Part shown: one piece after another, positions 1 to 64,000 of the stretch
Numbering within the stretch: the first letter of the stretch is position 1
How the letters are laid out: every line of letters starts with the position of its first letter
Assembly (NCBI RefSeq): GCF_963921235.1
Contig: NC_086097.1
Coordinates: 82,648,001 to 82,712,000, forward strand
From: Mobula hypostoma
Taxonomy: Eukaryota
Length of the DNA: 64,000 nucleotides
Reading direction: 5' to 3'
Position numbers and translations under genes: made by a program
Notes under the pieces: model-generated
Told to the model about the DNA's origin: nothing
What the model saw: the letters and a program-made list of their open reading frames with translations, nothing else
Databases searched by the model: none

Positions 1-180
1 CATAAAAGGAAACAAAGAGCACCTTTGCAGCAATATCCAAAATTTTTAAACAAGAGCAACAATTAAAAGTCATGGATAACACTTTCTCTGCTGGCAGAAA
101 TGGGTAATTGCTCATCAATTATCTTATAAATTCTGTTTTCAGTTAATTTTACATAACTTTGGAGTCTCACATTAAACCAC

Positions 181-560
181 CACCATCATCATCATTATGT
201 GCTGTGTCATATGACGTGAGTGATTGTGATCTTTCCATGACCATGATTATTCTTGGCAAATTTTTCTATAGAAGTGGTTTGCCATTATTACCTTCTGGGT
301 AGTGTCCTTACAAAGCGGGTGACTTCATCCATCAGAGATTGTCTGCCTAGTGTCAGTGGTCATATAACTAGGATTTGGGATATGCACCAGCTGCTCAGAC
401 AACCATCTACCTCCTGTTCCCATGGCTTCACGTGACTCTCATCAGGCTGGGAGGGGGGCTGAGCAGGTACTACACCTTGCATAAGGGTGACCTGCAGGTT
501 AGTGGAGAGAAGGAGCACCTTACACCTCCTTTGGTAGAGACATACAATATCCCCACCCTG
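181..560 (-). mobile_element. Non-autonomous retroposon with RTE-like 3' tail
   Basis: Minus strand ends GGCAAACCACTTC..AAAAATTTGCCAAGAA..(GAT)n, resembling RTE-clade 3' ends; no coding remnant. Confidence 0.35.
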
Positions 561-1439
561 ACACACACATATCTTCTTGGGGGTATTTAAAATAATAATA
601 TTAATTCCAAAGCGCAGAACATTTGATTTTGGACAGTTAACGATATTGGCAAGTCTTAAATAAATGATGTCCTAACTTTATACAAACTCTGAGCTGAAGT
701 CAGAGATCTGCAGACAAAAGAAGTCCTTATCTAATTCATAACAAGGCTGTTGCTGCATACAAAGGGAAGTGATTAATGGATTTTATATCAGGGGAGGTAT
801 CATCACACACAAGTTTGGGGACCAATTTTGTCCTCTCATTGAGATAATTCACATTTTCTAAATGTGAAATATTTGCAAATGGATGATTATTGGAAGAATT
901 AAGACTCATTGATGCAATTGACTAGCTAAATTATGAATAAAGAATAAAATTAGGGAATGTAATGTGGTCGATATTTTAACTAAGCATAACACCAGAAAAG
1001 AAAGAAATGGAATTAAATATGGTTAGTGGAGAAAATATATTTAGTTTAATAGGTATCCAGATTTTCAAGCTGGCTCTTCCAGATTTGGTGATACCAAATA
1101 TTAAACATTATGTATGCTTATTGTTGCTATACTGAAGAAAACTGCCAGTTATGATTCAGTGGATATTGTATATTTTTAGGTATATTTCTGTTTTGTGATC
1201 TGTAATCAGTTCAAGGTTTTGTAGCAGCATTTCTAAATTTAAAACAGTCTTGTTACCACTGTAAGTCTGGAATTGCAGGAGATTTTAAAATATCCATTGG
1301 GATTTTAAAAATGTTTAGTCAGGAATTAATAATTGGAAACAACGTAGGCATATAAAGGTCATAGAAGACACAGGAGTGACTGTGAGACTGAGAAGTACCA
1401 GGAATAATTTAACAAGGTTAAGGTTTTGGTCTTGCTTCA

Positions 1440-2830
1440 CCGATAGTAATTTTTTATAAGTTAGATAGTTGTGAATTCATGTTCCATTCTGAAGACCTGG
1501 AAGTATAATCTTGGCTGGCCAAGTTACTACCGAGGGAGTGGTGCATGATCAGAGGACCTGGCTATAAAATCATGAGATATAGGAGCAGAATTAAGTCATT
1601 TGGCTCATCAAGTCTGCTCCACAATTTTATCAGGGTTGATCCAATTTTCGTCTCTGCTCCAGTCTCCTGCCTTCTCCCCATATCTCTTCATGCCCTGACC
1701 AATCAAGAATCTATCAGCAACTGCCTTAAATATACATAAAGGCTTGGCCACCACAGCTGCAGGATGCAAAGAAGGCCACATATTCACCACTCTTTGCCTA
1801 AAGAAATTCTTCCTCATCTCCATTCTAAAAGTACACCTCTCTATTCTGAGGCTGTCTCTTCTGGTTTTAGATCCCCCCAAAATAGGAGCCATCATCTTCA
1901 CATCCACTCTATCAAGGCCTTTCACCATTCAATAGCTTTCAATAAGGTCACTCCTCATTCTTCTGAACTCCAGTGAATACACGGCTACAGCCATGAAATG
2001 CTCTTCATATGACGAGGCATTCAATCTGGAATCATTTTCGTGAACCACCTTTGAACCCTCTCCAGTTTCTGCACATCCTTTCTTAGATAAGGGACCCAAA
2101 ACTTTTCACAGTAATTCTCAACATTACACCCTTGCTTTTATATTCTAGTCCTCTTGAAATGAATGCTAATATTGCATTTGTCTTCCTCACCACAGACTCA
2201 ATCTGCAAATTAACCTTTAGGGAGTCCTGCACAAGGATTCCCAAGCCCCTTTGCCCCTCAGGTTTTGTATTTTCCCTCCATTTAGTAAAATAGTCAATAC
2301 TTCCCTTTCTTCTATCAAAGTTCATGACCATAGACTTCCTAACACTGTGTTCCATCTGCCGTTTCTTTGACAGTTCTCCCAATCTGTCTAAGTCCTTCTG
2401 TAGCCTCTCTACTTCCTCAAAACTACCTGCCCCTCCACCGATCTTCATATCATCTGCAAACTTTGCAACAAGCCTACCAATTTCATCATCCAAAGCATTA
2501 ACATATAACATAAAAAGAACTGGTCACAACACAGCCAGCTGTGGAATACCACTAGTCACCAGCAGCCAACTAGAAAAGGCTCCCTTTCTTCCCGCTCTTT
2601 GCCTCCTGCCAATCAGCCACTGCTTTATCCATGCTAGAATCTTTCCCGTAATCAACATGAACACCAATTTCAAAGGGCAGTAGAATTCTTTCCAGTCTCT
2701 AACTAAAATTTGTTTCCTAACCAATATCATCAGAATAGTTTGTTTCATAATATATCATTGCTGTTTGTGTATCGTTGCTGGGTTTAATTTTTCTTGCTAC
2801 ATTTTTGTAGATAATGAAACACTTGTGAAA
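1440..2830 (+). mobile_element. Old DeuSINE-like SINE split by a CR1 insertion (pieces ~1440-1563 and ~2660-2830)
   Basis: Degenerate matches to the Deu-type SINE head (GAGGGAGTGGTGCA..CAGAGG) and core (ACCAATATCATCA..CATTGCTGTTTGTG) on either side of the CR1. Confidence 0.35.
1564..2655 (-). mobile_element. CR1 LINE 3' fragment (RT C-terminal half, decayed)
   Basis: Minus ORFs contain SGIPQ, KFADDMKIGG, LQKDLDRLGE, AFISRGLEYKSK and RKNFFRQRVVN; CR1 3'UTR near 1565-1620. Confidence 0.92.
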
Positions 2831-3544
2831 GGGAATGGAAGGGACAGTAGCAGGATACTTTGGAAAAATGCTCAAAGAAATATGAAGCTGAAATTGAGCA
2901 GAGCACAATGAGAACATCTCTTGAGTTCAGAATGAAAGTGATATCATTCAAAAAGTACAAAATACTTCCAGGAACCTGACAGCATAGATGCAAAATTGAT
3001 GATTTGTGATGTTTCAAACCAAGGATTGTAGTCTCAAAATAAGACAATGGCCATTCGGAACCTAGATGAGAAGAGAGTGGTGAATGTTTGGAACTCTCTA
3101 CCTGTGAAGGCTATGGAAGGTGAGAAGCATGGGGAGGCTCAGTTAATGTGTACATCTAAGACAAAGACATCTAATCAATTTTTAGTTCAGGAATGAGACA
3201 CTGATGTTTCACGCATAATCTTTAATAAGATTATGTGTTATTCCTGTCTCTGTTTACTTAAGTTCTTGTGTTAAGGAAAGACAAGGTTCAGCATGGTGAA
3301 TAGGAGGTAGATAACTGATCATACAGTACTGAATCATTGAGGCAGATGGACAAAGGAAGAGTGTGATATGGTCATCAATAGGAGCCAATTCAGTTACTTT
3401 GCAAAGTTAGAAAAGTAAAATTTCTCTTTGCGAAGAAGGTATTTTAGTATAGAGAAACTGGAATCCAAGGTTGTATTGAATGTGGCCAGCTTCCACTAAA
3501 CATGCTTACTTAAATTACCTTGGCAATGTATCTTCCTTTTCCCT

Positions 3545-4015
3545 ATAGATTTGGGAGTTAGAAAGAAGGACCTCACAGGTAGTAATCTCTGGATTGGTGT
3601 GTGTGCCATGCACCAATGAGGGTAAGAATAGGATGCCATGGCAGAAGAGTTGGGGTGCAAGGGGTGGGGTTTCAGATTTGTGGATCATTGAGATTTCTTT
3701 TGGGAAAAGTATGACCTGTGTAAAAAGGAAGATTACGGCTGAAGCTCGAGGGACCAATGTTCATGCAGGTAGCTTTGCTTGAGCTGTTGAGGAGGATTTA
3801 AACTAGGTTGGTAGGAATTTGGAATCAGAATGTTAGGTCAGATGATGGAGCAGTTGATGTAAAGGGAGCATAATGCGTGCAGAGAGATGGTGAGGAAGGA
3901 TAGGCAGTGAATTGGGCATAAATACAATCAGCTGGATGGGTTGAAACATACAGAATCTACTTAAAGATGAGAAGTATTAAGAATGAGTGTGATGAACTGA
4001 GAGCATAGATCTGTA
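3545..4015 (+). mobile_element. CR1 ORF1 (SGNH esterase-like) remnant
   Basis: Translates as RRTSQVVISGLVCVP..EGKNR; homologous to 15360-15620. Confidence 0.65.
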
Positions 4016-4020
4016 CAGAT

Positions 4021-4570
4021 GAGGAAATAGCTGGGAGCCCCTTCACTCATTTGGGACACTGTGCTACTTAATTGGGACAGGACACTGTAGCTGAACAGTT
4101 TGTAAATAGCGCCTGTCATGTGCGCTTGTGTGGCTGTTAGACACAACACTGTGCTTAGAGCAAACAGTTTTTAAATAGCATCAGTTTCATTTGTTTGTGT
4201 TCAAAAGCAGTGATTTTTTGTTACTGATAGTGAGAAATAAACAGTAAGACAATTCAGAACTGGTTTGTTCACTATGGTTTCAAGCATTCAGTCTTGGAGA
4301 TGCCAGAAACAGCCGGGAGTGAAAATGAAATCATTTCACTACTTCAATGTTATGAACTATGAAAAATGTGAAGGTATGGACAATCATCCTGAATGTTAGA
4401 ATGGAAGTGAAGGTTTGGAACAAGGACATGGCAGTGTACAATGAATGAGTTCCTCCAACCATAACTATTAGGAAACAATACACAGTTTTTGTACTGTAGT
4501 AGTATTGGTAGTGTTCTAATTTGTTTCTGTATTGTATTTAAATACACAATTTATTACTCAGTTAAATGGT
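4021..4570 (+). mobile_element. Truncated Tigger/pogo-like element
   Basis: Co-linear similarity to 44690-45235 (TCAAAAGCAGTGATTTTT, CTTGGAGATGCCAGAAA, AATACACAGTTTT). Confidence 0.7.
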
Positions 4571-4579
4571 AAAATGTAA

Positions 4580-5030
4580 AAGCTTCAGAGAGGTTGAAGA
4601 GTAGATTTACCAGGATTGGAGAACATGTCCTATGGGGAAAGGGCAAGCAAGCTAGGATTTTTTTTCTTTGCACAGATGGAGGATGAGAGGCAACTTGATA
4701 GAGCTATATAAGATTATGAGAGGCATAAATGGAGTAGACAGCCAGCGTCCTTTTCCCACGAAGACAATACCTAATTCAAGGTGAGTGGAGGAAAGTGTTT
4801 TTTTTCACAGAGTGGTGGGTGCCTGGAATGCACTGCCCAGTGTGGTGGTAGAGTTGATATGATAAGAGCATTTACAACACACTTGGATACATGCATGGAT
4901 GAAAGAAAAATGGAGGACGATGGGCTATGTAGGAGGGAAGAGTTAGATTGATCATGGAGTAGATTTGTATAGTTCTGCACAACATTGTGGGTCATAGGGT
5001 CCGAACTGTGCTGTACAGTTCTATGTCCTA
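4580..5030 (+). mobile_element. CR1 3' end
   Basis: AGATTTACCAGGAT, GAGGATGAGAGG and CACAGAGTGGTGGGTGCCTGGAATGCACTGCC blocks, followed by a TTCTATGT tail. Confidence 0.8.
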
Positions 5031-7091
5031 ATAATGGTGATATAAGAAGGCAGCTGGCCACCAGCTGAACAATCATTGATAGACAGTGAAGTGATCTCTC
5101 CATCCCCTTTGGATGTGGGGATTGTTGACAAAGTCAGAATTTATCTTCCATTCCAGTCTGCTTGACTACCAGCCATGCTGCTTCACAATTCAGTGAAGTG
5201 TCAAACACAGTGCTGCAAGTATGAATGGTGAGTTACAGGACATAACGAAATTGGATTTCACTAACAGTTCATGATGGTGTTGCTAATACTTATTCCTTAT
5301 TTACTTCCATTGTTATTTGATCAACTGAGTTAATAGTCCCAGCTGACACAAGCCAATTGAACTTGTGTCTCTAACTCAGTAGTCCCAAGTCTGAATACTA
5401 ATCTGGTCATCACTGAAGTCAATTTAAATGGTGAAAAGTAAAATTAGTTTTGTTTTACTGAAAATGGTACATGTTCTCATAAAGACCTTATGAATGGCAG
5501 GTGAGGTACATAATCAGTTAATCTGTTTTGTTTTGGAGAACTTTCGGTTACACACTGAGTATCCACTCCTAATATTGGAACATTATTAGAATGGACATTC
5601 TTTCAGCTAGAAACAGAAAATAGCAGCAGGGAACAGAAAAATGAGATGTCTACATCTTTGCAGAGTTATTCTACTAGTCAGTAATTGAACACAGGCTAAT
5701 TATAAAGGACCTGAGAGAAGTGGAAGAACAATCATTCAGGATTCTGTTGCTTAAGCTTCCTCGTAAGGGACTTGTATTGTTGGTGCAGGTGGTTAATCAG
5801 TGTATGGTGCTTGGATCAAAAGGCAAAGCAAAACAGAAATAGCTTGCTGCCTTTGTTTCATTGAAATAAAGAATAGGGGAAGCCTACAACAATGGAGTAC
5901 GCGGTTTCAATTGTGTTTAAACCACAAAGGTTTGCAAATAGCACACTTAGGGGTGTATCACCATCTGTAACGAGTAATTAATATAAATTTTACTCTTTGA
6001 AAGAACTCTTGTATAGAGTAACAAATTGTTTTCAATGATTCACATTCTCGGGACAAGTGACACATTTTATACTTACCATGGTGTCATTGCATGGTCACAT
6101 TAAGTCTATCTGAGGCCAGATGGCACTAACTTTTTAAGCTTTGAACTTTCCTTGACTGGTGAACATTTCTTTCCTTCTAGTGATGAATAATAATAATGCA
6201 AATGCTTAGATGTAGCCCAATGTCACCTTTGCAATCTTGTTTGAAATTTGCATCCTTCACTCAATAAAAGTATTTTTCCACTGTCCACACTGGGATTAAG
6301 TCAATGTGAAGGTGTTGTGCACATTTTCATGGTGGTGTTGTGGAGCCACTTAGCTTCTAGTGTTTTGTCAAGTGTATTGTTGACAAAAAGGTTGGAAAAA
6401 GAATATTCACTGAGAATCAGGAAGTGTTCAGTTCCATTCTTAATTCCTCATGTAATGTAGTAGCTCATGTCTGTATACAGCAAGAATTAGACACAGAATT
6501 GGAATAAGATATAACAAGTAACCATTGGTGCCACTCAGCTGACATGTTATGATCATGTTAACCCAAAATGAGTCAAAGCTCATTACAGTGTCATTTAAAG
6601 TCATTACCGTAGCAAACAGTTGGTTTTACTGCAAGTAAAACCAATTTTGTTCAGTCAACAGACCACATAATGAGCAGAAGATAGATACTGCTACTATTCA
6701 TAGTAAAAGCTGGATAGTTTCTGCTTGGAAATATAGTGAGGAAAGGATAGTTTGTACACATAAGTTGCTCATAACCCTTTTGACTTGGGGTCTATACTGA
6801 GTTATTCTTGGCTGGTGAGCAGTGGTTTAAGAATCTCAGGGGGAGGAGGGGAAAATATTAATCAAGTTTCCCACTTCTGTAGGTTCAGATATGAAGATCA
6901 GATACACTGTAAATGTTAGGTGCTCCCATAGGTCTATATATTAGTGTTAGGAATCCTTCATGAAAGTAATGAAGAAGCTGGATGAAAGAAAAAGAACACG
7001 AGGAATTCTGCAGATGCTGGAAATTCAAGCAACACACATCAAAGTTGCTGGTGAACGCAGCAGCCCAGGCAGTATCTCTAGGAAGAGGTAC

Positions 7092-7127
7092 AGTTGACGT
7101 TTCGGGCTGAGACTATTCATCAGGACT
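7092..7127 (-). ncRNA. Degenerate minimal hammerhead ribozyme
   Basis: Reverse complement AGTC-CTGATGA-ATAGTCTCAGCCC-GAAA-CGTC-AACT; core intact, stems I and II mismatched. Confidence 0.55.
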
Positions 7128-7513
7128 AACTGAAGGAAGAGCTAGTAAGAGATTTGAAAGGGGGAGGGGGAGATCCAAAATGATAGGAGAAGACAGGAGG
7201 GGGAGGGATGGAGCCAAGAGCTGGACAGGTGATTGGCAAAAGGAATATGAGAGGATCATGGGACAGGAGGCCCAGGGAGAAGGAAAAGGGGGGGGGGAAC
7301 CCAGAGGATGGGCAAGGGGTATAGTCAGAGGGACAGAGGGAGAAAAAGGAGAGAGAGAAAGAATGTGTGTATATAAATAAATAACAGATGGGGTACGAGG
7401 GGGAGGTGGGGCATTAGCGGAAGTTAGAGAAGTCAGTGTTCATGCCATCAGGTTGGAGGCTACCCAGACGGAATATAAGGTGTTGTTCCTCCACCCTGAG
7501 TGTGGCTTCATCT

Positions 7514-7649
7514 TTACAGTAGAGGAGGCCGTGGATAGACATATCAGAATGGGTACAGTAGAGGAGGCTGTGTTTAGACATATCAGAATGGGTTACAGTA
7601 GAGGAGGCCGTGGATAGACATATCAGAATGGGTTACAGTAGAGGAGGCC
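7514..7649 (+). repeat. ~40-bp tandem repeat, 3.4 copies, between the PLE arms
   Basis: Unit TTACAGTAGAGGAGGCCGTGGATAGACATATCAGAATGGG starting at 7514, 7554, 7593 and partially at 7633. Confidence 0.95.
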
Positions 7650-7944
7650 ACCTCCCCCTCGTACTCCATCCGTTATTTACTTATATACACACATTCTTTC
7701 TCTCTCTCTCCTTTTTCTCCCTCTGTCCCTCTGACTATACCCCTTGCCCATCCTCTGGGTTTTTTTCCCCCCTCCCCCTTTTCCTTCTCCCTGGGCCTCC
7801 TGTCCCATGATCCTCTCATATCCCTTTTGCCTATCACCTGTCCAGCTCTCGGCTCTATCCCTCCCCCTCCTGTCTTCTCCTATCATTTTGGATCTCCCCC
7901 TCCCCCTCCAGCTTTCGAATCCCTTACTCACTCTTCCTTCAGTT

Positions 7945-7980
7945 AGTCCTGATGAAGGGTCTCGGCCTGAAACGTCGACT
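7945..7980 (+). ncRNA. Minimal type I hammerhead ribozyme motif
   Basis: AGTC-CTGATGA-AGG(GTCTCGG)CCT-GAAA-CGTC-GACT: both core boxes, stem I AGTC/GACT, stem II, palindromic ACGT in place of stem III; predicted cleavage after GUC at 7976. Confidence 0.8.
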
Positions 7981-8295
7981 GCACCTCTTCCTAGAGATGC
8001 TGCCTGGCCTGCTGCGTTCACCAGCAACTTTGATATGTGTTGCTTGAAAGAAAAAGAAGTCTGTTTGCGGTATGTAAATTTTTGAGGTATTTTACATGGT
8101 TGTTTTCTGAAAAAGAACCCAGAAGTAAACCACCTTCATTCCGAATTACATCTATCTAAGTTATGAATGAGTTTTATTTGTAGCTGAACTGTGCTTGTTT
8201 AAATCTGGTTTATTGCGGGTTAGCTATCATTATTGAAAAGGAATTGGACTTTGAATAATTTGTTAATAATTTGATATAATTTAAAATTTTATACC

Positions 8296-9360
8296 TGATT
8301 GATTTTTATAAATGACTTGGATGACGAAGTGGAGGGGAGGATTATTCAGTTCGCTGATGACATGAAGGTTGGGTGTCATAGGTCATCACAGGATGTAAAC
8401 GTGGTTGGAGAGTGGCAGATGGCGTTCAATCCAGAAATGCATGAGGTCATATACTTTGGAAGATCGAACGTGAAGGTGGAGTGCAAGGTCAATTGCAGTG
8501 CGAAGGAACAGATGCATCTTGGAGTTCAAGTCCACAGATCTCTCTAAGTTGCTGCAAAAGTTGTTGGGGTCGTTAAGTAGGCATAAGGTGTGCTGGCCTT
8601 CTTTTGTCAGCAGACTGAGTTCAGGAGCTGCGAGGTTATGTTGCAGCTGTCTAAAATTCTGGTTTGACCACACGTAGTGTGTTGTTGTTCAGTCATTTAG
8701 TCAAGTCCAACTCTTTGTGACCTCATGGACCATAGGGTCCATAGAGTTTTCATGACAAGGTATGGAAGTAGATTGCCAGGCCTTTCTTCCATGGAGATAC
8801 CGCTGTTGCCCAGTTTGGGACCTGACTGGGTATGAATTCAGGACCATCTGACTTGAAGTCCAGTGCTGATGCCACTTAGAATACTGTGTTCATTTCAAGT
8901 TGCTCCATTATAGGAAGATGAAGAGAGGGTTCAGGAGAGATTTACCAGGAAGCAGTCTGGATTTGAAAATGTGACTTATGAGGAACGATTGTGCAAGTTA
9001 GAGCTTCACTCTTTGTAGTGATGGAAGATGAGAGGTGACTTGATAGACCTGAGAGGCACAGATAGAGTGGACAGCCAGCATCTTTTTTCCCACCTTTTTC
9101 TGTCCCTAGTGGCTGATATTAGAGGAAAGTGAGTGGAGGAAAGTTTAGGGGAGGTGTCAGACATTTCTTATACAGAGAGTCGTAAATGCCTGGAATGCAC
9201 TTAAGAGACATTTAAGTGATGAGGCACATGGACCTAAGAAAAATGGAGAGTTATGGGCTGTTTAAGGAAGGGTATGATTAACAGTGGTGCATTAATATAG
9301 GTCAGCACAATATCATGGGCAGAAGGGCCCACATTGTGATTTACTCTTCTATGTTCTATC
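8296..9360 (+). mobile_element. Decayed CR1 3' portion
   Basis: IFINDLDDEVEG..FADDMKVG..WQMAFNP; CR1 tail TTCTATGTTCTAT near 9350. Confidence 0.85.
8678..8876 (-). mobile_element. tRNA-derived SINE with RTE/BovB-like tail, nested in CR1
   Basis: Minus-strand tail CCATGAGGTCACAAAGAGTTGGACTTGACTAAATGACTGAACAACAAC; same family as 29980-30175. Confidence 0.7.
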
Positions 9361-9639
9361 CGATAATAATACTCCAACACCAATTCTAAAAAATAGCCAA
9401 ATGCTACTGATAGACCAGAAGAGTGGGAATTTTAGATACATCCAGCAGTGAGAGAGTAAAAAGCTGATTATGAGAGAAAACTGGCTTATTGTATTGAAAC
9501 AAACAACAGGAAATCTACTGCTATATAGAAAAGAAGGGGATAAACTGGTTAAATCTGAGACCTTTGGAAGGTGAGATGGGAGAATTAATAGCAGGAAATG
9601 AGTAAATAAGTTAAAGCAATAGTTCAACTGAGCTAAAAA

Positions 9640-10381
9640 TGTTGCTGATTTTCATCTGTACTCACTGTCTGAGGCTTCTTATTTAAGTGCTCAACAATAA
9701 TCAGCCAGCACTGATGGATTCCAGTTGCCTTGATACAGTTTCTCCATGATCACAATGTCCTGGTGAAACCTTTCACCATGTTCGTCACTGACAGCGCCAA
9801 GATTTGCAGGGCAGAAGTCTAAATGGGAATGCAGAAAATGAATCTTTAGTGACATGTTGCACTTCATGGTCTTGTATGTGTGAAGCATGTTGTCAACCTG
9901 CTGTACATAGTTTGGTGCTCTGAAGTTAACAAGAAAATTTTGAACAACATCCTTGAATGCCTTCCATGCAATTTTGTCTGGTCCCACTTGAAGATCTTTT
10001 AAAAGCCTATTATTAATTATCTGTTTAATTTGTGGACTAACAAAGATCCTTAATCTTGGCACCAGTTATTCTGGGAATCATCTGTCTCAAATATTAAGAT
10101 CCTTCATGAAAATTCATAGCCTTTCTAAAACCTGTCTTACCATGCAGGATCCACCCTGCCTAAGCCTGTCCAGGCAGATCCGGACAAGATAGAAAACTTT
10201 TCAGCTTACATTGTGGGCAACATTTTAATTGACTTGAATTATGAATTGAATTAACAAATATATGCCATTTAGAAAAATAGTGTAAGAGAAGGAAATTTCA
10301 GGGTGATTTTCATGATCAGCTGCCAAGATCCGTAAGATACACCCAAAAGCTATCAAGAAGCAAAATCTTTGTTGTCCAGTC
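9640..10381 (-). mobile_element. Chapaev3-like DNA transposon relic (internally deleted)
   Basis: ORF 9691-10062 contains CNMSLKIHFLHSHLDF.P.NLGAVSDEHGERFHQDI..ME..YQG.W; end-like sequence GTTGTCCAGT at ~10371-10380. Confidence 0.7.
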
Positions 10382-10734
10382 TTTCACAGAGATAATGCAT
10401 GAGCTGGTTTTAAACAGCAGGGTAGTTGTCCACAGTCAGTAAGTGCAAAATGTAATTGAATAGTAGTTATTGTGTTCCTTTCCAACATCTGATTTTCTGA
10501 TTTAAGTGTGAATTTGGAAATGAAGTACAATGTGCAGCTACTACTGCATTGTACATTTAAAGCTCCCAAATGAAGACTAACTACTGTTGGGAGCTTTAAA
10601 AGCAAAGGCTGAAGAATTTAAAACTATTTATCTGATGGACATAAATTCTTTGGGACACCCTGAGGTTGTGCAAGGTGCTGCATAAATCAAATTATTGCCT
10701 CCTTCAATATTTTTTCTTTACTCCATATAACACC

Positions 10735-13503
10735 CAGAGACTTGGATGGCTCAGGGGCAGGAATGGTTATTTAGAGTGCCAGCTTTAGATGTCTCAGCAA
10801 GGATAAGGAGGGAGGCAAAGAGGTGGGGGCGTGGCACTGTTGATCAGAGATAATATCACGGCTGCAGAAAAGGAGGAAGTTATGGAGGGATTGTCTACGG
10901 AGTCTCTGTGGGTGGAAATTAGAAACAGGAAAGGGTCAATAAATCTACTGGGTGTTTTTTATAGACCACTCAATAGTAACAGGGACATCGAGGAGCAGAT
11001 AGGGAGACAGATTCTGGGAAGGTGTAATAATAACAGGGTTGTCATGGTTGGAGATTTTAATTTTCCAAATATTGATTGGCATCTCCCTAGAGCAAGGGGT
11101 TTAGAAGAGGTGCAGTTTGTTAGGTGTGTTCAGGAAAGTTTCCTGACACAATATGTAGATAAGCCTACAAGAGAAGAGGCTGTACTTGATCTGGTATTTA
11201 GAAGTGAACCTGGTCAGGTGTCAGGTCTCTGTGGGAGAGAATTTTGGAGATAGTGGTCACAATTCTATCTCCTTTACCATAGCATTGGAGAGGGATAGGA
11301 ACAGACAAGTTAGGAAAACATTTAATTGGAGTAAGGGGAAATATGAAGCTATCAGCCAGGAACTTGGAAGCATAAATTTGGAATAGATGTTCTCAGGGAA
11401 ATTTACAGCAGAAATGTGGCAAATGTTCAGCGTATAATTGGGTGGTGTTCTGCATAGGTACGTTCCAGTGAGACAGGAAAAGGATGGTAGGGTACAGGAA
11501 CTATAGTGTAAAAAGGCTGTTGAAAATTCTAGTCAAGAAGAAAAGAAAATCATACGAAAGGTTCAAAAAACTAGGTAATGATAGAGATCTAGAAGATTAT
11601 AAGGCTATCAGGAAGGAGCTTAAGAATGAAATTAGGAGAGCCAGAAGGGGCCATGAGAAGGCCTTGGCGAATGGGATTAAAGAAAACCCCAAGGCACTCT
11701 ACAAGTATGTGGAGAGCAAGAGGATAAGACGTGAGAGAATTGGACCAATCAAGTGGAGAAGTGTATATGGAACCGAAGGAGATAGCAGAGGTACTTAATG
11801 AATACATTGCTTCAGTGTTCACTACAGAAAAGGATCTCAGCATTTATAGGAATGACTGACAGTGGATTGACAAGCTTGAGCATATAGACATTAAGAAAGA
11901 GGATGTGCTGGAGCTTTTGGAAAGCATCAAGTTGGATAAGTCTCCTGGACTGGACAAGATGTATCCCAGGCTACTGTGGGAGGTGAGGGAAGAGATTGCT
12001 GAGCCTCTGGCAATGATCTTTGCATCATCAGTGGGGAGAGGGGAGGTTCCGGAGGACTGGAGGGTTGCAGATGTTGTTCCCTTATTCAAGAAAGGGAGTA
12101 GAAATAGCCCAGGAAATTATAGACTAGTGAGTCTTATTTCAGTAGTTGGTAAGTTAATGGAGAAAATCCTAACAGGCAGGATTTATGAACATTTGGAGAG
12201 GGATAATATGATTATGAATAGTCAGCATGGCTTTGTCAAAGGCAGATTGCGCCTTACGAGCCCGATTGAATTTTTTTGAGGATGTGACCAAACAGGTTGA
12301 AGAAGGTAGAGCAGTAGATGTAGTGTATATGGATTTCAGCAAGGCATTTGATAAGGTACCCCATGCCAGGCTTATTGAGAAAGTAAGGAGCCAAGGAATC
12401 CAAGGGGACACTGCTTTGTGGATCCAGAACTGGCGTGCCCACAGAAGGCAAAGAGTGGTTGTAGAGAGGTCATATTCTGCATGGAGATCAGTCACCAGTG
12501 GTGTGCCTCAGGGATCTGTTCTGGGACCCCTACTCTTTGTGATTTTTATTAATGATCTGGATGAAGAAGTGGAGGAATGGGTTAGTAAATTTGCTGATGA
12601 CACAAAAGTTGGGGGTGTTGTGGATAATGTGGAGGGCTGTCAGAGGTTACAGCAGGACATTGATAAGGATGCAAAACTGGGCTGAGAAGTGGCAGATGGA
12701 GTTCAACCCAGTTAAGTGTGAGGTGGTTCATTTTGGTAGGTCAAATATGATGGCAGAATGTAGTATTAATGGTAAGACTCTTGACAGTGTGGAGGATCAG
12801 AGGGATTTTGGGGTCTGAGACCATAGGACACTCAAAGCTGCTGCGCAGGTTGACTCTGTGGTTAAGAAGGCATACAGTGCATTGGTCTTCATCAACCGTG
12901 GGATTGAGTTTAAGAGCCGAGAGGTAATGTTGCAGCTATATAGGACCCTGGTCAGACCCCACTTGGAGTACTGTGCTCAGTTCTGGTCACCTCACTGCAG
13001 GAAGGATGTGGAAACTACAGAAAGGGTGGAGAGGAGATTTACAAGGATGTTGCCTGGATTGGGGAGCATGCCCTATGAGAATAGGTTGAGTGAACTCAGC
13101 CTTTTCTCCTTGGAGTGACAGAGGATGAGAGGTGACCTGATAGAGGTGTACAACGTAATGAGAGGCATTGATCATGTGGATAGTCAGAGGCTTTTTCCCA
13201 GGGCTGAAATGGCTAACACAAGAGGACACAGTTTTAACGTGCTTGGAAGTAGGTACAGAGGAGATGTCAGGGGTAAGTTTTTACGCAGAGAGTGGTGAGT
13301 GTGTGGAATGGGCTTCTGGTGATGGTGGTGGAGGCAGATACGATAGAATCTTTTAAGAGACTCCTGGATATGTACATGGAGCTTAAAAAAATAGAGGGCT
13401 ATGGGTAACCCTAGGTAATTTCTAAAGTAAGTACATGTTTGACACAACGTTGTGTGCTGAAGGTCCTGTATTGTGCTGTAGTTTTTCTATATTTCTATGT
13501 TTC
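10735..13503 (+). mobile_element. CR1 LINE, near-complete ORF2 (APE endonuclease + RT), frameshifted
   Basis: [70 protein letters not shown]-type tail. Confidence 0.96.
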
Positions 13504-14424
13504 GAACACGAACAAAATAACAGTTTTATTTATCAAGCAATTTAGTTGTTATGATTTTTCATGACAGCTCTGAATCCATTTCACGTTTGTCCCAAACTCA
13601 AATTAAATCTTCAAGAGTAGATTTAAGTGATCATTTGTTAAACAGAAAAATAACATTGTGTGGAAAAAACAATTTACGCAAATATTATTTTGTACAAATT
13701 GCGTTAAGAAATGTTCTATCTGTCAGAGCAACATTATTTAGTACTTTTATGTTGCTGACAAATAAGTCTAAAATTGTGTAACAAAAATTATCTTTGAGAT
13801 AATTGCTGCTGAAGTTTCTGCTAAGAACAGAATTTCTTTTTGTCATTGAAATATGTTAAAATGAAGAAAATTAATTTATAACAATGGTTGAGTCTTTTCA
13901 TTCTTTAGAGGAAACTTTTGTCGAAACATACTGATTCTGGCCCTGCACCTACTGGGTCTGTGACGTAATTCATTCACAAACTGTCTGAGTGATCTGAATT
14001 TGTGAACATTAGTAGACTTAAAGAGCAATTTCACTTTAAGTTATTTAAAAAGAAATAATACCAGGACTGAGCTGAAAACAGCCATTGTTCCATTAATGGT
14101 GGTTTGGTGTGAAGCAAACTGATGGCATCTTCGTTTGCTTATCCTGGTTTTGTTTCATACATTTTCAGACTGCTGATTTCCTCCAAGGTGAAAGGGATTA
14201 AAATTAGGCATACTGAACTGAATTGAGTGGTAAACTGTTACAAATTGGGACTGCTGGCTGTCAACAGTGGCAGCTTTTTTTCATCTCGGATTTCTGGGAG
14301 TGCTCAATTGAATATGGAAGTTCAAAGTGAGCAAGTGAACTCTCAGAACGTAGAACTTTTAAACGTGGGTCCACGAACAGTGGTAGAACCCACAGATGTT
14401 CAATACCCTGAGACGGCATGGTGG

Positions 14425-14760
14425 TACAGACACGACAGCTGCTCTCTCACAGCTGCAGTAATCTGGTTATAACATTGACCTCCAGTGCTGTCCTTGTAGA
14501 ATTTGCATGTTTTCCATGTGACCACATTGGTTTCCTCCAATTTTTTCAAATATCACTTGGACATGCAGACTGGTGGATTAATTGGCCACTGCATATTGCC
14601 CCTCATCTGTAGGTGAGTGGTAGAATCCCAAGGGACGTGATGGGAATATGGGGAGGATAAAATGGCATTAGTATAGCTGCGATGTAAATGGGTTCTGATA
14701 GTTAGCATGACTTGATGGGCCAAAGGGCAAGTTTTCCTGCTCTATATTTCAATGTTCTTT
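14425..14760 (+). mobile_element. V-SINE/HE1-like SINE with CR1-type tail
   Basis: V-domain-like TGTAGAATTTGCATGTTTTCCATGTGACC..GGTTTCCTCC; tail GATGGGCCAAAGGG. Confidence 0.6.
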
Positions 14761-16231
14761 GTATTGAGGAGCCAAGTTACCTGTAAAATGTCTTAGGAGC
14801 TGATGTACTCTGTGCTGTCATGTAAACAACAGAGTAATTCCTTGATATTCCTTAAAATATGCACTTTTTTTAAAAAAGGCATGATATTTGTGAAAGCAAT
14901 CCATTGATGGCCCTTGTATTGTGGTAGGTGAAGAGATGAACCTATCACTAGTTAATAGGCAGTTAGCACAGAGCACCCCCGTCTCCATTCTCATCAATAA
15001 TAGGAATATTGTTTTGGATACTGTTGTGGGGAAAGTCCTCCCAGGGGAATGCCACAGAGACCAGGTTACTGGCACTGAGCATGGGTCTGTAGGGTAGAAG
15101 GGAAAGAGGGAGAATGGGAGTGGTCGTGGTAGGGGACTCAGTAGTCAAAGCAATAGATAGGAGATTCTGTGGATGTGAACGGGACACCTAGATGGTATGT
15201 TGACTCCCAGGTCCCAGGGTCAGGGATGTCACTGATTGCATCCACGGCATTTTGGAGGGGGAGTGAGAGCAGCCAGATGTCTTGGTACATACTTGTACCA
15301 ATGACGTAGGAAGAAAAAGCAAAGAGGTCTTGAAGAGAGAATTTAGAGTCTAGGAAGAAATCTGAGAAGCAGGACCTCCAGAGTAGAAACTTTTGGGTTG
15401 CTACCTGTGCCACGTGCATGTGAGGGTAAAAACAGGATGATTTGGCAGATAAATGCGTGGCTGAGAAGCTGGTGCATGGGACAGGTCTTCAGGTTCTTGG
15501 ATTATTGGGATCTCTTCTGGGGGAGGTATGATCTGTTCAAAAGTGATGGGTTGCACCTGAACCCGAGGGGAACCAATATTTTTATGGACAGGATTGTTCA
15601 AGCTGTTGGGGAGGGGGTTTAAACTAATTTGGCAGGAGGATGGGAACCGGAGTGAAGATACTCAGTATAGGACGGATGGTAAAAAAGCAAGGATGGTATG
15701 GAGTCAGGCTGTCAGGAAGGGGAGGCAGATGATGGGACAAAATAGTAGCCAGCAGGGTGAGTACCAGTGCATTAGGGATGCAGAATCAAAAAGGAGAGCA
15801 AATACAGTACTTAGTGTGTTATATGCATGGAGTATAAGAAATAAGGTTAATGCTCTTGTTGCACTTTTACAGATTGTTGGGTATAATGTTGTGGCTATCA
15901 CTGAATCATGGCTGGAGGATGGTTGTAGTCAGGAGCTGACTGTCCATGGTTAAACATTTAATCAGGGGATAGGAAGGCAGGCAGATGGGGTACACGGCTC
16001 TGCTGGTAAAGTATGGCATCAAATGAGTGAAAAGTTGTGACATGGGATCAGAAGGTGTTGAATCCTTGTGGGTTAAGAAACTGCAAGGATAAAAGTACAT
16101 TGTTAGCCGTTATACAGGCCTCTCAACAGTAACTGGAATACGGATGACAGATTACAATGGGGAATAGAAAATGCATGTCAAAAGGGCAATGTTATGATGT
16201 TCATGGGAGATTTGACATGCAGGTAGATTGG

Positions 16232-17313
16232 AATAGGATCCTCGACTTCCTAACCCGGAAAGCCATAATCTGTGCAGATTGGTGATAATATCGCCTCCTT
16301 GCTGACAATCAACACTGTGCACCACAGGGGTGTGTGCTTAGCCCACTGCTCTACTCTCTCTATACCCATGACTGTGTGGGTAAGCATAGCTCAAATACCA
16401 TCTATAAATTTGCTGATGATACAACCATTGTTGGTAGAATCTCAGATGGTGATGAGAGGGCGTACAGGAGTGAGATATGCCAACTAGTGGAGTGCTGTCA
16501 CAACAGTCTTGCAACGTCAGTAAGGTGAAAGAGCTGATTGTGGACTTCCAAGAGGGTAAGATGAAGGAACACATACCAATCCTCAAAGAGGGATCAGAAG
16601 TGGAGAGAGTGAACAGTTTCAAGTTCCTGGGTGTCAAGATCTCTGAGGATCTAACCTGGTCCCAACATATCAATGCAGTTATAAACTAGGCAAGACAGTG
16701 ACTATGCTTCATTATGAGTTTGAAGAGATTTGGTATGGCAACAAATACACTCAAAAACTTCTATAGATGTAGCGCGGAGAGCATTCTGACAGGCTGCATC
16801 ACTGTCTGGTATGGGGGGGGGCGGGGGGCTACTGCACAGGACCGAAAGGAGCTGCAGAGGGTCCTAAATTTAGTCGGCTCCATCTTGGGTACGAGCCTAC
16901 AAAGTACCCAGGACATCTTCAAGGAGCGGTGTCTCAGAAAGGTAGCGTCCATTATTAATGCCTTCCAGCACCCAGGACATGCCCTTTTCTCACTGTTACC
17001 ATCAGGTAAGAGATACAGAAGCCTGAAGGCACACACTCAGTGATTCAGGAACAGCTTCTTCCCCTCTGCCATCCAATCCCTAAATGGACATTAAACCCAT
17101 GAACACTACCTCACTTTATTAATATATATTATTTCTGTTTTTTGTACAATTTTTAATCTATTCAATATATGTATAGTGCAATTGATTAACAATTATTATT
17201 ATTCTTTTATTTATTACTTTTTCTTCTATATTATGTATTGCATTGAACTGCTACTGCTAAGTTAACAAAATTCACGACACATGCCAATGATAATAAACCT
17301 GATTCTGATTCTG
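16232..17313 (+). mobile_element. Rex1/Babar-type LINE, 5'-truncated, nested in CR1
   Basis: LSPLLYSLYTHDC, KFADDTTIVG, KELIVDF, FKFLGV.ISEDLTW, ESILTGCITVWYG, HPGHALFSLLPSG; (GATTCT)n tail. Confidence 0.88.
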
Positions 17314-17727
17314 AAAAATCAGGTTGGTAATGGATCTCAAGAGAGTGAATCTGTTGAATGCCTACGAGATGGCATTTTAGAGCAGATTGTCGTTGAGCCT
17401 ATTAGGGGATGAGCCATATTGGATTGGGTGTTATGTAATGAACCAGAGGTAATTAGGTTACTTAAGGTAAAGGAACCCTTAGGGGTAGGTGATCACAATA
17501 TGATTGAGCTCAACTTGAAATTTGATGGGAAGGAAGTAATGTCTGATGTAGCAGTATTTCAGTGGAGTAAAGGAAATTTCAGTGGTATGAGGGAGGAGTT
17601 GGCCAGAGTAAATTGGAAAGAAAAGCTGGCAGGGATGACAGCACAACAGCAAAGCCCTGAGCTTCTGGGAAAAATGAGGAAGGTGCAGAGTAGATGTGTT
17701 CCAAACACAAAGAAATACTCAAATGCT

Positions 17728-17973
17728 GCTTTGCTTTTAGTTAGTTGCACGGTGGGTTTTTTTTGGGGGTTTTTTTTTCTTTTTTTCCATTGATATATAT
17801 AAAATCTAGTATACTATTATGTTATCTTGGTTTCTTATGCTTAAATTACATTGTTTGTAGTATTTTCTTTTTGGTATTGTTATCTTTTGGAATTTTATTA
17901 TACTTTAACATTGTATTAATGTTTATATGGCTTACCTTTTTTGTATACTTACTCAATAAAAAGATTTAAAAAG
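17728..17973 (+). mobile_element. L1-like 3'UTR insertion with 18-bp TSD
   Basis: Exact direct repeat AAGAAATACTCAAATGCT at 17710-17727 and 17974-17991; T-rich body, AATAAA and A-rich end. Confidence 0.7.
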
Positions 17974-20509
17974 AAGAAATACTCAAATGCTAAAATAGTA
18001 CAACCATGGCTGACAAGGGAAGTCAAAGCTAATGTAAAAGCAAAAGAGAAGGCATACAACAAAGCAAAAATGAGCAGAAAGATAGATTGGGAAGCTTTTA
18101 TGAATCTACAGAAAGCAACTAAAATAATCATCAGGAGGGAAAAGATGGCATATGAAAGCAAGCTAGCAAAAAACATCAAGGTGGATAGAAAAAGCTTTTT
18201 CAAGTATATAAAAAAACAAGAGAGGTGAGAGTGAATATAGGACAGCTAGAAAATAAGGCCGAGAGAAATAATAACTGGGGACAAGGAGATGGCAGATGAA
18301 CTAAATGAGTATTTTGCACTAGTCTTCACTGTGGAAGACACTAGCAGTGTGCCAAGTGTTGAAGGGTGTGAGGGAAGAGAAGTGACTGCAGTTACTATTA
18401 CAGGGGGATGATGCTCAAAAAGCTGAAAGACCTAAAGGTGCATAAATCACCCGGACCAGATTAACTTCACCCTAGGGTTTTGAAAACAGTAGCTCTAGAG
18501 ATTGTGGAGGTATTAAAAATTATTTTTCAAGAATCATTGTACTCTGGCATGGTTCTTGAGGACTGGAAAATTGCAGTTACTCCATTCTTTAAGAAAGAAG
18601 GGAGGTAGCATAAAGGAATTTATAGTTCAGTTAGCCTGACTGTGGTTGAGCAGATGTTGGAGTCGACTGTAAAGGATGAGGTTATGGAGTACTTGGTGAC
18701 CCAGAACAAGATAGGACAAAGTCAGCATGATTTCGTTAAGGAAAAATCTTGCCTGACAATCTTGCCTATTGGAATTCTTTGAGGAGATTACAAGCAGGAT
18801 AGATAAAGGGGATGCATTGGATGTTGTATATTTAGATTTTCAGAAGGCCTTTGACAAGGAGCCACACATGAGTCTGCTTACCAACCTAAGAGCCCTTGGC
18901 ATTACCAGAAAGTTCCTGGCATGGGTAGAGCATTGGCTAACTGGTAGGAGGTAGTGAGTGGGAATAAAATGATCCTTTTCTGGTGCTGCCTGTGAATAGC
19001 GGTGTTCTGCAAGGGTCGACGTTGGGACCACTTCTTTTTGTGGTGTATATCAATGATTTAGATGATGGAATAGATAGATGGCTTTGTTGCCAAGCTTGCA
19101 GATGATATGAAAATTGGTCGAGGGACAGGTAGTGTTGAGGAAACAGGAAGGTTGCAGAAGGGCCTAAACAGATTAGGACAATGGGCAAGAAAGTGGCAAA
19201 TGAAATACAATGTTGGAAAATGCATGGTCATACACTTTGGTGGAAGAACTAAATGTGCAGACTATTTTCTCAGCAGGGAGAAAATCCAAAAATCTGAGAC
19301 GCAAAGGAACTTGGGAGTCCTTGTGCAGAACACCCTAAAGGTTAACTTACAGGTTGAGTCGGTGGTGAGGATGGCAAATGTAGTGTTAGCATTCATTTCA
19401 AGAGGCCTAGAATACAAGAGCAAGGATGTGATGCTGAGGCTTTATAAGGCTCTAGTGAGGCCTCACCTTGAGTATTGTGTACAGTTTTGGGCTCCTCATC
19501 TAAGAAAAGCTGTGCTGGCATTGGAGAGGGTTCAGAGGAGGTTCACAAGGATGATTCTTGCAATGAAAGGGTTATCATTTGAGAAAAGTTTGATGGCTCT
19601 GGGTGTGTACTCACTGGAACTAGAATGATGGGGGGGGATCTCATTGAAACCTTTCGAATGTTGAAAGCGCTAGACAGAGTAGAAGTGAAAAGGATGATGA
19701 GGGATAGGACAACTGGGCACAGCCTCAGGATAGAGGGGCGTCCTTTTTAAACAGTGGTATGGAGAAATTTCTTTAGCCAGAGGGTGGTGAATTTGTGGAA
19801 TTTGTTACCACGGCAGCTATGGAGGCCAGGTCATTGGGCATATTTAAGGTGGAGATTGATAGGTTCTTGATTGATCACGGCATCAATAGCTATGGGGAGA
19901 AGGCCAGGGAGTGCGGTTGAGGAGGGGAAAAAGGATCAGCCATGACTGAATGGCGGATCAATCTCGATGGGCTAAATGGCCTAATTCTGCTCCTATGTCT
20001 TATGGTCTAAGATGAACTTCAGTTCTATAAAGTGCTATGCCAAGGTCCTACTTTGTTGTACCCTTCCATACTTTGAAGTCTTTGGTGGTAAAAGAAATAC
20101 CACCATTTAAAAAAAATCTAGAACTTTATGTAATTTGTCAATCCTGTCAGGTATTTGTGGTTCATTTCAACATTCACCTCACTTGACCCATTTTAGAATG
20201 CTGTGGCCATTTCATTTCCTGTGAATTACAAATATTGAATCCACACAGTATTATGGTAATCCTGCTCTGAAAAAGATTTGGCTCCCCTTGCAAGGCTGGT
20301 AATTTTCTGCATGTTTTTTGAATATCCTTGTATACGTCATAACCAGTCATTGAATTCAGAACAATGGAATGTTATCCATGTCTGCAGTAAGAGGAAATCA
20401 GAAAGTTCAACAAAAAGAATGGAAGTGTAAACATGGAAAAAAATTTGTCTCATTTCCAGAAGATGTATATAATTTAAATAAAAAAGCATTCTCAAGCCAC
20501 ATAGCTTTA

Positions 20510-21211
20510 CGAGGGATGATTGATAAGTTCGTGTCCTAAGGTAGAAGGAGTCAATTTTAGAAAACCTAGCACATCTATTTTTCAACATAGTCCCCTCCTA
20601 CATTTACACATTTAGTCCAGCGGCCATGGAGCATACGGATCCCTTCTTTGTAGAAGTCCGCGTCTTGGACCTCCAAGAAGTGGTCCACAGCCGGGGTGAT
20701 TGATAAGTTTGTGGCCTAAGGTAGACGGAGATGAGTTATACAGCTCTCATTACATGCAAGTGCAGTTCAACTCTTTGAGTGATTATGCAGAAAGTTTGAA
20801 GTTAATAACTCATCTCCTTCTACTTTAGGCCACAAACTTATCAATCACCCCTGCTGTGGACCACTTTCTGGAGGTCCAAGATGCCGACTTCTACAAAGAA
20901 AGGATCCATATGCTCCATGACCACTGGACTAAGTGTGCAAATGCAGGAGGCGACTATGTTGAAAAATAAATGTGCTAGGTTTTCTAAAATTGATTCCTTC
21001 TACCTTAGGCCACGAACTTATCAATCACCCCTGCTGTGGACCACTTTCTGGAGGTCCAAGACGCCGACTTCTACAAAAACGGGATCCGTATGCTCCACGA
21101 CTGCTGGACTAAGTGTGTAAATGTAGGAGGGGACTATGTTGAAAAATAAATGTGCTAGGTTTTCTAAAATTGAATCCTACCTTAGGCCACAAACTTATCA
21201 ATCACCCCTCG
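20510..21211. mobile_element. Mariner-derived fold-back non-autonomous element with five TIR copies
   Basis: TA-flanked CGAGGGATGATTGATAAGTT...AACTTATCAATCACCCCTCG; 180-bp units encode the mariner C-terminus (DFYKNGIRMLHDCWTKCVNVGGDYVEK*). Confidence 0.9.
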
Positions 21212-21825
21212 TATGTCATTCTCCTGTGATATATTTTTGTACCCATTAGTACTTTATCAAATACAGAGGCTTTATTACTGAAGTCTCAGATTCATTCTAT
21301 TTAAGTAGTTACTTCCCAAATTCCAGCAATGAAAGTATCCTTTAAAGTAATTTAATAATTAATTGCTATGTATTTTAGCTTACGCATAATTTATCATTTG
21401 ATTACCATTTTAACATAAAAATGCTTGATGGTCATTATAGACAAGAGAAGCTAAAGGATTGATTCTATGCTATGTGGATCTACTACTCTTTGAATTAATT
21501 AAACAACAGAGTTTCAGACTGTCCAGACATGAATGGAGTGGGTTATAAGAGGTTTGCTCATGAAGTAACTTTACACCTCAGTCTCCAGGTTAATTGCATA
21601 ATATCTAACAGTTATTGTAAAAATCACAATTAATGTAAGTTATTTATTTTGGTAATGAATGTAGTTAGTGTACAGTGATGTTTAGATACGATCTTAAGCA
21701 GATTATCAATTTGTCAAGGTATTTATTATATTGCTGTCAAAAATATTTAAATAAGTAATATTTACATAAATGTGTACATTTTGTATGACTCAAAAACAGT
21801 AGCAGTAGCTTTTTAAAAATGTCAG

Positions 21826-23055
21826 ACATCAGAGCAAGATTAGGCCATTCTGCCTATCGAATCTGCTCCACCATTCCAGCATGGCTGATTTCTTATCCCT
21901 CTCAGCCCCATTCTCCGGCCCCTCCCTGTAATCTTTGCCACCCTGACTAATCAAGAACCTATCAATGTTCACATTAAATATACCCACTGTTTTGGCCTCC
22001 AGCAGCAGTCTGTGCAATGAATTCCACAGATTCTCCACCCTCTGGCTAAAGAATTTCCTCCTCCTCTGTTCTAAATGGACGTGTCTCTATTCAGAGGCTG
22101 TGCTCCTTGGTTCTAGACTCACTCACTATGGAAAACATGCTCTCCACATCATCTCTATCTCGGCCTTTCAATATTTGATGGATTTCTATGAGGTACCTCC
22201 TATTCTTGTAAACTCCAGTGAGTATGGGCCTAGAACCATCAAAAACTCCTCGTACATTAACCCTTTCATCCCTAGAATCATTCTTATGAACACCCTCTGG
22301 ACCCTCTCCAATGCCAGCACATCCTCTCTTAAATAAGAGGCCCAAAACTGCTCACAATACTCTCAAGTACAGTCTGACCAATGCCTTATAAAGCCTTAGC
22401 ATTACATCCTTTATTTTAATTCTAGTTCTCTCGAAATAAATGCTACCATTGCATTGGCTTTCCTTGCCACTGACTCAACCTGCAAGTTAAACTTTAGGGA
22501 ATCCTGCACAAGTACTCCCAGGTCTCTTTGCACCTTTTGATTTTTGAATTTTTTTTTAGAAAATAGTCTACAACTTTATTCCTTCTACCGGAGAGCATGA
22601 TCATGTACTTCCCTACACTATATTCCATTTGCCACTTCCTTGCCTATTCTTCCAATCTGTCCAAGTCCTTCCGCAGACTCCCAGCTTCCTCAATGCTACC
22701 TGCCCCTCTGCATATTTTCTTATTGTCCACAAACTTGGCCACAAAGCCTTCGTCCAAATCATTGACATATAACATGAGAAGAAACAACCACAACACTGAC
22801 CCCTGTGTTAACACCTCTAGCTGCCAGCAGCTAACCAGAAACGGCCCCCTTTATTCCCACTCTTTGCCTCCTGCCAGTCAACCAATTTTCCATCCATGCT
22901 AGTATTTTTCCTATAATACCACGGGCGCTTATCTTGTTAAGCAGCCTCATGAGTGGCTCATTGTCAAAGGCCTTCTGAAAAAGCAAGTATACAACATCTA
23001 CTGACTCTCCTTTGTCTATCCAGGCTGTTATTTCCTTAAGGAAGTCCAACAAATA
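21826..23055 (-). mobile_element. CR1 3' fragment
   Basis: DVVYLLFQKAFDNEP, WLTGRRQRVGIKG and NLWNSL motifs on the minus strand. Confidence 0.9.
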
Positions 23056-24025
23056 TAGCACATAAAAAATAAAAGTTTAATTGATATTTTGTCTGCTATA
23101 TTGACATGGAATTTGACTGAACATGTCAGCATTTGCCCTTTCACGTGCAAATAAGTCTGGGGTGCCTATGAATGTGTATGTCCCCAACTTTTTGGTAACT
23201 GACATTCTCTATCACTGCCTCCTCCAGTTCAAACAACCTGTGTGAGGTTAAATGAGAATTTTTGTCTCCATTCATTAAAACAGAGGGTAATGTCTGTGAG
23301 GAACCAAAGCTATTTGTGGGTAACTTCCATTAAAGAATTGTTTTAAGGTTTTTTAGTTTATTTAAGGAATTTTGTGTCTTGCATTTCTAATGACTTAAAA
23401 GGTGAATATTTTAATTAATTTTTACCAGTTTGCCATGTTGCATGACTCAGTCAGCTGCTGTTTTTTTTCAGCAATTTCAGAGGAAGATGGTCTGCAAGTT
23501 AAGCTTTATTGCCACCCCTTGCATGGTGGTCGTTATATGCTCTCCCAACCTCAGACTAGCCCTGGTCTAACCCTAAGCATGGATTACAGATCAGAATATG
23601 AAAGCTAAGATGGGAGCTGTTATGCATGACCAAGTGTGACATTAAAGAACTTTGTTAAAACTGAAACCACAGGGAATTCCTGATTTAACTGATAAGTGCC
23701 AAATGAGCTAATTTGTTTGAAATTATTGGAGTTTGAACGTCCTTCGATGCTCTAAAGGTGCAAGAAGAATTGAAAATTGCAATGAATTAACAGAGCATCT
23801 TTTCACTGAGCTTGGCTCTTGCTTCAGCCAACAAGTTTGCCTCAAGAGATCTGCACAAAAAACATGCAATCTGTTTTTCGAGTGAGTGAAGAGGTTGAAG
23901 GATAGCTATTGACAGAAATTTCTGCACTTTTGCCAAAGGGATCAAGTGATACACTAGGTACAAATCCTATAATGCTTTTCCATTTTATAATCTGCACAAA
24001 TTAATTCTGCAGTCCAGCATTGAAA

Positions 24026-24093
24026 ATGGAGGATAATACAGTTATCTTCCTTTCAGCCTTTGTTTATGTTGCGTTCGACTCAACTATTGATAG
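24026..24093 (+). CDS. Candidate (alternative) first coding exon, MEDNTVIFLSAFVYVAFDSTID-, gene unknown
   Basis: ATG in AAAATGG context, in-frame upstream TAA at 24002, open frame to the donor AG|GTATGT; lies in sequence with no recognised repeat. No homology support. Confidence 0.25.
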
Positions 24094-25742
24094 GTATGTA
24101 AGGCGAATATGTGATTCTTTCTTCTGATCTTACTTTCATTTCCCTTTGCAAGTTAATCTTAACTCTGTTTTTTTTACCAAAAAAGCCATCTCAGTTCTTA
24201 AGGGCAAAGGCTCACTTAAATGATCAGGAACATAGATAAGATTAACTGGAACTATTCCAAAAATGATTTTAACATATATTCAATTGCAAGGGTTTCAACA
24301 TTGACCCCTGTGGCACACCTCCAGTCACTTGTCTCCATTCTGAGAAAGAATCTTCAACCACCTCCTTCTGCTTCCTAACTCCAAAGCCAATTTGAATCCA
24401 CCAAACTGGATCTCCCTGGATTCCATGGGAACTAACCTTTCACATCAGCCAATCATGTGAGACTTTGTCAAAGGTCTTGTTGAAGTCCAGGTTGACAAGA
24501 TTCACTGCCCTATCCACATCTCTGGTTTTAGTTACTTCAACAAAAAGAAATGCAAAAAGTTTGTCAAGCACAACTTCCCACTCACAAAGCTATGTTGATT
24601 TCTCCTAATCAGACTCTGTCAACTGCTGATACACTGTGCCTCAGAATTCCCTACAGTAATTTCTCCACCACTGACATTGGGTTCACTGGTCTCTATCTCT
24701 CTGTCTTGTCCTTGCTACCATTTGTAAACAATGGAACAACATTTGGCATCTTTCAGGCCTCAGGAGCTTGGCCAGTGGCAAACAATGAAGAAAGTATCTG
24801 TGCAAGGGGCACCACAATTTCCTCTCTAGCCGCTATGGATAAATTCAACCATACCATGGTGAATTGTCCACTTTAATGCACTGAAAGGCCGCAAATACTT
24901 CCTCCTGGTAACGTGAATGTCCTCCATAGCATCTTCTCTTGTTTCCCTTATCTCTTGAAAAACCATGTTTTTGTCCTCTGTAGACACTGTAGAGAAATGT
25001 TTGTTAAAATTCCCACCTATCTTTTGCAGCTCAAGACAAAGGTGTCTCTGCTGATCTCTAAGGCAACCTCCTCTCTTTCTTGCCACCCTTTTACTTAAAA
25101 CCTCTTGGGATTTTCCTTAACGCTTACTGCCAGATCCATCTCATACCTGCTTTTTGCCCTCCAGATTTACCTCTTAAGAGTATTCTGAATCTTTTTACAG
25201 TCCTTGAGGCATTAGCTTGATCTTGACCTAATCCTAAACACAATTTATGCTCCTTTTTTTGACCAGAGTCTCAATACCTCTCATCAGCCAAGGTTCACTA
25301 AGCTTGGCAGGTTTGCCCTGCACCCTAACAGGAACATGTTGCTCTTGGACTCTTGAGATCAAATTTCACGTCACATGCCAGTGATAATAAACCCGATTCT
25401 GATTCTGATTAAAGAGCTTCCCACTTGCCATTCAATCCTTTCTGTTCAAGTAGGCTCACCCAATCGATCTCTGTTGGATCCTATCTAGTTCCTCCAAAAT
25501 TAACCGTATTCTAATTTAGGGCTCTACCCTGTGGAGCCGTCCTTTCCTTTCCCATCACTATCTTAATCCCGATAGGATTATAGTTACTAGAGCTAACGTG
25601 CTCCCTGGGTGCCACTTCAGTTACCTGGCCTGCCTCCTTTCCTAAGAGGACATCCAGTTTTACGTCCTCCCAAGTAAGATTTTCTCTGTATAGACAAAGG
25701 AAACTTTACTGGATATATTTCACAAATTCCACCCCTTCCAGG

Positions 25743-26534
25743 TGTTACAAGGATCACCTGTTGTGTTAATGATTAGTGAGGCACAGAGAATCTGTATTTA
25801 CTGACAAGTAATTTTTATTGTTAAAACTAAAAAGCACGTGGGTTCACAAACTAACTACCTGTGTGCACCCGACTCTAATCCCTGACTCTCCATGAACAGT
25901 CAATGAATAGAAAAGGTATTACCCAGGAAAGGACTCTATGCTGGCCAGGCATTTCTTGTGCTTCAGACCTCCATGTGTCTATTGGGTTCTCCTTATCCAC
26001 AATGGTTGGTCACTGGTTGCTGGAGAGTTATTACTCCTACGTATTTGGAGCTCCTGACTCTTATAGTGTTCCTAATCAGTTGAACTGGTGGATGTCCATC
26101 CCATTGGCTCAAGGTCACCTGAACTACCTGGCTCACCTTCTTACTGGTTCTAGTCCAGGGCTACAACCAACATTGTTTCATGGTTCTGCCCAACTCAGCC
26201 TTGTGTATTTGTGTTTTTCAACCCCAGCAGGTCCAAACCAGTTAAAGGAGGTGGCCCAGACATAGTCTAATGAGATTACAGATTGCATCTTTCATAGGTC
26301 TGGCACTTTACATAATAAGTCACTACTCATCTGAGAATGGTCTCAGGTTTAGCAGGTCATTACCTGAAGCTCCTTGTGTCCACATTCAATTGCTCTGATT
26401 AGGTTATCCCAGAGCAAAAATCAGTTCAGAGTCCACAAAATGGGGAGGAAACAAAGACAATTGGTTTGTCTGCTTCCCTTGTCCTTGATTCATCAAATCC
26501 ACTAATTGTAGACTGTAGTTTCTCCTGGACAACA
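25743..26534 (-). mobile_element. Probable solo LTR (Gypsy-like)
   Basis: TGTT...AACA ends; CAGG/CCGG 4-bp flanks; minus-strand AATAAA at 25814-25819; CR1 sequence resumes on both sides. Confidence 0.6.
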
Positions 26535-26635
26535 CCGGCCCTTAACACTTTGAATGGTCAAGCCAATACAGGGGACGTTAAAATCTCTCACCAACACAAC
26601 CCTATGAATTTTGCAACTATGAGAAATTTCTCTAC

Positions 26636-27385
26636 ATACGTGATGGCAGAATATAGTATTAATGGTAAGAATCTTGGCAGGGTGGAGGATCAGCGGGATC
26701 TTGGTGTCCAAGTCTATAGGACACTCAAAGCTGCTGCGTAGGTTGACTCTGTGGTTAAGGAACCATATGGTGCATTGGCCTTCATCAGTCATGGAATTGA
26801 GTTTAGGAGCCAAGAGGTAATGTTGCAGCGATACATGACCATGGTCAGACCCTACTTGGAGTACTGTGCTCAGTTCTGGTCACCTCACTATAGGAAGGAT
26901 GTGGAAACCATAGAAAGGGTGCAGAGATTTACAAAGATGTTGCCTGGATTGGGGTGCATGCCTTATGAGAATGGGTTGAGTGCACTCTGCTTTTTTTCTT
27001 TGGAGCAACAGAGGATGAGAGGTGACATGATAGAGGTGTATAAGATGATGAGAGGCATTGATTGTGGGGATAGTCAGAGGCTTTTTCCCAGGGTTGAAGT
27101 GGCTAGCACAAGAGGATACAGTTTTACGGGGAAGTAGGTACAGAGGAGATGTCAGAGGTAAGTTTTTTACTCAGAGACTGGTGAGTGAGTGGAATGGGCT
27201 GATGGCAACAGTGGTGAAGACAGATATGATGGGGTCTTTTAAGGGACTCCTGGACAAGTACATGGAGCTCCGAAAAAAAGAGGGCTATGGGTAACACTAG
27301 GTAATTTCTAAAGTAAGGACATGTTCGGCACAGCTTTGTGGGCTGAAGGGCCTGTATTGTGCTGTAGGTTTTCTATATTTCTATA
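26636..27385 (+). mobile_element. CR1 3' fragment (same subfamily as 10735-13503)
   Basis: RPYLEYCAQFWSPHYRKD; 3'UTR nearly identical to 13320-13500. Confidence 0.92.
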
Positions 27386-27928
27386 CCTGCCCCTCAAGTT
27401 CCAGCTGACCACTGGAAGGTCTATAATAAAGCCACATTTGAATGACTTTCTCATTATTGTTTCTGAATTCTACCCATATGGCCTCACTGATGGTTTCCCC
27501 AAGGATGACATCTCTAAGGATTGCTGTTATATGCTCCGTTATGAAAAAGGCAATACATCCTTCTCGCATACTTGCACATCCGTCATGACTTTTGCATCTG
27601 TACCTTGGAATACTGAGCTACCAGTCCTGCCCTTCTCTCAGCCACGTTTCTGTGATGGCTATTCCATCCCAGTCCTCAGGGCCCAATCATGCTTTGAATT
27701 TGTTGTTGTACTTTGAACATTGAAATAGATGTAGTTTAATAAGTATTTATTTCCCTGCCTTTACTCTGTCCCTGACTATGGTGACTACTAAACTTGTTCT
27801 TGCTGACCACTGCTTTATCCCTTGGCTTGGTCCTATTCAGACTTCACCCCCTTTCCCATCTATTATAAACCCTTCTGTGTAGCATCATCAAATTTCCCTG
27901 CAAGCATATTGGTCCCTCTGTGATTCGG

Positions 27929-28660
27929 AGTTCAAAGTACATTTATTATCCTCATATATGACCTTGAGATTATTTTGTCAGACAATTGCAGGATAATAAA
28001 GAAATGCAACACAATTTATGAAAAATTATAAATAGCAAAGGTTGACAAACAACCAATGTGCAAAAGAAAAGAAATTATATAAATAATTAAAAAAGTAAAT
28101 AATGATACTGAGAATCTGAATTGATGAGCTTTGGAAGGGAGTGCATAGGTTGTGCAGCCAGTTCAGCACTGATCTGAGTACAGTAATCCATGCAGGTTCA
28201 GGAGCCTGATGATTCTAGGGCGGTAACTATTCCTGAGCCTGGTGTAGGATCTAAGGCTCCTGTAGCTCCTGCCCAATGGTAGTAACAAGAAGAGTGCATC
28301 GTCTGGATGATTGGGGTCTTTGATAGATGCTGCCTTCTTGTGATTGCACTTCTTGTAAATGTCTTCAATGACGAGATAGGATTTGCCTCTTATGGATGGC
28401 TGTATCCACCATTTTTTTGTGGATTTTTTTGTTCCTGTGAATTGGTGTTTCCATTTCAGGCTGTAGTGCAACCAGTTAGGTTACTCTCCACTGTGCATCT
28501 ATAGAAGTTTGTCAATTTATGTAAACTTTTAAGAAAGTAGAGGCACTCTTGTGCCTTCTCTGTGATAGTATTTGTGCTGTGGTCCTCTGATATGGTAACT
28601 GAGGAATGTTAAGTTATTGACTCTCTCCACCTTCGATCCCCTGATGAGGACCAACTCCTG
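27929..28660 (-). mobile_element. Rex1/Babar 3' fragment
   Basis: KAASIKDPNHPDDALFLLLPLGRSYRSL..RLRNSY; TTTGAAC-type tail. Confidence 0.8.
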
Positions 28661-29979
28661 GACCTCCTGATCTTAAGTGCAACTGTCCCTCTTGTACAGA
28701 TTGCCTCCACCTCAGAAGAGATCCTAATGGTCCAAGAACCTGAATCTCTACCCCCTGCTCAGCCATGGATTTAGCCGTCATACCCTTTTGTGGTACTGGG
28801 AGAAATAGCTGACCTAACACCCTGTACTCATTCTGCGGGATCTCACCCCTCATCCTACCTATGTCATTTGTACCAACATTTACAATGACCTTTGGCTTTT
28901 CACCTTCCCCCTCAAGAATTTTCTGCAGCCAATCAGAAACATCCTTAACCCTGGTACTACTTCTAATCGCAGAAAGAATCCACTGGCCTCTGTGATGATG
29001 TCAACTTCGATTAGAGGCTGATCGGTATCATCCACATGGTACTTTCTGACAAAAGACATTTGCAAAATTTCAGTCTTGTCTTTTATACTCTGGGCTGGAT
29101 CATTACTATGGATTGGAGTGTATGTGGACCCTTCTCATCACAGTAATTGTTTAATTGTCCACCACTGTTTATGGCCGGATAGGGCAGGGCTTCATAGTAT
29201 TGATCTGATCTGTTCCTCTTTCAGTTAATTAGCTCCATCTTCATCATGCAAGCACATAACTAATGCTTTTAGCATGCATTAAGTAAAAGGCCATGATTTG
29301 TAAAGAGCCCAAAAGTACAGTTTCTGAAAACTTTTAAACATGTTTGCGTTCTCTGTATGTTTTTCCATATAGAATTGAAATGTAAAACCACACCATGTGT
29401 GATTTTTTTGGAGAGGTCAGCAACACTTTATCTTTGAGAATTTTGTGTTAAGAGGTATATATTTAAATATAGTTAATTAAGCATTGTTAAAATTATGGGT
29501 GTGTTAGGTTTGGGTGTATTTATACATTTAAGCTATTGAATTTAAATTCTTGAGATAGGAATGAGTGATGAACAAAGAACCACTGATCGTGGAACAATAG
29601 AAGGTCTTGTCACTGCTTCCAAATGAACCTCTGCTATTTCCCTTCTGGCTTCAGAACCAAAGCTAGAGAGTTATTACCCAGTCTACAGATATAAATACTA
29701 CCTGAAAATCACTAATCTTAAGGAAAAACATTTAAGCAATTTTATCATTATGTATTTCACAATGTATGATGTTCATACAGCACTTCATATGATCATGAGT
29801 GATTCAAATACACCCTGTATGTTATAATGGAACTGAGACTTCAATGGGGGATCAGGAAACTGAACATTCATGAACTCAGCTGATAATTGTCTACATGAAT
29901 TGGGCCATCACAGTGTCCCAAGTTCTGTATTCAATATTTATATAACTTAAGAATTCATTAATTTTTTAAATTTAAAAAT

Positions 29980-30175
29980 TTTGTTGAGTCGTTGAGTCTG
30001 ATTCTTCGTGACCTCATGGTCCACAGGATTTTCATGGTAAGATATGGAAGTAGATTGCCAGGACTTTCTTTCTGCACAGATGCTGCTGCTGCCCAGGTAG
30101 GGACCCAGCTGGGTTTGAACTCAGGACCATCTGCCTTGAAGTCCAGTGCTGATGCCACTACACCACCAGCCGGCC
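29980..30175 (-). mobile_element. tRNA-derived SINE with RTE/BovB-like tail
   Basis: Pol III A box TGGTGTAGTGG, B box GAGTTCAAACC, tail CCATGAGGTCACGAAGAATCAGACTCAACGACTCAACAA. Confidence 0.75.
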
Positions 30176-31229
30176 CACCAACCTGATCAATTACTTTTCA
30201 ACAAGGGTAATTAATGCTATATTTTGCAAAGGAAGGCTGCTGGATGGAGTATTTATAAAATTCTGTCACAAGTTTTAAGACGATGAATGTTAGGTCAGAG
30301 TGTTAGATCAAGGACTTACTGACCATTTCTTTTTATTTTTAAATAAATTTGGCACAAGAGTTTATCCCTTAATTCAGATATATTTGTTTCCCTGGATGTT
30401 TATCACCATACATGTGATAGATATTCACTTTTTGGTTAATAGGCCTCTTTCTTGGTTGTTTGCTATTCTAGCTTTATAAACGCAACACCTGTCACTTGTA
30501 AGATAGCAAACAGACATAAGTAAACTTCCAGCTAACAGTTGTTTGACTTCTAATCATAAAGGGATGTCAGTCTCCAGTTATTGAAATGTAAATGGTAAGC
30601 ATTAATCACACTGAGGTCTAAAGACCTGCTTTGCAAACAAGCTTTGTGGATAGTAGACGTGCTGTCTGGAAGTAGTAAGGTTTAGCTCACTGTACCTGCT
30701 AAAGATGCAGTATAAGAGAATGGGCTGTTTAATTCAGGTTGTTTCAAACAGACAAGCTGACTCCTAGGTTGTTTTGTTGATGGAAGCTTCCAGAATAGAT
30801 GGATAGCTTCATATCACTATGGTGTGTTTACAGTTGGAAAGTTTTATGTGCTCAAGTAAGTTAGCTTCACAGTTTTACAGCATTAAAGGTAGGTAGCTGA
30901 CGGGCTACGTCTCCAAAATGCTTTGAGACTATTTGAGTTGAAACGGCATCTGAGGAAATAGCAAATGTGTATGAAGTCACTGAAGTGGTAGAAAAAGGAT
31001 ATGTGTAGAGAGCAGTTCAGGATTATTAAGAGTTGTAGTAGAATATCACGAGGAATGATAGGAAGGTGAGGTGAATAGAATCCATTCCTCTAGCTTCAGT
31101 TTCTGTGATGGATGACTAGCTCATCCACACCAAGGTATGACTTTTTAGCTTATAGGAATTGTACCTGTATTTTGGAAATTCTTTGCGTTTAGATACTCAA
31201 AAGCTCAGAGGTGGAGTAGATAACTAACT

Positions 31230-32003
31230 TTAAATTTCTTGGTGTTATTATTTTAGAAGACCTGTCTTGGGCCCAGTATTTAATTACAATTATGACGAAA
31301 GCACTGCAGGGCCTCTACCTCCTTAGGAGTTTGCAAAAATTCAGCATGACATCTAAAACGTTGACAAACTTCTGTAGATGTGTAGTGGAGAGTACTTTAT
31401 ATTGAATGGCTGAATGACTGCATCACTGCCTGGTATGGAAACACTAATGGTGTTTTGCAGAAAATCCTACAAAAAGTAATGGATACGGCCCAATCCATCA
31501 CGGGTAAAGCCCTCCCCACTATTATGTATATCTACACGAAGCATTGTTTCAGAAAAGCAACATCCATCACCGAGGACCCCCACCACCCAGGTCATGCCCT
31601 CTTCTCACTGCTGCCATCAAGAAAGTGGTACAGGAGCCTCAGGACTCACACCACCAGGTTCAGGAGCAGTTATTACCCCTCAACCGTCGGGCTCTTGAAC
31701 CAAAGGGGATAACTTCATCTGCCCCATCGTTGAAATGTTTCCACAATCTATGGACTCATCTTATGTTCTCAATATTCATTGCTCATTTATTTGTTATTAT
31801 TATTTCTTTACTTTATTATATTGGAAAGTTTATTGTCTTTTACACATTGGTTGAATGCCCAAGTTGGTGTGCTCCTTCATTGATTCTGTTATGGTTATTA
31901 TTTTATTACGGATTTTTTAAGTATGCCTGCAAGAAAATAAATCTCAGGGTTGTATATGGTGACATATATGTACTTTGATAATTAATTTACTATGAACTTT
32001 GAA
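31230..32003 (+). mobile_element. Rex1/Babar 3' fragment
   Basis: DPHHPGHALFSLLPS..YRSLRTHTTRFRSSYYP; tail TGAACTTTGAA. Confidence 0.85.
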
Positions 32004-35000
32004 ATGTTTTGTAATTGGGAAATAAACGCTTAAGATAGAAATCCTCCAAGTTTTCAATGTGTTTCAAGAATGTGCAGATTTAAAAGTGTATTACTGTAAA
32101 TAAATTTACTGTGTTTTAAACTACATTGTTAGCTGGAAGTATCTTCTCCTTGGTAGGGAGGAAGGACCCACCACTCAAGTAGTGGGCATTGGCAGCTAAA
32201 ACTTGCTGTGGAGGAGAAAGAGGAAGCAAACTAGTCTTTGAGCAGTTACTGTGTAATCCTTTAGTGACGGTACTCATGTCTATTTATATCTGATAGGGCC
32301 TAAGATCTTCGTGTGAGTCCAGTTTTTCTGCTGCATTCTGTTTCTTTCCATCTAGTAACAGATGATTGAAATGATCAGTTAACTGTACACATTCTGAAGC
32401 CAACAATGTTTGGCTGATGGAGGTGTTGACTTGGAAACAAACATTCTGTATATGCGGGAAAGTGGAACATAAAAAAAAAACGATCTGCTGGAAAAACTCA
32501 GCAGGTTGCACAGCATCTGTCATTTAGGGTGGAAGGTTGGCGGTGGGGTACAGAGGGAGAGAATTGTTAATTCATCAGGGCTGCTCACAGTATCTGTTGA
32601 CAATGTTTTGAGCAAGATAAAGTAAAAGTGAACCCAGTACCACGATGTGCCACCTCTGTGCTTGGCATAAAGCTGACCCAGAAATGTTCTAACCTTCAGC
32701 CAGATGATAGGCCTACTTACTTACTTACATCAAGCCACGCAATTTACCATGCATATTAAAATACTGAGTAGTGCAAGGAGCAAAAGAAATTTCACTTTTA
32801 AACCAGTTCAAGCTGGGTTTTAAAACTGCATAAGCTTGCTTGGAGATTTACAGCTTTGCTGTTTATTAACTGACCTTGTTTACACGTGGATTTGGTTGAG
32901 GAATATAAATTAAAATGGGTGGATGAAACTGCAATATTGCAGGGCACCTTGAATTATAGGAGTCCTTTAATGTTTTTTTTCCCCTCTGTTCTCGTAAAAT
33001 ACTACCAATACTGAAATCTGAAATCAGATCCGAACTTGCTGGAAGTATTCAGTAGCTCATATGAACGGTCACCAACCTGACAAGCTAACTCTGTTTCCCT
33101 TCCAACAGATGTTGACATCTCTCCTCAGTATCTCTAAGATTTTCCATTACTTAACATCTGGTATTATTCTACATTGATAAAGTATGTGTAACGACTAACA
33201 TTGATGTGTTTTTTATTATGAATGATTGAGGCCAGCTATATATTGCATGGGATAAGCCTGTCACTTCAGCTAAGATTGGGATCAGCACAGTAGCAGCTGT
33301 TGGAAGGTATTGGACACTAAGAGGAGAAGATATGAGGAAGGATGGGGGTTGGACTGCTACTTAATCTTCATATCATACGAAATCTTGTGGGCAGAGTAAT
33401 GGTGAGGGTCTGAAAGGAAACAAGAACCCTTCATTTGGCCAACGGGTTGTGCTGAAAGATACTGAAATGTTCTCTCCACTATTCACACCTTTTTTTAACT
33501 CCCTGGTTTTCTGTAATGCTGACGCTCAGCCAACCAGTCTGAAATTTGAAATGGAGCTATAATTAGAGACTTGCAACCTCCTAAAAATATGATATTGCAT
33601 TTCTGGGCTCGGGAGATGCTTGGTTGCCTGCACTGTATAAATACTGAGTCAGGGCATGTTGGGACTGATACTCAATGGCACGGCGTGTGATCAGTAAGCC
33701 ACAAGTAAAGCATTCATGGTTTCAGGATATTCTGCATATTTCACAAGTAACTTCAAAACCGAGACATTGTCTGTATTCTGCATCCTGAGTATGTTCACCC
33801 ACGGCAAGCTGCTGTGAAGAACTGTGTTAATATATCTCAATAACCTGTTCAGTGGTGTTGTCTGAGGATAGATATTGCCTTTGACACCACAAAGATTTTT
33901 TTCCTCTGATCTGTTAATAAAGCATAGGAAATTCTTGCATTCCTCTTAGAAAGAAAGTGGGGGAGAGGCATCTTAATCTTGCAATTCCAGCTAAGTCTCT
34001 GCTAACTTGGATAATTGTAGCTCTAACAGCTCCCGTAAAGTTAGGCAACATCAAGAACAAAATGTCTTGCTTGACAGGCATTGCAATCATTTCTTTAAAT
34101 ATTCACCTTGTTCATTGCTGTAGCTGAACTTTGTACCAGCCATTTGCCAATGTTTTTCTCTTCAGCATATCCTAACTTCATGACTTCTGCATTGGAGGAA
34201 GTACAAAGGCCCATGGGAACAACACAATTTGTAAATTAACGCCCACCACCTCCTTCTCCACCAAATCACCGACTGTATTAACTTGATGTCATTATAACCA
34301 AATTAAGATCTCAGAATGCCTAAAAACAACACTGTTTGAATTCATTTAACACTTAAATTGCTGTGTTTCAAGTAATCACTTGTCAAGAGCAATTTGTGAT
34401 GGTCAATAAAAGCTGGGCTTCTCGGCGCACTCCTATATCGAGAATGAATACGTGCCTTGGCTATTTTGCACTAAAAGAAACACAAAATGAACGATGATTG
34501 CTTTGAAATATGATGTTGGTGTAAATGTGATGGAGTTTCCCTGAAGGGGCAGAGCTTTCAGGACTCGACTTGCTGTTTGGAAATGGCAGACTGCTTTCTT
34601 CATGTACCCACTCTTAGTCGAGCAGCATCCAGAAGAATAATCTCACTGGCCTTTTGTGCCCATCGGTACAGAAGTAATGTCTCCAAATCAATCCAGATGG
34701 AAACAAAGCTAGGGAAGGAAGGAGCAATGCTGTCTGTCAAAACTCTTAGGGATTTTAAGCTTTTAAATGTCTTTCTCATGCACACTTTTAATAATTTGTA
34801 AAATTTAAATGAATGGCTAAAATGCATTCCGTTGTTTTACAAATAATAATTAAAACATAACACTTTTAAAATTATTTCAATAGTAGCAAAATTTAAAATC
34901 AGAAGCAGCCTTCTCCCTCTTGTTGCTGGGAAAGCCCCAGTGAAGCAAGGTGTCAGATTCTGCACGTGGTCTGATTCTGTGGAGTCCAGAGAAAGGCAAC

Positions 35001-37243
35001 ATAGAATGAGTGGATGATCTCAACCACTGACTTCCAGCAGCAAGGTTCTCCCCGTATATATCTTCTATGCACAGGTGGCTTTCAATTTTCTACATCTGCC
35101 TATCTACACCACTTGTACAGAAGTGAATTATTTTGCTGCAACATTGTGGCTGTAAACTGCCTTTTTTGTTGCTATGGTGTAGAAATAAAATCCTGTTCTT
35201 TGTGGCTGGTTCAAATCAATTCTCTAATTGTTAATGTGATTTTGGATTAGAGCACATCTATCATTTGTTTGTCTAAGTATTGTACACTGAGAACTGTAAT
35301 AACTGAATAGTGTGTGAACAGTATCACCATCACCTTCAAAGTTATGGAATAAATTATGTTACTTTGCCACACTGAATTGGTTTTTGTCCACAGCCATTAT
35401 CCAAGGCTGAATCAGACTGTTTATAACCTTACCGATCTTCATTGATCACTCTCCATGCTTCTAACCTTGTATCTTTTGCATTACCAATTAATCAAAAATG
35501 TAATTGGCCACATCTGGATTTCTAATTAGTTGCCTGTAGTGAATGATTAATAGTTTGTTGAAAGTCAAATTAGTTGCCAGGATTGAAAGTTAATTGAGCC
35601 AGAGCACAGAAAATTATGTTGTTGCACGTTTTTGGAAGAATATATAAGGCATGGATATCAAATTACTTTATCTGCTTTCAAATTGTGATATTAAGTCACA
35701 TAAAATTGATAATATGCCCATTCATTTGGCACTTATGAAGTAAGCGTTCATAGATTACCTCATGGTGTAATTACCTAACATAAGTCAAATCAAGCATTTT
35801 AAATAGAGAAACACATCTATGACTTTACAGTGATCTACTGTCTAATTAAAGGCTATAGAATATAATCAATTTTATCAATGTAATCTATAGTAATAGTACA
35901 GATTATATTATCAATGTAATGTATAATCAAGGAAGAACCAGGTTATATTGTTATAACCCTATTATATTAACATGATTTTTATATATTATTGATTCAGGTT
36001 TATATAGAAGTTTCTTTGTGTAAAAAAAACTATAGCTGGAGATTATTTCAAAATAACAAGTTACACATTTTGTCTAAATGCAGGACAGAAATGGATATTT
36101 TCCCAGAAATGGGGAGTGAGAGTGTCTGACTTATTTAGAGCTGAGCCATGATACAGAACAAGTGCCAAGTGTTTCTCCCTTGTGTGTATCTGAAAGACAA
36201 GTGATTCTAGATGGCTAAAAGAGAAAGTATTTATCTGCTTATTCATATGCTTAGTGTATAGATTGCTCAGACAAAACTCTCCTGTTCCATTTAAAAGCTG
36301 TAAGGGGTTGCTTTGATGGAATGTTCTTTTTGACATTAAAAAAAACTGCAGTACAAACTATATAAGGGGATAATTCACAGGGAAATTGATAATGAAAGAA
36401 CCTATGATGGATTATTTTCGGGATGTGCAGGCATACTCCCAGTAATTGTTGTTTAGTAGATTTTTTTGACTTCTGTTTTCTTTGTGAGTGGGCTTTGGAA
36501 TTTGTATGTAACTTCCCAAAGAATCTGCAGGTATCGTGGAAGCAAATTGTGCCAGGTAATATAAAGAATATCAGAGCTGCTACATTTTGTGTCATTCCAA
36601 TTGCTTTTGCATTGATGATTTGTTTTCAGTAATGAAAATAGCAGGGTTTGCTCTTTTACACCAAGTTGTCAAAAGTTAAAGTGATGGAGTGAGTGGGGAA
36701 AATGAGATGAATTGGTTGCATTAGTTATGATGAAGAGATTAAGTCAGCATCATGATTGTAAAGTAGTGCAGCAGAAAGAGACAGATAAATAATCAGGTTT
36801 TTAGCAAGGGAAAGTGGGACCAAAGCTGTTCTTGGGCCAAAACCCTGAAAGAGCAGAATCCCATCAATTGCCTGGTATGTATCTGCTTGCAATTCAATAC
36901 CATTAAAAGTGATTGAACTTCGTAATTCAATAGGAAAAAATGTCAAAAATAGGAAAGGATCATAATATAAGATGCGGGCTACCAAAATGTAGATTTTAAT
37001 TCATAAAGCTGACTTTGTGAATTAGTCATAGTACTGATGAATCTGAACTTTAGCATGATTGGAAAAGATGAGCATTTGAAAATTAGGCATTTTTGATCAT
37101 GTGTTATTGAACTACAATGAAGTTTTGTGCCTAGCTGAAAAGCAGCTATAATCTATATTCCCACTTTTCAAGGTGAAATGTGGATTGAGTCAAGTGGGTG
37201 GAATTTGCCTTATTGTTGCTCAGTTGAGCAGTTATGCTTGAAT

Positions 37244-40200
37244 TATGAGAGTAGGAATGCGATGAGGTGGAGGATAAATGCGTGGCTGAGGGATTGGAGC
37301 AGGGGGCAGGGATTCAAGTTTTTGGATCATTGGGACCTCTTTTGGCGCAGGCGTGACCTGTACAAAAAGGACGGGTTACACTTGAATCCTAGGGGGACCA
37401 ATATCCTGGCAGGGAGATTAAAGTCACCTCAGTAGCCCCCGCTAAACTAGAATGGTTGGGGGGTGGGAATCAAATTAAAGAGGCTAGGCGTGAGGAGGTT
37501 AGTTCACAACAGAGGGATGGGAACCAGTGCAGAGAGACAGAGGGGTGTAAAGTGAGGGTAGAAGCAAAAAGTACTAAGGAGAAAAGTGAAAGTGGCAGGC
37601 CGACAAATCCAGGGCAAGCATTAAAAAGGGCCACTTTTCAACATAATTGTATAAGGGCTAAGAGAGTTGTAAAAGAGCGCCTGAAGGCTTTGTGTGTCAA
37701 TGCAAGGAGCATTCGTAATAAGGTGGATGAATTGAAAGTGCAGATTGTTATTAATGATTATGATATAGTTGGGATCACAGAGACATGGCTCCAGGGTGAC
37801 CAAGGATGGGAGCTCAACGTTCAGGGATATTCAATATTCAGGAGGGATAGACATGAAGGAAGGGGAGGTGGGGTGGCGTTGCTGGTTAAAGAAGAGATTA
37901 ACGCAATAGAAAGGAAGGACATAAGCCAGGAAGATGTGGAATCGATATGGGTAGAGCTGTGTAACACTAAGGGGCAGAAGACGCTGGTGGGAGTTGTGTA
38001 CAGGCCACCTAACAGTAGTAGTGAGGTTGGAGATGGTATTAAACAGGAAATTAGAAATGTGTGCAATAAAGGAACAGCAGTTATAATAGGTGACTTCAAT
38101 CTACATGTAGATTGGGTGAACCAAATTGGTAAAGGTGCTGAGGAAGAGGATTTCTTGGAATGTATGCAGGATGGTTTTTTGAACCAACATGTCGAGGAAC
38201 CAACTAGAGAGCAGGCTATTCTGGACTGGGTTTTGAGCAATGAGGAAGGGTTAATTAGCAATCTTGTCGTGAGAGGCCCCTTGGGTAAAAGTGACCATAA
38301 TATGGTGGAATTCTTCATTAAGATGGAGAGTGACATAGTTAATTCAGAAACAAAGGTTCTGAACTTAAAGAAGGGTAACTTTGAAGGTATGAGACGTGAA
38401 TTAGCTAAGATAGACTGGCAAATGACACTTAAAGGATTGACGGTGGATATGCAATGGCAAGCATTTAAAGGTTGCATGGATGAACTACAACAATTGTTCA
38501 TCCCAGTTTGGCAAAAGAATAAATCAAGGAAGGTAGTGCACCCGTGACTGACAAGAGAAATTAGGGATAGTATCAATTCCTAAGAAGAAGCATACAAATT
38601 AGCCAGAGAAAGTGGCTCACCTGAGGACTGGGAGAAATTCAGAGTTCAGCAGAGGAGGACAAAGGGCTTAATTAGGAAGGGGAAAAAAGATTATGAGAGA
38701 AAACTGGCAGGGAACATAAAAACTGACTGTAAAAGCTTTTATAGATATGTAAAAAGGAAAAGACTAGTAAAGACAAATGTAGGTCCCCTACAGACAGAAA
38801 CAGGTGAATTGATTATGGGGAGCAAGGACATGGCAGACCAATTGAATAACTACTTTGGTTCTGTCTTCACTAAGGAGGACATAAATAATCTTCCAGAAAT
38901 AGTAGGGGACAGAGGGTCCAGTGAGATGGAGGAACTGAGCGAAATACATGTTAGTAGGGAAGTAGTGTTAGGTAAATTGAAGGGATTGAAGGCAGATAAA
39001 TCCCCAGGGCCAGATGGTCTGCATCCTAGAGTGCTTAAGGAAGTAGCCCAAGAAATAGTGGATGCATTAGTGATAATTTTTCAAAACTCGTTAGATTCTG
39101 GACTAGTTCCTGAGGATTGGAGGGCGGCTAATGTAACCCCACTTTTTAAAAAAGCAGGGAGAGAGAAACCGGGGAATTATAGACCGGTTAGCCCAACGTC
39201 GGTGGTGGGGAAACTGCTGGAGTCAGTTATCAAAGATGTGATAACAGCACATTTGGAAAGCGGTGAAATGATCGGACAAAGTCAGCATGGATTTGTGAAA
39301 GGAAAATCATGTCTGATGAATCTCATATAATTTTTTGAGGATGTAACTAGTAGAGTGGATAGGGGAGAACCAGTGGATGTGGTATATTTGGATTTTCAAA
39401 AGGCTTTTGACAAGGTCCCACACAGGAGATTAGTGTGCAAACTTAAAGCACACGGTATTGGGGGTAAGGTATTGATGTGGATGGACAATTGGTTAGCAGA
39501 CAGGAAGCAAAGAGTGGGAATAAATGGGACCTTTTCAGAATGGCAGGCGGTGACTAGTGGGGTACCGCAAGGCTCAGTGCTGGGACCCCAGTTGTTTACA
39601 ATATATATTAATGACTTGGATGAGGGAATTAAATGCAGCATCTCCAAGTTTGCAGATGACACGAAGCTGGGTGGCAGTGTTAGCAGTGAGGAGGATGCTA
39701 AGAGGGATGCAGGGTGACTTGGATAGGTTGGGTGAGTGGGCAAACTCATGGCAGATGCAATTTAATGTGGATAAATGTGAAGTTATCCACTTTGGTGGCA
39801 AAAATAGGAAAACAGATTATTATCTGAATGGTGGCCGATTAGGAAAAGGGGAGGTGCAACGAGACCTGGGTGTCATTATACACCAGTCATTGAAAGTGGG
39901 CATGCAGGTACAGCAGGCGGTGAAAAAGGCGAACGGTATGCTGGCATTTATAGCGAGAGGATTCGAGTACAGGAGCAGGGAGGTACTACTGCAGTTGTAC
40001 AAGGCCTTGGTGAGACCACACCTGGAGTATTGTGTGCAGTTTTGGTCCCCTAATCTGAGGAAAGACATCTTTGCCATAGAGGGAGTACAAAGAAGGTTCA
40101 CCAGATTGATTCCTGGGATGGCAGGTCTTTCATATGAAGAAAGACTGGATGAACTGGGCTTGTACTCGTTGGAATTTAGAAGATTGAGGGGGGATCTGAT

Positions 40201-40586
40201 TGAAACGTATAAGATCCTAAAGGGATTGGACAGGCTAGATGCGGGAAGATTGTTCCCGATGTTGGGAAGGTCCAGAACGAGGGGTCACAGTTTGAGGATA
40301 GAGGGGAAGCCTTTTAGGACCGAGATTAGGAAAAACTTCTTCACACAGAGAGTGGTGAATCTGTGGAATTCTCTGCCACAGCAAACTGTTGAGGCCAGTT
40401 CATTGGCTATGTTTAAGAGGGAGTTAGATATGGCCCTTGTGGCTACGGGGATCAGGGGGTATGGAGGGAAGGCAAGAGCGGGGCTCTGAGTTGGATGATT
40501 AGCCATGATCATAATAAATGGCGATGCAGTCTCAAAGGGCCGAATGGCCTACTCCTGCACCTATTTTCTATGTTTCTATGTTTCTA
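37244..40586 (+). mobile_element. Youngest CR1: ORF1 3' end + complete ORF2 with few lesions
   Basis: [49 protein letters not shown]. Stops at 38545, 38581 and 39328; +1 frameshift near 39705; (TTTCTATG)n tail. Confidence 0.97.
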
Positions 40587-42710
40587 TTCCATTTCTGGGG
40601 TTTTACACACAGTATTAGTTTCCTTATTTAAGAATGTCAATACATCTGACACAATTTGAAGGAAGTTTACTAAGTTAATGACTGGAATGAGTGGGCTGCA
40701 CTCTGAAGAAGGATTCAACAAGTGAAGTTTGTTTTTGGTGAACTGAAATGAATGGACCATTTGTGGATAGCATGAAGTGGGGCAATGAATGGAAAATATC
40801 TGAACTGCAGCATGTTTCTGAACTCTACATAGGTGTGGGAGTCAGGAAATCTTGACATACTCGTGTATTTTAATAGAAGAACAAATTATTGACCCAGTAA
40901 TGATGTCATAATCGTAACTACAATGAAAGAAAGCTCGTTTATGCATACTTTATTTGCAGTGGAGTGCAAATTTTAAAATCGGTCAATATGAAACAGCTAC
41001 ATTTTTATATTGACTATGAGTTCTTACTCAAGTCTTGACAGTCAAAGCCTCTGTATTGCATTTACTTCTTAAGATCCATATTAGTAATTGAAGCTTCTTT
41101 GCTGACTGATAATGACTATGGCACTTCATCCCAGCCGTTTTAACATTTACCAGCAGCTGTTTGAAGCAAAGGCCAACTGATCACTCCCAGCCAACACCCA
41201 AACCCTCCTCCTGGTGATATTAATGTGAATGTTACTTCGTGGGTCATCGCAGCAGTGACACACACATTCGCATACTACACACACGCACACAAAAGGCACG
41301 GGCAGAGGATTTTACAGCCACTGGAAACATTGGGAAGGAATATTTTACAATTTTCATCTATTAAATGTATGTAATTCAAATTTCTTCATTAATTATGAGA
41401 GCATTGTTGTTTTAGTTACTTATTTGTTTCAATTAATTGATTTTAGAAAGCATGAACCTGTGCATAGTGAAGTTCACCAGTCTGACTTGGTGAAATTTAG
41501 ATGTTATAGCTTCAGCAAATTTAAGTTTATGTCTTAATGTATTTCTTCCCTTTCATTTGGTTGTATTGTCTGTTACCTTTTAGTTTCAACTGCATTGCAA
41601 GCTAGCTGTTGACTGAGAAGGTGGTTAGTTAACTTCTGTCTTTTCCCATTGCTAACGTTTAAATGGCTGCCAGTGTATATGTGACAATGACGTAAGTTAG
41701 CTCAACGCTTACGCATTCTTTCTGATCTTAACCAGAACATTTTGTTTCTGCTTGTGACCTGTGCCAGATGGCTGTTTAAGCTTGTGGCCATATTTTCCCC
41801 TGTATAGCATTGTCTATTCATGTGCCCAGATGTAATGCTTGGAGACATCGAGGGTTTTAAAAGTATCAGCATTTTTATGTTCAACCTTCTGTTCAAGTTT
41901 ATAATATTTGGAGTATAGTTAACCATAGCACAATTAGCACTGACTTTCAGGATTTTACTGACCTATAAAGAATTCGGGCAATATTTATGCAGAATTTAAC
42001 AAGAAAAAGGCTAAACTTGGATGCAGTCTAGTTGTATCACAAATTACATTAATTTTTGGAAGCATTTTACTTCTCATGTTTACTGTTTACCCTTTGCTCT
42101 GTTTGTTTAATACCTCTTTAAATGATTATATCAAAAAATGGTGATGCAGAACAATTAAAAATTTAGGATTACTCGCAGTGCGAAACTGAGTGGAAATTTG
42201 GTGTGAACAGGAAAGAGGTGTTGCCTTTAGCCTGTGCTGCTAAGATGGCTTAGGTAAACTTGAGACAGTCAAAGTTTTTATTTTGGCACTTACTGCAGTC
42301 GAAATGAATGGCCGTAATCTTGATCTATGAACATATTTTCTGTATTAGACTGCAGTAGTTTGGAGATTGTGGCAATTGAGTCTGTCCATAATGCATATGT
42401 TTATAGTTGATAATCCTGCCTTGAATATTTCTTGCAGTGTTACTGAGTTGGAATTGGTGCTGGGGGGGGGGGGTGTCAGGGGGTGGTGGAGATGCACCTT
42501 GACCCCAGACCTTGTAGAGAAATACAAGATCAGGATTGATAGACCAACAATGCGCAAAGTGAGATAGGTACTGCGGATACACAGTAGGAAGGGGCTTGCT
42601 CATATGGCAGTTTTCTGTGATTTAACAGTTAATATCCTTTGTAAATAGGGTCAAGAATCTTACATAACATATTGCTCATCAGATGTCTGGGTAAGAAAAA
42701 TCTCAAACCA

Positions 42711-42863
42711 ACACACATAAAAAACGTTGGTGAACGCAGCAGGCCAGGCAGCATCTATAGGAAGAGGTACAGTCGACGTCTCGGCCTGAAATGTTCACCA
42801 GCATTTTTTTATGTGTGTTGCTTGAAATTCCAGCATGTGCAGATTTCCTCGTGTTAGCGTTTT
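42711..42863 (+). mobile_element. Collapsed palindromic Penelope-like remnant
   Basis: Same arm sequence as 49364-49594 with the centre deleted; flanks AAAAATCTCAAACCA (42696-42710) and AAAAATCTTGAACCA (42864-42878). Confidence 0.8.
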
Positions 42864-43030
42864 AAAAATCTTGAACCAGTTTGATTAGGTATTGGAGTGG
42901 GTGGGGTAAGATCAGCACATTGTGGTTCATGTTGAGACTGACAGCACTGGAAGGAGTAGGCAAGAGGTGTTGAGTGGAGAATTTGATAAGGTAGGACCTA
43001 CATTAAAAAGCACATTTCAATGATTATAAT

Positions 43031-43272
43031 AGTTGTGCATTTAATATTTCAGTTATGTCTCAGTATTATTGTATATATATATTTTTTTTGATTAAGCATT
43101 TTTCATTTACATAATTGTTTACGGGTTATATGTAAGATGTATGTGAATAGCATATATCATTACTCCTTCACATCATATATGTCAGTCTCACTAAAGTAAA
43201 ATAAAATAGCCACGTTTTCCCAGACTCCCATGTTTTCCTTTTGATTAGCTTTGGGAGTTACAAACCATAACA
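43031..43272 (+). mobile_element. Probable short solo LTR
   Basis: AGTTGTG...CATAACA imperfect inverted ends, ATAAT 5-bp duplication on both sides, internal AATAAA. Confidence 0.45.
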
Positions 43273-43452
43273 ATAATATCTGGATTATTGTATGAACTAT
43301 GTGCAAAGCACATTAGGGTTGCTGCTGGAAGAATTGTATAGAATAGAGGGTTTCTATTTCACGATAAGTGTCACAGGTAAATGCACAGGAATAAACGGTG
43401 TGAGTAGAAGAGCCTGTTTCTGTGCTGTCTCTCTCACTGACCCCGTGACTCC

Positions 43453-43926
43453 AGCCAGGATGACGGGGCAAATCGGTTTGCTGCTCTGGCTGAATTTCCA
43501 AAGCTGGATTACATGTGATGATTCCTGTTATGCTACAATTTTCATGATTTAGAATGGTTCCATTAGCATGAAGCTGGTTTACAACCACATTAAGATGTTT
43601 CTCCAGGTGTGTGCCAAAGACTTAGTTAGCTTCCATGTTTCCTGTATTTTATGCTGCCTGTGGCCCGTGGCCCATGGATCGCACTCTCCAAGCATCTTTA
43701 GAAAGTAACAAATGGGTGACAAGAATTACCCATTGAAATTCTGGTCCCTAACCCCAGTGAGAGAGCAGGGCCACTGACACTCTCTCCCCACGCCGGGTGT
43801 TACACAGCAACCTGCTGGAATTGTTGCTGCGATTATAGGACTTTCGATCACTCTGAAAGAACTTCTGTACGCACCTATTAGTGTGTCAAAAGCAGTGATG
43901 ATGTGCTGTGCATTTCATAACCTAGG
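43453..43926 (+). pseudogene. PIF/Harbinger (HARBI1-like DDE) transposase fossil
   Basis: Ordered motifs RFAALAEFPK, SISMKLVYNHIKMFLQVCAK, GDKNYPLKFWSLTPVR and LLYAPISVSKAVMMCCAFHNL, with stops and frameshifts. Confidence 0.75.
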
Positions 43927-44605
43927 AGGGAATGAAAGTTGGATGCATGCTCTTCAGACAAGAGGCATGTACAGGATAAGGAAGAAGAGGCAACATCAAA
44001 GAGCAGTGTACAACATATCAACAAATAAAACTTGAGTATCACACCTGCTAACATTGTAAATTCTTTTAGGCTTTTAAATACTGATCGTTTCCATTAATTG
44101 TTCTTGGAGACGAAAAGCTTCCTCCCTATTTCATTAATTTTAATTTCATGTATATTTCATCCCCTAATCAAAGCAGTTGCTTCTTCATCGGAATGCAGAA
44201 TTGCCTATAGTGCATCTCACTAGAAGCTTGGCTTACAATGGTAACTCCCAGCTTACCTTCCCACTATAATGTGTTGCAGCTGCTCTTCTCATTTTTGTGA
44301 TTCTGTTCATTCCCAGACATTGACTGAGTGCTCGTTAATAATTTACTACAGTGGCATTTCATGTCTAGATTCTTTCATTTTTTTTATTCACTTCCTTTTT
44401 CACTTGCATCATTATTTTAGTTCTTGATGCAGAAAAGTTTTGAGGTCACTTGATTCTCAGCCAGAGCTTGTAAATTAGTCATAAATTGCACAAGCATTAT
44501 TTTCAGTAATTTATCTGTAAAGGTAATTTTCTTCAAAAGAGACATCAGTTACTTCTGAGTTATTACCGAAGTAAGGCAGCATCTTTGTAGCCAACATTTT
44601 TGATA

Positions 44606-45327
44606 CAGTGGATTATGGTTCATTGGGCCATTGGTTAATCTAGAAAGTCGCTTATTTGGAACAACCCTTAAAGACCAACAACTAATTGAGAAAATAGCCA
44701 GGATTCTCTTCATTTATTTGGGATACTGTGCCGCTTAATTGGGCAGGAGACTGTTGCTGAACAGTTTCTAACTAGCATCAGTCATGTTTGTTTGTGTTCA
44801 AAAAGCAGTGATTTTTGTCACTGATAGTTGGCGAGAAATAAGACAATTTAGAAATGTTTTGCTCACAGCAGTTTCAAGCATTTAGACTTGGAGATGCCAG
44901 AAATGGTTGGGAATGAAAAGGAAACAATTTCACAAATTCAACAAGTTAGAAACTACAAAAAATTTGAAGGTATCAACAATCATCTTGAATGTTACAATGA
45001 AAATGAAGATTTGGATGATGCAATTGTTGTCAGCATTGTACGAAGGCAGTCCATTATCTGCACTAGGTGTCTGCATTGATCTTGTTCACTTCCAGTCAAA
45101 TGAACACAATTTAGATAAATTCCTCCATTGATAAGAATTAGCAACTAATACACAGTTTTATAGTACTTCAGTAGTATTAGCTGTGTTCTAATCTTTTCTG
45201 TATTTTATTTAAATACATAATTTGTTATTCAGTTAGTCTTTTTTTTATACCTTTTCAAGTATTTCCATGAAACTTTGGTCAATTGAGGCAACCACTTAAT
45301 TGGCCCAATGTGTCCAAGTGTCCACTG
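44606..45327 (+). mobile_element. Tigger/pogo-like non-autonomous element
   Basis: TA|CAGTGGA...TCCACTG|TA termini; repeated TTAATTGGG-type subterminal motifs. Confidence 0.75.
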
Positions 45328-46329
45328 TATTCTGATTTGTTGATTATTTATAGAATCTGCAGTAGTGATTTTGTGGTAGTTATTGTAGGATTGGAGTTAT
45401 CAGTACCTGTAACACAACTGCAACATTTCACGCATCTAAGACCACAGTGAACAAAGGTTTTGCTGAGTTGGCAATCTTGATTTTTTTATATGGTATCACA
45501 TGTTGGAAAATTACTGGGGATCATTTGCAATCACAATCTAAATTTATGAGATTATAAATAAAATAAGTTGGAACTAACTTTAGTGAAGTTTTGCTCTACA
45601 ATATTCCTTTCTGAGTGCAGCAAACCCCTCAGCATTGTTTTTCTTCTGTAAAACCCTGAAATGTCATTCTAAAAGTATGACACTTAAGATTAGCAGGTCA
45701 AGAGACACCAAAATTCCAGCATCTACTCATGGTGCATGTGACACCCCTGGAAAGACCAGAAAAGCTGGTGCTATTCTCTTTCTTCCATAAATTATAGACT
45801 TTCAGGAAACTTTGTTGGACTTGTTCTGAATTATAGAGGTTTTTGGCTGTGTATTGATGAAAATATTTCCAGTGGAGTGGGGAGACTAGAATATTTTCTT
45901 GCAGCGGGTAATGATGCACTGGAGGATATTGCTTTGAAGGCAGTGAAAGCAAATACTTTTTTAAAAAAGAGATTTCTTAAGTATTTGAGGCAATATTTTC
46001 ATGGTGATGGAGATTAAAAAAGCAAAGAAATGCAATTAATTAGATAGGATCTTATAAAGAGACAGCATAGTTATGATAGGGAGGAGTGACCTGTTTCTAT
46101 GCATTGTCATTCTTTGAAGTCATGGTTCTGGTGAACTACTTCCAATTTCTGCAAAGTCAAAGATAAAATAGGGCCAATACTTTGTAAAGCTAGCATTGTG
46201 TGTGTGCATTTTGGGCCATGGGAACCACATGTCTGCCCTTGGTTGTGGGGAAGGGCAGGCCGCATGCTGCAATCAGGATCATTTGTCTGGAATTCGGAAG
46301 ATGCTCTGACTTTGTTTTCATTTGGAGAT

Positions 46330-46590
46330 ACAGTGTGGACTAGGCCTTTACAGCCCTTCAGGCAGTGCCGCCAATTTAACTCTAACCTAATTGCAGAACG
46401 CTTTACAATGACCAATTAGCCTACTCACTGGTACACCTTTGGACCTGTGGGAGCACTACCCGAGAGAGAGCCCAGAGAAAACCCACACAATCCACAGGGA
46501 GACCATGCAGACTCTTTACAGAGGACACCAGGATCGATCTCGGAACTCTGTTGCCCTGAGCTGTAATAGAGTTGCATTAACCACTAGGCT
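46330..46590 (-). mobile_element. V-SINE-like element
   Basis: Reverse complement has a B-box-like GAGATCGATCC and V-domain TGTAAAGAGTCTGCATGGTCTCCCTGTGGA..GGGTTTTCTCTGGG. Confidence 0.6.
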
Positions 46591-47407
46591 GGCTCCCTAA
46601 TACTGTATGTATCGGTCTACTGAGAATGAGCACCCCCTCTGCAAAATGATCCTAGATGGTGCCTTTACCCTCACACTCGGCTCAGTTCATCCACTGATTA
46701 CAAGAGGGCTGGTCTTGCGCCTACTTTTAGATTTTGAAAGCTCAGGAGCGACAGCTGCATGAACAAACCCCATCGACCCGACAGCCAGGCTCTGACTATC
46801 CTACACTCAGCTGTTTCCAGGCCTTTCATTTCCTACAGTCTCGCTTTTGCTGAGTTTCAGCTGTAGATGGTCAGACTCAACAATGCTTTTTTTTTTCAGT
46901 TCTTATTGTGTTAGCTGATCCCTTCTTTGCAGTAGAAGACATTCTTCAAAGTAACCATATGAGACGTTTGATTTCAATGATTCCCATATCCTGTAGACTG
47001 GTGACGACTGGCCATGTACCTGCTGTTTCCAAAGCCTGATGTCAACAGCTTACAGCGATTTCCAATCTTTAAAGGCTACCTTTTAAACTGCTCTCAGCCA
47101 TTCCTACTACTTCCCCACTGACACAATAATCCTGTCTTTCACAATATCGTTAGCAGGGGATATACAAATCAGTTGACCCTTTGCTTTTTAACAGTCGATA
47201 CTGGACTGGAGCAGTAAGGTTGGGGGGTACCTTCAGGGCAACCAAATGAGGGTAATTTTGACTTTTGGAATGGTGCAAAATGCAAAGCAACAAATTACTT
47301 TCAATACTAGTAAATTTTGTGGGACCTATCTCCTTAACAGGCATGTTTTGCTGTTCCGTTTTATTTTGCTTGTACATACAAATCACAGAGCTGAGTCCAC
47401 ACAGAGA

Positions 47408-48466
47408 CACTGGTCCCTTTCGGAATGGCAGGCGGTGACCAGTGGGATACCGCAGGGTTCAGTGCTGGGACCGCAGCTGTTTACAATATATATATTTATG
47501 ATTTAGATTAGGGAATTAAAAGTAACATTAGCAAATTTGCCGATGACACAAAGCTGGGTGGCAGTGTGAAATGTGAGGAGGATGTTATGAGAATGCAGGG
47601 TGACTTGGACAGGCTGGGTGAGTGGGCAGATGCATGGCAGATGCAGTTTAATGTGGGTAAATGTGAGGTTATCCACTCTGGTGGTAAGAACAGGAAGGCA
47701 GATTATTATCTAAATGGAGTCGTTAGGAAAAGGGGAAGCACAACGAGATCTAGGTGTTCTTGTACATCAGTCACTGAAAGCAAGCATGCAAGTACAGCAA
47801 GCAGTGAAGAAAGCTAATGGCATGCTGGCCTTCATAACAAGGGGAATTGAGTATAAGAGCAAAGAGGTCCTTCTGCAGCTGTACAGGGCCCTGGTGAGAC
47901 CACATCTGGAGTACTCTGTGCAGTTTTGTTCTCCAAATTTGAGGAAGGACATTCTTGCTATTGAGGGAGTGCAGCGTAGGTTCCCAAGGTTAATTCTCGG
48001 GATGGCAGGACTGTCATATGTGAAAGATTGGAGCGACTGGGCTTGTATACTCTGGAATTTAGAAGGCTGAGAGGGGATCTTATTGAAACATAAAAGATTA
48101 TTAAGGGATTGGACACGCTGGAGGCAGGAAGCATGTTCCCGCTGATGGGTGAGTCCAGAACCAGAGGCCACAGTTTAAGAATAAGGGGTAGGCCATTTAG
48201 AATGGAGTTGAGGAAAAACTTTTTCACCCAGAGAGTGGTGGATATATGGAATGCTCTGCTCCAGAAGGCTGGGGAGGCCAAGTCTCTGGATGCTTTCAAG
48301 AAAGAGATGGATAGAGCTCTTAAAGATAGTGGAATCAAAGGTTATGGGGATAAGGCAGGAACTGGATACTGATTGTGGATGATCAGCCATGATCACAGTG
48401 AATGGCGGTGTTGGCTCGAAGGGCCGAATGGCCTACTCCTGCACCTATTGTCTATTGTCTATTGTC
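47408..48466 (+). mobile_element. CR1 3' fragment
   Basis: [36 protein letters not shown]; (CTATTGT)n tail. Confidence 0.94.
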
Positions 48467-48509
48467 ACACAACAGCCTTGTGCTTTCCCTGCGTGCAGAC
48501 TGAGTTCCT

Positions 48510-48770
48510 CCAAAGTTCAAAGTACATTTATTGTCAAAGTATGCATAAATTATACAAGCTTGCGATTCGTCTCCTTACAGGCAGCCACAAAACGAGAAAC
48601 TGGAAGGAACCCATTTTAAAAAAAAGACTAACACGCACCCAGTACACAGAGGAAGGGAAAAAACCACAGATCATGCAAACAATAAAAGCAAACATTCAGA
48701 ACTCAAGTGAGCCCATAGAAACAAAGCCCAGAGCAGCCGGAACAACCCCACAATTACAATTGCGCAACCG
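48510..48770 (-). mobile_element. Rex1-type 3'UTR tail fragment
   Basis: CAAAGTTCAAAGTACATTTATTGTCAAAG is the reverse of an AATAAA+(TTTGAAC)n tail; similar tails occur at ~51510-51693 (+) and ~56858-57150 (-). Confidence 0.6.
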
Positions 48771-49366
48771 ATAACCTTGATCTCCAGAAAGCAGATGGTT
48801 CAATATACCTGGCACTGGCAAGGCATCTACATGGAATGAGGCGGTGAAAGTCTCCTCCAGCTGTTGTGATAATTTATGAAGCGAGCTGTGTGATCTTGAT
48901 CCAGTGCCTGATGTACTTGGATAAATAATGTGTCACGATATTAAACTGACATCTTAGTATAAAAACAGCGGAGGCTGTTATGGAATTGAGGACAGGTGCA
49001 GAAAAATGTTATATCCTGAAGCTGGAATTGAAAACAATAGTTGATCCAAAATAAATGGCACTTCATTTGAATTGGTGTAAAACGTAACTTTCATGACGTG
49101 ACACAACAAGTGAAATGCGGGAGGTGGGATGGTGATGGTGGGGAAGGGTGAAGATTTGAGAATGGGATCGGAGCAGCATTACAGGTTGGTCGTGGAGGGT
49201 AGAAGGGGTGAATTACTAATTCCCATTCGCGTGTATATATCAAACGTCATTTCCATGAGTGTTCATAGCATCTTATGTCATACAAAGAATCAAATGAGCT
49301 CTGTAGAATTAGCACAGTAAATGACAAGAAGGCTATTTGATGCAAAACGTCATGTCTATTATCTCA

Positions 49367-49594
49367 AGCAACATACATCAAAGTTGCTGGTGAACGCAGC
49401 AGGCCAAGCAGCATCTATAGGAAGAGGCGCAGTCGACGTTTCAGGCCGAAACCCTTCGTCAGTCCTGACGAAGGGTTTCGGCCTGAAACGTCGACTGCGC
49501 CTCTTCCTATAGATGCTGCTTGGCCTGCTGCGTTCACCAGCAACTTTGATGTATGTTGCTTGAATTTCCAGCATCTGCAGAATTCCTGTTGTTT
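49367..49594 (+). mobile_element. Miniature palindromic Penelope-like insertion (perfect 99-bp arms)
   Basis: 49364-49462 is the exact reverse complement of 49465-49563, with a 2-nt spacer; ~31-nt one-sided tail; TSD ATGTCTATTATCTCA at 49352-49366 and 49595-49609. Confidence 0.92.
49460..49497 (+). ncRNA. Minimal type I hammerhead ribozyme motif
   Basis: CAGTC-CTGACGA-AGG(GTTTCGG)CCT-GAAA-CGTC-GACTG; 5-bp stem I; predicted cleavage after C49492. Confidence 0.8.
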
Positions 49595-50794
49595 ATGTCT
49601 ATTATCTCACTGTATTTGTACTGACATGAAGAATCTGTGATATATTTATAAGCCATGAAATTTGGCTTTGTAGTGCCAATTGTTTAAATGCTCCGGAAGT
49701 TGATATCCTTTGGATATTTTGAACAAGGTACGGAGACACAACATGTTTGCTGCCAGTTGCTTGACTGCTAAGAGTGGTATCACTGGCAGTGCTTATATAA
49801 ACCAAAGCTATGCAGGGCAGGCAGATCATGATTGCAATGCTTGTACAATGCTAATTTGATTCCAGCATTGCCAAAACTGGATATAAGCAGCAGTTCTCAT
49901 GCCATTTGTTCAAATGACACAGAGATCCCAACGGTTAGCAGTGACAAGCTAGACCCCACCCCACCCCACCTCCCCCACCCTCCAGCACCATCTATCCATA
50001 GAAACACTATTTAAAGAACTTTCAGTTATGTGTAGGCGACGATTGAAATGTAGAAGTGGTTGTCAAGTGCCACCGGTTTTTGTTTGCAGACGTTGTCAAT
50101 TTTCGGGAACTGTGTCAAAGGCTTAATTTAATCCTGACATATTAGGCTTCCTCTAAACCTTGTTACTTCCAGCCGTAGAGTGCTTGGTGATACATTTCCT
50201 TGGGTTATGTATGACGACAGTGAGTGAGAAGAGCACCCAAAGAGTAGGGTAACCTGTTAGGAGGAAGAAGATGGAGAGAATCGGCCTTAAGCAGATCCAA
50301 TCAACCAGAAGAAGAAAAGGAAGAGCATTCCTGCCATGAACACCTTTCCGAAGGAGCAGCTCTCAGTGGACATGTTGATTGGCATGCACCGTGTTCTTTC
50401 CACAAAAACCCACGCTACGTTGATAGGGCGCTCCCTTCTGCTCCTTGCCGTTGTACATGCAGTTCCAGGCAGGTCCGTCAATGGGTCCAACATTTTGTTT
50501 TATATGCACCTCTGTTCTCTTTGTCAGCTGCCCTACCAGAGTCCTCATTTAGGTACTCGTTTGAAGACCAGTGCATCCTCATCCTCTGGAAACAATTCAG
50601 AAACAATTCCTTCCCTTCTGCCATCAGATTTCTAATATTCATTGAGCATTACTCCATTCTTCCATTTTTTTTGCATTATTTGTTTTGTCATTTATAGTGG
50701 GATTTTTCTTTGTGTCTTTGCACTGTACTGCTGCCACAAAGCACCAAATTTCATGCCCTACAAGAATATGATAACACATCTGATTCTGAGTCTG

Positions 50795-51140
50795 AGGCTG
50801 CTGGCACAGCAGTCTAACTACTGCCTCACAACTCCCGGGACCTGGGTTTGATTCTGACCTCGGGTGATACCCGTGTGAAGTTTTGCACATTCTTCCAATG
50901 ACCACATGTGCAGCTGCCAGGCACTCTGATCACTTCCCCCATCCCAAGGTGTGTCAGTGGGTAAAGTAGCTGCTGTAAATTACCCCTCGGAGTAGGTAAA
51001 TGATAAATGAACCAACTGCCAGTCGAGGGGTAAGTGAGAGACAATTAGTTGTAGGGCAGTAAGGAAAATAAAAGTACAAAGGAGATTGCGTTATTGGGAG
51101 CCATCTTGGGCAACTGTCCCCCTTTTGTGTCATAATAAAT
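50795..51140 (+). mobile_element. V-SINE-like element
   Basis: TGGCACAGCAG A box, GGGTTTGATTC B box, V-domain TGTGAAGTTTTGCACATTCTTCC. Confidence 0.6.
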
Positions 51141-51889
51141 AAGTATTCCCCTTCTAACTTGGCGGCATGCCGCTATTCATTACGTACAGATTCACCTTCT
51201 ACAAAATGGTGCTGTGGGTATCAGATTGAGTGATGGCTACCTTCATTGTCTCTCTCTCGCAATGGAGTCACTGCCCCAAGGCTAGTGAGTGAGCTCACAT
51301 GCTCTATTCAGGGACACAAAAACTACTTTAAGAGATGTCAACTGTTTTAAATCTGTACTAGCCACCTTGAGTCTCTATCAGCCTTTCAAGAAGGCCTGAG
51401 CCTTCTGCTGATATGCTGACCAGCCAGGGCAAGCAAATTGCTGCAATCATGGCTATGAGCTTTTTGCAGAAGTTTTTTGCCCATCTTATCCTGAGCTAGG
51501 TAGGCATGGCTAATTTTGGTTTGCTACCAGTTCTTTTGCACACTGGTTACATATCTTTCTTTGTGTGTAATTTTTCGTTGATTCTATTCCATTTCTTTGC
51601 TTTACTGTGAACATCTGCAAGAAAATGAATCTCAGGGTATTGTATGGTGACATAGAGTAAATGTACTTCGATAATAAATTTACTTCAAACTTTAGAGTTC
51701 CTGCTTTCTCGTTCAATCCAATTTAATTTTTGAAGATCTTGAAATTACATCATGTGAAAGCTACTTCTGTTGGAAATTCTTTGCAAAGCACTATGCAAAG
51801 AAGCTGACACAATTATGTTTTCCAGTGTTCAACATAACATGTATACAGCTAATCCCATGAGATCACAAAAGCACCAATTAAACCAAGTG

Positions 51890-52575
51890 CGGGAGGAGAA
51901 GATGGCAGCTCTACACAGCGCGCGCGGCCGCTCTGAAATGATATCGGTATTTGTTAAGTAGGTACCGTGCACAATCCTGATTTGATGGAGACAGTCGTGA
52001 GAAGCACGGAGGAACATCTGGAGAAACTTCCGAAATGCCCACTTCGCTGCTGCTGCTACTATGCGATTGAGAATCTCCGGAGGGGAAGGCCCCTAATCCT
52101 CGGCTTTACCTATTGCCTGTTGCCGGGGCCAGGGTCGAAGCACTTGGCAGAGATGGTGCTCGGTGCTCGGTGTCGGAGGGTTGGTCGGAGGCTCAAAGTT
52201 TTCGGACGGACTCAAGGGTCGGCTGTGGTCGGGTGCTTCCAGGGTGCTGCATTGGCAAGTTTGCGGCACTGGAGGTTCATGGCAAGGAGAGTTTTTCTTC
52301 CTTCTACCGTCTGCGTGAGATGATGGGACTTTTGAGAGTCTTTGAGACCTTTTGTTTTACTGTGCCCATGGTCTGTTCTCTATCAAATTACGGTATTGCT
52401 TTGCACTGTTGTAACTATATGTTATAATTATGTATTTTTTGTCAGATTTTCAGTCTTGGTTTGTCTTGTGTTTCTGTGATATCATACTGGAGAAACATTG
52501 TATCATTTCTTAATGCATGCACTACTAAATGACAATAAAAGAGGACTGCATGCCCTCATAATCTAATCTAATCTA
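51890..52575 (+). mobile_element. Bipartite non-coding retroposon (GC-rich head, Rex1-like tail)
   Basis: Begins near GAAGATGGC; CpG-rich 5' half, T-rich 3' half, AATAAA, then an (AATCT)3 tail. Confidence 0.55.
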
Positions 52576-53265
52576 AACATCAATTTTTTCAGTAACAGTA
52601 TGACTCTTACATGCCATGACAGAACTGTATTACTCTAAAAGTTTGCTTTGCTGAATATAGAAATACTGTAATTATAGTGTAGCATCAGTGTTTCAGGTAA
52701 ATATCTATTACAGTATGATACACTTGGGAGACAAATAGGCACAATTTTGTCTGCATTGACAAGAGTAGTATTACAAGAGCTAGCATGATTATTGATTTAA
52801 GGTGGTCATTTCACAGTGAAACTCAACGTAAGTGAAGGTGTTACTATGATCGATATGCATTTATCAAGATGAAAAGATTGCACTATTTTAGTATCCAGAT
52901 AATGTACCCTTTTTTTTTACTACAGTGACTTTCCTCCATTCAGGTGCCTTTTTGAAACCTGAACATGGCCTTTTAGTGTAGGTGTGTGTTTAAGGTGATA
53001 AGACTGCTTATTGATGAACTAACATCCTTAAATGGTACCATGATTTAATATCAATGTTAGTTGATCCAGAAGAAGATTTAGAATTTTCCTTATTCAGTGA
53101 TCCACTCCAATAATTTCAGGGGAGTTTAAATTAGTTAGCTTAAGATGAGTACCATAGAAAATATAATATTTTAATCAAAAATATTGAAGGAAGATGGATT
53201 GACATGGATTTAAGAAAAGGCTATATTTGACTAATATTATCCAATTATTTGAAGTCAAAGTTGAG

Positions 53266-53620
53266 TTATTGTACTGTACATGTAAATAGCAATGTAATGA
53301 AGAACTTTCAGTTGTGTCACGGGCACTTAACATCATATTACAAAATTTGCAAAATAAACATAAATTATACAAGTAAACACAAATGGAATATAAAAAGCAA
53401 AGTCCACTTTAGTGCAAAGTGGTCAAAGCATTCATGGTATTGCAAAATGTAGTGATTAGAGTTGTGCCAGTTGGTTCAAGAGCTGCATGGTTGAAGATAA
53501 GTAATTATTCTTGAACCTGATGGCGTGGGACTTCAGGTTTCTGTACCTCCTGCCTGATAGTAGCTGCATAAGGACGGCCTGGCCTGGATGGTGGGATCTT
53601 TGAGAGATGATGCTTTCTTA
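53266..53620 (-). mobile_element. Rex1/Babar 3' fragment
   Basis: Reverse complement CAGGCAGGAGGTACAGAAACCTGAAGTCCCACGCCATCAGGTTCAAGAATAATTAC encodes GRRYRNLK..RFKNNY. Confidence 0.75.
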
Positions 53621-54899
53621 CTTTCTATCATGACAAAAATTGTGAAAATATGCAAAGTTTAGGCAGGATATTGCGCTGGATATAATATAGACTCATGACC
53701 AAAGTGGGACTATTTGGATTTGCAGGCCAATTAATTCAGTGCAGCGATAGACTGGCATCAATTTGACGATGTTAAAGAAGTATTCAGGCATGCCTGGTCA
53801 ACACACAACAGTATTCCTTCATGATGTCCTTCATCCTCTGACCTCTGCCAGTGTGGCAGTGTCCTTGCTGTTCCCTTGCTTAGCCTGGTTTGGTCTTGCA
53901 CATGCTGAGATGCTGCAATCTGGAGCTGAGGCATCCAGGCCCACATATGCTCAGAGTCATTCTTCAAGGTCATTTGGAGCTGTCTTGTTGAAATTCAGTA
54001 GCCATCCGCCAGCCTCTTGGTTAGCTTTGAGTAGGAGGAATAGGTCCAACTTAGGCACACAGAAATCACAGCATTGAAGGAAAGGTGATTAGTTCACTAT
54101 TGTCTGTTAATTGGAATATTTTCAATGTGAAATATGGACACAAATATTTATTTTACTAGGGCTACAACGTCTGGTTTGGGGAAATGATGCTGTGATATTA
54201 TTGATAGAAAGGAAAGCCATGGACTATTGTTGAAGGGAAATTAGGGTTACGGATCTGGTCTTCAGCTTGGTAAGCTGGCTGGAATGGACAGTTCTAAATT
54301 GTCTTCTCCCTTTTTTCATCTTCCTTCTCCTCATTTTTCTGCTCCTTTGCGTGTCCTACTGCTATTGGTGAGAGCTATCTGCTCATGGTAGTGATTCTGT
54401 GCAACATGCTATTAACTGCTCACCTTCCAGAGTCTTGAACCTGATGATGTGGGTCTATGGGCTGCTGTACCTCCTAGACAGAGTAGTCTGACCGGTAGAA
54501 TCGTCTTCATGGTTTGCTCTGCCATCTGTAATTTAACACCATGTGATTTGTTGTTTCTGTGTTGCTCGTGTGTCTGTGTTGTACACAGGAGTCCTGAAAC
54601 ATGATGACAGCAAGATAGCTCAAATAGTTACATGAACAAGAAAATCAAAAACTGCAGTTGCCAAAAAATCTAAAAATGCCTGAAACACTCAGCAGGTCAG
54701 CTAGCTTCTATAGAGAGAGAAAAACAGAGTACTTTTTCAAAGTAACTTTTACAGGAACTGGAAAAGAGGGATATCAAGTTAGTTTTAACTTGTAGGGGAG
54801 GGATGGATATAAAAAAGGAATGTAGGCTGAGGCAGGGATCGCTGTGGGAATGAGAGGCAGATTAATTTATTTGACTGATGAAAGGGGAGGGAAGAAGGT

Positions 54900-55102
54900 T
54901 TGTGATGGTGGAATCCTGGAGAAGATGGTGGTGGTGAAGGTGGAAATGATAGGGTCTTTTAAGAGAATCCTGGATGGATACAAGGAGCTTAGAAAAATAG
55001 AGGGCTATGGGTAAGCCTAGGTAGCTCTAAGGTAAGGACATGTTCGGCACAGCTTTGTGGGCTGAAGTGCCTGTATTGTGCTGTAGGTTTTCTATGTTTC
55101 TA
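54900..55102 (+). mobile_element. CR1 3' tip
   Basis: Matches 13320-13500 and 27210-27385; (TTTCTATG) tail. Confidence 0.88.
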
Positions 55103-55284
55103 TAATGTGAGGGATGACTGTTGGAGGAAACTTGGTTGGAAACTGAGGAGCAGGAGACCTCTGCCCTTGTTCCGTCTGGAACGACTGACACAGGAAATAG
55201 CCACAGGTGACAGATTTCTTTTCAAGTCATCTCATTTACTTTCCACTCTCACCCTGTTGATCAGTCTTACTGCTCAGAGAAGTT

Positions 55285-55915
55285 AACTGTTTTTGAGTCT
55301 GGTGCTCCTGCCATGGATGCTACGTAGCTTCCTCCCTGATGGGAGTGGGACAACCAGTCCATGAGCAGGGTGTGTGGGATCTTTCATGATGTTACTGACT
55401 CTTTTCTAGGAATCTTTCTGTACAACTGTCCGTAATGATGGGTAGGCTGGTGCTGGTGATGTTTTGGGCAGTTTCACTATCCATTATGGAGCCTTTTCAC
55501 CCATCCCTGTGCAGTTCGGGGCCAAGCAGCTTGTCAGAATGCTCTCTACTGTGCATCTGTAGAATGACACGAGTATGGATGTGCAAAGTCCCGCTCTCAT
55601 CAGTCTCCTCAGAAAGTGGAGGCGTTGCTGAGCCTTCTTGACTGTGTTCTTCAGCCATGGGGGGTTGCATATGATGTGCACTCCCAGGAGTTTAAGACTG
55701 CTTGCAGTTTCCACTGCTATGCCAATGATCTAAAGAGGGATGTGAGTGGTGTGAGTTCTCTTGAAGATGAAAACCATCTTCTTTGTCTTGCTGATATTGA
55801 GGACGAGGTTATTTGCCTGGCACCAGGCCTCTAGCTCTTCCACCTCCTCTCTGTAGGCCATTTCATCGTTGTTGTTGTTGAATCCCACCACTGTTGTGTC
55901 ATCAGTGAGCATGAC
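55285..55915 (-). mobile_element. Rex1/Babar RT fragment
   Basis: DDTTVVG, WCQANNLVLNISKTK, AQQRLHFLRRL, FYRCTVESILT. Confidence 0.85.
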
Positions 55916-56323
55916 GATGTGATTGTTCTGCTCTTAAGAGTGAGTGTAGTGGGTGCAAGGATAGGAGTTAAAGTTTTCCATTCCAAAGAGTATAAAAGAA
56001 ATGAAATTACGTTGTACTTCATAAATCTTCGATGGTGTCCAGCTTTGTGTGCCAAAGGTAGGATGTGAAGTGCTTGGGGGTAGTTCAAGGGAAATTTACC
56101 AGAATGGAATCAAGATGAGGGACTTCAGCAAAAAGATATGATAAGTTGGAATCATTCTCCATTGAACAAAGAATATTTATGTGAGATTTAGTTGGGGAAT
56201 ACATAATTCAGAGTTCTGGTAGACTAAGTAGTGATAATCTATTTGATCTGGTTAGTAATCAATGCATGCAGGTTTATACATGCTGCCTGGCCTGCTGCGT
56301 TCACCAGCAATTTTTATGTTTGT

Positions 56324-56634
56324 CCCTCTTCTCACTGTTATCGTCAGGTAGGAGGTGCAGAAGCCTGAAGGCACACACTTAGCGATTCAGGAACAGCTCC
56401 TTCCCCTCTGCCATCTGATTTCTAAGTGGACATTGAATCCCTGAACACTACCTCGCTGCTTTTTAAAAATATCTGTTTTTGCACAATTATCTTATTTTAA
56501 TTATTTAATATACAATATATGTACTTCAGTTTTTTCCCATATTTATCATGTATTGCATTGCACTGCTGCTGTGAAGTTAACAAATTTCATGACATCTGCC
56601 GGTGATATTAAACCTGATTCTGATTCTGATTCTG
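56324..56634 (+). mobile_element. Rex1/Babar 3' end, abutting a PLE arm fragment (56280-56323)
   Basis: Matches 16980-17313; (GATTCT)n tail. Confidence 0.85.
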
Positions 56635-57784
56635 AAAGCAATCCAGCAGCAATTTCATAGGTGAGCAATGTATACTTAAAAAAAGGAAAATCAATGTTAA
56701 ACCTTGGGAAAGAGGGTTCGAGTGGAACAGTTTCTAAATCCTACACAGGGCTGACAAAATGCTTTCTGCAAGTGTATTATGACCACAGTAAAAATAAATC
56801 CAAATCAATGAAGATGATCTGAAGATGAATATAAAACATTAAAACTAAAAGTTTTACTTCAAAGTTCAAAGTAAATTTATTATCAAAGTACAGATATGTA
56901 TATGTCATCCTATACTATCTATTCTGATTTTCTGATTTTCTTGTGGACATTCACAATAGAACAAAGAAAGACATGGAGTCAGTGAAAAACTACACACAAA
57001 GATTGACAAACAACCAGTGTGCAAAAAGAGACAATCTGTGAGAATACAAGTAATAATATAAATAAATAATACTGAAAACACAAGTCATCCTTGAAAGTGA
57101 GTCCATAGGTGGTGGAATCAGTTAAGAGTTGAGGTGAGTGAAATTATCCACTCACTTACTTGAAGTTACTTGTTTGCCCCTGCAAAATAATTTTTAGAAA
57201 GTTATGTATTTAATAAGTAATGATCAAAGTAGTGTTTAATTCAACCTTAATAAAAAAAATTCCATAGATTTTGGCATAATCTCTAATTATCTCAAAGGTG
57301 AAGTACTCCTGACTGTAATCAACTTGCAGTGTTGAAGCAATCTTGGTTTAATTCTGAGACAGAACCCATTCTTCAGCCAATTGATTTAATTCTATGTTAT
57401 ATCAAGCAACAGCTGAGAGCACAGGATACAAGAAAGTCTGACACTAGGTAGCATCTCAGCTGTAGTAGTGTTAACTTGTGAACCAAAAGTCTCTGAACTT
57501 CTAGCCTGGCTTTTCCTTTGCAACACAGGCACCTACTCTTAAGTGTGAAAAATTGTCCAGCTAAGCCTTGTTCACAGAAAGGCAGATCAAATATGATCAG
57601 ACTAATTTAGTCAGTCCTATCAATCATCAAAACTATTCCATTGGCTGAAATCATGCTTTGCACAAAGGAAAATTGTGGCACTTGTTGGAGGTAAATCATT
57701 ATAGCCTCAAGGTTTTCCCTAGGCAGTGTCATCTTTATCTGCTTCATAAATGATTTTCCTTCTATATTAAAAGCTAAGGATATA

Positions 57785-57918
57785 AGCGGCGCGGCTAATG
57801 TAGATGAACTGAACAGACTGATGAGGGAGAGGGAGAAGTGGAGAGTCCGTCATCGTGCCCGACGCTGGCCCCCTAGGCCTGAGTCGACATAGTAGTAGTA
57901 GTAGTATTAGTAGTAGTA
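57785..57918 (+). mobile_element. Short young RTE-like LINE 3' end with (TAG)n tail
   Basis: Reads SGAANVDELNRLMREREKWRVRHRARRWPPRPEST*; the stop codon is the first unit of the (TAG)n tail; CpGs retained. Confidence 0.55.
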
Positions 57919-58064
57919 TATTTGTTAATAAATGTTAAATTTCATTCACCTCAGCAAATGAAATAATCCATACCTGCAAACAACAGAAATGAGATAACAT
58001 TCAGGCCTGGGCTGACAAGTGGAAAGTTAAATTTGAGCCTCAATCTAACAGTTAATGACCATCC

Positions 58065-58325
58065 CGTGGGTGGCATGGTAGTGTATTGGTTAGCACAACA
58101 CTTTACAGTACAGGCGTCCGGGTTTCAATTCCCCACACTGCCTGTAAGGAGTTTATTCATTCTCCCCGTGACCGCGTGGGTTTCCTCTGGGTACTCCAGT
58201 TTCCTCCCACAGTCCAAAGACATACTGGTTGGTAGGTTATTTGGTCATGGTAAATTGTCCCCTGATTAGGCTGGCGTTGGGTCGTTGGGCCGCGTGGCGT
58301 GAAGGGCTGGAAGGTAAATAAATAA
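58065..58325 (+). mobile_element. V-SINE-like element
   Basis: tRNA-like head followed by CTGTAAGGAGTTT..TTCTCCCCGTGACCGCGTGGGTTTCCTCTGGG. Confidence 0.7.
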
Positions 58326-58571
58326 ATCTCCAACAGGAGTGAGTCTAACCACCAATCCTTGACATTCAATGGCATTAGATTCACCAGTGTCCCCACGAAG
58401 ATCACGGGGAAGTCACCATTGACTAGGAATTGAATGAAGGAGCCACATAGTGTGGTTACAAGAGCAGGTCAGAGACTGAGTATTCTGTATCTAGTGATTG
58501 GTCTTCTGACACTAGAAAGCATTTCCACCATCAGAAAGGCACCAGGTAGAGGTGTAATGGATTTTTCACTT

Positions 58572-60055
58572 CAGAATCAGAGTCAGGTTTAATATTACCA
58601 GCATATGTCGTGAAATTTGTTAAGTTAGTGGCAGCAGTACAATGCAATTTTTTTTTGTGTTCCATACTCTGCCAGAGCCTCGGCAACCACTTTTTCAAGT
58701 GGTTGTCTTGGAGGAAAGATTCTGTGAGTGGTCACCCACGCCCTTCTCACAGCGCAGTTTTGTTTTAGTGAGGCCGAGTTGCGAGCTCGACACTCAACCT
58801 GGCACGGATGGAAAGCATGCCCGGGAGCGGCCCAACTGGATTCGAACTCAGGAACCTTCGCTCCGGAGTCTGGCGCTGATCTCACTGTGCCACCAGCTGG
58901 CCTTACAATGCAATACATGATAAATATAAAAGAAAGATAAATCAATTCCAGTGACTAAATATGTACATTAAATAGTTAAATCAAAAATAGTGCCAGAACA
59001 GAAATAATTAAAAAAAAAATGAAGTCATGTTCATGGGCCCATTGTCCATTTTGAAGTCTGATGTCAGCGGGACGAAGCTGTTCCTGAATTACTAAGTGTG
59101 TGCCTTCAGGCTTCTGTACCTCCTTCCTGATGGCAACAAGGAGAAGAGGCCATGTCCTGGGTGATGGGCTCCTTAGTAAAGGACACCACCATTCTGATGC
59201 ACCGCTCCTTGAAGAAGTCTTGGATACTACAGAGGCTAGTACCCATGATGGAGCTGACTAATTTTACAACTTTCTTTAGCTTCTTTCGATCCTGTGCAGT
59301 AGCATCCCCATCCCCCATACCAAATATCGATGCAGTCTTGTAGCCTGCCAGAATGCTCTCCTTGGTATATCTGTAGAAGTTTTCAAGTGTTTTAAGTGAC
59401 AAACCAAATCGCCTCAAACTCCTAATGAAATATAGCCGCTGTCTGGCCTTCTTTGTAGCTGCATTGATATGTTGGGACCAGGTTAGACCCTCAGAGATAT
59501 TGACACTCCACTTATGATCCCTCTTTGAGGATTGGTTCATGTTCCTTCGTCTCACCCTTTCTGAAGTCCACAATCAGCGCTTTGGTCCTGCTGACATTAA
59601 ACACAAGATTGTTGCTGTGACACCACTCAACCAGCTGATATATCTCGCTCCTGTGTGACCTCTCATCTCCATCTGAGATTTTGCCAACAATTTAATAGCA
59701 TCAGCAAATTTATAGATGGCATGTGATCTATGCCTGTCCACGCAGTCATGAGTATAGAGAGAGTAGAGCAGTGGGTGAAGCACACATCCCTGAGGTGCAC
59801 CGGTTTTAATTGTCAGTGAGGAGGAGATGTTATTACTAATTTGCAAAGACTGTCGTTTTCTGGTGAAGAAGTCAAGGATCCATTTGCAGAAGGAGGTACA
59901 GAGGCCCAGATTCTGTATTTTTTCGATCTGAACTGTGGGAATGGTGGAGTTAGACACTGAGCTATATTCAAAGGACAGCATCCTGACATAGGTGTTTGTA
60001 TTGCCCAGGTGATCTCAGGCCCTCTGAAGAGCCACTGAGATTGTGTCTGCCATAG
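58572..60055 (-). mobile_element. Rex1/Babar LINE, 5'-truncated
   Basis: CKWILDFF, TGAPQGCVLHPLLYSLYTHDC, KFAD, KKARQRLYFIRSLRRFG; reversed GATTCT tail at 58572. Confidence 0.9.
58649..58903 (-). mobile_element. Young tRNA-derived poly(A) SINE nested in the Rex1 3'UTR
   Basis: A box TGGCACAGTGAG, B box GAGTTCGAATCC, poly(A) tail; TSD TACAATGCAAT at 58638-58648 and 58904-58914. Confidence 0.82.
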
Positions 60056-61479
60056 AACACTTGCCTGGGTAAATGTTGCCCCAGAAAATCCACAGAAAGC
60101 TCAGATCCAGCCACAACAAAGCAACCTGCTCGAATGGTCTTCAAGAACCACCTTAAATATTAATTTCCTCTACCACAAGCATATCGTGACTAGAATGCAA
60201 AATGATTTATAACTACTCACCAAGACTAGTCCAACAGCAACTCCCAAATCTGTGACCCCTCTACCAATACGAACATCATCATGGTAAACATTACATTTTG
60301 ACTTGGAAATATATTTCCATTCCTTCATCATCATTCTGAAACTCCTGTCCCAAATGCACTTGAGGTTCTTCACTAGAGGGATAATTGTAGTTCAAGAAGA
60401 TGGCTCATCAACATCTTCTCAAGGACAATAGGATATGAGAAATAAATGTTGGTCCCACCAGGGCTGCCTTGATCTAAAAAAAATGAATGAATAAATAAAA
60501 GATCAGATAACAAATTATTTTGGTTTCATTGATTAGAATGGAAAGATTACAGTATCTTTAGGACCCATCTCAAAAGAAAAATACACTGTTTATATGTCAG
60601 CTTTAAGATTAATACTGTTTACCTGTTATTGTATTTAAATAACTCTATGTTCACTTCTGTTATTTTTACCAGAAAGTTGCTTTATGTCTCTGATAGATGT
60701 GTGCTTACAGGTTAGTGTATCATTTAATTACTTTGAAAATGATTAACTTCTGAGTAATATTTTGAATATTCTCAATTTGCTGCAACCTGTATTAAATATC
60801 CTCCCTGTACCACTAAAGCCCATTTTCCTTCTCCTACTCTAATCATAATTTCTCAGAATACTAAAAGTTCAATCAGGATGTTGCAGTACAGAATTTAATA
60901 TTCAGATTTGCCATTGCTGAACAGTTACTTCCTCATTTAATTTGCCCTTTGCTGTCTCACACAAATAATTTATCTTCACTGCGAGCCTTGATCCTTTATG
61001 AAGTCTTCGTTAAAAAATGTTGTTCAGTCAAAATCAATGCACCTTTCAAAGTACAGAAGTTGATATGCTTTGTATAGCTTTTAAATTTGTTGGCGAGCTT
61101 ATCATCACGGTTTGGAATCCTTCTCTTTTACCTCTGATTTCAATAAGATAAACTCAAGAGGTCTGAAAACTCTGCCAAGTTACCAACAAGGCACTTAAGT
61201 TATTTTTCAAATCATTCATTCCTTCTTGGTATGATCTTAGAATTTCACAGAAATGTCACTGATTGCAAGAACGTTTTACTTTAGTTCATGAGTCAGATAA
61301 ATTCCAACCCAAAAGAAAAATGCACTTGAGTCATGCCAATTCTCTGACTATCACTATGCACTGTTCTAGTTGTAAATAATTCCATCACTATCCTTCACTA
61401 ATCTCACTATTAATTTCTTTAGTATGTAAAGAGCACTCTACTAACAGTCATGAACTTTTCTTTCCCTGTTTCCCTGTTG

Positions 61480-64000
61480 TAGGATGTAGGAAGGCAGGGA
61501 AACTTCTAGTGTCCCTGATGACTTCACTCTGTGAGAAGGATTTGGAACTGTAAATGGATGAACTCCAAGTCATTTGGGAGGCTGAGGGAGTAATGGATAG
61601 AGAGAGAGAGGTAATTACACCCAAATTGCAGGACGCATGAGACTGCGTGACAGTCAGGAAGGGGAAAAGAGCTAAACAGCCATGCAGTGTACCCTTGTAG
61701 CTATTCTCCTCAACAACAGGTGTACCATTTTGGATACTGTTGAGAGGGGATGATCGAGCAGAGAAAGGTCACAGTGGTCTGGTCTCTGGCACTGAGTCTG
61801 GCTCTGTGACTCAGAAGGGAAGGGGGGGGAAGAAGAGGCAAGCTCTAGTGAAGGGGGATTCATTAGTTAGGGGAACAGAAAAGAAGTTCTGTGGATGATT
61901 TTTAACTTTACACATAATGTGGGACTCCCATACTGTAAAAGGATTAGATGGGATAGAGATTGTCAAATGTGTTCAGGAAAGTTTCTTTAATCAGTTCATA
62001 GAAGTCCCAATGACAGAGTGTGCAATGCTTGATCTGCTATTAAGGAATGAGACAGGGCAGGTGACAGAAGTTTGTGTAGGGGAACATTTTGCATCCAGTG
62101 ATCATAATGCCATTAGTTTCAAAGTAAAAATGGAAAAAGATAGGTCTGGTCTGTGGGTTGAGATTCTAAGTCGGAGAAAGGCCAATTTTGATGGTATAAA
62201 AATGATCTGGCAAATGTGGATTAGGACAGGCTGCTTTCTGGCAAAGGTGTACTTTGTAAGTGAGAGGCTTTCAAAAGTGAAATTTTGAGAGTACAAAGCT
62301 TGTATGTGTCAGTCAGAATAATAGGTAAAGATAACAGGTTTAGGGAACCTTAGTTTTCAAGAGATATTGAGGCCCTGGTTAAGGGAAAAAATATGCATAG
62401 CAAGTATAGGCAGGAAGGGACAAATGAGGTACTTATGGAGTATAAGAAATACAAGATAATACTTGAGAAATAAATCAGGAGGGGTAAGAGAAGGTATGAG
62501 GTTGCCTTAACAGACAAGGTGAAGGAGAATCCTAAGGGACGCTATAGATATTTTAAGAGCAAAAGGATTGCAAGGGACAAAATTGGTCCTCTAGAAGATC
62601 AAAATGTTAATCTATGCATGGAGCCAAAAGAGATGGGGGAGGTCTTAAAATGGATTTTTGGTATCTGTATTTACTCAGGAGATGCACATAGAGTCTACAG
62701 TAATGAGGCCAAGCAGGAGCGAGGTCATGGACCCTATTCAGATCACAGAGCAGGAGGCGTTTGCTGTCTCGAGGCAAATTAGGGAAGATAAGTCCTCAGG
62801 ATGTTCCCTTGGACACTGAGAAGCAAGTGCAGAAATTGCAGACGCCTCAGCAGAGATATTAGCCGTGGGTGAGGTACAGGAGGATTGAAGAATAGCTAAT
62901 GTTTAAAAAGGCTCTAAGAATAAGCCAGAAAATTATAGGCCAGAGAACTTGACATCAGTAGTGGGAATGTTATTGGAAGACATTCTGAGGAACCGGATAT
63001 ATGAATATTTGGAGGGACATGGACTCATTAGGAATAGTCAGCATGGCTTTAAGCATGATAGGTCATGTCTAACCAATCTTATAGAGTTCATTGAGGAAGT
63101 TACCAGAAAAGCTGATGAAGGCAAGGCAGTGGATATTGTCTAGATGCACTTTAGCAAGGCATTTGACAAGGTCCTGCATGGGAGGTTGGTCAAGAAGGTT
63201 CAATCACTCGGCATTCAAGATGAGGTAATAAATTGAATTAGGCATTGGCTTTGTGGGAGAAGCCAGAGAGTGGTAGTAGATGGCTGCCTCTCTGACTGGA
63301 GGCCTGAGACTAGTGGAGTACCACAGGGATTGGTGCTGGGTCCGTTGTTGTTTGTCTATCGTCTATCAGGGGTAGGCAACCTTAAGCACAAATGATTTTC
63401 TTGCATGCATTATTCATTAATTTGAGGCAAAACATAACTAGATGTATTTAAATGGCTAATTCCCATATTTCAAGTTTTTTTAATGGCATTTATCTGGCCC
63501 ACCATCCACTCAATAGTACGCGATCCGGCTCACAGAGGCAAAAAGGTTGCCAACCCCTGGTCTATATCATCTGGATGATGTGATTAACTAGATCAGCGAG
63601 TTTGTAGATGCCACCAAGATTAGGTGTGTGGTGGACAGCAAGGAAGACTATCAGAGCTTGCAGCGGGATCTGGACAGCTGGGAAAATTGGACTGAAAATG
63701 CAGATAGAATTTAGTGCAGACAAGAGTGAGGTGTTGTACTTTGGTAGGAGCAGACAGAGGTAGGTCTTACACAGGACATGAGCAGTGTGGTAGAACACAG
63801 GCATCCGGGCCACAGAGCCATAATTCATTACAAGTGGTGACATAGGTAGATAGAATCGTAAAGAAAGCTTTTGGCACATTAGCCTTCATAAATCAATGTA
63901 TTGAGTAGAGGAGATGGGATGTTGAGTTGAAGTTGTATAAGACACTGGTGAGGCCTAATATGGAGTATTGTGTGTAGTTTTGGTCACCTACCTACTGGAC
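61480..64000 (+). mobile_element. Decayed CR1 (ORF1 start, internal deletion near 61900, ORF2), running off the window
   Basis: GDSLVRG near 61855; VQESFFNQ, SSDHNAISF, SQHGFK..SCLTNLIEF and later RT blocks. Confidence 0.9.
63367..63559. mobile_element. hAT-type MITE nested in CR1
   Basis: TIRs CAGGGGTAGGCAACC and GGTTGCCAACCCCTG (14/15 match); GTCTAT duplicated on both flanks. Confidence 0.82.

What the first reader, a model, noticed from the sequence alone, without database searches (positions are those of the whole stretch)
6983..49609. Three Penelope-like insertions share one geometry: inverted arms, one-sided tail, 14-15 bp TSD
Seen: insertions at 6997-8044, 42711-42863 and 49367-49594 all have two inverted arms. 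One arm extends about 30-40 nt further (..TCCAGCAT.TGCAGA.TTCCT..TGTT). The short arm ends at about ..GTTGCTTGA and overlaps the TSD by a few bases. Sizes form a series of about 1050, 230 and 150 bp. Known: inverted terminal repeats with a tail occur in Penelope elements. Inferred: a stereotyped mechanism with a ~15-nt staggered cut and second-end priming by microhomology at a fixed position, followed by hairpin erosion.
Basis: partly seen in the sequence, partly recalled or inferred. Interest (0 to 1): 0.7.

Follow-up and report, generated by a model that had tools for sequence, protein, structure and literature searches.

The report
Two-armed Penelope-like retrotransposon insertions
Three short, mirror-image insertions in a ray-like fish genome are ordinary truncated copies of a Penelope-like jumping gene in its already described two-armed form; empty sites in related species confirm the 15-base target duplication for one of them.

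Summary
The three insertions are real and sit where stated (1048, 153 and 228 bp). Each has head-to-head arms, a one-sided tail (27-33, 43-45, 31-34 nt) and a 14-15-bp target duplication. The largest runs into a GIY-YIG ORF end 89% identical to a Mobula protein of Neptune-type Penelope-like element (PLE) build; the arms carry a minimal hammerhead. Contigs of three related organisms lack the 228-bp copy and hold its 15-mer once. Inverted arms, tail and TSD are textbook PLE features, and two internal RT start sites explaining the tail were shown in vitro in 2024. Short-arm overlap with the target is 4, 2 and 3 nt (post hoc p about 0.005), and each priming end finishes in CA. But the endpoint is a zone, not a fixed base: the 153-bp copy ends 2-8 nt earlier. 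Erosion is not needed: the youngest copy is already short, and other copies join at many asymmetric centres. Best reading: both target ends prime cDNA, and the truncated cDNAs join at birth; cDNA snap-back is the main rival. Known kind, modest interest.

The parts
6983..6996 (.). E1 target-site duplication, left copy (14 bp; last 2 bases shared with the tail end)
   Evidence: exact repeat of 8045-8058
6995..7023 (-). E1 tail (27-33 nt depending on junction overlaps)
   Evidence: aligns with the tails of E2 and E3, absent from the right arm
7024..7413 (-). E1 long (tail-bearing) arm: 3' UTR / pseudo-LTR with a decayed hammerhead-like motif at 7092-7127
   Evidence: inverted match to 7648-8048, 91% with gaps; motif read from sequence
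7414..7554 (-). Last 46 codons and stop of the element ORF (C-terminus of the GIY-YIG endonuclease)
   Evidence: 89% identical to P0002 (Mobula hypostoma LOC134353856), E 1.1e-18; tblastn E 1.6e-34
7514..7649 (-). E1 centre: 40-nt piece of the ORF repeated 3.4 times, then joined to the short arm through a 2-nt overlap
   Evidence: Tandem Repeats Finder; units listed
7648..8048 (+). E1 short arm, starting about 5 nt after the ORF stop; hammerhead-like motif at 7945-7980; last 4 bases shared with the TSD
8045..8058 (.). E1 target-site duplication, right copy
42696..42710 (.). E2 target-site duplication, left copy (15 bp; last 2 bases shared with the short arm)
   Evidence: 13 of 15 identical to 42864-42878; the two mismatches fit one decayed CpG (inference)
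42709..42779 (-). E2 short arm, ending at ..GTGTTG
42778..42820 (+). E2 long arm: 17 nt of hammerhead stem II, a 42-nt deletion between two CGT words, then the arm end
   Evidence: comparison with the E3 long arm
42821..42863 (+). E2 tail (43-45 nt); its last 8 nt are element sequence
   Evidence: loose-end consensus behind 49594 begins GCGTTTT in X1 and X5 (table 7)
42864..42878 (.). E2 target-site duplication, right copy
49352..49366 (.). E3 target-site duplication, left copy (15 bp; last 3 bases shared with the short arm)
   Evidence: exact repeat; present once at the empty site in runs X5, X19, X20 (table 8)
49364..49462 (-). E3 short arm
   Evidence: 99 nt, 100% complementary to 49465-49563
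49461..49563 (+). E3 long arm, starting at hammerhead stem I (motif 49461-49496, predicted cut after 49492); stem-loop at 49533-49565 holds the short-arm end point
   Evidence: motif features compared
49564..49594 (+). E3 tail (31-34 nt)
49595..49609 (.). E3 target-site duplication, right copy

Best explanation
These are dead, 5'-truncated copies of a Neptune-type Penelope-like retrotransposon made by double-ended target-primed reverse transcription. (1) The element's GIY-YIG endonuclease nicks both strands of AT-rich DNA about 13-15 nt apart [duplication shown for E3; enzyme inferred]. (2) Both target 3' ends are extended into antisense element sequence [polarity shown by the sequence]. One starts at the tail end, the other 30-45 nt further in, in the 3' strand of a stem-loop, probably helped by 2-4 paired bases (target CA against element UG) [start sites inferred from the anole enzyme; overlap seen]. 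(3) Both cDNAs, copied from one source lineage, stop early and join head to head through 0-3 shared bases, sometimes with re-copied pieces [junctions shown; enzyme unknown]. (4) Fill-in gives the TSD. Copy size is set mainly at birth; later deletion trims some copies.
For: ORF remnant 89% identical to a protein with RT (YIDD), CX4CxxC linker and GIY-YIG domain; longer relatives carry DKG, RVT_1 and GIY-YIG. Empty site with one 15-mer in 3 of 3 other organisms laid. In vitro the anole PLE cuts and extends both strands, starts RT at two internal sites that bound the tail, prefers AT-rich DNA and uses hammerhead-uncleaved RNA. Here TSDs hold 3-4 G+C in 14-15 bases and all arms that reach the hammerhead run past its predicted cut. 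The 15 best-supported centre joints of other copies (15 shown of 252 joints) are all different and asymmetric; 8 of 15 overlap by 2-3 nt against 16% expected (p 8e-4, selected rows). Fresh PLE insertions are short at birth. The youngest copy is short and the older E1 is long.
Against: The anole enzyme is Poseidon-type, starts without homology to the cut DNA and uses either start site on either strand; here 3 of 3 short ends overlap the target and 3 of 3 copies are tailed on one side only. The unpaired centre belongs to the tail arm in E1 and E3, and arguably E2, which snap-back predicts and symmetric twin priming does not (1 in 8 by chance). Both E3 arms share alleles carried by only 4-29% of family depth, so two unrelated RNAs are unlikely. 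The stem-loop is GU-rich, not AC-rich as in the anole element, and folds no better than shuffles (z -1.1 to +0.3). Only one of three empty sites was tested.
Confidence: 0.55

Rival explanations
1. One TPRT plus snap-back. Only the tail end is primed on RNA. The truncated cDNA folds back on a short inverted match and copies itself toward its start. That copy stops 30-45 nt short, near the stem-loop, and its 3' end captures the other target overhang through 2-4 bases.
For: Arms share rare alleles (E3) and subfamily marks (E1, E2). Centre spacer on the tail arm in E1 and E3. Overlap 4, 2, 3 nt at short ends against 2, 0 and 0-3 at tail ends. Self-priming was proposed for PLE palindromes.
Against: In the anole element both tail boundaries are RT start sites and both strands are extended. 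E3's turn needs a 2-bp stem with a 2-4-nt loop. E2's short arm holds 42 nt that its tail arm lacks, which requires a later deletion.
Confidence: 0.3
2. One reading: copies are born long, and the size series comes from later loss of hairpin centres.
For: E2 is the most decayed and the shortest, with a 42-nt deletion between CGT words. Microhomology-mediated deletions are common in rotifer Penelope copies. A perfect palindrome could collapse soon after birth, which age cannot exclude.
Against: E3 (0 of 114 differences, upper bound 2.6%; absent in a relative with 1.5% flank divergence) is already short, and E1 (5-7% between arms) is long. De novo PLE insertions have a median of 128 bp. Centre joints often hold added letters (table 5c), which deletion alone does not give.
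Confidence: 0.1
3. The short palindromes are a non-autonomous family that is copied as a ready-made hairpin, like a MITE or retrozyme.
For: The top centre joints have 55-155 depth against about 17-19 for single-copy flank, so some centres recur in several copies.
Against: The three window copies have three different centres; the 15 listed joints are all different, with 237 more joints unlisted. No fixed terminal sequence or fixed short TSD of a DNA transposon.
Confidence: 0.05

Closest known systems
Endonuclease-bearing PLE insertions with inverted pseudo-LTR, tail and TSD (Pen2a_Av and Pen2_Av, Arkhipova et al. 2013, PMC3846280; general scheme in Craig et al. 2021, PMC8557442; D. virilis form C, PMC2377424)
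   Same: Head-to-head inverted 5'-truncated copy, 30-40-bp tail on one end, TSD around the whole unit, palindromes at the inverted junction, one empty-site proof.
   Different: TSD 14-15 bp here against 8-10 bp in the rotifer; most of the ORF is missing here; 2-4-nt overlap between short arm and target was not found described in the passages read.
Poseidon_Ac (PAc) of the green anole, in vitro (Frangieh et al. 2024, PMC11167929)
   Same: Two adjacent internal RT start sites bound the tail, downstream of a hammerhead; both target strands cut and extended; AT-rich targets; uncleaved RNA is the template.
   Different: PAc is Poseidon-type; the ray element has the CX4CxxC linker of Neptune/Nematis. 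PAc starts without homology in an AC-rich stem-loop; here the short end overlaps the target by 2-4 nt in a GU-rich stem. The parts read give no TSD length or stagger.
Minimal hammerheads of metazoan PLEs (Cervera and de la Pena 2014, PMC4209133)
   Same: CUGAnGA core, extra base before helix II, GAAA, palindromic CG in place of helix III, 4-bp helix I.
   Different: Helix II is 4 bp, and the 10.1-11.1 pair is G-U in E3 and the E1 short arm. Rfam gave no hammerhead hit at E up to 5. Cleavage not tested.
L1 twin priming (Ostertag and Kazazian 2001; seen only as a reference title, content recalled)
   Same: Both target ends prime cDNA, and the two cDNAs join by microhomology into a head-to-head inversion inside a TSD (recalled).
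   Different: In L1 the second primer anneals anywhere upstream, so no terminal inverted repeat forms; here both starts lie within about 45 nt, giving terminal arms and a tail.

Membership tests
Endonuclease-bearing Penelope-like elements | C-terminal GIY-YIG endonuclease with CCHH motif behind a PLE-type RT | tested here: met
   The window holds only the last 46 codons. They match P0002-P0004, which show YIDD, CxxC inside GVIY..LYIG and two later His. Pfam GIY-YIG E 4.6e-4 to 2e-3, just under the curated cut-off; full-length relatives add RVT_1 and DKG.
Endonuclease-bearing Penelope-like elements | Inverted 5'-truncated copy with a 30-40-bp tail at one end | tested here: met
   3 of 3 copies; tails 27-33, 43-45, 31-34 nt; feature as stated.
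Endonuclease-bearing Penelope-like elements | Minimal hammerhead in the pseudo-LTR | tested here: met
   Core pattern found at 7949 (+), 49465 (+), 49462 (-); features match by inspection. Not found by Rfam.
Endonuclease-bearing Penelope-like elements | Target-site duplication, single at the empty site | tested here: met
   E3 only: X5 record 23 joins 49351 to 49595 with no letters between; X19 record 9 joins 49352 to 49596; X20 record 16 has 5 letters where 4 are expected. E1 and E2 empty sites not tested.
Endonuclease-bearing Penelope-like elements | Partial-tandem full-length source copy with direct pseudo-LTRs | not testable with these tools
   No whole genome held; no full copy in the window.
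Neptune clade | CX2-5CxxC linker between RT and endonuclease (shared with Nematis, absent in Penelope/Poseidon) | tested here: met
   CKRNKCYTC in P0002 and P0003; definition. This part is not in the window itself.
Neptune clade | RT phylogeny grouping with named Neptune elements rather than Nematis | not tested
   No named reference set was available; vertebrate PLEs were reported as Neptune or Poseidon.
Neptune clade | Insertion bias for microsatellites (hypothesised) | tested here: not met
   None of the 3 targets is a microsatellite; they are AT-rich or purine-rich 14-15-mers. The bias is a tendency, not a strict definition.
MITE / non-autonomous DNA transposon | Symmetric terminal inverted repeats with fixed ends and fixed short TSD | tested here: not met
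   Ends are asymmetric and vary, centres vary, and the largest copy holds a retrotransposon ORF end.
Non-LTR retrozyme | Head-to-tail tandem hammerhead repeats | tested here: not met
   Arms are head to head; the only tandem array is a 40-nt ORF piece.

The most novel reading that the evidence does not exclude
In ray Neptune elements insertion is ordered and asymmetric. A dimeric endonuclease cuts with a nearly fixed 13-14-nt stagger; the tail end is primed without homology; the second end must finish in CA and pair with one of two UG steps in the stem-loop. One-sided tails would then be the rule, not a coin toss. This would differ from the homology-free, strand-blind initiation seen for the anole Poseidon enzyme. 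The E1 centre may also record a telomerase-like habit of re-copying the last 40 template bases.
Probability: 0.25. Interest if true: 0.5.

Novelty: new member of a known kind. Interest (0 to 1): 0.27.

Why it matters
The late steps of PLE insertion (second-strand cut, second-end joining, origin of the inverted arm) are stated as unresolved in the papers read. Ray genomes hold very many young, short copies with clean non-microsatellite TSDs, and close relatives supply empty sites, as one search shows. They are good material for counting stagger, end points, target overlap and which arm carries the centre, which would separate twin priming from snap-back. The three copies here illustrate the known pattern and do not settle it.

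Tried and rejected
No whole genome was held, so the genome-wide table asked for could not be made. Pattern scans for more copies found nothing in viral contigs or GTDB genomes. The metagenome scan used a 16-nt word that was too short: 120 loci, best alignment 33 nt, no family copy. Phage collection: no match. Rfam: 5 weak hits, none a hammerhead. Short-arm end points are not among the six top loose-end places per run (24 rows shown, 1086 not shown); mirrored placement and the pile-up at E3's own tail end make this uninformative about a fixed end. Depth of tail against both arms was 0.53, 0.55, 0.72 and 0.66 in the four runs: compatible with one tail per two arms but not a copy count, so not used. 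The pile-up of joints at 49460-49463 is treated as an edge effect of the short reference. A possible tail remnant behind the LINE next to 56275-56323 scored no better than 272 of 5000 random places: rejected. A turn at the hammerhead cut site was rejected: E1, E2 and E3 centres miss it, and only 1 of the 30 arm limits in the 15 listed joints lies within 3 nt of it. Assembly artefact for the perfect E3 palindrome was rejected: both junctions are in source-run contigs, and tail and TSD fit the empty site. My note gave E2's deletion as about 52 nt; it is 42. Paper searches for a prior description in sharks or rays found none (Penelope, hammerhead, shark, inverted; Penelope, Chondrichthyes, palindrom); for TSD length and priming. 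[quoted passage not shown]
Full report
What was checked. I read the three loci and aligned arms and flanks. E1 (6997-8044) has its tail arm on the left, E2 (42711-42863) and E3 (49367-49594) on the right. TSDs are 14 bp exact, 15 bp with two adjacent mismatches, and 15 bp exact. Of 3000 random flank pairs at the same spacings, 1 shared a repeat of 14 or more. Tails are 27-33, 43-45 and 31-34 nt. E2's short arm ends at ..GTGTTG, 2-8 nt before the end of E1 and E3; the look-alike TTTGA lies in the TSD, whose two mismatches (CA against TG) fit a single CpG that decayed in opposite directions (inference). E2's tail runs 8 nt further; that stretch is element sequence, because contigs running past E3's tail end most often continue GCGTTTT (491 contigs in X1, 346 in X5). 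The trio is also a selection: a fourth piece of the subfamily and two older relatives in the window have no second arm.

What the element is. E1's tail arm continues into 46 codons and a stop on the minus strand. These match 4 proteins among 5 candidates, best 89% to a Mobula hypostoma protein and 76-80% to two from Hypanus sabinus. Those proteins carry YIDD, a CX4CxxC linker and a GIY-YIG domain with the CCHH cysteines (Pfam scores just under the cut-off). Longer relatives add DKG and RVT_1. The linker marks Neptune or Nematis, not Poseidon (PMC8557442, passages); no tree was built. The arms hold a minimal hammerhead core with the features listed in PMC4209133 (passages); Rfam did not detect it.

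Empty site. Public runs holding 5600-7510 were listed, and 4 of the 23 were laid on 48900-50050: X1 (possible source, not independent), X5, X19 and X20 (three other organisms). All are contigs. X5 record 23 aligns 48900-49351 to its letters 239-690 and 49595-50050 to 691-1146, with 14 differences in 908 bases and no gap: the element and one 15-mer are missing. X19 record 9 joins 49352 to 49596 directly, and X20 record 16 joins 49347 to 49595 with 5 letters where 4 are expected. X1 holds both filled junctions. E1 and E2 were not tested.

End points and overlap. Short arm and TSD overlap by 4 (E1), 2 (E2) and 3 (E3) bases, and each target end that runs into the short arm finishes in CA. Simulated random joins in this zone give a sum of 9 or more in 0.4-0.5% and all three at 2 or more in 0.6-0.8%; the test is post hoc with n = 3. 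Tail ends overlap by 2, 0-3 and 0. True nick spacing is therefore 8-14, at most 15, and 12-15; a constant 13-14 fits, and so does a variable one. Two listed contigs of other copies begin at the E2-type point, 49369 (table 8). The short ends fall in the 3' strand of a stem-loop predicted in all four arm sequences folded, but with z-scores of -1.1 to +0.3.

Centres and sizes. E3 turns at hammerhead stem I with a 2-nt loop and a 2-nt overlap. E2 joins through 2 nt and its tail arm lacks 42 nt between two CGT words. E1's tail-arm cDNA ends in 3.4 copies of a 40-nt ORF piece before a 2-nt overlap with the short arm. In other copies, the 15 best-supported joints (of 252; the rest not shown and not all necessarily centres) are all different and asymmetric, with spacers of -14 to 75 nt; 8 of 15 overlap by 2-3 nt against 16% expected (p 8e-4, rows selected by depth), and some joints hold added letters. 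Perfect hairpin centres may be under-shown in such contigs. Age does not order size: E3 has 0 differences in 114 duplicated bases, is absent from a relative 1.5% away and is 228 bp; E1 has 5-7% between arms and is 1048 bp. E2, oldest and shortest, fits erosion. De novo PLE insertions in Chlamydomonas have a median of 128 bp from 5' truncation (PMC9977147, passages).

Mechanism. Shown by sequence: both target 3' ends run into antisense element sequence; the arms meet head to head; the target is duplicated. Taken from the anole Poseidon study (PMC11167929, parts 1-2 of 4 read; supplements searched as text without hits; its supplementary figures S1-S2 could bear on stagger and homology and were not visible): the protein cuts and extends both strands, and RT starts at two internal sites that bound the tail. 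My best reading (0.55) is double-ended priming from one source lineage, early stop of both cDNAs and joining at birth. Against it: that enzyme needs no homology and treats both strands alike, whereas here all three copies are one-sided, overlap the target at the short end, and carry the unpaired centre on the tail arm (E2 ambiguous). Both E3 arms also share alleles found in only 4-29% of family depth. These points fit the rival (0.3): one cDNA that snaps back, copies itself and captures the second target end by 2-4 bases, akin to the self-priming proposed in PMC3846280 (passages and Discussion). Erosion as the main source of sizes (0.1) and a ready-made hairpin family (0.05) are weaker.

Comparison with what is known. 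Inverted truncated copy, one-sided 30-40-bp tail, TSD, junction palindromes and an empty-site proof are all in print (PMC2377424 passages; PMC8969392 passages). TSD length is described as variable, 8-10 bp in the rotifer. I found no paper on these elements in sharks or rays and none on twin priming in PLEs (3 papers listed, none on the topic by title and abstract start), but the library is partial. Also seen as passages: bioRxiv 10.64898/2026.07.22.740005 and PMC12910113 (nothing used); PMC3649969 gave one reference line. Earlier scan notes on shark and ray copies reach similar readings; they are unchecked leads, not support.

Verdict. A real, correctly spotted but known insertion geometry in a new host family. 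New here: proof of a 15-bp duplication from three empty sites, and a hint of CA-UG pairing at the short end. A fixed end point and hairpin erosion are not supported. Interest 0.27.

Noticed in passing
window 7514-7649: At the end of E1's tail-arm cDNA a 40-nt ORF piece is repeated 3.4 times; the first jump back has no shared bases, units 1 and 3 are identical and unit 2 differs. Could be RT re-copying the end of a broken template, or later duplication.
   Followed up: partly
window 7648-7655 against 7409-7416: E1's short arm begins about 5 nt after the ORF stop, so it covers almost exactly the 3' UTR. May be chance, or may reflect priming on the upstream pseudo-LTR of a tandem transcript.
   Followed up: no
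window 20508-21213: Unrelated foldback element: ends read TA-CGAGGG inward on both sides, one inverted copy and 2.2 tandem copies of a 180-nt unit. The ends look mariner-like with a TA duplication (recalled, not tested).
   Followed up: partly
window 56275-56323: Fourth, single-armed fragment of the same subfamily, cut near the short-end zone and abutting a LINE piece (56324-56635) that ends in CTGATT repeats; no TSD found.
   Followed up: yes
window about 32440-32520 and 54680-54720 (minus strand): Older, diverged relatives of the arm end (nhmmer E 0.01 and 0.02); no second arm or TSD found.
   Followed up: partly
loose ends at 49460, 49497 and 49550: A second subfamily with a different arm interior is abundant in all four runs and relatively more so in X19 and X20.
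   Followed up: no
table 5: The top centre joints have 3-9 times single-copy depth, so the same centre recurs in several copies: junction hot spots, or occasional re-copying of a hairpin copy.
   Followed up: no
loose ends before 49462 in X20: 85 contigs start at hammerhead stem I with unlike sequence before it (median 167 nt, agreement 0.35): possibly a 5' truncation hot spot, possibly an edge effect.
   Followed up: no
window 37393-40579: Little-decayed LINE with an open 384-codon endonuclease frame (Pfam Exo_endo_phos) and RT pieces; related fragments at 1571-2652, 18442-20004, 21824-23049 and 47412-48462.
   Followed up: no
window 9691-10065 (minus strand): 124-codon frame with no Pfam hit; it resembles the C-terminus of Chapaev-type transposases (recalled, not tested).
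   Followed up: no

What the first reader, a model, noticed from the sequence alone, without database searches (positions are those of the whole stretch)
49352..49609. Perfect 99-bp hairpin mini-element with a hammerhead ribozyme at its apex
Seen: two exactly complementary 99-bp arms with a 2-nt spacer, a ~31-nt one-sided tail, a 15-bp TSD and no coding remnant. The symmetry axis falls in stem I of a hammerhead motif (CAGTC-CTGACGA..GAAA-CGTC-GACTG). The + strand therefore has a complete ribozyme, while the - strand has core, stem II and cleavage triplet but lacks the 5' strand of stem I. Known: Penelope-like terminal repeats carry minimal hammerheads thought to act as dimers through a palindromic stem III. 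Inferred: either a non-autonomous ribozyme-bearing retroelement or the collapse product of a longer inverted insertion. Read-through RNA would form long dsRNA that competes with ribozyme folding.
Basis: partly seen in the sequence, partly recalled or inferred. Interest (0 to 1): 0.75.

Follow-up and report, generated by a model that had tools for sequence, protein, structure and literature searches.

The report
Mirror-image stub of a Penelope retrotransposon
This 231-base hairpin is one of about two thousand similar mirror-image stubs of a very abundant Penelope-type jumping gene; each likely forms afresh when both cut DNA strands copy the end of the element's RNA and stop at the front edge of its ribozyme motif, so it is probably a by-product of insertion and not a self-copying mini-element.

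Summary
Head-to-head truncated copies with tail and TSD are known PLE anatomy. It is not one self-copying family: the TC junction is 224 of 2,087 short junctions, its tail lies on either arm (11:17), and its copies carry nine variant patterns, seven shared with long copies. Outer ends fall at two fixed sites. Inner ends pile up 3-4 nt before the ribozyme core (7-8% per base, against about 0.14% further upstream), also in non-inverted copies; the predicted cut site shows only a small excess. Best reading: both target strands prime cDNA on one RNA, both stop at the helix I edge (RNA start or a block, undecided) and join by microhomology. Cleavage, expression and RNA start are untested. The scan noted the same pattern before in other shark-like genomes.

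The parts
49352..49366 (+). Left target-site duplication, 15 nt; its last 3 nt also match the end of the short arm (microhomology)
49364..49462 (-). Short arm: 5'-truncated inverted copy of the pLTR 3' end, parent positions 0 to +98 (0 = C3 of the hammerhead core); lacks the 5' strand of helix I
49461..49464 (+). Junction: AG shared by both arms (2-nt microhomology) plus TC spacer = parent -4 to -1, the family's 5'-end hot spot
49460..49497 (+). Minimal type I hammerhead motif: helix I 5' strand 49460-49464, core 49465-49471, helix II 49472-49484, GAAAC 49485-49489, GTC 49490-49492, predicted cut 49492/49493, helix I 3' strand 49493-49497; activity untested
   Evidence: motif definition PMC4209133
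49465..49563 (+). Long arm, parent 0 to +98; a rare T at +12 is present in both arms (49477 and mirror 49450)
49564..49594 (+). 31-nt PLE tail, parent +99 to +129; in tandem copies it runs on into the 5' end of the ORF
49595..49609 (+). Right target-site duplication, 15 nt

Best explanation
This is a 231-nt insertion made of two head-to-head, 5'-truncated copies of the pLTR 3' end of an endonuclease-bearing Penelope-like retrotransposon, likely built at the insertion site itself by twin priming. Inferred steps: the element's enzyme nicks both target strands about 15 nt apart (TSD); each 3' end primes cDNA on the same RNA, or on RNA of the same source copy, one at the start site near +95 and one near +130 (the difference is the tail); both cDNAs stop at about -4, the first base of hammerhead helix I; their 3' ends pair through the AG/CT microhomology around the central dinucleotide, are extended on each other, and repair leaves TC or GA at the axis. 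I think the stop is most likely the 5' end of the RNA (a strong-stop-like run-off from the RNA's first pLTR; about 50%), otherwise a block at the ribozyme or at a splice-acceptor-like site (about 40%). The stub is likely dead: it ends at the RT start site and lacks the downstream RNA.
For: Shown: parent identity (2 mismatches in 132 nt; ORF). 3' ends bimodal in 100 arms: 48 at +88..103, 48 at +128..145. In 28 clean hairpins of 73 examined, short ends 85-99, tail ends 123-139, TSD 12-16. TC junction 224 of 2,087 junctions with spacer 0-30; 6 of the first 50, next classes 4 and 4. Real tail on the TC arm in 11 and on the other arm in 17 of 30 (two have no tail; by longer arm 12:18, p=0.36 against 1:1). 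Arms of one copy share the 5-site variant pattern in 15 of 19, against 19% for random pairs; 7 of 9 patterns occur among 89 long copies. Inner ends: 30 of 100 at -4; genome-wide 8.4% at -3, at least 7.0% at -4, 2.9% at -5 against 21 events in 14,978 nt further upstream. Non-inverted copies show the same hot spot (17 in 1,284 nt against 17 in 12,372; TSD-abutting examples). Literature: the Anolis PLE protein cuts and extends both target strands and starts at two internal RNA sites that bound the tail (PMC11167929).
Against: No biochemistry on this family; the Anolis protein belongs to another clade (Poseidon). No cap-G excess before AGTC (A 34, G 28, C 22 of 84 truncations read by eye), so the RNA-start reading has no direct support. 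Ends also occur at -11 to -30 (16 of 100 arms, partly mis-aligned inverted copies). The computed duplex of two cDNA ends is weak, about -4 kcal/mol, and ViennaRNA prefers another register. 24 of 50 junctions carry inserted bases instead of microhomology. Identity of the two arms could also come from one arm copying the other or from later conversion. Samples come from the start of contigs C1 and C2, not at random from the genome; the -20..+7 window was chosen after seeing the data; genome counts include point mutations and a sister family (16 of the first 100 listed).
Confidence: 0.7

Rival explanations
1. Self-priming: one antisense strand (RNA or cDNA) ending near -4 folds back and copies itself; the hairpin is then resolved or joined to the target.
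For: Proposed for PLE head-to-head junctions with palindromes (PMC3846280 Discussion). Explains identical arms, including the rare T at +12 in both arms of this copy.
Against: For a target-primed cDNA the copied arm cannot be longer than the first one, so the arm bearing the spacer should bear the tail; it does in only 11 of 28 tailed TC copies, and the arm reaching further upstream is the tailed one in 18, the short one in 22, equal in 7 of 47. Short-arm ends match the 3' ends of solo copies. No stable hairpin forms at the cDNA end (-0.6 kcal/mol). A free hairpin cut asymmetrically by the endonuclease is not excluded by these tests.
Confidence: 0.13
2. Non-autonomous hairpin mini-element that retrotransposes as a unit.
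For: 224 exact copies of the junction; the 30 best whole-length matches all have TC with the tail on the TC arm and distinct TSDs, but they were chosen for likeness to the query.
Against: Both orientations, nine variant patterns in 19 copies, seven shared with long copies, a continuum of other junctions, and no sequence downstream of the RT start site, which the Anolis protein needs (PMC11167929). Some secondary copying is not excluded.
Confidence: 0.06
3. Collapse after insertion: a longer inverted insertion lost its centre by cruciform or microhomology-mediated deletion.
For: Longer inverted copies are common (spacers 8 to 2,100 nt among the first 100 places; window 6995-8048); junctions show microhomology.
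Against: Non-inverted copies with clean TSDs end at the same place, so the hot spot does not need an inverted repeat; deletion towards a perfect 99-bp hairpin with a 2-nt loop makes the repeat less stable, not more (general knowledge).
Confidence: 0.08
4. Assembly fold-back artefact.
For: Perfect inverted repeats can arise in long-read data (general knowledge); raw reads of this locus were not seen.
Against: 15-nt TSD, one-sided tail, 224 dispersed junction copies; opposite-strand joints in this element appear in contigs of other public runs.
Confidence: 0.02

Closest known systems
Insertions of EN+ Penelope-like elements with an inverted 5'-truncated copy and a 30-40-bp tail (PMC8557442 text and Fig. 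2 legend; Adineta vaga Pen2a, PMC3846280; D. virilis Penelope, PMC2377424)
   Same: Head-to-head arrangement, one-sided 31-nt tail, one TSD around the whole unit, palindrome at the junction, hammerhead in the pLTR.
   Different: Extremely short, no ORF remnant; junction sits at a family-wide 5'-end hot spot at helix I, which I did not find described in the papers and passages read.
Poseidon of Anolis carolinensis in vitro (PMC11167929)
   Same: Two internal RT start sites bounding the tail; both target strands cut and extended; ribozyme cut site is not the main RNA end.
   Different: Parent here has the CX4CX2C linker (Neptune/Nematis type) and its first ATG lies downstream of the tail; that paper does not report joined inverted products or stops at helix I in the parts read.
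Minimal hammerheads of metazoan PLEs (PMC4209133)
   Same: Type I motif without helix III loop, palindromic C15.2-G16.2, short helix I; dual motifs on opposite strands 100-700 bp apart were already noted there.
   Different: Helix II is short and ends in U, not the conserved C11.1, in 248 of 281 sites (C in 26).
Animal non-LTR retrozymes (10.64898/2026.07.22.740005; PMC7229834 listing only)
   Same: Non-coding, hammerhead-bearing, derived from PLE pLTRs.
   Different: Retrozymes are head-to-tail tandem arrays of units; this is one head-to-head pair with only one complete motif.

Membership tests
EN+ Penelope-like element (parent and its insertion) | Single ORF with RT and C-terminal GIY-YIG endonuclease | tested here: met
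   Parent L134: 1016 aa from ATG, Pfam RVT_1 E 2.6e-5 and GIY-YIG E 0.001, both below the curated cut-offs; 1,284 homologues at E<=1e-30, many with both domains. The stub itself has no ORF.
EN+ Penelope-like element (parent and its insertion) | Cysteines between GIY and YIG (CCHH motif) | tested here: met
   Read from the translation; definition PMC8557442.
EN+ Penelope-like element (parent and its insertion) | pLTRs formed by partial tandems | tested here: met
   Hammerhead cores 3,514 bp apart around the ORF in L134; tail runs into the body in 7 of 30 tail-anchored loci over 1.5 kb.
EN+ Penelope-like element (parent and its insertion) | Inverted 5'-truncated copy at the 5' end, 30-40-bp tail on one side, variable TSD | tested here: met
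   (tails 27-45, TSD 12-16 in 28 clean copies).
Neptune clade | CX2-5CxxC motif in the RT-EN linker (shared with Nematis) | tested here: met
   CX4CX2C before the endonuclease (definition).
Neptune clade | RT groups with named Neptune references | not tested
   No named Neptune or Nematis reference proteins were on hand; clade call is by motif only.
Minimal PLE hammerhead | Core CUGANGA / GAAA / NUH, helix I, palindromic 15.2-16.2 | tested here: met
   plus strand.
Minimal PLE hammerhead | Conserved G10.1-C11.1 pair | tested here: not met
   U before GAAA here and in 248 of 281 sites; G-U or A-U closure possible.
Minimal PLE hammerhead | Self-cleavage, as a dimer | not testable with these tools
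   Only an indirect hint: small excess of 5' ends at the predicted cut.
Non-autonomous self-copying mini-element | One junction orientation and shared diagnostic variants apart from long copies | tested here: not met
Non-LTR retrozyme | Head-to-tail tandem units, each with a complete hammerhead | tested here: not met
MITE / fold-back DNA transposon | Terminal inverted repeats reaching both ends, fixed TSD, transposase partner (recalled) | tested here: not met
   One-sided tail, variable ends and TSDs, retroelement parent.

The most novel reading that the evidence does not exclude
The RNA of this PLE begins at the first base of hammerhead helix I. Because RT starts internally about 100 and 135 nt downstream, the enzyme makes a strong-stop-like cDNA from the RNA's own 5' end on each target strand; two such cDNAs joined give the hairpin, and longer copies need read-through RNA or a template jump. 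The stubs would then be a genomic record of the transcription start, of both RT start sites and, in a small minority, of ribozyme cleavage in the germ line.
Probability: 0.35. Interest if true: 0.65.

Novelty: new member of a known kind. Interest (0 to 1): 0.4.

Why it matters
The locus itself is an ordinary dead PLE stub. Its value is as one of thousands of fossil reaction products: how PLEs make their inverted ends and what their hammerheads do are open questions (PMC8557442, PMC11167929). The counts favour twin priming over the published self-priming idea, place the dominant cDNA stop at the front of the ribozyme and not at its cut site, and give predictions that the existing in vitro PLE system can test directly.

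Tried and rejected
Rfam: nothing at gathering score, only generic hairpin hits at E<=10. Spliced-exon explanation of the -2/-4 ends (an acceptor-like AG precedes helix I, as the intron end does in D. virilis): rejected as the main cause, because in 9 of 30 loci the TSD lies 0-6 nt from AGTC or overlaps it, one more abuts it, and no shared upstream exon appears in the 100 listed contexts; five non-inverted family copies had no TSD within 1.5 kb, and one TSD 690 nt upstream belongs, by eye, to an inverted partner arm. No intron-like joint at this site among the joints shown (15 of 30, 15 of 225). Cap-G signature: none. Expression: no RNA holder listed; all runs were contigs, which cannot show starts or editing. 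Pfam found nothing in another long-frame copy whose RT core looks out of frame. PMC5785218 was not held. Covariation in helix I could not be assessed: almost all sites fetched are one family.

Full report
Observation. The element spans 49364-49594 between 15-nt duplications; the left one overlaps the short arm by 3 nt. Positions below are counted from C3 of the hammerhead core (0 = 49465 on the plus strand; predicted cut between +27 and +28).

What it derives from. The window lies in a 3.48-Gb genome; the closest named homologue of the parent's RT region is from a bamboo shark, 72%, so the host is probably a cartilaginous fish (inference). A 35-nt core motif has 14,724 exact matches, a 31-nt motif further 3' has 63,448. 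In long copies the sequence before the core is a pyrimidine tract ending in TTAGTC, not the mirror arm. The tail runs on into an element body in tandem copies. Locus L134 is a natural full-length copy: pLTR, an open frame of 1016 aa from ATG with RT, a CX4CX2C linker and a GIY-YIG domain, pLTR, period 3,514 bp. The window's long arm plus tail differs from its pLTR at 2 of 132 nt. So both arms are the 3' end of an EN+ PLE, Neptune-like by motif only. The window holds two more head-to-head insertions of the family with other junctions, and a fragment.

Is it a family of its own? The first search seemed to say so: the 30 best matches share the junction, but they were ranked by likeness to the query. 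Unselected counts differ. The junction has 224 exact copies among 2,087 junctions with 0-30 nt between the two cores. In the first 50 of these it is the commonest class (6), followed by classes of 4, 4, 2, 2, 2 and 30 singletons; 34 have a TSD, 27 of them 13-14 nt; two of the 50 belong to a sister family. Among the first 30 TC copies, which include this one, a real tail lies on the TC arm in 11 and on the other arm in 17; two have none. In the 19 with both arms long enough to score, the arms share a 5-site variant pattern in 15 (random pairs 19%); nine patterns occur, seven of them also among 89 long copies. The junction therefore arose many times from different source copies, and both arms of a copy come from one source.

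Where the ends fall. In 100 arms anchored at +57 (first 4.1 Mb of C1), 3' ends are bimodal: 48 at +88..103, 48 at +128..145, 4 elsewhere. 5' ends pile up at -20..+7: 34 events in 1,816 nt at risk against 21 in 14,978 nt at -61..-620; for arms flagged non-inverted 17 in 1,284 against 17 in 12,372 (window chosen afterwards, flag heuristic, 16 arms censored). Of 30 non-inverted-flagged short copies, 12 end at -2..-5 (a few are inverted on inspection). In the 50 junctions 30 of 100 arm ends are at -4 (microhomology counts towards this). Genome-wide, the match to the parent ends at -3 in 6,133, at -4 in at least 4,660, at -5 in 1,798, and continues in 60,287, that is 8.4%, 7.0% and 2.9%; chance one-base extension from -4 could account for the -5 class. 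These counts include point mutations and a sister family (7 and 9 of the first 100, by eye). Contigs of other runs show loose ends at -2 to -4 as well, which reflects the same genomic truncations. At the predicted cut site, 81 matches have a purine before +28; by eye 28 are point variants, 53 truncations, 15 of which are explained by GACT microhomology with the partner arm; the one control position (+29) has 15 (p=4e-6 or 0.002). This is a weak hint of a minor cleaved template, far smaller than the -3/-4 peak, with one control and unequal base classes.

Mechanism. Shown: two fixed outer ends, tail on either side of the spacer, one source for both arms, a sharp inner stop shared with solo copies. 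From the literature: the Anolis PLE protein cuts and extends both target strands and starts at two internal RNA sites that bound the tail; ribozyme mutants do not alter insertion (PMC11167929, parts 1-2 of 4 read). Inferred: twin priming, stop at about -4, joining of the two cDNA ends by AG/CT pairing around the central dinucleotide, which can resolve to TC or GA. This fits the 11:17 split, whereas fold-back of a single target-primed cDNA would put the tail on the TC arm every time. The self-priming idea in print (PMC3846280, passages and Discussion read) survives only in a form where a free hairpin is cut asymmetrically. The cause of the stop is open. TTAGTCC matches the initiator consensus YYANWYY with A at -4 (consensus recalled, not from a call), and PLE promoters lie in the pLTR (PMC2377424, passages), but there is no cap-G excess, and in D. 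virilis the start lies about 120 nt before helix I with an intron ending there. A block by the folded ribozyme or by factors on the acceptor-like site is nearly as likely.

Comparison with what is known. Inverted truncated copy, 30-40-bp tail and TSD are standard for EN+ PLEs (PMC8557442, passages); minimal hammerheads, also as opposite-strand pairs, are described (PMC4209133, parts 1-2 of 4; review PMC6765202, passages). It is not a retrozyme (10.64898/2026.07.22.740005, part 1 and passages) or a MITE. I found no description of a 5'-end hot spot at helix I in nine paper searches and the passages read, including PMC6431247; the library lacks most subscription papers, PMC5785218 was not held, and no supplements were read, so Repbase-type or supplementary descriptions may exist. 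The scan's own notes, opened after my reading was recorded, report the same pattern in other shark-like genomes; they are unchecked and are not counted as evidence.

Verdict. Real, well explained as a PLE insertion by-product; new member of a known kind. Interest 0.4, carried by the family-wide end statistics, not by this locus.

Noticed in passing
window 6995-8048: Older head-to-head insertion of the same family, arms -437..+128 and -294..+99, 14-nt TSD, with short duplicated pieces at the junction.
   Followed up: partly
window 42700-42861 and 56275-56323: A short head-to-head copy whose junction lies downstream of the ribozyme core, 8-nt candidate TSD, and a solo fragment.
   Followed up: partly
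window 20508-21209: Unrelated repeat with about 220-nt inverted arms and a tandem third copy; not identified.
   Followed up: no
L134:2236-5364 (-): Natural full-length PLE copy with an uninterrupted 1043-codon frame; family looks recently active (copies 94-99% alike).
   Followed up: yes
L134:5762 and L174: Possible second 5'-end cluster near -297..-339, at the end of the ORF; a contig in two runs joins -4 to -311.
   Followed up: no
G000 matches: Many copies truncated at the predicted cut site have an extra GA just before it, like re-copying at a template end.
   Followed up: no
L268, L276, L288, L293: Sister hammerhead-bearing families with the same helix I and core but different flanks.
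   Followed up: no
window 12218-12685, 19074-19628, 37393-40489: CR1-type LINE fragments (named by recall of their RT and endonuclease motifs); no host gene frame of 150 aa or more was evident.
   Followed up: partly
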